This document shows, piece by piece, positions 1-64,000 of a stretch of DNA of 64,000 nucleotides. The position numbers were made by a program, and so were the translations under genes. Source of the DNA: Syncephalis fuscata S228 (taxonomy: Eukaryota > Fungi > Zoopagomycota); the NCBI GenBank assembly GCA_025786725.1, contig JAHLTZ010000009.1:496001-560000 (forward strand). Reading direction: 5' to 3'. Below the pieces are notes generated by a model that was not told where the DNA came from, did not search any database, and saw only the letters and a list, made by a program, of their open reading frames with translations. The stretch's first letter is position 1, and the number at the start of each line of letters is the position of its first letter.

Positions 1-655
1 AACATATTTATATTCATAAATTTTTTGGTAATTGCCGAATTATTATATGGATTATTCTATTCAGTATGTCATTTACAATGATTGGCAACAGTTTGATACT
101 GCTTCAAAAGACCTATCTGGTGCTTTGTCGACAAAATGGATACTTTATATTAGTATTCCATTTATAATGGCACAGCTCGCCTTTGTCCCATTACAATTTG
201 TTATAGTTTTTTACTTTAGAAGAAAAAGTTGGTTGTATGGATTACTCCCTCAGGCTTTCTATGGTATTGGTTTCTAGTTAATGTGCCAATCAATGTGCTA
301 TTCTCTGTTATCTTTTGCCACATTGCTTTAAAGCAGTATCGTTTATTTGGATCAGATGCATGGAAGAAATTGGCACGCGATGGAATACAAGTAATGGCTT
401 TGGCCACGTTATGCAATACTCTTGTTCAATAACTCCTATTATGCCTATAAGCAAAGCCTATTCTGACGAATTTTTCATCATAGATTGGTAAGTAATGATA
501 AATAGTTGTTTATATAAAACTAACATAAAAATAGGATGTTTGTTACAACAATACTAATCAATCATTGCAAAAATGCATCCAGAAATATTGGCTTTGCACA
601 CCAACCAAAAACCGATTACATACTTAATTTATCTCAAATTGCTACTACAAAATAA
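1..655 (+). pseudogene. Orphan 7-TM GPCR-like family, subtype A, copy A1 (5'-truncated by window edge, frameshifted)
   Basis: Clear paralog of 11284/25901 copies (KQYRLFGSDAWKKLARDG). Intron 488-534; exon 2 ends ...SQIATTK-TAA at 655. At least three 1-nt deletions relative to paralogs, which may be sequencing errors. Confidence 0.75.
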
Positions 656-1066
656 TTTGTTAATAAATATGCGTATTAGCATTCGTGTTATAAGCAAACC
701 TTTAAATTAGCAACTTAATTATGTGTAAAGCTTTATAAATAGAATATACTTGTTTTTATTTGTTGTAATTATGTGTTGAAATAGTGCTTGCTAGCATAGA
801 TTATTTATCACGGAAACAGGTGTAATAATAAACATGTGATTAATAAAATAATGAATACAACAAAAGCATATATATTATTTAGCATCGAATTTCAGTACAC
901 TATAGAGCATATCACCAGTAAATTAATAATTTTATTAATAAAACGACACTTTAATCAAATTACTATTTAAAATTGCTATATTTATTTTCTTTATAAATTA
1001 GCTGATGTAAATAGGTGATGGGCAAACTTTTTAAATAAATGAAAAACAATATCAATATATTCTAAA

Positions 1067-2818
1067 AATAAGCTATATGTCTTAATATATTATTTATTAT
1101 AATTATTGTTGATAGAATGCTTATCGCGTGAGCTATTTGAACGATGGTGCCCAGATACAAAAATGGTGTTATTATTACTGGTTATTCGATCGATGGTACA
1201 TTGGCCAAGGTAATTGTATTTAATCACCATCTAATAGCTTATTAACATTGCTATTAGCATATCCTTAGTGAACCGTCTGAAATACAATCAATGGCCGGTG
1301 CTAAGCTGCCACTACGCATGTCGGTCGACTACATTTCCTTTTCAGCTCACGTTGATTTTACGCAAAACAGCAGTTTATTGAAGAGGTTGATGCACCAAAT
1401 CTAGTAGTCACATATAGCAAGTTGGCATTAGATATAGCTAATTACGACTAGGTATTGGTCCACGGTGATGCAAATGCTATGCATCGACTACGCAATGCAT
1501 GGAAAGCCGCTACAAAGAACGCAACAAGCCGGTCAACATCTACACGCCGCGTAACTGCGAGACAGTACAGCTTCATTTTCGAGGCGAAAAGCGTGCCAAG
1601 GTACTACTGATATTGGAGCACACTGAATCAAACACTAATACGGCAATTTAATGGTTTATTGCCATGCTAGACGGTAGGGAAATTGGCCGAAAAAATGCCT
1701 ATTGAAGACCAATTGATATCGGGTGTCATGGTGGCAAAAGACTACCAGTACAGCATTATGGCATCGATGGATCTGGAAGATTTAGTGGTCTATCGACAAG
1801 TAGAATCCGCCAACGCATGAGCATTCCATGTCGTGCAACTCTATCATTGGTGCGCTATCAACTGCAGCAAATGTACGGCGCCATTGATGAATCTAGACTG
1901 AATCTCGAATCAGCCAATAATGATTGGTCAAAGCCGGCTACCGTCAAATATACCGTAAGTAGGACGATGATCTTTCTATTGCTTATTGACCATTTATATC
2001 GATGTTGCAGATTATGAATGCCGTCGATCTAATTCCCGGTCCAGATTCTGGCACTATGACGCTCGAATGGGCTGCGTCGCCAGTTAATGACATGGTTGCC
2101 GACTCGATAGTGGCCCTTTTATTGGGTGTTGTCGATACTAGTCCGGCCTCAGTTAAATGTACGCTACTGGGAAAACACATACCGGTTCTAACGCCTTTTT
2201 AATGTACCATTTAGTGGCCGGCCAATCAGGATCCTGCTGTTCTTCCCCTCAAGCCTCTTCCATTACAGAGATGGACGTCAAGGAGGAAGCGGAAGAAAAG
2301 GAAGAAGAAGAAGCTTTAAAACAGACTATTAAGACTGAAATTAAAGATGATGAAAATGCAGACTTGGCCGCTGCTAAAAAGGAGGCAAAAGCAGAAGCCA
2401 CCGATGCTGCTAATGGCCTCAATGCTATTGCGTCAAAGGCACGTCGATCCGGCGGAGATAGCATTGATACGGCAGGCTGGGCAACCTTTTTGCGTGAACA
2501 ATTCGACAATGTTGAAATCAAATCACATCCATCCCGTATTCGTATCGCTATTGATGACGTGTCGGCCGAAATCAATTTAACAAATTTGGTAAGTAAAGGA
2601 AGGCAAACAAGCAAGCTAATAAACTAACGACACATTAATGTCTATATGGATATGTATATCTATATCTGTTCGCCTTATATCCCTTCTACTTAAATGATTA
2701 CAAACACTATCAACAACCATGCAGTGCATTTCAACAACATCCCTTGAATTCCGAAAGCGGCTCGAGCCAGTTGTACAACGAATTGCACTTACACTACAAC
2801 CTATTGAATGATTTGTTT
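1067..2818 (+). pseudogene. Inverted partial duplicate of the 3' half of YSH1 (no start or catalytic N-terminus)
   Basis: Reverse complement of 12674-14433. Identical ORF translations at 2157-2627 and 12865-13335. Begins inside a YSH1 intron; about five 1-nt deletions in its first 750 bp. Confidence 0.9.
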
Positions 2819-3189
2819 TTTTGGTTTTGATTCAAAAAGTAAATTTACTCTTTTGGATAATCAAAACATAACGAACACCACTAAAATGGAAGTCTCGTGT
2901 AATGGCATGGCATTAAAAGAACCGCATGGTTACACTATACGCAAAACGCCATCATAGCAAAGGGTGGGATTTTCGTTGCGGCCGCATATACATCATTGCT
3001 TGTTTGTCCGCTGTCTATCTCTGGCTACCTGCCTTTTCGCTGTCTATCGATCATGCATTTCATTGCCTTTTCTATGAATAACTGTTAATATCAAGGACAA
3101 ACGTGTGCTGCTGCTGCTGCGCTGCTTTTATAGCCAATCTTTTGATGCTACCATGCACCAATAAACTGTTTCTTCCTAAGCTAGTACTA

Positions 3190-3207
3190 TTTATTTATTA
3201 TTACTAC

Positions 3208-3239
<32 letters not shown>

Positions 3240-3305
3240 GCATTATTATCACGGCTACTACTAATACTAATACTTTTATTATTGTTGTTGTTGCTGCTGT
3301 TGTGG
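3190..3305. repeat. Low-complexity (TTA/CTA/GTT)n microsatellite tract upstream of 7TM-RGS gene
   Basis: Direct reading: ttattattattattag, ctactactaatact, gttgttgttgctgctg. Confidence 0.7.
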
Positions 3306-3341
3306 CCGTAGCAGTAATTATTTGTTTGATAGCAACTAGCC

Positions 3342-5114
3342 ATGTTTATCGAAGAAGAATGGTCGTTGGCGACAATTCTATCTATTATTATACCGGCGGT
3401 ACTATACTATCTTATCACACTGACTGTCTACGGCATCCAGTCGCGTAACTATCCTATCTACTTTGCACCGCGCTCTCCGCTGCTTACGATATGTGCCTCA
3501 CTACTTGGATTTTGTATCAGCTTTATAGGCGTTTTACGCCGATACAATATGCATTGGATACCTTGTCTTGCTGTCCATTGGGTTATGTATATAGGATTTA
3601 TTAGTTGGCAATTATTGATAGCAGCGCGTGCCTATCGTCTCTATTGTGCTATTAATCGACATGCTTTTTTAGTTGAAATAGCACCTTGGCAGGTTAATAA
3701 TACTGGTTATCTTGATGCATCTTGGATTAAACAGAATCAAAGCAAGCGGACCGAAAGACGTTTTTATATCGCAATTGGTGCAACCATTCTTGTCACAGCC
3801 ATTGTTGCACTGGTAATTCAAATAATCATTGGAAATAATGCAAAGCTAGCCCTTGAAGATTATTTGTATAGTGATCCAAAGACCCATATTCTTTACTATA
3901 TACGTTGTCGTGCAATGGTATGGAATATCTATCCATTTTTTACTATTTGGGGTCTTATTATGATGTATACCGTGCCTGCTGGTATTTATTATTTGCGTCA
4001 TTATCCAGATCATTTTGGCATCCGCATGGAGTTGGCGGCCATTAGTGTTATAACTTTAATAACTTTTATTGGCTATTTGGCATGGAGTATTATTGAAAAG
4101 AGAATATCACTACTTTGGCCCGGCGGCATGTTTATTATTACCCATAGTATTAGTACATTAATGCCACTTTATGAAGCATGGAAACGACAAAGACTAGCAA
4201 AACTTGTAACAAATGTAAAGTTTGAAGAAACGTTTAATTGCGATAATGATGTGTGGCGGGCATTTTGTCAATACGCTGCGCGTGATTTCTGTGCTGAAAA
4301 TGTATGTTTTGTTGAGCAATACCGCAAGTTAATTCAACGCACCGAACAAGCAATTATTGCAGAATGTGACGAGAACGACGATGTTGCCTCGCAACCATCA
4401 ATGTCGACAGAACAGAATCGGCATTGTCGTCGTTCGTCATCATTGCAGCTACATACATCCTATGCAAAACGACTCTATAGTCGACTGTTACACATATCAC
4501 GGGATGGTATTTCAAGCCGAGTCGACCATGGCGAGGCCAACGAGCTTATTAACATGTCGCCGTTATTGCAGCAACAGACACAGCGGCAGCCACGTAAGAT
4601 CCGTCGGCTGCTTTCGGCAGACAATGCAAAAAATAGTACAACTTTTGACACGAGCGCGTTTAATGCGTCAGTATTAGCCGAGACTGCATTGCCGAACATG
4701 TCCGCACTACCGATGCAACAGCGCCCACATTCACAATCACTACCATCAGGTGCAAACACTACTGCCACCGGTGATGAAAAACTCGCCTTTACCGGCGCTA
4801 GTGTGGCGGATATCGACCAGAGAGCAATTCCATTATCGGATCAACCCGACGCTCAAGTACCAATGTCGCTTATTTCTGCTTATCGCGTGCTATTCGAGAC
4901 GTTTATTGTGGATGGTGCACCATTGCAGCTTAACATTTCACATGCAGCACGTGTACGGGCGACAAGTAAAATCCGAAGCTACGCCTATACTATTGGCATG
5001 TACGCCGAGGTATACGCTGAAATCAAATGGTCATTATGGATCAATACGTTTCCCAAATTCCTTCAGGCCTACGAACGAGATCTGATAGCAGCCAACGATG
5101 TTATGCCGAGATAG
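3342..5114 (+). CDS. 7-TM receptor fused to C-terminal RGS domain (GprK/AtRGS1-like), intronless, 590 aa
   Basis: Seven hydrophobic helices in residues ~10-280. RGS motifs AFCQYAARDFCAENVCFVEQY and FETFIVDGAPLQLNIS...EIKWSLWINTFPKFL, separated by a long low-complexity insert. Confidence 0.85.
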   Translation: MFIEEEWSLATILSIIIPAVLYYLITLTVYGIQSRNYPIYFAPRSPLLTICASLLGFCISFIGVLRRYNMHWIPCLAVHWVMYIGFISWQLLIAARAYRLYCAINRHAFLVEIAPWQVNNTGYLDASWIKQNQSKRTERRFYIAIGATILVTAIVALVIQIIIGNNAKLALEDYLYSDPKTHILYYIRCRAMVWNIYPFFTIWGLIMMYTVPAGIYYLRHYPDHFGIRMELAAISVITLITFIGYLAWSIIEKRISLLWPGGMFIITHSISTLMPLYEAWKRQRLAKLVTNVKFEETFNCDNDVWRAFCQYAARDFCAENVCFVEQYRKLIQRTEQAIIAECDENDDVASQPSMSTEQNRHCRRSSSLQLHTSYAKRLYSRLLHISRDGISSRVDHGEANELINMSPLLQQQTQRQPRKIRRLLSADNAKNSTTFDTSAFNASVLAETALPNMSALPMQQRPHSQSLPSGANTTATGDEKLAFTGASVADIDQRAIPLSDQPDAQVPMSLISAYRVLFETFIVDGAPLQLNISHAARVRATSKIRSYAYTIGMYAEVYAEIKWSLWINTFPKFLQAYERDLIAANDVMPR

Positions 5115-6468
5115 CGATCAAGGCCGAAAATAATATAGTGCGACCTGTTAACGAACGGTAGCCGGTATAGTTTGCAATACCATTGCTCGAAACCTATCAG
5201 TGTATGGCATTCTAGATTGCCAATATTTCAAGGGGCAATATCGCCGGTGCCTTTGCTCGATTCAAGGAGAGTGCTCCATAGTACCGCTAAAATGGTTGCA
5301 AGCCATGCAAATTTGGTATAATGTTTGTGGCCCCTTAAATTTAAAAATATGTATTGGTCTGTTCTAGAATTCTATTACCTCAGAAAGCGGATACCAATCG
5401 TTAGCGTGCGAAATATGCACTGTAAATATCATGGACTTAGTCCTGATATCTACTAAATACTTGCATCCATTGGTTATTATTTTATTTTTATTCTATTTTT
5501 TTATTTTCAATCATGTATTCATGTAACAATTAGCTGATGTATTAACTAATAAAGTGCTTCATTTTCTACACCTTTGTTTGTTGGGAAAATACAAAATTTA
5601 TTAGTTACTTCATGGGCTTAAATGGACCATGTGGGCTTGAGATGCGTGTAGTATGCAATGAAGCTATTCAAGGATCACGTGTGAACGCTGTTACCATAGC
5701 TTTTACCTAGGCAGTAACTAATATTAGCGGTCAGTCAGCAAATAGACCATTAACTACTACTAGACTGCCAAGTTCATTTTAATAGCTTAATGCGCTACAG
5801 CATACGAATCAGTTAAACGTTACCATGTGTTGCAGCTCGGCAATTACATCGAATCGATAGCTAGCCTAGACTGAAACTAACATATCCGGTAAACTACACG
5901 GGGCATTATGATTGTTTTTTAACGCTAAGTTACCCAGTATCAATGTAGATGGTTGTAATGGAAATTCGGCAAAAGAGATGGTAATTACTCAATAAAAATA
6001 TCAGTAATTTATTCCTGACTCTTGTGAATAGCTAGGCCTTATTGATGGTACTACACTTAAATTCAATAGCCATCATTATAACATAGTATGGCAGAATCGA
6101 TACAGTACTGTAGTGCATGCCCTTCCATAGCCATTATGAAACTCAAAGGCCCTACTCTACGATATGCCATTAGTCAAGACCAAAAACGTGTTCATAATTT
6201 CGGCCAATTTTTCTATGAACAGCATGCCACTCGTGCTTGTTTCCCGACTTGTTTCCATTATCTCTTCACTTGTGTTTCTATTTTGTTAAATAAGAGCAAC
6301 GCTTTAGCCGTTGAACTTATCCCACCATTATTATCATTCAACAGTATTTTAGTACATGCACGGGCACGTAACTTCAGTAAATTATATACAAGTCGTTATT
6401 CTTTTTTGTTATCTAGTCTTTTTATTTGCTTAATTTATTTAGTATTTTAAAATGGAATACAGCTTGCC

Positions 6469-8235
6469 ATGGCCTCGCGAATTCACGCTATATATTTGCT
6501 ATATCCTCCTGTCTTTTACTTAATTACATTGGCACTATATTTGTATCAATTCTGGCAATGTCCTAAATATTTCAAAGCTCGATCGCCATGGCTTACAGTG
6601 TGTGCATCAATAATTGGTTTAGTAATAACAGCTTTTACTTTTCTACGGCAATACTCAAATAGCACTATACCTTGTCAGGTTATGCTTTGGGTAAACAATC
6701 TTGGTTTTATCGCCTGGCAGGCACTGATGGTCACTCGTACCTATCGTCTATTTTGGACGATGCGTCGCCATAGCGATCTTGTCAAGGCAGCCCCTTGGCA
6801 AGTAAATAATACTGGCTATTTGGATGCTTCTTTAGAAAAGAAGTATAAAGATCGCACCAGCGAATGGCGCTCCTACTCATTCTTAATAGCAATGTTGATA
6901 ATTGCCGCAGTTGTTATTATAACAGTTCAGGCTGTAGGGAAAAAAGAAGATAAAGATTTAAACAGATCTGTTAATAACACTCGTCGCCAGCTAAACCAAG
7001 ATGACGGCACGGAAGACAACCACAGCGCGGAAAACAGCCACAGCTATTGGGCAGAATGTCATTTGCCCGAATGGCATCGATATCCATTGCTTGTCATTTG
7101 GGGCATAGTCATAGTGTATACCGTATTTAGCGGTCTATTTAAACCAAGTCAACTGCGAGAAAACCTTATTATACGTCTCGAATTGATCGCAATTTATTTG
7201 ATTACCATTGTTATATATGTGTGCTATATTGTTTGGTGTGCAAAAGATTCCCATTTCACTATGAGATGGCCATGCGCCATGTATGTAATTACACATATCA
7301 TCAGCGTGGTTGTACCGTTATACGAAGTGTGGAGACGTCGCCGTCTGATACACAAAGTAACTAGCATTGAATTTGATGAAGCCTTGGAGCGCAATGACAG
7401 CGTGTGGCATGCGTTTCAGCGTTATGCAGCTTTTGACTTGTGTGCTGAAAGCGTTTGTTTCATCGAGTCTTATCGCAAATTAATGGCTCAAGTTAACGAA
7501 CATAAAGAAACTTTATTTAAAAAGGGAACGAAATCTTCAATTAAAGCACACAGCCGATTACGGCGAGGCTTTGAGGAGACGGATCAGCTTGAGTACGAAA
7601 ATACTAAATCGTCCTCATCGCTTCCATCGTCCTCACCACCAGGCTATACTCAGCGTGTATTCCAACGACTACGTCGATTTACACTCGACTCAGTGCCGCC
7701 CAGCACGACGAGTGAGAACAACCAGCTGGTCTGTGTTTCACCGCACTCAGAGACAAGCGATAGCAACAGCCATCAGTGCAACTTTCCCTCTGCCGACTAC
7801 GGCATAACAGCTATACCTCCAAGCCCGGCATCCTTGTCACGTGTCATGGGTCTTTCTACCACCAATGAGAGTTCTTCAGAATTTAAATCACCCCATAATA
7901 GCATGGAATCGATTAGTAGGGCATCTGAAGCATCATTAAAGTCATCCAATTCAATGGCTTCATTGGCTACAGCGCATCAGTTACCACGCGTGTTAATACC
8001 AGCATACCGTGGCATTTTTGAAACTTACATTCGAGACGGTGCCACTCTTCAGCTTAATATTACCTATGCGGCAAAGACAAATGTTACGAATCGTGTTCGC
8101 GAATACGCATATACATTCGACATGTACGATGAAATATACGCCGAGATCAAATGGTCGCTTTGGACCAATACATTTCCTAGGTTTATTGAAACCTATAGAC
8201 AGGATTTGACTTCAGCCAATATAGCAACAGTGTAG
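6469..8235 (+). CDS. 7TM-RGS protein, tandem paralog of 3342-5114, intronless, 588 aa
   Basis: Shared motifs RSP-LT, IPC, APWQVNNTGYLDAS, AFQRYAAFDLCAESVCFIESY, FETYIRDGATLQLNIT, EIKWSLWTNTFPRF. Confidence 0.85.
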   Translation: MASRIHAIYLLYPPVFYLITLALYLYQFWQCPKYFKARSPWLTVCASIIGLVITAFTFLRQYSNSTIPCQVMLWVNNLGFIAWQALMVTRTYRLFWTMRRHSDLVKAAPWQVNNTGYLDASLEKKYKDRTSEWRSYSFLIAMLIIAAVVIITVQAVGKKEDKDLNRSVNNTRRQLNQDDGTEDNHSAENSHSYWAECHLPEWHRYPLLVIWGIVIVYTVFSGLFKPSQLRENLIIRLELIAIYLITIVIYVCYIVWCAKDSHFTMRWPCAMYVITHIISVVVPLYEVWRRRRLIHKVTSIEFDEALERNDSVWHAFQRYAAFDLCAESVCFIESYRKLMAQVNEHKETLFKKGTKSSIKAHSRLRRGFEETDQLEYENTKSSSSLPSSSPPGYTQRVFQRLRRFTLDSVPPSTTSENNQLVCVSPHSETSDSNSHQCNFPSADYGITAIPPSPASLSRVMGLSTTNESSSEFKSPHNSMESISRASEASLKSSNSMASLATAHQLPRVLIPAYRGIFETYIRDGATLQLNITYAAKTNVTNRVREYAYTFDMYDEIYAEIKWSLWTNTFPRFIETYRQDLTSANIATV

Positions 8236-8991
8236 TCTCAGCACCATTTATTTACTTTTCCTTTTAGAATCTGCACACATTAGCAATGTTTTTTTTAAAA
8301 AAAAACTCACAAATTTATTATTGTTTACTTGGCTACAAGGCCAGTTTAAAACAAAACCGTCAACTGTTTTCTTTAATTTATTAATACATGTGTATTACAC
8401 CATATTATTTTACTCAGTGTTGTCATTAGTGTTATGTAAAACCGTTTTTTATTAAACAAATAAAAACAATGCTAATAAGAACAAGAGTCAATTTACTCCA
8501 AATGTTAACGTATCATAAAACAATACATCGGTAATATAGCGAATATGTTAAAAGGATAGATTTTGTTTGACACCAAAGCTCAATATATTATAAAAATATT
8601 ATTAGTAAAATAGTGCATTTATTAATAAAATGGGATTTTAAAATAAGTATCATTTTAAAGTTGCTAGCTTTGTCTAGTATTCATATAACTAGACTAAGGC
8701 GTGGCTAACGATATATTTTAGGACATAAAGCAATTGACCACTAGTTTAACAAACATAAGACACCTGTTTTGTTTATTAAACTTACTATTTTCACTTAAAG
8801 TGTTGTTTACTGCTAGTTTAAATATAATTACATATTTATCTAACATTAACTAGTGGCATTTTATTAAATACGTTTTGTATATAAACAGTTGTATATTTTA
8901 TTAAAGATTTAAATTACTTTAATACTTATTGTCTATATGCAATTTGTATTCAAATAAGCTATGTATACATGCAATATGTCACAGCAGTTAT

Positions 8992-9966
8992 TTATTTTGC
9001 AGTAGCAATTTGTGACAAGTGAAGTATATGGTAAGTTCTAGGACGATAGGCAGAATGATTTTCATTGCCCATATTTTGACAGTGTCTAATCAATATGGCT
9101 GCAACGATCATCCTATAAATATATTAGATATATACATACAATTAATTGCTAATGCTTACCAGTCGATGGGAAAAAGTATATCGCTATTAGCATTGTCGAA
9201 ACGACTAATTATAAGGGTGCAACAAATAAGATTGGTTAATAATGCCAGACATACTGTCTGTATCCCATCCCGTGCTAGTCGTTTCCATGCATCAGATCCA
9301 AATAAGCGGTATTGATTGAAAGTAACACGGCAGAATATGATTGAAAAAAACACGTTGATGGGTGCATTTACTCCAATCCAGTACCAAAGCAAAATAGGTG
9401 GATAGTAGCCTTCACAGCCAAGTTTCGCTTTCAAAACGAAGAAACCGTAGTATATCAAAATAAAAGCATAACCCATTTGCGGCAATATAAGGAGAATGCC
9501 AACATAAATAATCCACTTTTTTTGATAGAGAACCAAGCGAACTTTTAAAAGAAGAATCAAACTATTTAAAATCATTCCTAGCGAAGTAAAAAACCCGGCT
9601 GACCATATAAGCATTCTACAATTAATGACATAGCCCATCAACATGATTATACATTATGTTATACAAAGTACCAATGACAGCGAGTAGTAAACAGCACCAT
9701 GAAAACATACTACGCGGTCGCGATATGGTCATTTTGGTAGTTATAACAATATTGTGTACAAAAATACAAAGCAATATAGTGGAAAATATCATTTGAATTT
9801 GTATGCCTGATAAGCGAAGACGCTGTTTGTCGATATGACCTGAAGCATCCATTAAAAAATCAGGCACGCTTATTTCACCAAGTGGATTAAGCGGAATACC
9901 CCATTGCTTTGTAGCATTATGCCTCCATTCAGTTTGCGTTGGATCGGTATAATTAATAAACGGCAT
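8992..9966 (-). CDS. Orphan 7-TM family subtype B, copy B1 (one frameshift near 9645; pseudogene or error)
   Basis: MPFINYTDPTQTEWRH start at 9966. Intron 9159-9113; exon 2 ends SQIATAK-TAA at 8992. About 2 nt shorter than the intact 28197 copy near 9645. Confidence 0.75.
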
Positions 9967-10614
9967 TTGCGATTTTGTAAATAATATATTAGTAGTATAT
10001 AAATGGCTAGGTAATAGAGATACAGTCGCATAAATTTAAATGTTTCATAGTGAGATATTTGGGACAAAGAGCATTACCAGTTTTATTCCTTGTGCATGTT
10101 AACTGATGCAGTGCACGGGTGTGCAGTCAAATATGCACATGACATTAACTACAGCACTACACATAATCTAAAGCTGGCTGCAATCCCAAGTTGCATAATG
10201 TTAATAATAAGTAGAATACTAAAATTAAACATAATACTGTGCCACAGCAGCATTATAACATTAATGCTCACGAATAATAGATAGAAAATAAACTTATTAA
10301 ATGTTTGTAGGATTTACATCTAGCAGAAATACAACAGCAGCATGTATAACCATGGCATGCATTGTGCCGTTTTTAGTAATTTTAGACTGGTAATTGGCAT
10401 AGCTCACTTGAGTGCTTGCTTAATGATAGGTGATTTCTATGTTTAGACACCATGTATGTCTGGAATTGACTTGTCTTAAAAACCTAAAGACAAAGTCACG
10501 TATTGCTATCACAGTACAGTTGCTTAGGTAGATTATCAGAATTAAATTAAATGAATACTATTGTAAACAAGTACTATACTATTGTGCATGTTCTAATTTC
10601 TATTCTACAGTTTT

Positions 10615-11040
10615 AATATAAAGCAAAAATAAAGCTCAACGCCTGCTATGCTAAAGACGTTGTCTATTGACTAGAATGTGTGCTAATTGTGACTATTTCG
10701 CAACAGCATCAGTTACTCAATACGATTGTCATAATTGATATGCTTTGTCTAGCCTTTCATACTAGTCACACTGGCTTTTTATCTTAAAAACTGGCCATTC
10801 ACTTTAGTGGAACTGACCTTTTTGTGGTATTTATAGCCATCCGATAACCAACATCCATATAGCACAGAATGACTAATTAACTGCGTAGTTATATTATGAT
10901 TTAATCAAAAACTAATGGTTTTACATGGTCAGTTTTAGTAGCCACAAATGCCATTGCAACTTAGTATAATGCAGCGATCCGTTGAGGCCTTTGCTTTTAG
11001 TGGTGTGCAGCTGGCTATTCTTCTGTCATGTGGCTCATGA
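10615..11040 (+). repeat. Near-invariant ~430-bp non-coding block upstream of subtype A genes, copy 1 (probable shared promoter)
   Basis: Almost identical sequence at ~25222-25650, 28847-29275, 37262-37690 and 61352-61780. Confidence 0.85.
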
Positions 11041-11283
11041 GCGGATATCATATACATACAGCTATTCACTTCAGTATTATCGTGGCACATGCAACAATTT
11101 CAAGATGCATGACAGGTTTATGACAATAGATAATTGGTCCGTTCATATTATAGCCAGCACTTGATGGCTACAAGGCGTACTTCCTAGTTGTATCCACACT
11201 CTTTCAACTATTTGACCAAAGTTTTTATTAACACACACTAACACATTTATTATTGTATATTGTATTATTGCTATATATATATA

Positions 11284-12260
11284 ATGCCAGTCATTAATTA
11301 TAACAGCCCGAAATATACTGAATGGATTAACAGCGACATAAAACAATGGGGAATTCGCCTTCATCCACTTGGTGAAATGCGTATATATGATTTTTTTATG
11401 GAAGCTTCTGGAGATATTAATAAACAACGTCTTCGATTGTTTGGTATATATACCCAAACTGTAATATTGGCTATAGCATTTTTTATATTTGCACGCAATC
11501 TTGTTATTGCCAGCAAAATGGTCATATCACAACCTCATAGCATGATATCCTGGTGCTGTTTTATTCCTTCTATTTGGGGCATTATAACTAGTCTAACTAT
11601 TATATTTATGGTATTGAATTCCCTTAGTAATTGCCGAATTATTATATGGATTATTCTATTCAGTATATCATTTACAATAGCTAGCAACAGTTTGATACTG
11701 CTTCAAAAGACCTATCTGGTGCTTTGTCGACAAAAATGGATATTTTATATTAGTATTCCATTTATAATGGCACAGCTCGCCTATGCCCCCATTGTAATTT
11801 GTTGTGAATTTGCCATTATAGAAGAAAAAATTGGTTGTGCAAATTACTATCCTCAGTTTGTTCTTTGGTATTGGTTTTTAATCAATGTACCAATCAATAT
11901 ATTATTTTCGTCTATTTTTTGCTACGTTTCTCTAAAGCAGTATCGTTTATTTGGATCAGAGGCATGGAGGAAATTGGCACTAGATGGAATACAAGCAATG
12001 GCTTTGGCCACGTTATGCAACACTCTCTGTTCAATATTTCCTATCATGCCTATAAGCAAAGCCTATTCTGACAACTTCTTCGTCATAGACTGGTAAGTAA
12101 TAGCAAATGGTAGCGTATATAAAACTAATATGCACACAGGATGGTTGTTACAACAATATTAATTCATCATTGCAAAAATACAGGCAAAAATACAGACTCT
12201 GCACACCATCCAAAAACTAATCATATCCTTAATTTATCTCAAATTGCTACTGCAAAATAA
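11284..12260 (+). CDS. Orphan 7-TM family subtype A, copy A2 (intact, 2 exons)
   Basis: ATG 11284 (MPVINYNSPK). Intron 12093-12139 GT-AG splits the Trp codon of D-W; stop 12258-12260. Seven hydrophobic segments. Confidence 0.85.
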
Positions 12261-12680
12261 TTTGTTAATAAATATGTGTGTTAACATTTGTGTTATCATA
12301 AATTATTTTTAAATTAACCAAATAAAAATAAATATATGTTGTAATTTTATTTTTATTTTAAACATTTATGTTTTTAATATAATTTATTACGTAATAATAT
12401 AAAATGGCATACATATGTTGTGTGATTGAAACATTTTATTTACATTAATAAATTGTAATAAAATAAACTTTTAAAGTAGAAATAAGCTGCTATACAATAT
12501 ATATATATATACTAGTATAATGACAAAAAACTGATTGTTTATATTGTGGATTTGTCTCGTTGGTAATTCAAAACTTGATTCCAATTTCAACTATTGTTAG
12601 TAGCATCTAGTGTTTTTTATATGGTTAAAACAGTATTTTGATTACTCAATAAAGTAAGTTTATTTTTAAATTTAAACAAA

Positions 12681-15600
12681 TCATTCAATAGGTTGTAGTG
12701 TAAGTGCAATTCGTTGTACAACTGGCTCGAGCCGCTTTCGGAATTCAAGGGATGTTGTTGAAATGCACTGCATGGTTGTTGATAGTGTTTGTAATCATTT
12801 AAGTAGAAGGGATATAAGGCGAGCAGATATAGATATACATATCCATATAGACATTAATGTGTCGTTAGTTTATTAGCTTGCTTGTTTGCCTTCCTTTACT
12901 TACCAAATTTGTTAAATTGATTTCGGCCGACACGTCATCAATAGCGATACGAATACGGGATGGATGTGATTTGATTTCAACATTGTCGAATTGTTCACGC
13001 AAAAAGGTTGCCCAGCCTGCCGTATCAATGCTATCTCCGCCGGATCGACGTGCCTTTGACGCAATAGCATTGAGGCCATTAGCAGCATCGGTGGCTTCTG
13101 CTTTTGCCTCCTTTTTAGCAGCGGCCAAGTCTGCATTTTCATCATCTTTAATTTCAGTCTTAATAGTCTGTTTTAAAGCTTCTTCTTCTTCCTTTTCTTC
13201 CGCTTCCTCCTTGACGTCCATCTCTGTAATGGAAGAGGCTTGAGGGGAAGAACAGCAGGATCCTGATTGGCCGGCCACTAAATGGTACATTAAAAAGGCG
13301 TTAGAACCGGTATGTGTTTTCCCAGTAGCGTACATTTAACTGAGGCCGGACTAGTATCGACAACACCCAATAAAAGGGCCACTATCGAGTCGGCAACCAT
13401 GTCATTAACTGGCGACGCAGCCCATTCGAGCGTCATAGTGCCAGAATCTGGACCGGGAATTAGATCGACGGCATTCATAATCTGCAACATCGATATAAAT
13501 GGTCAATAAGCAATAGAAAGATCATCGTCCTACTTACGGTATATTTGACGGTAGCCGGCTTTGACCAATCATTATTGGCTGATTCGAGATTCAGTCTAGA
13601 TTCATCAATGGCGCCGTACATTTGCTGCAGTTGATAGCGCACCAATGATAGAGTTGCACGACATGGAATGCTCATGCGTTGGCGGATTCTACTTGTCGAT
13701 AAACCACTAAACTCTTCCAGATCCCTCGATGCCATAATGCTGTACTGGTAGTCTTTTGCCACCATGACACCCGATATCAATTGGTCTTCAATAGGCATTT
13801 TTTCGGCCAATTTCCCTACCGTCTAGCATGGCAATAAACCATTAAATTGCCATATTAGTGTTTGATTCAGTGTGCTCCAATATCAGTAGTACCTTGGCAC
13901 GCTTTTCACCTCGAAAATGAAGCTGTACTGTCTCGCAGTTACGCGGCGTGTAGATGTTGACCGGCTTGTTGCGTTCTTTGTAGCGGCTTTCCATCGCATT
14001 GCGTAGTCGATGCATAGCATTTGCATCACCGTGGACCAATACCTAGTCGTAATTAGCTATACTCGTAATACCAACTTGCTATAGGTGACATACTAGATTT
14101 GGTGCATCAACCTCTTCAATAAACTGACTGTTTTGCGTAAAATCAACGTGAGCTGAAAAGGAAATGTAGTCGACCGACATGCGTAGTGGCAGCTTAGCGC
14201 CGGCCATTGATTGTATTTCAGACGGTTCACTAAGGATATGCTAATAACAATGTTAATAAGCTATTAGATGGTTATTAAATACAATTACCTTGGCCAATGT
14301 ACCATCGATCGAATAACCAGTAATAATAACACCATTTTTTGTATCTGGGCACCATCGTTCAAATAGCTCACGCGATAAGCCATTCTAGCAACAATAATTA
14401 TAATAAATAATATATTAAGACATATAGCTTATTAAATATAAACTACTATTTACCTGTAACATACCCGGACTGGCCATCATAACACACGGACCATTGTCGT
14501 CAAAATTATCCATATTACGTAAATTTGAGATATGTTTAAATACAAATGGATTCGATACAGTAAATTGTTTACGAATACGTTCATTCATGGTATTAATGAA
14601 TGTTTGATAGACAGCCATACACTTTTTCGCTAAAGATGATGCATAGTAAATGGGGATAGCATCAAGTTCAGGCCGCGATGACCAATATTCATCAAGAATC
14701 AATAATAACTCCTGAGCACGTCCAAGAGCAAACACCGGAATAAGACATCGACCACCTCTTTTTACAATATCATTGACCAAGGCTAGTCAAATTAAATAAA
14801 CAGATAATTATCTTTAATGTCAATTAAGTAATAGTATAATAGCTTACTTGTAAACCGCGCCTCACGTTCTAAACGTGGCTCATGACTTTGTACGCCATAA
14901 GTAGACTCACAAATAAGTACATCAGGAGTCACTGGTGGTTTTTCTGCTGCCATTAAATGTCGATCTTCCTCACGTGAATAATCTCCCGTATAAAATATCT
15001 ATTAAATTGTATTTATTATATTTAATAAAATCGCCGTATTCATTATTATCGTTGTTGTTGTTAATAACAACATCGTCATCTACCTTGACACCGGCAATTT
15101 CAATAAGAAACATCGCAGCACCCAAAACGTGTCCAGCATTAAAAGCCGTAAATTTAATTCCTTCCACTTCAGTCTCTTGATGGAAATCAACCGTTTCAAT
15201 CTTGTCGTAACTGAGCAATAATTCACGTTCATCAAACAACATATCTTCACGGGATACGTTACTATTATATATTATAATTAATATAATGATTTTTATACTA
15301 TTTAATTATAATATTTTACCTGACTTTTACGTAATCTGTCAACATCCATTTGTAGATTGCCTTAGTTGCATGGGTCATATACACTTTGCCTTGGAAATCC
15401 GTCTATTATTGTTTATTGAGTAAATACATAAATATATATGTATATTTAATAAATCTAACTATCAGCTTACCTTTTCCGTCAAGTATGGCAGACCGGCCGC
15501 ATGATCCAAATGAAAGCTATTAAATACATGACTCAATAATAGAAATACCCAATTATTTTATCTATCCACTTACTGAGTAACAAGACAAACATCAATAGTC

Positions 15601-15900
15601 GATAAATCAACCTCGTCAAAGAATGGAAGGCCAGCAATGCCGTCATAAGCTGGATGAATACCAACATCGAGCTGTTATGGATATTATTAATGGCTACAGT
15701 ACAATATAGTCTGTATCAATACATACCATTACTGTTTTATTTTTATACTGAACAACTAAACACGACCGTCCAACCTCGTTACCAGCACCAAGAGCCGTAA
15801 TCTGTAAAATATCCGATTCATCCATCACGGGTATTTCCATACTTGATTGTCGCTTAAGCGGAATAGCGTCCACGGGGACAGCATCAAAAGCCGATGCCAT
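12681..15900 (-). CDS. YSH1: mRNA 3'-end processing endoribonuclease CPSF73/Ysh1 (metallo-beta-lactamase/beta-CASP), multi-exon
   Basis: Motifs [11 protein letters not shown], spliced [69 protein letters not shown]. Confidence 0.95.
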
Positions 15901-16060
15901 ATTGACAACAACTACAACAACAATAACAATGTATGTAGAGAAAATAGAGATGAATAAAAGTAACGAATTACAACACGAATTCAACGTTTTCCTTAACTCT
16001 CACACTTGCTTTCGTCAGTTTTATTACTTATTTGTCACTACTCCGTTCATCTCTACCATC

Positions 16061-17463
16061 ATGACCGCTCGTCCCGGCACTAGCAAAGTGCTGCTTAAGC
16101 TCAAAAAGTCGGTAGAGGCCGGCGACTACTATGAAGCACATCAAATGTACCGCACTGTTTGTAATCGGTAGGTATTGACGTAGCAGTATTGTATATAGCA
16201 TTGAGTGTTTATTAATAAAGCAACTATAATAGACATGTAAAGGGCAAACATACGATAAGGCTATTGAGCTACTATCTTCAGGAGCAAATACGCTGTTAGA
16301 CCATGAACAATATAGTAGTGGATTAGATTTGTCGTTATATTTATTAGATATTTACATGCAAGCCTCCACGCCTGTAACTAAAGATACACTGGGTAAGTTA
16401 TAGTAACAGTTATTCAAATTGCTATGTTGATTGGTATTGATTTAATATGAAATATAACAGCTCTAGTTACTGGTCTTATTGGTAAAATCCCACCCAAGAT
16501 TAAAGCACGTAAACAATTGATGGCTGTGGCTATTCAGTAGGTTGAGTATATATTTATATTTACCACTATTTAACACAAAGATAGATGGACTGTAAAGAGT
16601 GGAGATGGTTCCAATGGCAATCTTGAACTACACGATTACATTGGCTGCTTGTATAGAAAAGGTATTCGATTTAATAACACTAATCATTATAACTAATGAC
16701 TATTATTAGAAAGCAACTATGCCGAAGCAGAAAAACACTTTTTTTTAGGTACTGATGGTAGTGCTGCTGCTTGGGGCGATATGTTGTACGAGGGATCGGT
16801 AGGAACAAGCGATATAACGCGCGGTCGATACATTGCCCGTCCAGTTCTTCAGTCAGTAGTGTAGTAGTATTGAGTATATGGGTGGTAGCTTATTAAAGCA
16901 TACTTTCTACCTTATAGATATCTTTGTGAGAAGAATTTAGGTGGGGCACGTGCGGCACTTACTGCATTCCAAAAACGACTTAAATCTGAAGATGCTACAA
17001 CTTACATTGTAGCTACTGCATCATTTGGTGTACCGCCTGTAGAAACGCCCGATGTATTCGACGATGATGCCATGGAAGCCGTACTTTCAAGCAATACATC
17101 AAATGAACCAGCTGTACCTGTCGATATTTACCGTCCACCACTTGTTAACTTTTGTCAAGCACTAATTTTTCTAGTTGAACGAGATGCACGTGATCTATTT
17201 ACCATGCTACGTAATCGTTATCGAGCTGAATTAAAAGAAGAAAATGCATTTGATGAGGTATGATTAATATTTAATGGTTGTTTTATTTATATAAATATAT
17301 AAACATACACTAATAACAACACTAGCTACTCGACTGTATTGGTAAAGACTATTTTGGTATTGCCCTACCATCATCTGGTAATAATCAAGCAAATATGATG
17401 CAGCAAATGTTACAAAACATGTTAATGGGCGGTGCCGGTGTCCGACCATTAGGCAATCGTTAG
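16061..17463 (+). CDS. GET4: Golgi to ER traffic protein 4 (GET pathway), multi-exon
   Basis: N-terminal GDYYEAHQMYRTV, PLVNFCQ, C-terminal IGKDYFGI...MMQQMLQNMLMG. One apparent missing A near 16240. Confidence 0.85.
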
Positions 17464-17546
17464 AAATAAATGAATTGAATTGATCATTAATATACGTATT
17501 TTATATGGTTAATTTTTATTATTATTATTAATATTTAATACAACAA

Positions 17547-17933
17547 TTACAAAAATATGCCTTCTGTGTCTTCGTTATTATCTGTTGTAGTTGTAGTATT
17601 GTTAGATTCTGTACTTCTTGTAATATCTTCAATTAATTCTTCTTCCATCTTTGTTGCTGGTTCGCCTCGTTCTCGTAGCACGCGTATGAATATCATAGCA
17701 TTATCAAACTTTCGTAAAATAACACCTTCGTTTTCTTCAATTGTATCGCTAAAAAGCTTTAATTCTTCAGCATCTTGCTCGGCCACTGGCTGTTTCTGTT
17801 GCTCGACAATAAGTTCGGCCAGTTCACAATTCGTACGACGAAGATGCGCAACAGAGTTTTGTACGGCCGCTAACTCACCTCGCACTGCATCTGAGGGAAG
17901 ATTACGCGCTGCATTAAGCAATGACGTTGTCAT
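17547..17933 (-). CDS. Small coiled-coil hypothetical protein (~128 aa, ends EGIFL)
   Basis: Single ORF with coding-like composition, HLRRTNCEL...IEENEGVI pattern and acidic tail; convergent with GET4. Confidence 0.65.
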   Translation of the reverse strand: MTTSLLNAARNLPSDAVRGELAAVQNSVAHLRRTNCELAELIVEQQKQPVAEQDAEELKLFSDTIEENEGVILRKFDNAMIFIRVLRERGEPATKMEEELIEDITRSTESNNTTTTTDNNEDTEGIFL

Positions 17934-18588
17934 GATGTGGTAAATAAAACACAAAAAAACTACAACTATTGTTCGTTAATGTCGCCTCTTCTCTCTTTGT
18001 GATAACCGCAAAAAAACAAAATAAAATAATTCAAAGCATGGCTGATATTTACGTTAATCCCCCAGGGCAATAAATCATTTTACGCAATCGACCATAATAA
18101 TTCGATTAATTGATTTGTGTTTAAATGATCATTTATAATAAATATTAATAAATGTAATAACATTATTATTTCCATAAAACAGAATTAAATGTAGCAAAAC
18201 ATTGTATTAGTAATACTATTATACATTTAAATAAAACTTACATTTGCTATCCAAACAGTCTCCTAAGAGCCTGAATCCGCCCCAAAAAAGTCACACTTAT
18301 TGTGCCATATAATATGACAAGTAAATTTATAAGAATGGTTGCATATTTTTATTTAAAAGTTGTTAATCTCTGTTGTGTTTTAAATTTTGTATAAAACTAT
18401 GTTGTGGTCTATTGTATTGTAATAACAATAGATCACTATTTAGCTAATTTGTTTTGTATTACTTTAGCAGCTATATAAGCTGTGTGTTTTTTGTATTTGT
18501 AATAAGGTGATCAGTTTTGTTAAGAATACTAAAGAAACATAGCCTATATGGCTACTAGAGTAATACAGTAGATTGTGTCATTATGGTT

Positions 18589-18670
18589 GGTTCTATATAC
18601 AAGGGTAGTTTAAAAATGGTATATATACAAGGCGTAGTTTAGAATAGGTATGTTTACAAGTATTTTATTT
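18589..18670. repeat. Degenerate 29-bp tandem repeat (about 3 units)
   Basis: ggttctatatacaagggtagttt / ggtatatatacaaggcgtagttt / ggtatgtttacaag. Confidence 0.6.
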
Positions 18671-20277
18671 AAAATTCAATAAATACTGTTGCTTATATAC
18701 TAAATCTAATGCTTACAAGTTTAGTTGTCAATTATAATACCATGTTCTACGATAATGACATTTGTTTATGCATTAATATTCATCCTTCTTATTTTACCAG
18801 TGACATTGTTCTATGAATATATTTGGATTTATTGTTTGTTATCTATTTTTCTTATTACACTCATTGTTTTACTGATAACATTGTTCTATGAATATATTTG
18901 CTTCTATGCTATTAATTTTATTTTTTATTTTATTTTACCACTTAAGCAATTCCCTTATCTGTATTTCAATTTTTTCACTCTTTTTATGTACAATGTGATT
19001 CACTTTATGACTTGTATATATTACATTATTTATTAATTAAATAAAATATGTAAATCTTAATATTCTTATTAACTATTTAATGTTTGTTTGGTGGTCAAAT
19101 GACTACATTTAACAATATTTACACTTTAAATTAAACTTTCTTTCTATTGAACATGAAACTAGGAGTAATTCACATCAGGGTCCAAAATACTCATCATCAT
19201 AGATTTATTATCCAATATGCATATACTCAGTACACATATATTCTATTCACGCATATCATTCCATTTTATCCCACGCTACTATATAACATTCTACGATATA
19301 CTAGATACATTCTATTGTTTATATGTATCAATACACTGTACTTATTCCACTCATTACATTATACACACTATAACGTTAACATCATTTTATGTATCATTCT
19401 ATACTTGCATAGTCTTTTTGTATTCAAAACTGTTTTTGTTTTGTTCTAGCTTTATTATTAATAAATCTCAGCTAATTCCGCTCATTGATCATGCATATAT
19501 GCTCATTAACTTTAACATAACTAATCGTCATTTCACACCGTATATTTTTATATTGCATATTATTTTATTGTCTAGTATATACGCATTAGCTATTGCAGTT
19601 GTCCGTTCAGTTCTAGCTTTAATATTAAAAAAGTTCGACTAATGTCAATCATCTCGTTCATTAGGCTAATGCTCAATAACTTGAATATTGCTAATCTCGT
19701 TCAATATTGCCTATTCATTATAATGCTTATCATTTTATTATATATTGGCTATACGCTGTCTATAACCGTTGTCGGTATGATTCCAGCTTTTTTATTAATA
19801 AATATTGAAATATCGCACTTAGTTTGTTCACTGAATTATATTGATAGAACATATAATATGAGTGTGAACGAATTATGTTTTATTAGATTATTTATAAATA
19901 AATTAGATCATGTCAATTAGTTATGGTTTAATGTTAATCAAGCAAAGTGATGGGTATACATAGTAATAACACATACTGTGATGATATATGTATACTGGAT
20001 AATAACTTTACAATGATGAGTGTTTGATGATTGATGTCACTCACCGCCCATCATCATGTTCAATAAATTGCATATTATTAAATATTAGTCATTTGGTACT
20101 CAAACCATACTAAATAGCAATAAATTAATTAATTGTATAATAGTGTTAAATGACACACAATATTTTATATGATGATGCAGTTTATTTAACTCAATTAACA
20201 AGTACTAAAAGTTAAAAGCTAAAAATGAAATAATACATAGTATGTATATATTAGCGCAACAACAACGACTGCGGAAT

Positions 20278-20651
20278 GATATGGAATCAAGCATATCGCT
20301 TCTATTAATATTCAATTAATCTTCTACACATAGCCAACAACGATCGGTCTTAAATGTTTCAAAAAATCAAATGATATGTTACACTATTTATTGAAAAGTT
20401 ATGGTTGCATTTTACTTTGCTCCACCTCTGTCCCCAAAGCACAATTTGTTTCAATCAGAGTCATGCCGTTATGATGTACAACATAGTTATATTACTTTTA
20501 TTAAAATACTATTAATAAATTGATTTAATTAAATAATGTAACATACCATTTGATTTCTCTGAAACATTTGAGATTGATTATTATTGTTGTTGGCTATGTG
20601 TAGAAAGATTGATCGAATATTAATAAAAGTCATTGATTGCGATTCCATGTC
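20278..20651. repeat. Imperfect inverted repeat (fold-back or MITE-like), ~120-bp arms and ~130-bp spacer
   Basis: ttctacacatagccaacaac...aaatgtttc...aaatcaaatgatatgttaca (20320-20383) is mirrored by tgtaacataccatttgattt...gaaacattt...gttgttggctatgtgtagaa (20537-20605). Confidence 0.8.
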
Positions 20652-21162
20652 GTTGCTCATTACTTTTGTTACCTGTTTGTCATACTGCACATCAAACTGT
20701 TATATGATTTATTTCTTTTCTATTTTGTTTCTGTTTACTTGAACCACATTTGCATATTATAATAATCATATTCAATGATTGCAATTATTTTATTCTTTTT
20801 ATACTTGTAGATCATTTCAACAAAAATATTTAAGAATTCAGTTTAAAAAGCCTTTTATTTTATTGAATGTTATTTCAACTTCAACTAATACCGTAATGTG
20901 CATATTTAATTAAATTATTGCATTGGTTCATTGAATATTATTAGTATTATATATTGTTGTATGTTGTCATTGGCACTTTTATTAATATAAGTATTTCTGA
21001 TAACTATAATAATGTATATAAATAGTTTATATTTAAATAATATTATTGTTTAGTTTCCAAATGCAAATGCTGTATTGCCAAATGGAGTCATTGGTTGTTG
21101 ATCTCTCATCATAGAAAATCTGAATCGAATTGTATACAGGTGAGACGAATCCGTTTCTCGGC

Positions 21163-21174
21163 ATATATAAATAA
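21163..21174 (+). promoter_or_regulatory. Probable TATA box of INO1
   Basis: atatataaataa immediately before a ~400-nt pyrimidine-rich, AUG-free leader. Confidence 0.45.
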
Positions 21175-21388
21175 CGACAATTTTCACTAACGTCGTCGCG
21201 CCTATTTCTTCTTCATCTACTTGCTTTCGACTCTTGCTTGCTTCTACTTGCTCATCTACTTGCTACTTGCGCACTTTCTGCCATCGTTCGAGTTCTTTAT
21301 TCCTCTCATTTGCTAGTTACCTTGCTTTATCAACCTTTGGTTGTTCTCATTAGTCCTTTAAGCCCGCGCGAGCCGGGCTTCTTTCAAA

Positions 21389-21469
21389 ACGTTCGCCAAT
21401 CTCCTTTCTTCGGTTCATAATCCGTACCGGGGCTATAAGAGACTTGGCGCAAAGACCAAGCCTAAATAG
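21389..21469 (+). promoter_or_regulatory. Candidate ACG-initiated uORF in INO1 leader (MFANLLSSVHNPYRGYKRLGAKTKPK*)
   Basis: TTCAAA-ACG is near-optimal fungal initiation context. 26 codons then TAG, 116 nt before the INO1 ATG. Confidence 0.6.
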
Positions 21470-21585
21470 TACCCGCTAGTGCTTTAGCTTTCTACTGATT
21501 GAATAGTTCATTCTCGTGTTTTTACTGTTGCTGCTACCTACTACTTACTACCACTACTCTCCTTTACTGATTTCCTTCTTTCGCT

Positions 21586-23239
21586 ATGCCTCCTATTAAT
21601 TCCTCTAACAATACCGATGGCCGGGCCACAGGCACTGACGCGCTCAAGTTCAAAGTGAACGCGCAGAACGTCGAATACAATGACGACCATATTCTGGCCA
21701 AGTATACCTACCAGAACACTGCTATCACTCAAGATGCCCATGGCAACGTTCAAGCAACGCCGACCAACACGATCTATCATTTCAAGACCGATGCTCGTCT
21801 ACCTAAAGTTGGGTAAGTTATAAGGAGCGATGTTTACTTTATTTGAATATATGCTAATCAGATCTTTGTTTATGTAATCTAGTTTAATGATGGTTGGTTG
21901 GGGCGGTAATAATGGCTCTACTTTAACGGCCAGTATTCTGGCCAATCGTCGTAACGTCCAATGGCGTACCAAGGAAGGTGTTCGTTCACCCAACTACTAC
22001 GGTTCATTGGTGCAAGCTTCTACGTTGAAATTGGGTGTTGACGCGGCGGGCAAGGACGTGTTTATTCCATTCCGTGACATTCTGCCCATGGTTCATCCTA
22101 ACGATCTTGTACTCGGTGGCTGGGATATTAACTCGGCAAACTTGGCCGAGGCAATGGAACGTGCCCAAGTGCTTGACTATGATTTACAGCGCCAATTACG
22201 TGATGAATTGTCAAGTTACACGCCACTGCCCTCCATCTATTATCCAGACTTTATCGCTGCCAATCAATCGGATCGTGCCAATAATGTACTTACTGGTACC
22301 AAGACTGAAAATTTGGCCCAAATTCGTGCTGATATCCGTACTTTCCGCGAAAAGAATGAACTTGATCGAGTGATTGTTATCTGGACGGCCAATACTGAAC
22401 GATTTGCCAGCATTTTGCCAGGTGTTAATGATACGGCTGATAATCTATTAAGTGCCGTTGAAGCTGGTCATGAGGAAATTGCACCATCTAGCATTTTCGC
22501 ATTAGCATCTATTCTTGAAGGTGTGCCATTTATCAATGGTAGTCCACAGAACACGTTTGTTCCAGGTGTCATTGAACTTGCTGAAAAGCATCGCGTCTAT
22601 ATTGGTGGCGATGACTTTAAGAGTGGCCAAACAAAGGTTAAATCGGTACTTGTTGACTTTTTGGTTAATGCTGGTATTAAGCCTATTGGCATTACTAGCT
22701 ACAATCACTTGGGTAACAACGACGGTAAGAACTTGTCAGCCCCGCAACAGTTCCGTTCAAAGGAGATTTCAAAATCGAACGTTGTTGACGATATGGTTGC
22801 TGCCAATCATCTACTCTATAAGAAGAATGAACATCCCGACCACGTGGTCGTTATCAAGTATGTGCCGTCTGTTGGCGACTCAAAGCGTGCACTTGATGAG
22901 TATGTTAGCGAGATCTTTATGGGTGGCCGCAATACCATCTCGCTTTATAATACGTGCGAAGACTCTTTACTAGCTTCGCCATTAATTATCGATCTTGTCG
23001 TAGTGACTGAGCTTATGACACGTATCCAGTACCGTACCGAGGATATGGAAAACTATGCACCATTTCACTCGGTGCTTTCCATTCTTTCCTACATGCTAAA
23101 GGCCCCTATGGTGCCCGATGGTACACCCGTCGTTAACGCGCTTAGTAAGCAGCGTACGGCAATGGAGAATGTATTCCGTGCTTGTGTTGGTTTACCACCA
23201 CAAAACGATATGCTTTTGGAGCATAAGGCCTTCCATTAG
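21586..23239 (+). CDS. INO1: myo-Inositol-1(3)-phosphate synthase
   Basis: Signature motifs [45 protein letters not shown]. Intron 21813-21882. Confidence 0.97.
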
Positions 23240-23330
23240 CCCAAATAGTAACAGGCTATTAGAGAAGAGCAGTCAGTCATATTATTTTAGATAGTCTTTT
23301 GTTCTATTTAAAGTTAATAAGGCCTTGCTG

Positions 23331-23357
23331 TTACTACTACTACTACTACTACTACTA
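23331..23357. repeat. (TAC)n microsatellite in INO1 3' region
   Basis: tactactac repeated about 8 times. Confidence 0.8.
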
Positions 23358-23612
23358 ACAATGATGACGGCAATTACTTGTCGGTAATGATGTATACGGC
23401 GTGTGTATGTTTATCTATCGATGTTGTTATAATAAACGTGCAATTTATTAATGATTTAATAGTATTTTTAATGTTTTGTATCTATGGTTTATTAGTAAAA
23501 TAATTACATATTTCTCTACTTAAATATACACTAATTTAATATTATGTTTTCTACTATAAAGCTGCACTCCTAATAAGCTATATGAATACAATACATCCAC
23601 GTATCATTTTAT

Positions 23613-24585
23613 TTAATTTGCAGTGGCAATTTGCGACAAGTGAAGTATATGATTAGTTTTAGGACGATATCCGGAGTTATCATTATTTCTCATTTTTTGA
23701 CAGTGGCTAATCAATATCGTTGCAACAATCATCCTATAAATAAATTAGATATATGTATACAATTAATTGCTAATGCCTACCAGTCGATGGGAAAAAGTAC
23801 ATCAAGATTAGCATTGCCAATACGACTAACTATAATAATGCAGCAACCAAGATTTGTTAATAATGCCAGACATATTGTTTGTATTCCATCCCGTGCTAGT
23901 TGTTTCCATGCATCAGATCCAAATAGGCGATATTGATTTAAAGCAATACGGCAGAATATGATCGAGGAAAATACGTTGATGGGTGCATTTACTCCAATCC
24001 AATACCAAAGCAGAATGGGTGGATAGTACATAGCACAGCCGAGTTTAACTTTAAAGTAAAAAAGCAATAGTGTATCAAAATAAAAGCATAGCCTATTTGA
24101 GGCAATATAAAAATAATACCAATACAAGTAATCCACTTTTTTTGATAGAGAACCAAATGAACTTTTAAAAGAAGAATCGAGCTATTAAAAACCATTCCTA
24201 TAGAAGTAAAAAACCCGACACCATACTATCATTCTGCAATTAATGGCAAAACCTATCAACATGAATGTTTGCATTATACTAAGTATAGTGCCAGTAACAG
24301 CAAGCATTGAACAAAACCATGAGAGTAGTTTACGCGGTCGCGATATAATCATTTTGGTAGTTATAACAAATTGTGTGCAAAAATATAAAGCATTATAACA
24401 GAGGATATAAATTGGATTTGTATAACTACTAAACGAAGACGCTGCTCGTCAATATGACCTGTAGCTTCCACCAAAAAATCAGGCACGCTTATTTCACCAA
24501 GTGGATTGAGCGGAATACCCCATTGCTTTGTAGCATTATGTCTCCATTCAGTTTGTGTTGGATCGGTATAATTAATAAACGGCAT
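23613..24585 (-). pseudogene. Orphan 7-TM family subtype B, copy B2 (several frameshifts)
   Basis: MPFINYTDPTQTEWRH start. Homology continues across separate ORFs (24361, 23989, 23777). Same intron position; exon 2 ends SQIATAN-TAA. Confidence 0.7.
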
Positions 24586-25900
24586 TTGCGGGTTTGTAAA
24601 TAATATGGTAGTGGTGTATAAATGGCTAGGTAATAGAGATACAGTCGCATAAATTTAAATGTTTCATAGTGAGATATTTGGGACAAAAAGCATTACCAGT
24701 TTTATTCCTTGTGCATGTTAACTGATGCAGTACACGGGTGTTCAGTCAAGTATGTACACGACATCAACTGCAGCACTACACATCATCTAAAGCTGGCTGC
24801 AATCACAAGTTGAACAAAATAACATTGATAGTTTATTAAACTTAAAATAATATTGTATTATAGCAATTTTAAAAAAAATTGATAAATAATAGATAAAAAG
24901 TATTAAATCTTTGTAATTTTTTTATTTAACAACACAGTAGTGGCATATCTGACCAAATCATGCAGCTTGGGCCGTTTTATGCAATACTCCGTTTTAGCCA
25001 TTGAATACCAATAATTGAAACAGTTTGCCTGAGTTCTTGGTTAATGATAGGTGATTTCTATGCTTAAACATACACATGCATCTAGCAAGGATGTGATTAG
25101 AAAAATCTTGAAACGTACTATCATTGAAGACGTTTACATTGTTAGAATTACCAAAACTAATTCAAATGAATACTTTGTAAACAAGTACTATACTATTGTG
25201 CATGTTCATTTATTTACGTTTAATATAAAGCAAAAATAAAGCTCAATGCCTGCTATGCTAAAGACGTTGTCTATTGACTAGAATGTGTGCTAATTGTAAC
25301 TATTTCGCAACAGCATCAGTTACTCAATACGATTGTCATAATTGATATGCTTTGTCTAGCCTTTCATACTAGTCACACTGGCTTTTTATCTTAAAAACTG
25401 GCCATTCACTTTAGTGGAACTGACCTTTTTTGTGGTATTTATAGCCATCCGATAACCAACATCCATATAGCACAGAATGACTAATTAACTGCGTAGTTAT
25501 ATTATGATTTAATCAAAAACTAATGGTTTTACATGGTCAGTTTTAGTAGCCACAAATGCCATTGCAACTTAGTATAATTCAGCGATCCGTTGAGGCCTTT
25601 ACTTTTAGTGGTGCGCAGCTGGCTATTCTTCTGTCATGTGGCTCGTGAACAGGTTTCATATACATACAGCTATTCACTTCAGTATTATCATGGCATAGGC
25701 GACAATTTCAAGATGCATAACAGGTTTATGCCAATAGATAATTGAATTGTCCATATTATAGCCAACACTTGATGACCACAAGGCGTGCTTCTTAGCTGTA
25801 TCCACACTTTTTTAATTACTCAGCCAAAGTTTTTATTAACACACACTAGCACATTCATTACTGTATATTGTATTATTAATATCTATAATATTCATACATA

Positions 25901-26889
25901 ATGTCTACTATTGATTATAACAGCCCGAAATATGCTGAATGGATTAACAGTGATATAAAACAATGGGGAGTTCGCCTTCATCCACTTGGTGAAATGCGTA
26001 TATATGATTTTTTTATGGAAGCTTCTGGTGACATTGATAAACAGCGCCTTCGACTACTTAGTGTACAAGTTCAAATTGCAATGTTTGTTATAACGTCTTT
26101 TATATTTGCATGCAATCTTGTTATTGCCAGCAAAATGGTCATATCACGACCTCATAACATGATATCCTGGTGCTGTTTTGTTCCTGCTGTTTTGAATATT
26201 ACAGCTTGTTTGATGAGTATATTTATATTATTGAATTTCTTTGGTAATTGCCGAATTATGATATGGATTTTCTTATTTAGTGTGTCATTTACAATGATTG
26301 GCAACAGCTTAATATTACTTCAAAAAGCCTATCTGGTGCTTTTTCGACAAAAATGGATACTTTATATCAGTACTCCCTTTATAATGGCACAGCTCTTCTT
26401 TGCCCCCATTATAATTTGTTATAGTTTTTTTACTTTAGAAGAAAAAGTTGGTTGTATGGATTACTACCCTCGGAACTTTCTTTGGTATTGGTTTTTGATT
26501 GATGTGCCAATCAATATACTATTCTCATCTATCTTTTGCCATGTTGCTTTAAAACAGTATCGTTTATTTGGATCAGAGGCATGGAAGAATTTGGCACGCG
26601 ATGGAATACAAACAATGACTTTGGCTACATCATGCAATATTATTTGCTCTATTCTCATCATCACGCCTTTGGTTGAAATCAACAGCGACTCATTTTTTAC
26701 CGTAGATTGGTAAGTAGTGTCAAATAAACAATTGTATAAAACTAACATTTACTTAGGCTGATTGTGACAACAATACTGGTCAATCATTGCCAAAATATGG
26801 GCAAAAACACTAGGCATGCACACCGTCCAAAAACCGATCATATTCTTGATTTATCTCAAGTTGCTACTGCAAAATCTATAAATCATTGA
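25901..26889 (+). CDS. Orphan 7-TM family subtype A, copy A3 (intact)
   Basis: 270-aa exon 1, intron 26710-26756, exon 2 ends SQVATAKSINH-TGA. Confidence 0.85.
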
Positions 26890-27220
26890 CACATAGACAT
26901 ATTATCATTCGTATTCTAAGTAAACTCTTAAATTAGCAACTTGATTATATATAAAATCTTTATAAATAGAATAAACTAGTTTTTAATATGTTGTAATAAT
27001 TTGTATCGAGTCGGTATTCAATGTCGTGCGTTATTTATCACAAGGACAGGTATAATTGTATATTTATCTAATATTAATTAGTGGCATCTCATTAAATACG
27101 TTTTGTATATAAACAGTTGTATATTTTATTAAAGATTTAAATTACTTTAATATTATGTTGCCTATTATACGGTCTATTCTATAATATGCTAAGAATGTGG
27201 TGTATCAACGTATCAGCTTA

Positions 27221-28197
27221 TTATTTTGCAGTGGCAATTTGCGACAAGTGAAGTATATGGTAAGTTTTAGGACGATAGGCAGAATGATTTTCATTGCCCA
27301 TATTTTGACAGTGTCTAATCAATATGGTTGCAACAATCATCCTATAAATATATTAGATATATACATACAATCAATTACTAATGCTTACCAATCAGAGGCA
27401 AAAAGTACATCACGATTAGCATCGTCGAAACGACTAACTATAGCTATGCAGCAAACAAGATTTGTTAATAACGCTAGACATATTGCCTGTATTCCATCTT
27501 GTGCTAGTTCCTTCCATGCATCAGATCCAAATAGATGATATTGCTTTAAAGCAATACTGCAGAATATGATTGAAAAAAACACGTTGATTGGTGTATTCAC
27601 TCCAATCCAGTACCAAAGTAGAATGGGTGGATAGTAAACATCACAACCGAGTTTAGCTTCTAAAGTAAAAAAGCAATAATATATAACGATAAAACCATAA
27701 CCTATTTGTGGTAATATAAGAAGAATGCCAACATAAGTAATCCACTTTTTTTGATAAAGAACCAAGTGGACTTTCAAAAGAAGAATTAAGCTATTGAAAA
27801 TCATTCCTAACGAAATAAAATTTCCGGCCGACCATAATAACATTCTACAATTAAGGCCATAGCCTATCAACATGAGTATCTGCATTATATTACATATAGT
27901 ACCAACAGCAGCGAGTATTAAACAGCACCACGAAAACTTGCTATGTGGTCGCGATATGGTCATTTTGGTAGTTATAACAATATTGTGTGCAAAAATGCAA
28001 AGCATTAAAACAGAAAATACAATTTGAATTTGTATGCCTGATAAGCGAAGACGCTGTTCGTCGATATGACCTGAAGCTTCCACCAAAAAATCAGGCACGC
28101 TTATTTCACCAAGTGGATTGAGCGGAATACCCCATTGTTTTTTAGCATTATGTCTCCATTCAGTTTGTGTTGGATCGGTATAATTAATAAACGGCAT
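27221..28197 (-). CDS. Orphan 7-TM family subtype B, copy B3 (the only intact B)
   Basis: ATG 28197 by homology with other B copies. Intron 27388-27342; stop 27221-27223. Confidence 0.85.
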
Positions 28198-29517
28198 TTG
28201 CGGGTTTGTAAATAATATGGTAATGGTGTATAAATGGCTAGGTAATAGAGATATTGTCGCATAAATCTGAATACTTCGCAATGATATATTTAAACAAAGG
28301 CCATTACCAGTTTTGCTCCTCATGCATGATAAATGATGCAGTACACATATGTTCAGTCAAATATATGCACGGCAACAGCTGCTGCATTGTACATCATTTA
28401 AAACTGATAGCAATTACAAGCTGAATAAGAATAGTATTTACAGTTTGTTAAACTTGAAATAATATTGTATTATATCGACTGTAAAGAATTAATCGCGATA
28501 AGTGATAAATTATTAAATTATAAAAAAATTTATTCAATAGCAACGCAGTGGCAGCATGTCTGCTCAACTCATGCAGTCTGGGCCGTTTTATGCAATATTC
28601 CGTTTTAGTCACTGAATGTCAATAATTGGAACAGCTCGCCTGAGTTCTTGGGTACCGATAGGTGATTTCTATGCTTAAACATACACATATGTCTAGCAAG
28701 GATGTGGCTAGAAAAGCTTCGGAAAAATCACGTACCATTACTGAAGCACGTTTACATCATTAAAATTACCTAAGCTAATTCAAATGAATACTATTGTAAA
28801 CAAGTACTATACTATTGTGCGTATTCTAATTTCTATTCTACAGTATTAATATAAAGCAAAAATAAAGCTTAATGCCTGCTATGCTAAAGACGTTGTCTAT
28901 TGACTAGAATGTGTGCTAATTGTGACTATTTCTCAACAGCATCAGTTACTCAATACGATTGTCATAATTGATATGCTTTGTCTAGCCTTTCATACTAGTC
29001 ACACTGGCTTTTTATCTTAAAAACTGGCCATTCACTTTAGTGGAACTGACCTTTTTTGTGGTATTTATAGCCATCCGATAACCAACATCCATATAGCACA
29101 GAATGACTAATTAACTGCGTAGTTATATTATGATTTAATCAAAAACTAATGGTTTTACATGGTCAGTTTTAGTAGCCACAAATGCCATTGCAACTTAGTA
29201 TAATTCAGCGATCCGTTGAGGCCTTTGCTTTTAGTGGTGCGCAGCTGGCTATTCTTCTGTCATGTGGCTCGTGAACGGATATTATATACATACAGCTATT
29301 CACTTCAGTATTATCATGGCATAGGCGACAATTTCAAGATGCATAACAGGTTTATGTCAATAGATAATTGGTCCGTTCATATTATAGCCAACACTTGATG
29401 GCTACAAGGCGTACTTCCTAGTTGTATCCACACTTTTTTAATTACTCAGCCAAAGTTTTTATTAACACACACTAACACATTTATTATTGTATATTGTATT
29501 ATTGCTATATATATATA

Positions 29518-30494
29518 ATGCCAGTCATTAATTATAACAGCCCGAAATATACTGAATGGATTAACAGCGACATAAAACAATGGGGAATCCGCCTTCATCC
29601 ACTTGGTGAAATGCGTATATATGATTTTTTTATGGAAGCTTCTGGCGATATTGATAAACAGCGCCTTCGACTGTTTGGCATACAAACTCAAATTGCAATG
29701 TTTGTCATAGCGTTTTTTATATTTGGACGCAATCTTGTTATTGCTAGAAAAATGGTTAGATCACGATCTCGTAACATGATATCCTGGTGCTGTTTTGTTC
29801 CTTCTATTTGGGGCATTATAGCTAGTCTAATAATTATACTTATATTATTGAATTTCCTTGGTAATTGTCGAATTAGTACATGGATTTTTTTATTCAGTAT
29901 ATCATTTACAATAGCTAGCAACAGTTTGATACTGCTTCAAAAGACCTATCTGGTGCTTTGTCGACAAAAATGGATACTTTATATCAGCATTCCATTTATA
30001 ATGGCACAGCTCGCTTTTGCCCCCATTATAGTATATCTTAGTTTTGTTACTTTAGAAGAGAAAGTTGGTTGTGCAAATCACTATCCTCAATTTATTTTAT
30101 GGTATTGGTTTTTAATCAATGTACCAATCAATATATTATTTTCGTCTATTTTTTGCTACGTTTCTCTAAAGCAGTATCGCTTATTTGGATCGGATGCATG
30201 GAAGAAATTGGCACGCGATGGAATACAAGCAATGGCTTTGGCCACGTTATGCAACACTCTCTGTTCAATTTTCCCTATCATGCCTATAAGCAAAGCCTAT
30301 TCTGACAACTTCTTCATCATAGACTGGTAAGTAATAGCAAATGGTAGCGTATATAAAACTAATATGCACACAGGATGGTTGTTACAACAATATTAATTCA
30401 TCATTGCAAAAATGTAGGCAAAAATACAGACTTTTCATACCGTCCAAAAACCAATCATATCCTTAATTTAACTCAAATTGCTACTGCAAAATAA
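29518..30494 (+). CDS. Orphan 7-TM family subtype A, copy A4 (intact)
   Basis: ATG 29518, intron 30327-30373, stop 30492-30494. Confidence 0.85.
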
Positions 30495-31999
30495 TTTGTT
30501 AATAAATATGTGTGTTAACATTTGTGTTATAATTAAATCTTTAAATTATCAATTTAACAGCATATAACGTATGTATGTTATCTGATATTATTAATTTATT
30601 TTATAAACAATTTATTAGCTCATTTAATGTAATTTGATATTAAATAACTACATTTAGTGTTATTCATACATTCGAACTAAATATTCGCTTTACTGAATGT
30701 GGAACTGAGTGATGAAAATATGATTGATTCAATCATTAATTTATAGATTCATTATCTTGTATGCATATATTCTCTATTCATTTATATCATTTTCATCGTA
30801 TACCCATACTATTATATACTATTTTATAGTTGGAAAACTAGTAGTTGTGCACATACAATAGTAGCAACATTAGCAGATTACAATGTTGTAGTGCACTAAA
30901 AAAGTTTCCAGCAACTATACTAGCAGTACTTTTAAGATTACTATTGCTATGTATACAGCAGCTATGCGCAATAATTGTAATGGTTACATGCTATCAGAGT
31001 TACCGTATGCTTTAGTTTGTTATAAATTGCCACTACATATCGTATTAGCACCAACTTGTATAGTCTCAACAGTAGCAAATCGCACCACTTCGTTAATATC
31101 ATAAAATTGTTGCCAAATAGCCTGCAGTGACACTTTATAGTAAAAAAGTATGCAACAAAATTTTTGCATAGCATAAAACAAAACCAGAAATGCACTTGTT
31201 GTGTTAATAAAGGTGTCAAAAGCAATGATTAAAGTGCTAAAAGTGGTTTGCAAAAAAAAAGTCAGATTACAAAAGACCAATGCAAAAGAGTAATGTAAAG
31301 AGTGTTTGTATTTAAATAGTAGTCAGTCAACTACTAACACTATCTAAATAGTATATATGGAGTGTACAAGTATATGCAATGGATATATGCTATCAAGTGT
31401 AAAGAAAGAGAATGGAAATGTGATGACGTAGATTGTGAGATGTGAGCCTGTCAGTCAATATTTATAAACAGATGAGCTTAATTCATTAATAAATGGAGTG
31501 TAAATAATAAAAGTTGATCTACCTAACATGTCGGTACATCATGAAATGAATTATTTATAAATAGCAAGTTTAATAAAAAATTAAGTAAACTATAACAAAC
31601 GAATCATTTTACGCGCAGAAATAAGTCGTTATCATAAAAATGTTTATTAGTAAACTAATAACTACTACAACGTATATATACTATTAACAGTTATAAGCAT
31701 ACTGATCTTCAAAACATAGCTATATGTAACACATTCGTGTAGCTAAATCGTCTTACTTTCACAGCGCAAATACGCTATCCATATTCTTATTGCCGCCTAT
31801 ATGGAAAAATTGTTGTTTCATCAGCCTTGTTCCGAATTAGGCGGATAATTCTTTGCTTTTCCGTCATTTTCTCTTTCAATCAGCCTTAACCGCAACTCAG
31901 CTGCATATCCACAAAAGGTGGCGCCATTTTGTGTTGGCTACACAATACCTCTGACGTGTCCATCGCTCCACTATTATTAGTTCTTTTATAAAAGGCATT

Positions 32000-34368
32000 A
32001 TGTGGACGAATACGCTAGTCATACGTCATTTTAGTCTGCCACGTCGTCTAGCCACTGTTTACTGTTCAACCGCACTTCGCCCAGCGTTATTAGTACGTTC
32101 CCGTCCAGTCACCACCACCACCACTACTGTTGCTGCCTATTTTTCCAGCCTTTCTGCACGCCCGTCCTTGATAACTGGCCACCGCTACCACAAGCGCCTA
32201 TTCAGTATGACCGCACAAGATATTTCCCCATCCGCCCCTTATTACGCCGACCGTGACGCACCAATATGCCCACTAGTCATTAAAGAATATTTTGACACGC
32301 TGACTGAACAAGAAAAGCGCTATGCCCATCATATCAGCCAAGCATCCTGGCTTGGTGGTCGTGTTATTCTTGAACAAACGACACCATATAGCAGCGATCT
32401 ATTTGATTTGATTCGCTTAATATTTGCCAACTCGAAAGATGCAGCCCATGAACTTACTGATCTTTCTGATCTACGCAGCCGTGCTGGTGTCGATGAGGAT
32501 GCGTTCAAATCTGTTCAAGAATACTCCGCACAATGCCTTGGTAACCTGGCCAACTTCAAGTCTTTCGGTGATGTTAAATTCGTGCCTCGTGTACCTGCTG
32601 AGACTTTTCGCAAAGTAGTTGCCGCCAGTGCACGTCATGAAGAAGCACTTCCACTATTTGACAAATTAAGCGACGAGATTTACGCTGTTAAGCCAGCTGC
32701 ACGTACATTGCTTGGCTATCCTGATGATGGCCATGTTACAAACTATTACTCAAAGAACATAACAAAAGATGACATTAAATTGGTTCAAAGCTTCTGCGAA
32801 TCACGCCACATGGATCCATTGAATACTCGGTAAGTGGAAATAATAGTGTAATTTGATAAACGAGTTATTAATAATTACTAATTCATATGCTATAGTTTAT
32901 TCAAACAAGACGATGGCACATTTACTCTTCGTATTGCGTCAGCAGAGCACGACCGAGAGCCAGAACGTCACACATTCCAAGACCGTACGATTTTACTTGT
33001 CAAAGGCGACTATCATCCTCAAATGGCTGCCATTGCTGCCGAACTTAAGCAAGCCATTCCGTATGCTGCCAATGACAATCAGCGTCGTATGTTAGAACAT
33101 TATGTTGCTCATTTCACCACAGGCTCTATTGATGAACATAAAGCATCTCAGCGCGAATGGATTCGTGATATTGGCCCGGTAGTCGAGTCGAATATTGGGT
33201 TTGTCGAATCATATCGCGATCCGGCTGGTGTTCGTGCTGAATTTGAAGGATTTGTAGCGGTAGTTAATAAGGAAATGACCAAAAAGTTTGAACATTTGGT
33301 CAATTCAGCACCTCAATTCATTCCAAAATTACCATGGGGACCAGATTTTGAAAAGGACCAATTCATAAACCAGACTTTACGTCGTTAGAAATTCTAACAT
33401 TTTCAACTGGTGGCGTGCCAGCGGGCATTAACATCCCTAATTATGACGATATTCGTCAAACATTCGGTTTTAAAAACGTTTCTTTGGGCAATGTTTTAAA
33501 CGCCAAGGCACCAAAAGAGAAAACACCATTCTTATCGGAGCAAGACCGTGAAATGATGGAACGTTTGCGTGGTCCTTCATTCGAAGTGCAGGTCGGCATT
33601 CACGAGTTGCTGGGACATGGTAGTGGAAAGTTGCTTCAGGAAGATAAAGATGGCCAGACTAATTTCCCGCGCAATAATCCACCTATTAACCCCCTCACTG
33701 GCAAGCCAGTTGAACATTGGTATGGCCCAGGAGAAACGTGGGGATCGCGCTTTAAAGCAATTGCTGCTTCGTATGAAGAGTGTCGCGCTGAAGCAGTGGC
33801 CATTTACCTATCCACCTATCCTGATATGTTGGCTATCTTTGGCCATACTGACAGCACACCCGAGGCAGGCCTAGCTGAAGATGTACTTTACATTGGCTGG
33901 CTGCAAATGTGCCGCGCTGGCTTGATTGGTCTTGAATTCTACGATCCAGAGGCCAAGAAATGGGGTCAAGCACATATGCAAGCACGCTATGCTATTCTGC
34001 GTGTTTTACTGAACGCCGGTCAAGGCTTGGTCACTGTTACGCCGGTGGGTGATGATGATCTAATTGTATCACTAGATCGTAGCAAAATCCGTTCCGTGGG
34101 TGTACCGGCCATTGGTCACTTTTTAACACAACTCCAAGTCTACAAGGCTACTGGTGACGCGGCCGGCGGACAAGCACTTTATGATGACGTGACGAGTGTG
34201 CCTGAATCATGGCTACCTTATCGTAAAATCGTGTTGTCAAAAAAGCAGCCACGTAAGCTATTGTTACAAGCCAATACGTTCCTCGATAGCCAAGGCAAAG
34301 TAATTCTTGAAGAATATCCCGCTGATCTTTCTGGATTTATTCAGTCTTACTTGAAGCGTAATATTTAA
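32000..34368 (+). CDS. DPP3: Dipeptidyl peptidase III (peptidase M49) with N-terminal presequence
   Basis: HELLGH and EECRAE zinc motifs, NFKSFGD, GFVESYRDP, PAGINIPNYDDIRQ. Intron 32830-32895. Apparent 1-nt deletion near 33367 (expected KPDFTSL). Confidence 0.93.
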
Positions 34369-34564
34369 CAAAGTTGTGGATTAACAACTATAATAAAATA
34401 ACATGATATTATTACATGTTTATACACAATGCTACTTTAACTTGCCATATAAATATACATTAAAAGTGAGCATGTTTTATTTATAAAAGATTTACACGTA
34501 GTTATTCCAACTAATTTAAAATTTAATTGTAACACAAATAATAATACGCATATTTTTCAATGCT

Positions 34565-35540
34565 CTGTATATTTGCAATAACTATTTCAGATATATTAAG
34601 AATGTGATCGGTTTTTGGATGGTGCGTAGAGCCAATATTTTTGCTCATATTTTAACAATGACGGATTAATATTGTTGTAATAACTATCCTGTGTGTATGT
34701 CAGTTTCATATAATCAGCCATTTACTACTACTTACCAATCCACGATGAAAAAATGGTCAGAATAGGCTTTGCCTATAGATGTGATTATGAAAGTAGAACA
34801 AATGGCACCACATAACGTGGACAAAGTTATTGTTTGTATCCCATCTAATGCCAATCTTTTCCATGCTTTCGATTCGAATAAACAATAATGCTTTATAGCA
34901 ACGTAGCAAAATATAGATGGGAATAGTATATTGATTGGTACATCAATCAAAAACCAATACCAAAGAAAGTTTCGAGGGTAGTAATCCATACAACCAACTT
35001 TTTCTTCTAAAGTAAAAAAACTATAACAAATTATAATGGGGGCAAAGGCGAGCTGTGCCATTATAAGGGAATACTGATATAAAGTATCCATTTTTGTCGA
35101 CAAAGCACCAGATAGGTCTTTTGAAGCAGTATTAAACTGTTGCCAATCATTGTAAATGACATACTGAATAGGATAATCCATATCATAATTCAACAATTAA
35201 TTGGTAAATTTATGAACATGGACAAAACTATTAAGCAAGTCATAATGTTTAAAACTGAAGGAATAAAACAGCACCACGAGATATGTTACGAGGCTGTAAT
35301 ACAACCATTTTACTGGCAATAACGAGTTACAACCAAATATATAAAGCATTACAACAAACAGAAAATTTGAATTTGTACTCCATACAACTGAAGGCGTTGC
35401 TCGTCAATGTCACCCGATGCCTCCATAAAAAAATTAAATGTGGGCACTTCGCCAAGTGGATGTAGACGAGCTCCCAATCGTTCTATGTGACTATTGATCC
35501 ATTCAGCGTATCGCTGACTATTGTAATCAATAGTTGGCAT
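34565..35540 (-). pseudogene. Chimeric 7-TM pseudogene C1 (C-type 5' end, A-type body)
   Basis: 5' end matches the 58172 gene. TGA at 35190-35192 replaces the Arg of the NCR motif; TAA at 34652-34654 lies in exon 2; several frameshifts. Confidence 0.85.
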
Positions 35541-36730
35541 TATAAATAATCAATATAAGTATCAATAATACAGTATAAAATAATAAATGTGGTGGAGAAT
35601 TAAATAAAAACGCCGGTTGAACAATTGAAAAGTATATGCAAACCAGGCTCAACCCACGACCATCAAGTTTCTGCCACAATATGAATGGACCAATTGTTTA
35701 CTGTAATAGCCATGTTGTGCTCCTGAACTTGCTGCATACGGAATGATAATACGGAAGTGGATAGCTGTATGTATATGATGCCGCCCCAAGTCATATTGCA
35801 TTAAAACTGCCTGTAATGCATGAGTAGAAACAAAGGCCTTGTCGAATGTTAAATTTTGAATACGTTACGGCAAGATTACCGGATAATAAGCACGCCAGCA
35901 ATGTAAAGCCGTTAGTATTAATTAAACTGGATATGAATACAGCTATACATTCAATGATGGCTGCGATCCATGTAATTATTGGCAGTAGGATAATTATTCA
36001 GCAGTAATCTGCCATTTATCAAATCCATATCTGATTTTGAGCAGCGTGCTATGCCAGTACCATCCATGCATACCTTAATAATATATAACCGTATTACTCG
36101 AGCCACTATGGTAACGGAATTTAATTCTACATCTACAGTTGCCTACTAATACCTATTGATTGATTACAAAAGGCATATTAAAATCGACATTGCCTTTGGA
36201 AATGGCTATGCGATCAAGGCTAACAATATCGCGTACATTGCTAAGCGTGTTGTATTTTGTCGCCTATCAGCTACTATCATAGACTCAACGTATGAGTTAA
36301 TGATTTGCAATAGCGTTAAAATATACAAATAAATTAAATTTGTATTACCATACTCGATACAATGATTGTCTAATCGAACAGCATTTAGATTTGATTAAGC
36401 AATTTGACATTGTTACTTATAAATTTAGTAGTTTTGTATTTTCAAACATACAATTGCCATAATAATAGCCAATCTATTTAGCTTAATATTGTATAATCAA
36501 CATATTTAGTCATTATTCTATTTGACTAATATTGAGTCTAATAGTAACTGTCTGTGCTACTCATTTTTATACACAAGGCAACAAACAATGATAAAGCCAA
36601 TTGAATTTCGACGTAAAGACAACCAATCATTAGTTTCTTTTTAATAATGCAACGGATATAACTCTTTTGCGCTCATCCTGGTTAACTCCAGTAAGTATAT
36701 TCGAATTGTTTTTTATTTAGCTATTTGTAA
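35270..36730 (-). repeat. ~1.45-kb inverted segmental duplication of ~56980-58450
   Basis: Near-perfect reverse complement, e.g. actcttttgcgctcatcctggttaactccagtaag (36661) versus cttactggagttaaccaggatgagcgcaaaagagt (57014). Confidence 0.9.
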
Positions 36731-37941
36731 TGCATTTGCGTCAAATTTATATATTTTAGCACTAATAGTTTTTATCCATGCATAATAACTTTTGTGCGTG
36801 CTTAGTGCATTTAAATAATTAAATGCCCATATTAGCTGTTGCGTCATGCATTATCTAAAGCTAATAGCAATCATCATTTAAATAAAATAACATTGATAGG
36901 TCATTAAACTTGAAAATAATAATGCACTACATTAACATTACACTATTAATGCTAATTAATGGCATATGAAAAAACTCAATAAATACTTGCAAGTTTTTGT
37001 ATTTAACAATGGCACAACGCTGATATGTCCGACCAGATCATACAACTCGAACCTTATACATTATTTCAGTTCAGGCATTTTGGATGTTAGCAACTGAAAT
37101 AGCCTGTATAAATTATGGTCAATGGTAGAATATTTCTATATTTAAACGCTTACGTGCGCTTAGTATCAATATTAATAGAAAGACTATAAATTGAGTCAAT
37201 AAATACTATTGTAAACAAGTACTATACTATTGTGCATGTTCTAATTTCTATTCTACAGTATTAATATAAAGCAAAAATAAAGCTCAATGCCTGCTATGCT
37301 AAAGACGTTGTCTATTGACTAGAATGTGTGCTAATTGTGACTATTTCGCAACAGCATCAGTTACTCAATACGATTGTCATAATTGATATGCTTTGTCTAG
37401 CCTTTCATACTAGTCACACTGGCTTTTTATCTTAAAAACTGGCCATTCACTTTAGTGGAACTGACCTTTTTTGTGGTATTTATAGCCATCCGATAACCAA
37501 CATCCATATAGCACAGAATGACTAATTAACTGCGTAGCTATATTATGATTTAATCAAAAACTAATGGTTTTACATGGTCAGTTTTAGTAGCCACAAATGC
37601 CATTGCAACTTAGTATAATTCAGCGATCCGTTGAGGCCTTTGCTTTTAGTGGTGCGCAGCTGGCTATTCTTCTGTCATGTGGCTCGTGAACAGGTTTCAT
37701 ATACATACAGCTATTCACTTCAGTATTATCATGGCATAGGCGACAATTTCAAGATGCATAACAGGTTTATGCCAATAGATAATTGAATTGTCCATATTAT
37801 AGCCAACACTTGATGACCACAAGGCGTGCTTCTTAGCTGTATCCACACTTTTTTAATTACTCAGCCAAAGTTTTTATTAACACACACTAGCACATTCATT
37901 ACTGTATATTGTATTATTAATATCTATAATATTCATACATA

Positions 37942-38929
37942 ATGCCGGCTATTGATTATAACAGCCATGAATATGCTGAATGGATTAACAGTGATATAAA
38001 ACAATGGGGAGTTCGCCTTCATCCACTTGGTGAAATGCGTATATATGATTTTTTTATGGAAGCTTCTGGCGATATTGATAAACAGCGCTTTCGATTATTT
38101 GGTATACAAACTCAAATTATAATGACTGTTATAGCATCTTTTATATTTGGACGCAATCTTGTTATTGCCAGCAAAATGGTCATATCACGACCTTATAGCA
38201 TAATATTCTGGTGCTGTTTTATTCCTTCTGTTTTGGGCATTATAAATAGTTTAATAGGTATATTTATGTTATTGAATTTCTTTGGTAATTGCCGAATTAT
38301 GGTATGGATTATTTTATTCAATATATCATTTACAATGATTAGCAACAGTTTAATATTGCTTCAAAAGGCCTATCTAGTGCTTTGTCGCCAAAGATGGATA
38401 CTTTATATCAGTACTCCCTTTATAATGGCACAGCTCTTCTTTGCCCCTATTATAATCTATTATAGTTTTAGTACTTTAGAAGAAAAAGTTGGTTGTATAG
38501 ATTACTACCCTCAGCCTATTCTTTGGTATTGGTTTCTAATTAATGTGCCAATCAATATACTATTCTCATATATTTTCTGCCACATTGCTTTAAAGCAGTA
38601 TCGCTTATTTGGATCGGATGCATGGAAGAAATTGGCACGCGATGGAATACAAGCAATGACATTGGCCACTTTATGCAATACCCTCTTTTCAATATTTTCT
38701 ATCATGCCTATAAGCAAAGCCTATTCTGACGACTTCTTCATCATAGCTTGGTGGGTAATGATAGGTAACTGTTTATATAAACTAACATAAAAATAGGGTG
38801 TTTGTTACAACAATATTAATTCATTATTGTCAAAATACAGGCAAAAGTGCTGATTCTGCACATCGTCCAAAAACCGATTATATGCTTCATTTATCTCAAA
38901 TTGCCACTGCAAAATCAATAGCCTGTTAA
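37942..38929 (+). CDS. Orphan 7-TM family subtype A, copy A5 (intact; weak GTGGGT donor)
   Basis: Intron 38751-38796, stop 38927-38929. Nearly identical to the 62024 copy. Confidence 0.82.
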
Positions 38930-39150
38930 TAAATATGCGTATTGGCATTCATGTTATGATTAAACTTTTAAATCAACAATTTAACTATATAAAACTTTTT
39001 ATAAATATGATAATTTGACATTAATTTGCTATAACGATATATGCTAAATAAAGGACGTTGTTATAAATCATTGCTTTTATTAATCAAATAGACACAACTT
39101 TTCTTCAAAATATTCTATTCCAATAAAAGTTGTTTCATTCACCAAGTTAT

Positions 39151-40329
39151 TTAACGTAATACCAGTCCACCGTCAATGATCAGGGTCTTTCAATCAGCTA
39201 TTATTAGTCAATGTCAGTTATATCGAATATAATATTACCTGTCCAGTAACATAATCAGCCTGTGTCAGATAAAGAGCAGCTTTTGCAACATCCTAATAAT
39301 AAAATAATTAAACAGCAACATCGCTAATACTATGTATTACTTACATCTGGTATGCCAAATCGACCAAGTGGTATATCCTTTAACAATACATCTCCTCGCT
39401 GGTTAATATTTCTATAACTAGTCAAAATAACATAGCTATGCATTAAAATATTTACCCTTAGTCATATCAGTTTTAATGAAACCAGGAGAAATGGCATTAA
39501 CACGTATTTTCCGTGAGGCTAACTCTTTGGCCAATGCTTTGGTCAATCCTAATTATTTGACATAGAAGTAACTAAGTAGATGAATAACATAGCATACTGT
39601 AGGTATACTCACCAACAATGCCAGCTTTGGATGCTGCATAGCCACTTTGCCCGGTGCTACCTTGCTCGCCTACAGTACTAGCCAGATTGATAATACAACC
39701 TAAATAGCAAACAACAGATAGATGTATATATACTAAACTGTTAATTATATAGAACCCGTGATCTTACCCTTTTTTTGTCGCATCATTATTGGTGCAAAAG
39801 CCTTGCAAACGCGTATTGTACCCAATAAATTGACATCCAACATACTTTGCACTTCTTTAATCGATAACCGAGAGCACAGCCCATTTACTACAATGCCTAA
39901 ATAACAAATTAGTAACAACAACAATCATTGTACAAATTAAAACTCACCAGCTGAATTAATTACTACATCTACACTTCCCATAGCAGCTACACTCTATAAA
40001 TAGCTCAATATTAATTGCAATTACTAATAATATTAAACCACCTTGCACAACTGCTCCACTTGTTCATCCGATCGTACATCACAAATAGCCGCCACATGTC
40101 CAATAGAGGCTGCTTCAGACTTAATTTTGCTTATGTTGTCGTTATTGCAATCAATAAGACCAAAAATTTTATTTGTTGATAGTGTTGCTAGCGAGTCTAG
40201 CGAGTCATTTAAATGGTCCTTGTTTCGTCCCGCTAATACTAGACGATAGCCGGACTGAGCCAGTAATTGGCCACAGGCCAAACCAATACCACGAGAGCCA
40301 CCGGTAATCACGGCAGTAGGAATTGTCAT
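39151..40329 (-). CDS. Short-chain dehydrogenase, 3-oxoacyl-ACP reductase (FabG/CBR4-like), multi-exon
   Basis: [39 protein letters not shown]-terminal IIDGGL. Confidence 0.88.
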
Positions 40330-40697
40330 GTTGAAGAATCGCTGTTGGTATAGAATGTAATAATATTAGTGTAAACACAATAGACAAGTAATAATAATAA
40401 TAATTAAATTACACCTTTTTCACTCTTATATCGTTGTTGTTGTGTTTATTGATATTACTATTTCCACATCTTTTCTTGTGAATTCTTTTGTTAGCTTGTC
40501 TTTTCAAGTATTTTTATTGACTGCGTATACCAAAGCAACTATCCATACGAGTGTCTGTTCAATATTATTGTTTATTCGCTATGCGTCAAGGCGGACAAGC
40601 CATGTTTCTACATTCCGCTACACAGGCCATGAGCCCCTTACAACGTCATCGGCATGGTGGCTCAGTCCCTCGACGGCTCTCGCTTAGTTATAGACCC

Positions 40698-43600
40698 ATG
40701 ACGCTTTCTACTATCTCCAGTGTCATTATAGTGCTTCTACTGTGCTTCATGCAAGTAGAAGCCGGGTCTCCAGTAGTGAAGAGTCGATGGTTTAACCATT
40801 TACCGAACAAGCTTTCATTTTTTGGTAGTCAACCTGTAAGTTGCCTTCTAACAAATAAGCAAACAAATAGTAAACAGCCTATTATACTTATTTATATGCA
40901 AACAGACCGTACTATACTTTGACTCGGATGATAAAGTCGTATATCAATCGGAACAGGTGGGACAGGAGTGGCAGCCGGTTAAAGATGTTCCAGCCGGTAA
41001 AGTTGTGTCGATGCACATCCATCCATTTGATGATCAATTAGCAAGTGACTAATTAATAATAGTGTATGGATTTAATTAACTTGTTGACTAATATGAATAG
41101 GCATTTTTATTAACTGCTAGTAAAAAACATTATGTAACACATGATCGTGGTGCCAGTTGGTCAGCGTTTGATACGCCATTACCGCCCTCACGTACAGGTA
41201 AACCACTGGCATTCCACGCAGAGCGTAGTAACTATATTATGTTCTTTGGCGAAAACTGCTCATCGGGCGGTAAATGTCAACGAGATGTAAGCTATAATTC
41301 AATAGATAAATAACTTATAGAGATATATAGTAATATCAATGATACATTAGGCATTTGCTACGCGGGATACATTTGATACTGCACCTAAACTACTATTAAG
41401 AAATGCCCAACAATGTATATGGGCTCGCTCCACACCAAATACTTCATTGGCACCCGTCAAAACCATACTATGTATTGAAGTGGTGTCATCACTGTCCAAG
41501 TCGAAGGTGCACCATCAACTAGTTCGCAGTGATAATCTATTCTCTTCGAGAGAAGTTGTTAAACTAGAGACAAATTCTGGTAAACATGTTATTCAATCGG
41601 CAATTTCATTAGGTGCTACTGAAGGATTTATTGTAATGGCTGGTGTAAGTATTTACCAAGTACTAGTTAATTACCTGATTAATTTAACTATATGTAATAT
41701 TATCAATAATATAGAACGATGTTATTTCAAACGATGTTCAGCTATGGGTCACACAAGATACACATACATGGGCCAGAGTAAGTTTATATGGTAACTACAC
41801 TCTATGATGCTATTAAAACAATAATTTTAGGCCCATTTACCATCTGGCATTGGTATTAAAGATAATGTAATATACATAGCAGTCTATTTAGTATACAGTT
41901 ACTAATATTAATTAATAGGATTATACCATTCTAGAATCATCAGCTCATTCATTAAACGTTGAGGTAGCGTCAGAACACCAAAAGAACAACCAAGATGAAC
42001 GCCATGGCACACTACTTTCATCCAATAGCAATGGCACCTTCTATACCATCTCATTGCCTTATACAAGTCGAAGTGCCATTACAGGCAAGGTAGACTATGA
42101 ACGTGTAGCCAACGTTGAGGGCATTGCTCTAGCCAATACAGTGGATGCTCTATCAAAAACTGAAGCAAATTCACATATTAAAACGAAAATTACCTTTGAT
42201 GATGGTGGTAGTTGGCGTTTTGTTAAACCACCACTCGTTGACGAGAAAGGCAACGCATATGGATGTGGCAATGAAATACGCCTTAATCAGTGTTCTCTTC
42301 ATTTACACTCGGTAACAGAGACACGTAACATTGGTCGGGTCTTTTCGGCACCTGGTGCACCCGGTTATCTTATGGGTATTGGCAATGTTGGTGAATTCTT
42401 GCTGCCGTATGCTGAAGGTGATACATTTGCCAGTAAAGATGGAGGTGTTACATGGCAGCTGGTGGCCCGTGGACCTCATAAATGGGAGATAGGCGATGCC
42501 GGTAATCTATGGGTTCTAGTTGCCGATAAAGGAGGAGATGGCATCAATAAAGTTAAATGGAGTTCAGATCAAGGCGAGCACTGGCATACACTTGATCTAG
42601 ACGAGACTATAGTGCCACATGCTTTAACTACCACGCGTAAGAGTGATCAACGACAATTCATACTTGTTGGCAGTGCTGTTAATCCAAAAGAAGGTCGCAA
42701 AGCACAACACTGTGTCTTACATTTAGACTTTACATCCATTCAAACACGTAAATGTAGGTGAATTAATTAGTATAGATATAGATATGTTAATACTGTATAA
42801 ATACTAATTAGGTCATTTTGAAGAGAAAGAAAATGATGATTTTGAATTATGGCGAGTCCGTAGTATGTTGATTGATTCGAAATGTATTATGGGACATAGG
42901 GTAATTAATAATGAATAGTATTATAATTGTATGTAATAACACACACACACATATATATATATATAATCCATTAGACATGGTTCTGGAGAAAGAAGAAAAG
43001 TGTTGAATGTTATGTTGGTCGATCAATGGATACACCAGCCAAACAAGAAAACTGTCCATGTCAGAAACAAGACTTTGAATGGTTAGTAATATTATTGATA
43101 TTATTAATAATGTTATAAAATGTCATTTATTGATAATATCTATAGTGATTACAATTATGTCAGAGATGGTCAAAATGAATGTATTCTAAAGGGTAAAGAA
43201 CGTATTCCATCTGGTAAATGTACAAAGGAAGGTGAAAATTATATAGGATCCTCAGGGCAAGTACAGCATTAACTAGCTATTTAAATAGCTAATATAATAT
43301 AATGCAATATAATATAATATAGATATCGTTTAATTACGGGTAATACATGTGATCGTGAAAAAGGTGAACAACTCGATGAATTAAAAGAGAAACCATGCCC
43401 AAAAGGTAAGAATAGGCGTAATATATTATAATATAACAGTTTAATTAATAATAATGTAATTGTATAGTACGAGTGGTTAAACCGCCTGAGGGAAAAGTCA
43501 CTCATACTGAGGCAAGTGTTGTTAATAAAAGTACGAATGACTGTTTGATTAACATAATGTAATAGACTATATTTAATAGTTTACTTGGTGATATCATATC

Positions 43601-46600
43601 ATTTAAAAATAGTTCGGTAAGCTATCGTTTTTACTAACTATAAATCATCAATTTATACTATTACATATTAGACCATGTTATTAAAGACTATGAATGGTCA
43701 ATTATGGCACAGTCCAGATGAAGCAGCTAATTGGAAACTAGTTAAATTAAAGGGTACAGTTATCTATGCTGCTACACATCCAACTGATCCATTACGGGTA
43801 AGTAGCTGATCATAACACTGCCGATTATAATTAATATAATGACTAGGCCTATATTATTACCGATCAAGATGCAGTTTATATCTCCAAAGATCGCGGTGTC
43901 ACTTTTGATCAAATTACAACACCACTACCACCTAACAAATTGAATTTACCCTGGCTTGAATTCCATCCTAATAAGCCATCCTCTATTCTATTTACGGGCA
44001 GTACTGAGTGTCCAGGTTGTCATACTGAAGTACATGTATCACATGATGATGGACAAACATGGCATATGGTAAAATCATGGGTTCAATCTTGTCGATTCAG
44101 AGGACCCAAGATTGATATCTACTGTATTGCTTATAAACATACATCAGGAACATCACAGGATAAGTTGGCCGGTAAATCTACCGATGATAATCCATTGACT
44201 CTTCAATCAATGGCGGAATCTGATCGATCATGGCGTCAATTATTAACACGTGTTTATGAGATGCAAATATATGATACATTTGTATTAGCCACTACAGTAA
44301 GTGCATAACTAGTATATTAATTAATTAATTACTTATTATGACGTACTATAGCGACAAGGCTCTGATATGAATATATATACTAGTGAAGATGGTATTAAAT
44401 TTACACCTGCTCTATTCCCTCCCAATCTACGTGTTGATGGTCATGTAAGTATACTATACTATACTATATATATATCATTTAATAGATACTAATATGATCA
44501 CTATAGGCATTTACTTTATTGACTTCAGGATCAGGTGCATTATTTGTTGATATACTTAATCGTAAAACGGCAAATAAGGAATATGGTGCCTTATTCTCTT
44601 CCAATTATAATGGCACAAAATTCAGTCTATCTCTAGCAAATACCAATCGCAATGAAGGTGGACTAGTCGATGTCGAACGACTATCAGCTGTACAAGGTGT
44701 TTTATTGCCAATAAGGTTGATAACACTGAACAACTAGTGGATGCAACAACAAAGAAACAAATAGTAACCTATATGTCCTATAATGATGGTAGCTATTAGT
44801 ATAACTATATAAATAACAATTAATAGCATATTAATAGGTCGTACATGGAGTACATTGAAGGCACCAGAACAAGATATGGAGGGTCGTGCCTATAACTGTG
44901 ACAAAGTATAATCATATTACAAGAATACTAACAAAAATACTAATAACATTATTAATAGAAGTGCACTTTACATTTACATGGTCAATCAACTGCGGGTAAT
45001 CAGGGTGAAATATTTAGTTCACCAGGTACACCTGGTCTATTAATGGGCGTTGGTAATGTTGGTGATCAATTATTACCAATTAACAAAGCACACACCTATT
45101 TGTCAAGAGATGCTGGTCAAACATGGTCTGAAATAGGAAAAGGCGCCAATTTCCATGAATTTGGTAATTATGGTGCATTAATTGTTATGGTAGATCAGTT
45201 AGTGCCTACAAAAGTATTACAGTAAGTGGATATGGATTGTTACTAATAACCGCCTTTACTAATAACTATAATAGATATAGTTGGGATATGGGTGAACACT
45301 GGCATACTTATACATTTTCAAGTAAATCAATTAAAATAACGACGCTTACCACTCGACCTGGATCAACGAGTACAAAGTTCATTCTCGTTGGTATACTGGC
45401 CAGTAATGGAAATGATGATAATGGACCAACTGAAGATATGCAACAAATTGTAATTCAAGTTAATTTCTCACAACTAGAACCCAATCATTGTAAGTCATTG
45501 ATTATTAACACCATATATATATATATATATATATTAAATATTAAATATTAATATGCTTATAGGTGAACATAATGAAGATAAAGAAAAGAGTGATTTTGAA
45601 GTATGGGATCCATTAGAGAATGTGGAAGCGACTTGTTTCTTAGGTCAAAAGGTAAATTAGTTATTTATTTAATAGTAATGTATATATTGTATTAACTGTT
45701 AATCTATAGACACTTTATTGGAGACGTAAATTAGATCGTGTCTGTTTAATTGATGATGGTAAACACGGTTTGCCTAAACCACAACAAGAAGTGTGTAACT
45801 GTCAAATAGATGATTATGAATGGTATGTTATAAGATGCACTATCAATCATTGTAATAATACAAGAATGCTATAGTGATAATGGATTTTGGAGAGATGAGG
45901 ATGGTAAATGTAGTCTATTAGGTTTAGATCCACGTCGACCACCTCAATGTGACAAAAATGCAACTTATAAGGGCAGTACAGGGTAATATTTGTATTAATA
46001 TTAACATTAATATTGTAATTACAATCAATTAACTATATATATATATATATATATATTATTATTATTATTAGATATGTAAAGAATCCACGCAGTCAATGTA
46101 CAGGGGGAGAAAAGTTGGATGGCACAATTGACCGTAAATGTAGTGAATGTAAGTCATTTAATTACTATTGATTGATTAATTGATTAATTGAGTAATTACT
46201 AATGTTACTATTGAATGAATAGCTAAAGGAGCTCATGCAGATATTACACGGTTATCACATTTAATTCAAAATCAATTCTATTTCCCCAAATCTGAGGTAA
46301 TTATAGACTATTATGGATATTAACATTAACATTAATATTAATATTTATGTTTTAATAGAATGTTATGATTCATCTGTTGAATGGACAAGTATGGCATAGT
46401 GCTGATGAAGGCAAATCATGGCATCGGTTAATGAAGAAGCTGATTTAAATGTTATGGCATGTATCATGATGAAAACTTTGCGGATAGAGTATGTTAATTA
46501 GTTGAAATGATACTTATACTAACATATAAACTATAGGCTATTCTTGTAGCTAATGAAAAGAAAAAACATTATATAACCAAGAATCAAGGTGCAACACTAA

Positions 46601-49458
46601 CTGAAATTAGTACACCGACATCACCCAGTACATTTGATGTTCCCGTCTTTAAATTCCATCCAACAGAAGCAGATTGGTTAATCTACATTGGTAACAAGTA
46701 TTGCAGTGATGATGAGAATGAAGATGAAGGTGACGATAAGGAGAAAGGACAATGTCAAGCACAGGTAAGTCATTAAACAGTTAATTATTAATAAATAGTC
46801 TAATATAACCATATCTATATGTAAGGCATATAGTTCGAAAAATGGTGGTGAAACATGGACACTATTAACATCTTATGTACGACAATGTGATTGGTTATTT
46901 ACACCGAAATTGAAAGCATATGAAAAGGATGCCATTGTTTGTGAAGTCTATCAACAAGCATCAGGATCACAACGGACCTTTGTCGATAATCCACTTGAAT
47001 TGGTTATTGGACACCAAGAGTTTAAAGCGAAGAAGATAGCATTGACACCCATAGTTGGTTATTCAATTATTGATTCATTCATTATGGTAGCTGTTGTAAG
47101 TTTATTACAATAAGTAAATATAAATGGACTAATTAGATGGATTAATAGTCGGAAAAGGATGGCACAGGATTACGACTCTTGGTGTCAAAAGATGGACTGA
47201 CATTTATTAATACAGAATTTCCATCAAGAGAAAACGTTTTACACCAAGTAGGTAAAAGTATCAATAGTGGTGTTGGTAATGTTAATCACTATAATAGGCG
47301 TATACGCTATTGGAACCAACCCATGAAACACTTACGCTACATATTACGGAATCAGCCAAGAAAGGTGCAGAATGGGGGAATTTGTTGAATTCAAATTGGA
47401 ATGGCACCTATTATACGCAGTCATTGGGACATGTTAATAGAAATGAGAAGGGATTGGTTGATTTTGAGCGTATTCTAGGCATTGAAGGAGTAGCTATGGC
47501 CAATCAAGTGGCCAATACACAAGAATTGGCCAGTAAGCTTAATACACATTCGAAACAACTACGCTCTGTCATTACATTTGATAATGGTATGTATATATGT
47601 ATATATATATATACGACGATAGTGATTTGATATTAAGGATTAGCTAACATGATATAATAGGTAAAACGTGGAATTCATTACCAGTACCGAAATCAAATAT
47701 ACATGGTCGTCCACTAACATGTTCGGTAAGTTATTTACAAAAAAATGACGCTGCAATACTTATACTCTATTATAGACCAAGCCTTGTGCCCTACATTTAC
47801 ATAGTTTTACGGAAAAGGAAGATAGTACTAACATTTTCAGTGCCCCTACCGCTATTGGTCTTATGATGGGTGTAGGCAATGTTGGTGCTCATCTTGAAGC
47901 ATATAATAAGGCCGATACATTCCTCACCCGAGATGCTGGTCATTCATGGCAAGTTATTCAACAGGGACCGCATTTATATGAATTTGGGGACCATGGTGGT
48001 ATTATTGTACTTGTTAGCGACCAAGTACCCATTGACTATGTACTGTAAGTAATGGATTGTTAAAGTGATCATTAACTAATGTATCTATTTAGCTATTCGT
48101 TAAATGAAGGCAAGACATTTGAAAAGTTTTACTTTACATCATCGGATAAGAAGATGCGTATCACAAGTTTGACCACGGAACCAACATCGACTAGTCGTCG
48201 TTTCCTGCTCTTTGGCACGGCCAATCGTGGTGCCACCGAACAAATTATTATTCGTATCGATTTTAATGGATTACAGCAACGGAAATGTAGGTTACGATTA
48301 AAAGATAAATTAGTGTTATTTATTTATATACTTGTATTATATGTATATGTATATATTAGGTATACTTGATATGGATAATGAAGGATCAAATCAAAATGAT
48401 TTTGAATGGTGGCGACCAACAAGTCAAGCAAAGAAACAAGACGACCACGATGACGATGATAGTAATAAAGAATTACGTCATTGTCTATTTGGACATGAGG
48501 TAGGTAGATTAAAGTGAAAATAATATTTATTTAATTTATAAATTATAGACGAAATACGTACGGCGTATTCCTGATCGAGATTGTTATATTGGACACAAGT
48601 TTACTGGTGTAACACAACATGTACGCAACTGTACTTGTACTGAAGCTGATTTCGAATGGTAAATATTTATTCATTATTTATAATATATATATATAAACTA
48701 AATTTATATTAGCGATTATAACTATGTACGGGATGAACAAAATCGCTGTGTACTTGCACCAGGCATTACAGAAGTGGCACATGGTACTTGTAATGCAGAT
48801 GGCTATATGCGTTTATCTAGCGGGTATGATGATGCATATTAACAAGGCTATTGATATTTATATTTATTATCATTGTGTAGTTATCGTCGTATTGGTCTAT
48901 CAACCTGTCAAGGTGGCACTGAGCTAGATCAAGGTGAACTCGTGGATTGTAACGGTAAAGAGCAAATCAAATTATTACTAATAATAATAATATGTATATA
49001 TACTAATATAATGTATCTTTATATTAGTAGGCAATAGTGTTGGATGGACCCTATTTAAAGTATTCTTTTGGATTGCATTAATTGCACTTATTGGTCTATT
49101 ATGGTTCAGTAAGAGCGAGTGGGTTTATGAGTAGGTTGATATGAGCAATTTATAACACACTACTAATACGTACTATTATAGCTGGATATCCAATTATCGA
49201 CGTAATCAACAGCATCGTCGTACAGGCAGTACTGGTTCACAGCAATATGTACAATTCCGTGGATTCGGTCTATTTGATATTTCATGGCCATCAATGCCAC
49301 AATTCTCGGCTGGACAATTACCTACATGGTTGGGCAATCTATTCCGTCGTGTACCATATGCACGCCTCGATCGACGACGACGACGAGGTGGATATGAGAC
49401 AGATAATCTATTTGAGGAAGAAGAAATGTTTAGCGATGCAGAACTTATTGATATGTAA
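40698..49458 (+). CDS. VPS10: Vacuolar sorting receptor Vps10/sortilin-like with three Vps10 modules, many introns (alternative ATG 40581)
   Basis: Signal peptide, BNR/Asp-box repeats (S-D-G-TW), three copies of ER...EG...AN / LHLH / GVGNVG / Cys-rich module, TM helix near 49045-49110 and acidic tail ending DAELIDM. Confidence 0.9.
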
Positions 49459-49572
49459 CAATTGAAGAGATTGAACATGTGTTATATGCACAATGAATAC
49501 TATTTAACTAGAATTTATAATACGTATTTATCAATCATATGATCATCCACGTGGAATACAATAAAGTAACGA

Positions 49573-50750
49573 TTAGTTACGTGGTGGTGACCACATTTTC
49601 CATCCATCACTTTCCAAATAGCTAGTCATTGATTTCTCACGTGTCTTTTTCGCAGCTAGTGTCATAGCATCGGCTAGTGTAGGAGCATGAACTTGAGCAA
49701 TTTCATAGCCACCTATAACCGCCTTACATTGTATACCTTGTGGTATATCTCGATAGTAGAACTGAACACCTTTATCATCATAAGTGGATGTAGATGATCC
49801 CGATGTGGATGGTACAGAAGGTGGACTGGTAGGTATAGCTGCACTATGATCGGCTATTACTTGTGGACTATTCATCACTAATGAATCAAGCGAATTAAAT
49901 GGTTGGGCAATTGGTGATGCCGTATCGGACTGCTCCAAATTAGAACGTAGCAATCGTAGACCAGCAATAAAATCACTTGGTGTTTTGGCCATGCTCGTTA
50001 CTTGGGCATCGGTCATGGGTATACGACCACATCGACATTTAACTCGTTGTAATAGGCCCATAGTAGCTGTACGGGCTATTTCTTCACGCGCCGCTCGTTT
50101 ATTCGAATAGTGGTTAAATGAGTTGTATACGAATTCACCTTGATGGCCTAGTATAAGTTTGGCATAAAATCTTGGCTCATGAGCACGACTGCTGCGCGAT
50201 TCTGCATTATGGCATTTAATCTGAGCAGGTGGCCATGAAAAGACTATAGATAAATAGATAGATGGATAAATAAATAAATAAAATTATACCATCGATAGTA
50301 TATAGTATAGTATTATAGTTGGTTGGTTTTAGTGATATATAATAGGTTAGGTTGGTGTATTAACTTACAGTTGCATAGCATATTTAATGCTTGTAAATAA
50401 CTGCTACCTTTAGCAGTGCCTTGGCGTATGTTGGATTCGTGTAGTAAATCGGGGAGTGTAGTGCAATCGCATGGTTTAGCATCAGAATACTTATCGCTAA
50501 ACATTACTTTGCAGGCCAATGCTGCCGCTGCATCTTTGGCCGCTCGTTTAGACGGAAAAAAGCTAGGTGTGCTTTCGGTGTGTGGGTCCGCTGTCGTGTT
50601 GAATACGCCCAACTCGGGGACATAAACACTACAGCTAAAGCATTGTGGCAGCTTGATTATATAGGGCAAATGATGTTCTTCGAACGTGTATTCAGGCGTA
50701 GGCCAATGGCGTGCCTGACAATATTCTTGTAGTTGCGACACAGGATGCAT
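49573..50750 (-). CDS. Double-stranded RNA-binding domain protein (2 dsRBDs plus possible degenerate third)
   Basis: HPVSQLQEYCQARHWPTPEY...SKRAAKDAAA. After intron 50368-50244: YLQALNMLC...NKRAAREEIA. Confidence 0.8.
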
Positions 50751-53700
50751 ATAAATGAGACGACCAACAGCAGTTGTAAAAAAAATGAATGAATAGTAAC
50801 TAGTAACTAAAATGTATTGCTATTGTTCTATAAATGGTAGCCATGTTGTCATTTAAACATTGGTTGTCTATTATTCATACAACGCTTATTTCTAAGCCTC
50901 GCCATCACTACACTGGATAGCAGAGAGTTATGATAAAAAGAGTTTAATAATTTTTAAAAGAAAACAATAAATCGTGTACATGCAAATAACTTGCTTATTT
51001 TAAAAGCAATAAACATTTTAATATATAAATATGATTATTATAGCTTATTTGTAAATAATTATGCTAAAAGGTTATAAAGGTGGCAAGTAACTAAAAGTTT
51101 ATTATGTGACAATACTAGTCGTGTAAAGCAATTGACAATGGATATGTGCATGGCCATTTGTATGTCATCGTCTTTGTTCATAAAATAGATCTCAAGTTCA
51201 ATAAGCTGCTGTGTTACTTTTATGAATTGTAGTAAAAAACTATATTTAGAGTGTAGACTGGTAGGATGTATAGTCAAATAATGTTCAAACAATGATTAGT
51301 TACGAACATTGAAATTGGTTACAGTATTAAGAAGTGGGAAAGCAGTTGGTGGAAAGATACATGTATCCAGTTACTGTAATCATTGTGTTGATCATTTGTA
51401 TAATTTCGCAGTAATAGCCAACTTCTGTCATACTGTCAATATGATCGCTAAACAAGTTCACAAGGCCAGTACAACAGCCCGATCAATTATCGTCAAAAAT
51501 TCACAAACTATTGCCAACCTAACAACAAAATAACGCATAAAGCAAAAAATTCCCACCGTATATATATAAATATAATGCAACCTAGTCCAACAAGCACCTA
51601 CCACGTCAATAAAAGTGCCAGCACCGATAGGCGGAGTGGGAAATGATTGGCAGTAACGATGAGACTGAAATATAGCAGTACAAGGATGCGATATAGAAAG
51701 GATTTGCACCTAAGCTAGCCATCAGTCAATTACTGACATTGGCCAAGCAGTATCTATAGCCTGTGAATGCGTATACGCTAACAATACAGTCAAATACCGA
51801 TTAAAATAAAGAAAAGTCGGCACTATAGCTTGTTTATCTTTATCGTTATAAGTTTACCCACAATAGCTACACACCTAATTAATAAATGTAATAATAGGAT
51901 CGAATAAAAAGAGGAAACCTTTCTATAAAGACAAATTTAAGCATAAATTGTATGATTGATAGAATGATAAAGTAGTAGAATAGCAAATAATAATGAATAA
52001 AAAATATTTTTTAAAATACAAGTATAACTAAAGAACATATTAATTTAATACATTATAGAAAACAATGATTTGCATACTAAATAAAATAGATTCAACGCTT
52101 TATTTGCTCATTATATATAATGTTACTCTACGTATACTAATCATTAGAGTAATAGCTATTGTTAGTATTTACTTTATGTTTTATATTCTATTTTATTAAA
52201 TTAATAGTAACCAAACATTCCAATACTACTCTTTATACAATAAAATATCTTTCTATACAGCATTCTTTATTCTTGCTTGTTTGGTTGTTTCTACATTCTA
52301 GTCTGTCCAATTTGCTTCTTCCAAATAGGTCGGCTAATGGACCCTGCCAACATTGCCATACTTGTCATGAGCGGATTTCTTGCTGGTCAGCTGGTTGTTT
52401 CATCCTATGCAATGGCCTATTTTTGTTGCAATAAAACCGCGCACTACCAATAAGCATCGACTAGTTTATGGCTCAAAGTGATAACAGCATCTATACATGC
52501 ACGAGCAATGTAAGTGATTTGCTACATGTCATCATTAGGGGGGATAATACCGGTATTTTGAAACGTTTGATCTTTCGACTGATGCACTCCTATCGATAAG
52601 CTTTATGCTTGCTATCAGAATACACGCTATCATTCTTTTCTCGTCTTTATTATCAGCAAATGAATCAGCAACGTTTGTCCGGAAGTCGTGCCGAACCAAT
52701 ATCGTGTGTCATTAGAATCACTATAGATAATGCTAAACAATCGGAGATACGACCGATTGACAAAAAGTATGAATAATCATTTTCTATATTGTTTTCTAGA
52801 ACGATATTCTAATAAACTTTGTTGGTTATGATCGTTATCGGCGATCAATCTAACAGGTTCCCCTTTGTTCAAAACAAGAACCCCGAAAATAAACGAAAAG
52901 AAAATAAGGAGTGCGGACTTTTTCGGCAATATCGCTATCCGTCGGAGTGGTGATGATCTGTTTTATTCCCTCACTCATCCAGTCATTCTTAATCTATTGA
53001 TAGCAAATAAGATTTTTTCTTTATTGTTGTGTTTGTTCTCTTCTATAGAGATTTGTAGTAAATCACTATCTTTGTTTATAGTACTTTACTGTCGTATTAA
53101 GATAGCATGGGTAATTCTTTATTAAAGCTTGAGAATCAACTAAACAACAACAACAACAACACACGTGCTTACCATCCTTTGTATTGTAGTTTGTCTACCT
53201 AGATACCATGCATCTCAACGCTTTGTATTGCCTTTTTCTACCATTCAAGGCCAATAACAATAATAGAACAGTGCGGATTAGTTGGGACATGGTCATTGAG
53301 TGATCGTAGCTGCTGATGATTTTCACGGGTAACATTGGATTCGACGCCATTAGTCACGTATTTGGCAGTGTAAAGGCATTGCTTTGCTGCCGTGCCCTTC
53401 AATTACCAATTTGGCAGCCTTTGTTTTTTAAATTCCGCCAAATAGTTACACACAAATGCTTCTCACGCATTTGGCTGATGCTTGGCAATTTGAAGAATGC
53501 AAGGATAGGAAAAGCGTAATTACTCAATCGCTTGATTGGCTGATTAGCAAGTCCGAATTAGCCAGCATGAGAATCAAAGCAAGTATGACACCGATAACTT
53601 GGCTGCCGTTCTATGATTATAAAAGAACGATCGAGCAAAGCACGGTTAGCATGTCCATTACCTACTTTTTCTTATTCACTTTCCTTTACTACTATTGTAG

Positions 53701-53927
53701 CAAGGCTGTGCCTTTATTTCTTGTTTTTATCTCTACTCTATTCTAGCGAAAATTAGCTATTTTTTATTGATTATATTCATTAATCACCCTGCTAATTCAA
53801 ACTATCTTCTCTACCGTCTACCAATTGTTCTTATCACTTTCTTGAATATACGCACTTGCGTCTAGTATAATACTAAACCACTATAAATTTCTTTTTTCCT
53901 TTGATTATTTTTAATTAAGCTACCAAC

Positions 53928-54692
53928 ATGCTTTTCTCATCCACTAGCGTTACTGCCTCCGCTCTGGTAGCACTCTCGGCCATCTCCAGCGTTGCCGCTC
54001 ACGGTTACATGTCCACCCCACCGGTGCGTGGCATCCAGAAGGAGTCCTACAGTGTTGACTCGCTTAAAGCACCCAACTGGGGTGGTGCTTTGTGCCGTGG
54101 TGAGCCAGCTGGCACAGTGACCACCGTTAGCAACACAGTGACCCTTGGCTTTACGATTACCGCTCCTCACGTTGGTTTGTGTCAAGTATTCATCCTTGAT
54201 GCCGATCTTACAAACTCGGTCAAGGTTGCCGAGAAGCTTGACTGTGCCGCTCCTGGCAAGGTTGGTCCGTGGACCATCACAATCCCTAGCAACATTACCG
54301 GTCGCAAGGTCATTCGTTGGTACTGGTCTGCTGCTCATGTCACCCCCAACGAGCCATACGAAAACTGTGCCGATGTTAACATTGGCGGTTCGTCCACTGG
54401 TAGCAACCCAGCCCCTGAAGCAACCTCTACCACCTCGACAACGACACCAGCGTCGACATCTACCTCGTCTGCAAGCGCTCCAACTAGTGGCTCGTCAACT
54501 GGCGCATATACACCAACGCCAGCTCCAGCTCCAGCACCATCATCCGGCAGCGGTTCTTGCCAACCAAACCAATATACCTGTAATGCTGATGGCCGACTTG
54601 GCCAGTGCAATTTTGGTAAATACGTCTGGATCAAGTGCGCCACTGGAACTACCTGCCGTAGCTCCGGCAACTACCATTACTGCGGCTACTAA
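53928..54692 (+). CDS. Secreted LPMO-like protein (His1; AA11-like or related) with Ser/Thr/Pro linker and C-terminal CBM19-like module
   Basis: Signal peptide ends VAA-HGYM. Second His in APHVG.C; RWYW...EPYENCADV; 6-Cys C-terminal module. Confidence 0.8.
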   Translation: MLFSSTSVTASALVALSAISSVAAHGYMSTPPVRGIQKESYSVDSLKAPNWGGALCRGEPAGTVTTVSNTVTLGFTITAPHVGLCQVFILDADLTNSVKVAEKLDCAAPGKVGPWTITIPSNITGRKVIRWYWSAAHVTPNEPYENCADVNIGGSSTGSNPAPEATSTTSTTTPASTSTSSASAPTSGSSTGAYTPTPAPAPAPSSGSGSCQPNQYTCNADGRLGQCNFGKYVWIKCATGTTCRSSGNYHYCGY

Positions 54693-55373
54693 TGTGGCGT
54701 AGATGTTTGTGTGTGAAGTACCATTAGTCCTATTAGTGTGTATTGTACGACCAATAATTATAATACATACGGAATAGTAATAGTAATGTGATGATGCTTT
54801 TCTTATCTGTTCTCCGATAAAGTGATTTGCCGGTCCTTTTACTTTACCGTAATAAACATGGTTGAAAAGCGGCTCTCGTTATTATTACAACTAATAAACA
54901 ATTAAAACAATCAATTATTATTGTGCATGTGTATTTATTAATATTATTCCGTGTTATTTGTTTAAGCAACAGCACGTCACAGTAAATCGTTTTAAAATGG
55001 AATAACAATGCCACTGCTTTTAAATTGACTATCGCCATATTATTAGAGTGAACAAGCGTATATTGTTACATTAATCAACCAATATAACTATCTAATCATC
55101 AGTGTATCCACAAAACAATAAAACACGTATTTTGTTTTCCCTCTCTTGTATTTCATCCGTATAACATATATTTGATATTAATTATTAATAATCAAATTAA
55201 TCTTTAGTAATTTATTTATATTTTATTTATTATATATATACAGACAATTATATCGACCAATCAAACAAATATTGAAATATAGATGAAGATGATCAGAGAT
55301 ATAGATTTATTTGCATTATATTTGTGTTCTCATCGGTTTATCTTTCTTTCAGCCCCCATTTTATCTATTTACT

Positions 55374-56944
<1,571 letters not shown>

Positions 56945-56979
56945 TCCACAAATATACATCATACTAATGGTGAAAGTGG

Positions 56980-58450
56980 TTACAAATAGCTAAATAAAAA
57001 ACAATTGAATATACTTACTGGAGTTAACCAGGATGAGCGCAAAAGAGTTATATCCGTTGCATTATTAAAAAGAAACTAATGATTGGTTGTCTTTACGTCG
57101 AAATTCAATTGGGCTTTATCATTGTTTGTTGCCTTGTGTATAAAAATGAGTAGCACAGACAGTTACTATTAGACTCAATATTAGTCAAATAGAATAATGA
57201 CTAAATATGTTGATTATACAACATTAAGCTAAATAGATTGGCTATTATTATGGCAATTGTATGTTTGAAAATACAAAACTACTAAATTTATAAGTAACAG
57301 TGTCAAATTGCTTAATCAAATCTAAATGCTGTTCGATTAGACAATCATTGTATCGAGTATGGTAATACAAATTTAATTTATTTGTATATTGTAACGCTAT
57401 TGCAAATCATTAACTCATACGTTGAGTCTATGATAGTAGCTGATAGGCGACAAAATACAACACGCTTAGCAATGTACGCGATATTGTTAGCCTTGATCGC
57501 ATAGCCATTTCCAAAGGCAATGTCGATTTTAATATGCCTTTTGTAATCAATCAATAGGTATTAGTAGGCAACTGTAGATGTAGAATTAAATTCCGTTACC
57601 ATAGTGGCTCGAGTAATACCGGTTATATATTATTAAGGTATGCATGGATGGTACTGGCATAGCACGCTGCTCAAAATCAGATATGGATTTGATAAATGGC
57701 AGATTACTGCTGAATAATTATCCTACTGCCAATAATTACATGGATCGCAGCCATCATTGAATGTATAGCTGTATTCATATCCAGTTTAATTAATACTAAT
57801 GGCTTTACATTGCTGGCGTGCTTATTATCCGGTAATCTTGCCGTAACGTATTCAAAATTTAACATTCGACAAGGCCTTTGTTTCTACTCATGCATTACAG
57901 GCAGTTTTAATGCAATATGACTTGGGGCGGCATCATATACATACAGCTATCCACTTCCGTATTATCATTCCGTATGCAGCAAGTTCAGGATGCACAACAT
58001 GGCTATTACAGTAAACAATTGGTCCATTCATATTGTGGCAGAAACTTGATGGTCGTGGGTTGAGCCTGGTTTGCATATACTTTTCAATTGTTCAACCGGC
58101 GTTTTTATTTAATTCTCCACCACATTTATTATTTTATACTGTATTATTGATACTTATATTGATTATTTATAATGCCAACTATTGATTACAATAGTCAGCG
58201 ATACGCTGAATGGATCAATAGTCACATAGAACGATTGGGAGCTCGTCTACATCCACTTGGCGAAGTGCCCACATTTAATTTTTTTATGGAGGCATCGGGT
58301 GACATTGACGAGCAACGCCTTCAGTTGTATGGAGTACAAATTCAAATTTTTCTGTTTGTTGTAATGCTTTATATATTTGGTTGTAATCTCGTTATTGCCA
58401 GTAAAATGGTTGTATTACAGCCTCGTAACATGGTCTCGTGGTGCTGTTTA
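56980..58450 (+). repeat. Probable source copy of the inverted duplication at 35270-36730
   Basis: Spans the LYS12 3' flank, the C2 upstream region and the first ~90 codons of C2. Confidence 0.88.
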
Positions 58451-59160
58451 ATCCCTTCGACTTTCAGTATTATGGCTAGCTTGCTGGCACTATTTTTGTA
58501 TCTGGGATTTCCTATCAACTGTCGAATACTTTCATGGTTTAGCGGATTTAGCTTGTCATCCACGATGATTGGCAATAGCTTAATACTGCTTCAAAAAGCC
58601 TATCTGGTAATTCGTCGGCAAAATTGGATAATTTTTATCAGCATTCCGATTATAGCAGCACAGCTTGTTTATGGATTCATCGTAGTCTACTACCATTTTT
58701 TTACCATAGAAAAAAAAGTTGGCTGTATGGCCTACTATCCCAAGGTGTTCGTGTGGTATTGGTTTTCGATTAATGTACCAATCAATCTACTATTTTCAGC
58801 TATCTTCTGCCGCGTTGCTATAAATCAATATCGTTTATTTGGATCGGAAGCATGGAGGAAACTGGCAATAGATGGAATACAAACAATGTCCTCAGCTGCG
58901 CTATGTAGCATTATTTGCGGTTTTTTCATTATTACATTTACAGACGAAATTAATCCAGACATATTTTTTGTTGTAGATTGGTAAGTGGTATTATTTAATG
59001 GTCTACGTGTAGTTTATACGTAATTAGGGTGGTTGTTACAACAATGCTGATTAGACATAGCCAAAACATTGGCAAGAATATGAATTTTGCACATCATCCA
59101 AAAACTAGCCATATGATTCGTTTGTCCGAAATTGCTACTGCAAGATCTGTAGAATATTAA
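58172..59160 (+). CDS. Orphan 7-TM family subtype C, copy C2 (intact)
   Basis: MPTIDYNSQRY start, intron 58981-59027, exon 2 ends SEIATARSVEY-TAA. Confidence 0.85.
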
Positions 59161-59748
59161 TAACCATGCAATTGTTATTTGTATTCTGAATACACTTTGA
59201 ACTTAATGATTTGACTGTGTAAATATTTTTTATAAATAAAATGCTTTGACATTAATTGTTGTAATAATATATGGCAAACCAATATTTACAGACATGATCA
59301 ATTTATTGCAAAGGCAAATATAACTATAGAATACATAATTGGTAAAATCATGGGAGCATTAATAAAAAACACTTCAACGGGCTATTATTAAAATTGCTAT
59401 TTTGCCTGGCAACTATAGGCCAAAGCGCGTGAAAGCACAACGATCAAAATTTTAAATAAATGGATAATAATAGCAGCACATTTTAAAATATGAAGCAATT
59501 GATAGTCAGTTTGACAAAAAATAAAATAACAGTTTTGTTTATTAAGCTTGATACTTTCATCTAAATCGTTCTTTACTATTGGCTTAAATAAAACAACTAT
59601 TTATCTAACATTAACTAGTAGCATCCTGTTAAATATATTTTGTAAATAAAAATTGCATTATTTCATTAAAAATTTAAGCTACTTTAATTGTCTATATACA
59701 ACGTCATTTATAATAATTTATATAGATGTAATATATCAACGCAACTTA

Positions 59749-60721
59749 TTATTTTGCAGTGGCAATTTGCGATATATGAAGTATATGATCAGTTTTAGGA
59801 CGATACGCAGAATGATTATTATTTCCTATTTTTTGACAGTGTCTAATCAATATGGTTGCGACAATCATCCTATAAATATATTAGGTATATGTATATAATT
59901 AATTACTGATCCTTACCAATCAGCGGGAAAAGTATATCAAGGTTAGCGTTGCCAATACGACTAACTATAGCAATACTGCAAATAATGTTGATTAATATAG
60001 CCAGGCACATTGACTGTATTCCATCTCGTGCTAGTTGTTTCCACGCATCAGATCCAAATAGGTGATATTGATTTAAAGCAATGTGGCAGAAGATGGCAGA
60101 AAAAAATAAATTACTTGGTGTATGCACTCCGATCTAGTACCAAAGCAGAATGGGTGGATAGTAGATAACGCAGCCAAGTTTGGCCTCCAAAGTAGAAAAA
60201 GAGTAGTATATCAAAATAAAAGCATAGCCTATTTGAGGCAATATAAAAAAATGCCTATATAAGTAATCCACTTTTTTTGATAAAGAACCAAATGAACTTT
60301 TAAAAGAAGAATTGAGCTATTAAAAATTGCTCCTAACGAAATAAAGAATCCAGACGACCATAACAGCATTCTGCAATTAAGGCCATAGCCCATCAACATA
60401 AATATGATTTTGCGCTAGACATACTGCCATTAATAGCGAGTAGTAAACAGCACCACGAAAACTTGCTATGTGGTCGCGATATGGTCATTTTGGTAGTTAC
60501 AATAATATTGTGTGCAAAAACACAAACATTAAAACAGAAAATGCAATTTGAATTTGAATGCCCGTTAAACGAAGACGCTGCTCGTCAGTATGACCTGTAG
60601 CTTTCATCAAGAAATCAGGCACGCTTATTTCACCAAGTGGATTGAGCGGAACATTCCATTGCTTTGTAGCATTGTGTCTCCATTCGATTTGTTTTGCATC
60701 GTTATAATCAATGAACGGCAT
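59749..60721 (-). pseudogene. Orphan 7-TM family subtype B, copy B4 (multiple frameshifts)
   Basis: MPFIDYNDAKQIEWRH start. Fragmented homology through LARDG and the conserved exon 2 (SQIATAK-TAA). Confidence 0.7.
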
Positions 60722-62023
60722 TTTTGGTTTTGTAAAAATAACAGCAATGCGTATAAATAACTAGATAATAAAGATATTGTCGCATCAATTTGAATGTTTT
60801 GCAATAAGATGGTCGAGTAAAGGCTATTACCAGTTTTACTTCTCATGCATGCTAACTGATGTGGATACACGGGGTGTTTTGACATGCATATAAACAACAT
60901 CAGCTGCTGTGTTACGCGCCATACAAGGTTGGTAACAATCACAAGTTGAATAATGGTAGTAATAGATAGGTACTAAACTTGAAAATAATACTGTATTATA
61001 ACAACACAAAAGCGTCAACGTCAACAACAAATTTATAAAATTACTAAATGCTTGTAAGATTTTGTATTTAACAACGTACAGCAGCGAATATCCGGTCAGA
61101 CCATGCAGCTTGAGCCATGTTATGCATTGTGCCGTTTTAGTAGTTTTAGGCTGGTAGCTAAAACAGCTCGCCTGAGTTTTTGGTCAGTGATACGTGATTT
61201 TTATTTGACACCATGTATGTCTACAATTGACTTGTCTTGAAAACCTACAGACAGAATTACGTATTGCTATTGTAGTACAGTTGCTTAGGTAGATTGTTAA
61301 AATCGATTAAATGAATACTATTGTGCATATTCTAATTTTATTCTACAGTATTAATATAAAGCAAAAATAAAGCTCAATGCCTGCTATGCTAAAGACGTTG
61401 TCTATTGACTAGAATGTGTGCTAATTGTGACTATTTCGCAACAGCATCAGTTACTCAATACGATTGTCATAATTGATATGCTTTGTCTAGCCTTTCATAC
61501 TAGTCACACTGGCTTTTTATCTTAAAAACTGGCCATTCACTTTAGTGGAACTGACCTTTTTTGTGGTATTTATAGCCATCCGATAACCAACATCCATATA
61601 GCACAGAATGACTAATTAACTGCGTAGTTATATTATGATTTAATCAAAAACTAATGGTTTTACATGGTCAGTTTTAGTAGCCACAAATGCCATTGCAACT
61701 TAGTATAATTCAGCGATCCGTTGAGGCCTTTGCTTTTAGTGGTGCGCAGCTGGCTATTCTTCTGTCATGTGGCTCGTGAACGGATATTATATACATACAG
61801 CTATTCACTTCAGTATTATCATGGCATAGGCGACAATTTCAAATATAACAGGTTTATGCCAATAGATAATTGAATTGTCCATATTATAGCCAACACTTGA
61901 TGACCACAAGGCGTACTTCTAGCTGTATCCACACTTTTTAATACTCAGCCAAAGTTTTTATCACACACACTACACATTTATTATTGTATATTGTATTATT
62001 GATATCTATAATATTCATACATA

Positions 62024-63012
62024 ATGCCGGCTATTGATTATAACAGCCATGAATATGCTGAATGGATTAACAGTGATATAAAACAATGGGGAATTCGCCT
62101 TCATCCACTTGGTGAAATGCGTATATATGATTTTTTTATGGAAGCTTCTGGCGATATTGATAAACAGCGCTTTCGATTATTTGGTATACAAACTCAAATT
62201 ATAATGACTGTTATAGCATCTTTTATATTTGCACACAATCTTGTTATTGCCAGCAAAATGGTGATATCACGACCTCATAGCATAATATTCTGGTGCTGTT
62301 TTATTCCTTCTGTTTTGGGCATTATAAATAGTTTAATAAGTATATTTATGTTATTGAATTTCTTTGGTAATTGCCGAATTATGGTATGGATTATTTTATT
62401 TAATATATCATTTACAATGATTAGCAACAGTTTAATATTGCTTCAAAAGGCCTATCTAGTGCTTTGTCGCCAAAGATGGATACTTTATATCAGTACTCCC
62501 TTTATAATGGCACAGCTCTTCTTTGCCCCTATTATAATCTATTATAGTTTTAGTACTTTAGAAGAAAAAGTTGGTTGTATAGATTACTACCCTCAGCCTA
62601 TTCTTTGGTATTGGTTTCTAATTAATGTGCCAATCAATATACTATTCTCATATATTTTCTGCCACATTGCTTTAAAGCAGTATCGCTTATTTGGATCGGA
62701 TGCATGGAAGAAATTGGCACGCGATGGAATACAAGCAATGACATTGGCCACTTTATGCAATACCCTCTCTTCAATATTTTCTATCATGCCTATAAGCAAA
62801 GCCTATTCTGACGACTTCTTCATCATAGCTTGGTAAGTAATGATAGGCAACTGTTTATATAAAACTAACATAAAAACAGGGTGTTTGTTACAACAATATT
62901 AGTTCATTATTGTCAAAATACAGGCAAAAGTGCTGATTCTGCACATCGTCCAAAAACCGATTATATGCTTCATTTATCTCAAATTGCCACTGCAAAATCA
63001 ATAGCCTGTTAA
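62024..63012 (+). CDS. Orphan 7-TM family subtype A, copy A6 (intact)
   Basis: Intron 62833-62879, stop 63010-63012. Confidence 0.85.
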
Positions 63013-63552
63013 TAAATATGCGTATTGGCATTCATGTTATGATTAAACTTTTAAATCAACAATTTAACTATATAAAACTTTTTATAAATAAAATATATTC
63101 GCTTTTGATTTGTTGTAATTATGTTGTCGTAAATTCAAAGGTGAGTGTATTTTAAATTGCTTGGCATAAATATATTAAAATGCTGGCGTAGCACACGCTC
63201 ACTACAAATACATACATAATTTGCCCATATTATAATAAATTATTAAGTTCTGTTCTATTTTATTAATTAGTTAGTTGTCTCATCCATGATAACGCTAAAT
63301 AAAACTATCATTGTAATAAATATTGGCAATTTTTTATTTTTAAGCGTTATAACTCACTAGAATTTAGTATGCTTTATAAGATCAAATACTGGATAGCATT
63401 TCATTGCAGTCAACCTTTTACTTGTTATGCTAATTAAATATTCTGTTTCTTAGATTTAACTGACAACACTATATGTATGCAAAACTATTTACGCATTAAA
63501 TAAAAAGCGTAATTTATTTGATAATAGTCTATCTTTATTTGATCTTAATGTG

Positions 63553-63849
63553 CTAACAATAAGCATACACTATCTTTGAACTACAGATATCTGGTATAAC
63601 GCACCGAATAATAATCCAAGAGCCACTAAAACACATCATAAGAACATTGTTAGAGCACATAGACTTCGACCCTTTGCACTCGACTTTAGTGTCATAAACT
63701 TTTCCTAACGGATAATTCATACGAACTAGATCAGCGGGCTTAAGGCTGTTAGCAAATAGCCTGTTTATAGTCTTTTGATCTACATCTTTTTCTTTAGCAG
63801 CAGAAACAACAACGGCGGCTAAAACAAAAAGCATGGCAGATAATTTCAT
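63553..63849 (-). CDS. Small secreted Cys-rich protein (98 aa) with CBM19-like 6-Cys module
   Basis: Signal peptide MKLSAMLFVLAAVVVSA; C-x6-C-x7-C-x9-C-x5-C-x8-C. Confidence 0.75.
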   Translation of the reverse strand: MKLSAMLFVLAAVVVSAAKEKDVDQKTINRLFANSLKPADLVRMNYPLGKVYDTKVECKGSKSMCSNNVLMMCFSGSWIIIRCVIPDICSSKIVYAYC

Positions 63850-64000
63850 GATGTTAATATGTTTTAACTTGATATTGAAAATTGTTTAAATGGTTAATCA
63901 AATTGAAGGTTGTTGATTTTGTGTAGTCAAACATATAATAAGAGTAGATTTTAGCTAAGTGGATGATAATTAGATAATCTGCTTTAATATCTGTATCGTT

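Follow-up and report, generated by a model that had tools for sequence, protein, structure and literature searches.

Does a gene family that is repeated twelve times within a short stretch of the Syncephalis fuscata genome encode a repertoire of surface receptors, and if so, how would such a repertoire have arisen? The stretch in question (hereafter the window, the whole 64 kb of DNA that was analysed) had been described in an earlier note as carrying twelve genes for seven-helix (7TM), GPCR-like proteins.

Twelve loci among housekeeping genes

A tblastn search of the window using a single exon 1 as the query recovers 12 family loci, falling into types A, B and C in the proportions of 6, 4 and 2 originally given (Table 1). 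The number holds for loci, but "twelve genes" was an overstatement, as 7 of the 12 copies are intact in the assembly. A downstream exon 2, which open reading frame prediction was said to have missed and which encodes the tail HxPKT...LSQIATAK, is present at all 12 loci. The intervening intron (about 47 nt, phase 2) splits a TM7 Trp codon at the same position in every copy, as had been claimed, with the signals GTAAG..CTAAY..YAG except at the donor of c09. The public gene models P0007 and P0010 splice exactly at this 47-nt phase-2 intron. The housekeeping genes among which the copies were said to be dispersed are indeed there, and include INO1, DPP3 (M49), sortilin/Vps10 and genes coding for a Beta-Casp protein and a dsRBD protein.

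Table 1. Family copies in the window, with strand, type and condition in the assembly
Copy	Position	Strand	Type	Condition and public models
c01	1..655	+	A	Truncated by window start; six 1-2-nt deletions within 488 visible nt of exon 1; exon 2 present
c02	8992..9966	-	B	Exon 1 split by one 2-nt deletion at ~9650, bridged by an artificial intron in public model P0039
c03	11284..12260	+	A	Two exons, intact; paired head-to-head with c02; no public protein model found
c04	23613..24585	-	B	Three deletions in exon 1 (1, 2 and 1 nt)
c05	25901..26889	+	A	Intact; C-terminal half is partial public model P0019
c06	27221..28197	-	B	Intact; public model P0010 (309 aa)
c07	29518..30494	+	A	Intact; paired head-to-head with c06
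c08	34530..35540	-	C	Four 1-nt deletions; two nonsense substitutions (CGA>TGA in the codon for invariant Arg118, CAA>TAA in exon 2)
c09	37942..38929	+	A	ORFs intact; splice donor GTGGGT, not GTAAGT
c10	58172..59160	+	C	Intact; public model P0007 (313 aa), used for fold prediction
c11	59749..60721	-	B	Four 1-nt deletions; TGG>TAG at codon 197
c12	62024..63012	+	A	Intact; exon 1 62024-62832, intron 62833-62879 (47 nt, phase 2), exon 2 62880-63012

Duplication, loss and selection

Duplication at the DNA level, previously deduced from the common intron position, is borne out by a head-to-head B/A gene pair of ~3.5 kb that occurs four times; its copies are 81-86% identical, intergenic DNA included (the two genes of a pair share an intergenic region of 1.3 kb). 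Copies c09 and c12 are 97.5% identical across 1.8 kb. At least about 120-150 loci match the family in the 29.4-Mb genome, and the window copies fall in a clade composed of S. fuscata sequences only (SH-aLRT 98). The family is thus an expanding one, as had been suggested (at least 127-150 genome loci together with this clade), and the expansion is lineage-specific. Elsewhere in the tree, 1:1:1 orthologues are retained across three Syncephalis species. Named homologues are limited to Syncephalis and Thamnocephalis (Zoopagales), and the intron position is also conserved on Logan contig L001 from a related species, a genomic sequence rather than a transcript. Eight identical fragments were found on different contigs.

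The five broken copies (c01, c02, c04, c08 and c11) together carry 18 deletions of 1-2 nt, and two of them (c08 and c11) also carry nonsense substitutions. Of the copies in the window, c08 is the one most likely to be a true pseudogene, and c11 is probably a pseudogene as well. Some of the breaks may be artefacts, since DPP3, a nearby housekeeping gene used as a control, carries a single-base assembly error; the lineage-specific N/S counts are small for a comparison of pseudogene and artefact among the broken copies. Genome-wide, the open frame is shorter than 240 aa at 53 of the 150 scored loci. Taken with the broken copies of the window, with several intact A-type copies there for which no public gene model was found and with the identical fragments mentioned above, such figures could be those of a largely decaying, functionless repeat family, i.e. 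dispersed duplicated DNA whose ORFs were kept by chance. This seems very unlikely. Pairwise dN/dS among copies is 0.21-0.44 and the copies are under purifying selection; the motifs are invariant across four species, splice signals and intron position are conserved, orthologues persist in the three Syncephalis species, and the DPP3 control allows for part of the breakage being an assembly error.

The motifs pointed out in the earlier note (NCR, GC, LLQKAY and QYRLFGSxAWxxLAxDG, here extended to QYRLFGSxAWxxLAxDGIQ) are conserved in the family alignment. Residues C117, R118, K142, C185, G235 and I236 are invariant in all 25 aligned homologues, with W228 also listed as such. C117 (top of TM3) and C185 (ECL2), the cysteine pair to which attention had been drawn, are present in at least 85% of a larger set of 101 sequences; the first of these and the ECL2 beta-hairpin Cys probably form the classical disulfide, a predicted bond between observed residues. 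The N-terminal cap is short, acidic and conserved (W..NA(T)..WG.PLHPLGE), with a NAT sequon in the N-terminal region of many members. The other conserved stretches are cytoplasmic (LLQKAY at the end of TM3, the inner half of TM5 and QYRLFGSxAWxxLAxDGIQ in ICL3/TM6), while the outer helix halves and ECL1/ECL3 vary among paralogues. Entropy is accordingly lower on the inner face than on the outer face, both family-wide (2.10 vs 2.53, p 8e-5) and within the S. fuscata-specific clade (0.81 vs 1.30, p 5e-6). By the positive-inside rule, the N-terminus is predicted to lie outside and the C-terminus inside, K+R averaging 12.1 in predicted inside loops vs 4.3 in outside ones, with an inside excess in 100 of 101 sequences.

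Predicted fold and family assignment

Fold prediction was carried out on one type C member (c10/P0007), and the queries for searches were single exons (exon 1 or exon 2) or the full-length public models P0007 and P0010. The AF2 model of P0007, built with 25 homologues, has seven helices and an ECL2 beta-hairpin (pLDDT 80.4, pTM 0.76). In Foldseek its best 50 PDB matches consist entirely of class A GPCRs (best E 2.8e-4, TM ~0.5), and the transporter and enzyme folds that would have spoken against a 7TM, GPCR-like protein do not appear among the best matches. The modelled protein has its seven helices in a GPCR arrangement. VIA-align places Ste2 first (Z 16.4-16.5) and other GPCRs next (Z 15-16), with near-equal scores for microbial rhodopsins (Z 14-15.5), TMEM87A (Z 14.5) and an adiponectin receptor (Z 14-15). 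Since these score nearly as high as the GPCRs, the fold evidence speaks for a 7TM bundle rather than for G-protein coupling.

The microbial rhodopsin scores, obtained independently of Foldseek, would suit a light- or ion-handling 7TM protein, either a pump or channel of the microbial rhodopsin type or a ligand-gated channel resembling insect ORs. We regard this as the least likely of the readings considered here: the Lys of the retinal site in mid-TM7 is absent from the alignment as a conserved residue, there is no Pfam rhodopsin match (on both grounds we rejected microbial rhodopsin membership), the predicted N-out topology is opposite to that of insect ORs, the best Foldseek (3Di+AA) matches are GPCRs only, and a family of more than 100 paralogues would have no precedent among opsins.

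Sequence searches do not assign the family to any known group. Exon 1 of three copies, 25 aligned members and 10 further members gave no relevant Pfam match at E<=1 to 10, and a profile search against all PDB sequences gave no match at E<=10. The link to DUF6533 proposed at the outset finds no support in these searches (35 members), and membership of DUF6533, DUF7703, Chs7 and THH1/TOM1 was rejected because no HMM matched. Membership of class A (7tm_1) was likewise set aside, there being no HMM match at E<=10 and no DRY or NPxxY, as was that of class D (Ste2, PF02116), whose HMM matches none of the proteins; PF02116 gave no match in the genome either, though the control queries of the same genome search also gave none. 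DRY, CWxP and NPxxY were not seen in the family alignment, in which LLQKAY occupies the place of DRY at the end of TM3. The names that UniRef assigns automatically to members do not agree with one another (GPCR family 1, GPCR family 2, Srx and Chs7), and literature searches found no paper describing the family.

These proteins could instead be 7TM proteins of GPCR-like shape with another function: scaffolds, cargo or trafficking factors, ER export chaperones (Chs7, THH1/TOM1/TOM3 or TMEM87-type), or receptors with some other partner. An Atlas feature search links them to a chytrid cluster auto-named THH1/TOM1/TOM3 (0.94) and to DUF7703 (0.88, below the level counted as more than a lead), one Thamnocephalis member bears the UniRef name "chitin synthase export chaperone", and the TMEM87A score, the missing DRY and NPxxY and the small number of G-alpha genes (two, see below) point the same way. 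We nevertheless think it rather unlikely. Neither Chs7, THH1/TOM1/TOM3 nor TMEM87-type families give a Pfam match at E<=10, the UniRef names contradict each other, the best Foldseek matches are exclusively signalling GPCRs, and a set of more than 100 paralogues in which the outer face varies and the inner face is conserved suits a ligand-diversified receptor better than a housekeeping chaperone.

A putative receptor repertoire and its known counterparts

A surface-receptor repertoire, formed by a large lineage-restricted family with the GPCR fold and topology, is what we consider the most likely reading, with moderate confidence. The variable outer pocket would bind diverse extracellular cues, environmental or from the fungal host, and the conserved cytoplasmic face would signal via a single intracellular partner common to all members, for which heterotrimeric G proteins are the most plausible candidates. 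Growth of the family is by local DNA duplication, the unit here being the 3.5-kb head-to-head pair, and copies are also lost, in a process of birth and death. Several observations argue against receptors, among them the lack of any sequence match to Pfam GPCR families or solved GPCRs, along with that of DRY and NPxxY, and the near-equal VIA-align scores given above. In addition, more than 100 putative receptors would have to make do with two G-alpha genes, and the N-terminal cap does not vary as the outer face does but is conserved.

The S. fuscata genome holds, besides its two G-alpha genes, about 27 RGS-domain matches and few members of the canonical GPCR families. A more specific version of the receptor reading, unlikely enough to be put forward only tentatively, is that Syncephalis and its relatives possess a GPCR repertoire on a chemoreceptor scale (more than 100 genes), new or derived from an unrecognisably diverged ancestor, that would detect small, possibly lipophilic host molecules such as Mucorales signals and funnel them into the two G-alpha proteins, which an RGS set of unusual size would tune. 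The lidded pocket of the model (N-terminal cap and ECL2 hairpin) appears to resemble those of rhodopsin and lipid receptors. If true, such a repertoire would be analogous to the odorant receptor families of nematodes or vertebrates. As no tested member matches any Pfam model, catalogues of fungal GPCRs based on Pfam domains would miss the family. Should its members be receptors, more than 100 genes in the 29-Mb genome of an obligate mycoparasite would be devoted to them, far more than to its canonical GPCRs; they would offer a testable entry to host finding and recognition in early-diverging mycoparasites, and would give structural and evolutionary studies a new class of GPCRs.

Ste2 (PDB 7ad3) is the best structural match, with 242-243 residues aligned at an rmsd of 4.1 A. 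It resembles the family in being fungal, 7TM and N-out and in its size as a receptor, but sequence identity is 10-11% and Ste2 is single-copy, as against more than 100 family loci; its Z score lies within 1 unit of those of many class A GPCRs, and we therefore take it as a tie rather than a specific affinity. Class A GPCRs (SSTR2, rhodopsin, LPA1, prostanoid receptors) have in common with the family a Cys at the top of TM3 and one in ECL2, in the family probably bonded, and the ECL2 beta-hairpin. In the structural alignments to rhodopsin, LPA1 and DP1, which begin at model residues 7-13, the N-terminal cap falls on that of the receptor, and a few members owe their UniRef name to the PROSITE GPCR family 1 profile, yet the 7tm_1 model and the DRY, CWxP and NPxxY motifs set class A apart. 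DUF6533 and DUF7703 proteins share with the family that they are fungal and 7TM.

Large lineage-specific expansions of chemoreceptor-type GPCRs are known in the Pth11-like receptors of Pezizomycotina and the serpentine receptors of nematodes. As a matter of general knowledge, these resemble the S. fuscata family in their lineage-specific expansion, tandem or segmental duplication and many broken copies, and in a variable outer and conserved inner face. The family differs from them in that it lacks a CFEM domain and is unrelated in sequence, in belonging to an early-diverging mycoparasite lineage (Zoopagales), and in carrying motifs of its own: the HPLGE cap, NCR, LLQKAY and AWxxLAxDGIQ.

The twelve loci and their duplication

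Exon 1 of c12 used as a tblastn query matches all twelve loci of the family (c01 to c12, numbered from left to right), and with the exon-2 peptide as query the HxPKT...LSQIATAK tail turns up downstream of every one, so that the twelve-copy, two-exon family described in the earlier note is recovered in full. The window lies on a 782-kb contig (C361:496001-560000) of the 29.36-Mb assembly of Syncephalis fuscata (Zoopagales), an obligate mycoparasite. In all copies a phase-2 intron of about 47 nt falls within a Trp codon of TM7: the last two bases of exon 1 are TG, the intron reads GTAAG(T/C)...CTAA(C/T)...YAG and exon 2 opens with G, the exception being the weaker donor of c09, GTGGGT. The same splice is used by the public models P0007 (c10, 313 aa) and P0010 (c06, 309 aa), and the intron position is identical in a Logan genomic contig from another species. 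Search queries were single exons or these two full-length models (types C and B, respectively). For the intact A-type genes c03, c07, c09 and c12, the public collection yielded ORF-called fragments (e.g. P0001) and no full-length protein, so that the family seems to be larger than its public annotation suggests.

Features of the window (arm, arm of the 1.8-kb inverted repeat)
Feature	Position	Strand	Remark
c01	1-655	+	type A; six deletions
c02	8992-9966	-	type B; one deletion
c03	11284-12260	+	type A; intact
c04	23613-24585	-	type B; three deletions
c05	25901-26889	+	type A; intact
c06	27221-28197	-	type B; intact
c07	29518-30494	+	type A; intact
c08	34530-35540	-	type C; four deletions
c09	37942-38929	+	type A; intact
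c10	58172-59160	+	type C; intact
c11	59749-60721	-	type B; four deletions
c12	62024-63012	+	type A; intact
c12 intron	62833-62879		
B/A unit	8715-12385		
B/A unit	23524-27004		
B/A unit	27051-30635		
B/A unit	59480-63127		
INO1	21887-23239		neighbour of units
DPP3 (M49)	32000-34368	+	neighbour of units
Sortilin/Vps10 gene	about 40-48 kb		neighbour of units
7TM-RGS gene	3342-5114	+	about 590 aa; Pfam matches below cut-off
7TM-RGS gene	6469-8235	+	about 590 aa; Pfam matches below cut-off
Arm	1067-2866		
Arm	12636-14433		
LPMO_10 gene	53928-54692	+	

Self-comparison of the window resolves a repeat unit of about 3.5 kb, consisting of a minus-strand B copy and a plus-strand A copy placed head to head about 1.3 kb apart, which is present four times at 81-86% identity, together with an additional C/A pair. 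Over 1.8 kb, c09 and c12 are 97.5% identical (dS 0.013). The units are interspersed with INO1, DPP3, the sortilin/Vps10 gene and other genes. As introns and flanks were copied together with the genes, duplication occurred at the DNA level, in agreement with what had been proposed from the shared intron position.

The window also contains a 1.8-kb inverted repeat (arms 98-100% identical) on either side of a 9.8-kb segment that includes the c02/c03 pair along with both 7TM-RGS genes. An acidic 156-aa ORF without a Pfam match is present in each arm, and a Beta-Casp gene adjoins one of the arms. The LPMO_10 gene encodes a hydrophobic N-terminus (signal-peptide-like by eye), then the LPMO_10 domain and, across a linker rich in Ser, Thr and Pro, a chitin-binding CBM19 domain; its product is a candidate for an enzyme with which the mycoparasite attacks the host cell wall.

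Intact and interrupted copies

Reading frames are intact in seven of the twelve copies. Compared with their intact relatives, the remaining five show 18 indels, all of them deletions of 1-2 nt. Stop codons have arisen by substitution as well: in c08 at the invariant Arg118 codon (CGA>TGA) and in exon 2 (CAA>TAA), and in c11 at codon 197 (TGG>TAG). DPP3 served as a control for single-base assembly errors. Its frame changes at about 33367 (33364-33372), in an A-run and without an intron, with the Pfam M49 profile running from 219 to 220 across the change and scoring 490 bits downstream of it; most likely the assembly has wrongly dropped one base of this housekeeping gene. Against decay of the interrupted copies counts their dN/dS, which is not elevated (0.24-0.34); lineage-specific N/S is about 0.7-0.9 in c02, c04 and c11 versus a neutral expectation of about 2.5-3, on small counts, c08 being the exception (6 N and 2 S, again few). 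Deletions number 18 in about 4 kb of interrupted copies, whereas the rest of the window's coding sequence, about 14.6 kb, has one; clustering this far above random error favours real decay, as does the presence of intact copies 1-2 kb from interrupted ones. Copies c08 and c11 are very likely real pseudogenes, and c01 and c04 are probably so; c02 may or may not be one. Of the twelve genes claimed in the earlier note, all stand as loci, but only seven are intact in the assembly; the array is most aptly described as twelve members of a GPCR-fold family that is new and unclassified, seven being intact genes and five interrupted copies.

Family size and taxonomic range

The family profile has at least 127 matches in the genome (all those scored, out of 541 first-look candidates), and a 51-residue TM5-TM6 probe gave 270 candidates, of which 150 were scored and all 150 matched, the open frame being shorter than 240 aa in 53 of these 150. 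A cautious figure would be about 120-250 loci, because redundant contigs contribute exact duplicates of some matches. Eight identical fragments with the same scores and an open frame of 136 aa lie on different contigs of the assembly (C10:26611, C13:748314, C98:17682, C101:474704, C188:11910, C189:11907, C191:11903 and C192:11890); here a copy seems to lie within a repeated element, or the contigs to be redundant. Copy counts are also inflated by the many other genome matches that occur as exact pairs, one on each of two contigs.

An exhaustive HMMER search gave 342 clusters at 50% identity. The named matches examined belong only to S. fuscata, S. plumigaleata, S. pseudoplumigaleata and Thamnocephalis sphaerospora, the rest being metagenome or Logan contigs. 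A phylogenetic tree puts the seven intact copies of the window within a 14-member clade of S. fuscata sequences only (SH-aLRT 98); the five A copies form a single clade (SH-aLRT 98), Thamnocephalis has a separate clade of 20 members, and at least one orthologue set is 1:1:1 across the three Syncephalis species.

Fold, signalling context and conservation

Pfam searches with exon 1 and with 35 full-length members gave no family match, even at thresholds of E 1-10; the family profile matches nothing among PDB sequences, and a literature search found no publication on the family. Automatic UniRef names of a few members disagree (GPCR family 1 profile, GPCR family 2 profile, Srx, chitin synthase export chaperone). 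Atlas feature-search leads were a chytrid cluster named THH1/TOM1/TOM3 (0.94), DUF7703 (0.88) and STE2 (0.85), none having HMM support.

An AlphaFold2 model of P0007 (25 homologues; pLDDT 80.4, pTM 0.76) has seven helices (45-82, 87-110, 117-146, 152-174, 191-223, 226-255 and 263-290), an ECL2 beta-hairpin (176-189) and a small structured N-terminal cap. Its top Foldseek matches in the PDB are class A GPCRs only (SSTR2, ETB, rhodopsin, CXCR2 and orexin receptor; best E 2.8e-4, TM about 0.5). A Foldseek-independent structural search ranked yeast Ste2 first (Z 16.4), with microbial rhodopsins, TMEM87A and an adiponectin receptor at Z 14-15.5; re-scoring of Foldseek's top 1000 chains gave Z 16.5 for Ste2 and 15-16 for many GPCRs, the alignments to rhodopsin, LPA1, DP1 and CB1 extending into the N-terminal cap. 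The GPCR-like 7TM nature suspected from sequence is thereby borne out in the model: the predicted fold is a GPCR-type 7TM bundle, a fold that by itself is no proof of G-protein coupling.

The genome contains only two G-alpha genes, 15 kb apart (C306:469482-470473 and C306:484604-485961), and about 27 RGS-domain matches; for a fungus, such a signalling set is unusually rich in RGS domains. Canonical receptors amount to one marginal 7tm_1 match and about three cAMP-receptor-like genes; a Ste2 profile matched nothing in the genome, and neither did the controls of that search. The tandem paralogous 7TM-RGS genes of the window look like the GprK/AtRGS1-type architecture: a 7tm_3-like 7TM domain at the N-terminus (E 5.7e-7) is combined with an RGS domain at the C-terminus (19-20 bits), both matches falling short of the cut-off (23.9 bits for RGS).

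Predicted cytoplasmic loops average 12.1 K+R versus 4.3 in outer loops, with the higher count inside in 100 of 101 sequences, and the first 44 residues are acidic. Invariant or nearly so are, among others, G30 and E31 (HPLGE cap), N72 (TM1), W90 and C92 (TM2), C117 and R118 (top of TM3), L140, K142 and Y144 (LLQKAY), C185 and Y189 (ECL2), P203 (TM5), and W228, L231, G235 and I236 (AWxxLAxDGIQ). Cytoplasmic halves are more conserved than outer halves both family-wide (entropy 2.10 versus 2.53, p 8e-5) and among the 14 closest S. fuscata paralogues (0.81 versus 1.30, p 5e-6); ECL3, outer TM2 and ECL1 vary most, and the TM3 end, ICL3 and inner TM5/TM6 least. Pairwise dN/dS (0.21-0.44) indicates purifying selection. 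Predicted fold, topology and evolutionary pattern support a GPCR-like reading, and the proteins may act as chemoreceptors or in host recognition. Conservation inside and variability outside would be expected of receptors whose ligand pockets have diversified and which share one intracellular partner.

What the first reader, a model, noticed from the sequence alone, without database searches (positions are those of the whole stretch)
21360..21469. Hidden non-AUG (ACG) uORF plus hairpin in the INO1 leader: candidate inositol-sensing regulatory peptide
Seen: the ~400 nt between the TATA-like box (21163) and the INO1 ATG (21586) contain no ATG. At 21389 an ACG in TTCAAA-ACG context opens 26 codons (MFANLLSSVHNPYRGYKRLGAKTKPK-TAG). 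This stretch is more purine/GC-rich than the pyrimidine-rich flanks. A 7-bp GC-rich stem (aagcccg/cgggctt, 21360-21380) ends 8 nt upstream. The ORF track misses it. Established: metabolite-responsive uORF peptides control fungal biosynthetic genes, e.g. the arginine attenuator peptide of CPA1/arg-2. I recall reports of a near-cognate uORF in fungal INO1 leaders but cannot confirm homology. Inference: translational feedback control of inositol synthesis in an early-diverging fungus.
Basis: partly seen in the sequence, partly recalled or inferred. Interest (0 to 1): 0.85.

Follow-up and report, generated by a model that had tools for sequence, protein, structure and literature searches.

The report
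Ancient non-AUG peptide uORF before INO1
The leader of the inositol-synthesis gene INO1 in this fungus carries a 26-codon upstream reading frame that starts at ACG instead of AUG, and its peptide has been kept almost unchanged across most major fungal groups, so it is very likely an old, apparently undescribed translational control device for inositol synthesis.

Summary
The window is from Syncephalis fuscata, and the gene is INO1 (myo-inositol-1-phosphate synthase).

Within this one sequence none of these features exceeds chance. The comparative evidence is what makes the case.
- **Same peptide frame elsewhere.** It lies directly upstream of INO1 in every genome or contig I could fetch. These span Zoopagomycota, Mucoromycota, Chytridiomycota, Blastocladiomycota and Basidiomycota.
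- **Selection on the peptide.** Synonymous sites are saturated (pS 0.84) against pN 0.34, and close pairs give omega 0.03-0.13.
- **Other coding signals.** Invariant Ser, Arg and Leu residues switch codon families. The length is fixed at 26-27 codons. Inferred introns at four positions keep the frame.
- **Start codon.** Codon 1 is always AUG or a one-base variant of it: ACG, AUU, AUC, GUG or CUG, with AUG only once. An A sits at -3 in every non-AUG case.
- **Transcript.** RNA contigs begin at 21352 and run unspliced into INO1, so the hairpin and uORF are on the mRNA.
- **Hairpin.** A stem-loop 8-17 nt before the start recurs with different sequences in most lineages.

The best reading is a cis-acting nascent-peptide attenuator of INO1 translation. 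The ligand, presumably inositol, is inferred. I found no prior description in nine literature searches. Ascomycota could not be tested.

The parts
21164..21173 (+). TATA-like box of the INO1 promoter
   Evidence: The sequence is. A TATAAATA core aligns in the four Syncephalis-clade loci (A1). It lies about 185 nt upstream of the RNA 5' end, so it does not mark the transcript start.
21190..21351 (+). Pyrimidine-rich (CT) promoter block that is not present in the RNA contigs
   Evidence: Purine fraction is 0.29. RNA contig depth is zero upstream of 21352. The sequence does not align between species.
21352..21352 (+). 5' end of the INO1 mRNA contig (approximate transcription start)
   Evidence: Record 1 of run X1 spans 21352-21689 at word depth about 1844, and nothing lies upstream. 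Contigs give an approximate end only.
21360..21380 (+). Cap-proximal GC-rich stem-loop (7-bp stem, 7-nt loop) ending 8 nt before the uORF start
   Evidence: Searches give about -11.7 kcal/mol. In the Syncephalis clade the stem is invariant while the loop varies. Analogous hairpins with other sequences occur in Dimargaris, Conidiobolus, Lobosporangium, Gigaspora and Malassezia. Stouffer Z is -4.96 over 13 lineages. One Malassezia pair runs C-G, U.G, U-A.
21389..21391 (+). Near-cognate start codon ACG in the context caaaACGtt (A at -3)
   Evidence: Codon 1 is ACG, ATT, ATC, GTG, CTG or ATG in all lineages, and A is at -3 in all non-ATG cases. No other near-cognate codon lies in frame between the upstream stop (21359-21361) and the ACG.
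21389..21469 (+). Conserved-peptide uORF: 26 sense codons plus TAG
   Evidence: Purifying selection and codon-family switches are shown. Homologues lie directly upstream of INO1 in 20 fetched loci of other species. It sits on the mature mRNA. RNAalifold finds no conserved RNA structure inside it.
21470..21585 (+). 116-nt non-conserved, ATG-free spacer between the uORF stop and the INO1 AUG
   Evidence: In other species the spacer ranges from 8 to 171 nt.
21586..21812 (+). INO1 exon 1
   Evidence: Together with exon 2 it gives the 527-aa protein P0001 (100% identity).
21813..21882 (+). INO1 intron (70 nt, GTAAGT..TAG)
   Evidence: An RNA contig of run X1 skips it. The boundaries were read.
21883..23239 (+). 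INO1 exon 2
   Evidence: It carries the Pfam domains NAD_binding_5 and Inos-1-P_synth.

Best explanation
The INO1 mRNA of Syncephalis fuscata starts at about 21352. It carries a small stem-loop (21360-21380) followed by a 26-codon upstream ORF (21389-21469). The uORF is initiated with Met-tRNAi at the weak start codon ACG, which sits in an optimal A(-3) context.

Shown here:
- The element is on the mature mRNA.
- Its peptide is under strong purifying selection across Chytridiomycota, Blastocladiomycota, Zoopagomycota, Mucoromycota and Basidiomycota. The motif is F-[AS]-N-[LQ]-L-x-S-x-H-N-[PQR]-[HYF]-R-G-x-[KR]-[RH], followed by a basic, Pro-containing tail.
- Wherever the context could be checked, the frame lies just upstream of INO1.
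- The length is fixed at 26-27 codons.
- The start is almost always non-AUG.

Inferred by analogy with the fungal arginine attenuator peptide, the plant GGP ACG-uORF and the AZIN1/ODC uCC:
- Most scanning ribosomes leak past the ACG and translate INO1.
- Those that initiate at the ACG make a nascent peptide that arrests its own ribosome inside the exit tunnel, probably at or near termination. Arrest happens when a metabolite is abundant. The most economical candidate is myo-inositol or a derivative.
- The stalled ribosome blocks scanning subunits and makes them queue. Queuing raises initiation at the weak ACG and may expose the mRNA to NMD. INO1 synthesis therefore falls.
- The conserved upstream hairpin probably tunes 43S loading or helps hold the preinitiation complex at the weak start. 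This is the least secure step.
For: **Organism and gene.** P0001 matches at 100% and is annotated as Syncephalis fuscata MIPS.

**mRNA.** The RNA contig 21352-21689 is continuous from upstream of the hairpin into exon 1. The downstream intron is skipped, which shows that run X1 is RNA.

**Conservation within the Syncephalis clade.** A block of about 110 nt is near-invariant in four Syncephalis-clade leaders, while the flanks do not align. Variable sites by codon position are 2/0/8.

**Homologous uORFs directly upstream of INO1 in other fungi:**
- Dimargaris, Lobosporangium and Conidiobolus.
- Gigaspora, Umbelopsis and Spizellomyces.
- Sorochytrium.
- Ten of ten metagenome pattern hits, including five Malassezia contigs.
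- Serendipita indica.
- A motif-bearing ORF in Microbotryum.

**Selection.** Pooled pS is 0.84 against pN 0.34. For the core codons 2-15 the values are 0.88 and 0.24. Close pairs give omega 0.03-0.13. Ser TCN/AGY, Arg CGN/AGR and Leu CTN/TTR switch at invariant residues.

**Introns.** Inferred GT..AG introns at four different positions keep the frame and the downstream conserved residues.

**Start codon.** Codon 1 is only ever ACG, ATT, ATC, GTG, CTG or ATG, with A at -3 in the non-ATG cases.

**Not an RNA structure.** RNAalifold finds no conserved structure in the ORF, and Rfam has no match.

**Copy number and hairpin.** The element is single-copy in the genome. Hairpin recurrence and covariation are shown.
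Against: - There are no ribosome footprints, toeprints or reporter data, so translation of the uORF and any stalling are inferred.
- The ligand is a guess from the function of the gene.
- Contigs give only an approximate 5' end and cannot exclude minor longer or shorter isoforms.
- The hairpin is weak or absent in several lineages: Umbelopsis, Spizellomyces, Serendipita, one Mortierella-like contig and L020.
- Serendipita uses AUG, with the uORF stop only 8 nt before the main AUG. This fits a leaky-scanning model less easily.
- Splicing of the uORF in Umbelopsis, Spizellomyces, Sorochytrium and Conidiobolus is inferred from consensus sites, not from RNA.
- Ascomycota and non-fungal eukaryotes could not be examined.
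- An Opi1 homologue exists in this genome, so transcriptional control of the yeast type may also operate.
Confidence: 0.72

Rival explanations
1. The uORF is translated and its peptide matters, but the signal it reads is not inositol. It could read start-codon stringency (eIF1/eIF5 balance), eIF2 ternary-complex level, polyamines through eIF5A acting on the Pro-containing tail, or another lipid or phosphate metabolite. Through that signal it would set INO1 output.
For: The non-AUG start with a conserved optimal context makes the element inherently sensitive to initiation stringency. Conserved Pro residues sit in the HN-P motif and in the K-P-K tail. Nothing in the data identifies the ligand.
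Against: General stringency sensors do not need a peptide conserved over about 18 residues and a fixed length. The element is single-copy and exclusively linked to INO1 in every checked locus, which points to pathway-specific feedback.
Confidence: 0.2
2. The uORF is a constitutive damper. It lowers INO1 translation, or targets the mRNA to NMD, by a fixed amount without sensing any signal.
For: Many uORFs act this way. In Cryptococcus neoformans INO1 mRNA rises in a upf1 mutant (bioRxiv 10.64898/2026.02.19.706931, read). Whether that species has this uORF was not checked.
Against: A constitutive damper needs no specific peptide. Here omega is 0.03-0.13 in close pairs, and six residues are invariant across the 14 representative lineages compared. 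The systematic avoidance of AUG and the fixed 26-27-codon length also argue for a tuned, peptide-dependent mechanism.
Confidence: 0.1
3. The peptide is a free-standing micropeptide that acts in trans, for example on the synthase or on a membrane target, and merely shares the INO1 transcript.
For: There is strong peptide-level selection, and the basic C-terminal tail could bind acidic lipids or inositol phosphates.
Against: A weak non-AUG start is an odd choice for producing a functional protein. Position upstream of INO1 on the same mRNA was retained in all 20 fetched loci of other species across several phyla. No second copy exists in the genome. The fixed length resembles that of tunnel-acting arrest peptides.
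Confidence: 0.04
4. The block is conserved as DNA or RNA only, for instance as a transcription-factor site, an RNA-protein binding site or a riboswitch-like structure. On this view the reading frame is incidental.
For: The nucleotide block is near-invariant within Syncephalis, and a structurally conserved hairpin adjoins it.
Against: Substitutions fall at third codon positions (2/0/8). Synonymous sites are saturated between phyla while the peptide persists, and six-fold codon families switch at invariant residues. Introns interrupt the block at four different places yet preserve the frame. RNAalifold predicts no shared pairs in the ORF, and Rfam has no match.
Confidence: 0.02

Closest known systems
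Plant GDP-L-galactose phosphorylase (GGP/VTC2) uORF, which gives ascorbate feedback (Laing et al. 2015, from my own knowledge; reviewed in PMC11066809, which appeared)
   Same: It is a conserved-peptide uORF that starts at a non-canonical ACG codon. It sits in the leader of the committed or controlling enzyme of a small-molecule biosynthetic pathway and is conserved over very long evolutionary distances.
   Different: There is no sequence similarity, and the kingdom, pathway and gene all differ. The GGP uORF is about 60 codons long against 26-27 here. Ascorbate dependence has been shown experimentally for GGP, whereas nothing has been shown for INO1.
AZIN1/ODC 'upstream conserved coding region' (uCC), the polyamine-controlled non-AUG uORF with ribosome queuing (Ivanov et al. 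2008 and 2018, from my own knowledge; PMC2811004 appeared)
   Same: It has a conserved near-cognate start in a good context and a conserved peptide. It offers a mechanism in which a paused elongating ribosome makes scanning subunits queue, which raises initiation at the weak start. It is found in fungi as well as animals.
   Different: The uCC ends in a conserved Pro-Pro-Trp pause motif and is longer. The INO1 peptide has no PPW motif, and its best-conserved part is N-terminal and central. The pathway is different.
Fungal arginine attenuator peptide (AAP) of arg-2/CPA1
   Same: It is a short fungal uORF (24-25 codons) of fixed length. The conserved central residues act in the ribosome tunnel and stall the ribosome at the uORF stop codon in response to the pathway's end product. 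It is also linked to NMD.
   Different: AAP starts at AUG, in a poor context, and precedes carbamoyl-phosphate synthetase. There is no sequence relationship, and AAP is known mainly from Dikarya.
Yeast INO1 transcriptional circuit (Ino2/Ino4 activators, Opi1 repressor, UAS-INO)
   Same: The target gene is the same, and so presumably is the physiological purpose, which is to shut off inositol synthesis when inositol is available. An Opi1-family gene is present in this genome.
   Different: That circuit acts on transcription through phosphatidic-acid sensing at the ER. The element here is in the mRNA leader and would act on translation.

Membership tests
Conserved-peptide uORF (CPuORF) | The ORF lies in the 5' leader of the mature mRNA, upstream of and separate from the main ORF | tested here: met
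   The RNA contig 21352-21689 contains the hairpin, the uORF and INO1 exon 1 without a gap. The uORF ends in a stop 116 nt before the INO1 AUG.
Conserved-peptide uORF (CPuORF) | The amino-acid sequence is conserved between distant taxa under purifying selection | tested here: met
   Pooled pS is 0.84 against pN 0.34. Omega is 0.03-0.13 in close pairs. Codon families switch at invariant Ser, Arg and Leu residues. The taxa span five phyla.
Conserved-peptide uORF (CPuORF) | The uORF is translated in vivo | not testable with these tools
   No ribosome-profiling data are reachable. Translation is inferred from the coding-type substitution pattern only.
Conserved-peptide uORF (CPuORF) | Repression of the main ORF depends on the peptide sequence | not testable with these tools
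   This needs reporters or cell-free translation.
Non-AUG-initiated regulatory uORFs (GGP type, uCC type) | A near-cognate start codon is conserved in a favourable context, with no in-frame AUG available | tested here: met
   Codon 1 is ACG, ATT, ATC, GTG or CTG in all lineages but one, which has ATG. A is at -3 in all non-ATG cases. The S. fuscata leader has no ATG at all.
Non-AUG-initiated regulatory uORFs (GGP type, uCC type) | Metabolite-dependent ribosome pausing on the uORF | not testable with these tools
   This needs toeprinting or ribosome profiling with and without inositol.
AZIN1/ODC uCC family | A C-terminal Pro-Pro-Trp pause motif, located upstream of an ODC or antizyme-inhibitor homologue | tested here: not met
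   None of the 22 peptides compiled here contains PPW. The downstream gene is INO1 in the window and in all 20 fetched loci of other species.
Arginine attenuator peptide (AAP) | An AUG-initiated uORF upstream of the small subunit of arginine-specific carbamoyl-phosphate synthetase | tested here: not met
   The downstream gene is myo-inositol-1-phosphate synthase and the start is non-AUG. Sequence similarity to AAP was not formally tested, because no AAP sequence was available from a tool.
Known structured RNA elements (Rfam families, riboswitch-like) | A match to a curated covariance model, or a conserved base-paired structure spanning the block | tested here: not met
   No Rfam hit appears at E<=1 in 21100-21700. 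RNAalifold finds 0 conserved pairs in the uORF. Only the separate upstream hairpin is structurally conserved.

The most novel reading that the evidence does not exclude
A pan-fungal nascent arrest peptide, conserved in every fungal phylum checked, makes the ribosome a direct sensor of myo-inositol or an inositol phosphate. It is coupled to a weak non-AUG start and a cap-proximal hairpin, which together convert stalling into queue-driven shut-off of INO1 translation. On this reading it is a second, ancient layer of inositol control that predates and parallels the textbook Opi1/Ino2/Ino4 transcriptional circuit, and a new small-molecule-responsive ribosome-arrest peptide class.
Probability: 0.35. 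Interest if true: 0.9.

Novelty: new member of a known kind. Interest (0 to 1): 0.75.

Why it matters
INO1 is the textbook example of transcriptional control of lipid metabolism in yeast. A translational attenuator conserved from chytrids to basidiomycetes would mean that the ancestral fungal control of inositol synthesis included an mRNA-level switch that annotation pipelines cannot see, because the start is non-AUG and the ORF has only 27 codons.

It would add a new, deeply conserved family to the handful of metabolite-responsive nascent peptides (AAP, GGP uORF, uCC, MAGDIS, sucrose-control peptide). It would also give structural biologists a new candidate for small-molecule sensing in the ribosome tunnel.

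The element is present in Malassezia, a human skin commensal and opportunist, and in mycorrhizal and Mucoromycota fungi, so it is relevant to how these organisms adjust to inositol supplied by a host.

It also exposes annotation errors. The hypothetical proteins BCR41DRAFT_355828 (Lobosporangium) and probably MVLG_05228 (Microbotryum) are ORFs that run into this uORF.

Tried and rejected
- **Single-sequence statistics** (ATG depletion, ORF length, hairpin energy, global fold) do not distinguish the element from shuffles.
- **Rfam scan**: nothing found.
- **Second copy in the S. fuscata genome**: none found at the DNA level.
- **RNAalifold on the uORF**: no shared structure, so an RNA-structure reading of the ORF is rejected.
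- **Literature**: nine full-text searches found no description of an INO1 uORF, and six papers were opened. The library lacks most subscription journals, so prior description cannot be excluded.
- **Earlier findings of this scan**: nothing on this element.
- **Profile search of the protein database with alignment A2**: it returned only the Lobosporangium ORF and one Microbotryum ORF. The genomic context of the Microbotryum ORF could not be checked because contig look-ups were exhausted.
- **Ascomycota, Cryptococcus and non-fungal opisthokonts**: not examined, for the same reason. No ascomycete contig appeared among the 10 metagenome hits. This says little, because the pattern was strict and is broken by introns; even the Serendipita version fails it.
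- It was rewritten with coordinates only.
- **Spliced uORF models** (Umbelopsis, Spizellomyces, Sorochytrium, two Conidiobolus-type loci): these were joined only inside scripts, from referenced coordinates, for translation and substitution counts.
- **Only one RNA run was available**, and only as contigs. Transcript ends are therefore approximate and nothing can be said about expression level.

Full report
**What is there.** The window comes from Syncephalis fuscata, a mycoparasite in Zoopagomycota. The 450-aa ORF at 21887-23239 is 100% identical to the annotated S. fuscata protein P0001, a 527-aa myo-inositol-1-phosphate synthase carrying NAD_binding_5 and Inos-1-P_synth domains. The gene has two exons, 21586-21812 and 21883-23239, separated by a 70-nt GTAAGT..TAG intron.

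- ACG at 21389 sits in the context ttcaaaACGtt and opens 26 sense codons, closed by TAG at 21467-21469.
- A 7-bp GC-rich stem with a 7-nt loop lies at 21360-21380 and ends 8 nt before the ACG.
- No ATG occurs between 21083 and 21585.
- The patch 21360-21469 has GC 0.52 and purine 0.48, against GC 0.39-0.40 and purine 0.28 in the pyrimidine-rich flanks.

**Is it more than chance in this sequence alone?** No.
- In dinucleotide shuffles of the leader, 56% contain a closed ORF of at least 26 codons that starts at a near-cognate codon with a purine at -3.
- A third of shuffles of the 234-nt leader lack ATG. Only over the 503-nt stretch is ATG absence unusual, at 0.8%.
- The hairpin window is matched by 7% of shuffles.
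- The leader as a whole folds no better than shuffles, with z +0.64.

The case rests entirely on transcript and comparative evidence.

**Transcript evidence.** One public run (X1) holds the locus. One of its contigs skips the 70-nt intron, so the run is RNA. A 338-nt contig at word depth about 1844 runs from 21352 to 21689. It therefore begins 8 nt upstream of the hairpin, passes through the whole uORF and continues unspliced into INO1 exon 1. No contig covers 21104-21351.

The mRNA thus starts at or slightly upstream of 21352. The CT-rich block 21190-21351 is promoter sequence. Contigs give approximate ends only.

**Comparative evidence within the Syncephalis clade.** I aligned the INO1 upstream regions of S. 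plumigaleata (L001), S. pseudoplumigaleata (L002) and a relative from two JGI metagenomes whose INO1 is 85% identical to the query (L003, L004). The flanks do not align. A block of about 110 nt, from the hairpin to the uORF stop, is almost invariant, more so than the start of the INO1 coding sequence itself. Inside the frame, variable sites fall 2, 0 and 8 on codon positions 1, 2 and 3. An indel between the hairpin and the conserved tcaaaACG shows that the frame is not conserved upstream of the ACG.

**Comparative evidence across fungi.** A tblastn of the peptide against fetched INO1 loci finds the same frame directly upstream of INO1 in the following lineages.
- Dimargaris cristalligena, ACG start.
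- Lobosporangium transversale, ACG start.
- Conidiobolus coronatus and a close metagenomic relative, AUC start.
- Gigaspora margarita, GUG start.
- Umbelopsis ramanniana, ACG start.
- Spizellomyces punctatus, a chytrid, ACG start.
- Sorochytrium milnesiophthora, Blastocladiomycota, CUG start.
- Serendipita indica, Agaricomycotina, the only AUG start.

A degenerate 46-nt codon pattern was first validated on the loci already in hand. Scanned over JGI metagenome contigs, it gave 10 hits. All 10 are followed by an INO1 gene. Four are Mortierella-like with ACG, one is an unassigned lineage with ACG, and five have AUU starts. The INO1 of one AUU contig (L019) is 93% identical to that of Malassezia equina, and the other four have near-identical uORF peptides and similar INO1 genes, so I assign all five to Malassezia.

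A profile search also recovered a 75-aa 'hypothetical protein' of Microbotryum lychnidis-dioicae whose C-terminus carries the motif. Its genomic context could not be checked.

**Why this is a coding element.**
- *Substitution rates.* Over 14 representative lineages, Nei-Gojobori counts give pooled pS 0.84 (saturated) against pN 0.34. Codons 2-15 give 0.88 against 0.24. Close pairs have omega 0.03-0.13.
- *Codon-family switches.* Invariant residues are encoded by both families of six-fold codons. Ser8 uses TCN and AGY. Arg14 uses CGN and AGR. Leu6 uses CTN and TTR. This requires selection on the amino acid, not on the nucleotides.
- *Conserved residues.* N4, L6, S8, H10, N11 and R14 are invariant across these 14 lineages. 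F2 and G15 are nearly so.
- *Fixed length.* The frame is 26 or 27 sense codons in every lineage.
- *Introns.* Four lineages have consensus GT..AG introns inside the uORF, at four different positions. The intron follows codon 1 in Umbelopsis, lies within codon 2 in Spizellomyces, follows codon 13 in Sorochytrium and lies within codon 14 in Conidiobolus. In each case the inferred splice restores the frame and the conserved downstream residues. In Umbelopsis and Spizellomyces the upstream exon ends in the same tcaaaACG context as Syncephalis.
- *No RNA structure.* RNAalifold finds no shared base pair within the ORF, and Rfam has no match.

**The start codon.** Codon 1 encodes Thr, Ile, Val, Leu or Met depending on the lineage. 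It is nevertheless always AUG or a single-base variant of AUG. The chance of this over about six independent states is of order 1e-4. In every non-AUG case the -3 base is A, usually within AAA or ACC. In S. fuscata no other near-cognate codon lies in frame between the upstream stop (21359-21361) and the ACG.

This is the signature of an initiation site kept deliberately weak but well placed. The conserved non-AUG uORFs of plant GGP and of AZIN1/ODC show the same signature.

**The hairpin.** I folded the 45 nt upstream of the start in 17 loci. A stem-loop ending 8-17 nt before the start is seen in Syncephalis, Dimargaris, Conidiobolus, Lobosporangium, Gigaspora and Malassezia, built from unrelated sequences. 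Stouffer Z is -4.96 over 13 lineages treated as independent.

In the Syncephalis clade the stem is invariant while the loop varies. In Malassezia one stem pair runs C-G, U.G, U-A. The hairpin is weak or not evident in Umbelopsis, Spizellomyces, Sorochytrium, Serendipita, L020 and one Mortierella-like contig. It is therefore a frequent accessory rather than a universal part.

In S. fuscata it starts about 9 nt from the RNA 5' end. Its role is open. It may limit 43S loading, or it may refold behind the scanning complex at the mRNA exit when the P site reaches the weak start.

**Mechanism proposed.**
- *Shown:* a selected peptide-coding uORF with a weak start sits on the INO1 mRNA.
- *Inferred:* leaky scanning feeds the INO1 AUG. 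Ribosomes that start at the ACG synthesise a peptide that arrests them in response to a metabolite, and the fixed 26-27-residue length suits action within the exit tunnel at or near termination. The arrested ribosome blocks scanning subunits and makes them queue, which further raises initiation at the weak codon. NMD may contribute.
- *Ligand:* product feedback by inositol is the economical guess, but it is untested.
- *Difficulty:* the Serendipita variant has an AUG start and a stop only 8 nt before the main AUG. It would need reinitiation or a different balance.

**Comparison with known systems.** Functionally the closest are the ACG-initiated GGP uORF (ascorbate), the uCC of AZIN1/ODC (polyamines, ribosome queuing) and the fungal arginine attenuator peptide. 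It belongs to none of these families. The downstream gene differs, there is no PPW motif and the start is non-AUG, unlike AAP. It is a new family within the known class of conserved-peptide, non-AUG-initiated regulatory uORFs.

An Opi1-family gene exists in the S. fuscata genome. The translational device would therefore add to a transcriptional circuit of the yeast type rather than replace it.

**Novelty.** Nine full-text searches and six papers opened gave no description of an INO1 uORF. The only suggestive item is that INO1 mRNA rises in a Cryptococcus upf1 mutant (bioRxiv 10.64898/2026.02.19.706931). The library omits most subscription journals, so I cannot exclude prior work. I know of none.

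**Limits.** There are no ribosome-profiling data. One RNA run was available, and only as contigs. uORF splicing in four lineages is inferred. Spliced peptide models were joined only in scripts from referenced coordinates and were not sent to search tools.

**Verdict.** The interpretation as a conserved non-AUG regulatory peptide uORF is strongly supported and extends to most of the fungal kingdom. Inositol sensing remains a hypothesis.

Noticed in passing
L009:1999-2334 (Lobosporangium transversale) and protein P0242 (Microbotryum lychnidis-dioicae MVLG_05228): Two annotated 'hypothetical proteins', of 111 aa and 75 aa, appear to be gene-caller artefacts. Each is an upstream in-frame ATG read through into the INO1 uORF, and only the last 27-29 residues are conserved.
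   Followed up: partly
G000:C310:20099-21470 (minus strand): The S. fuscata genome encodes an Opi1-family protein (PF08618, 126 bits, in several exons). The repressor of the yeast INO1 circuit therefore has a homologue in this early-diverging fungus.
   Followed up: no
window 20568-20701: An RNA contig of run X1 (depth about 209) lies in the AT-rich gap upstream of INO1, with a 240-nt loose end beyond 20648. This is next to the fold-back element that another first-stage note places at 20278-20651. It may be an unannotated transcript or a repeat-derived RNA.
   Followed up: no
window 22571: The RNA contig reads G where the genome has A inside INO1 exon 2, at full depth. This could be a strain or allele difference, or RNA editing. 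The two cannot be told apart without DNA from the same isolate.
   Followed up: no
L001:3861 onward (S. plumigaleata): S. plumigaleata has an extra insertion of about 80 nt in the spacer between the uORF and INO1. It introduces an ATG and a short second uORF that the other Syncephalis leaders lack.
   Followed up: no
L001:6011-8049 and L002:3503-4649: A Peptidase_M49 (dipeptidyl-peptidase III) gene follows INO1 in both other Syncephalis genomes, so local synteny is conserved. In Conidiobolus-type loci the downstream neighbours are instead a Kre9/KNH-like gene and VPS18.
   Followed up: no
window 23867-24102: A low-depth RNA contig (about 44) lies downstream of INO1 and has one extra C after 24051 relative to the genome. 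It marks a weakly expressed neighbouring transcript, or an assembly or strain indel.
   Followed up: no
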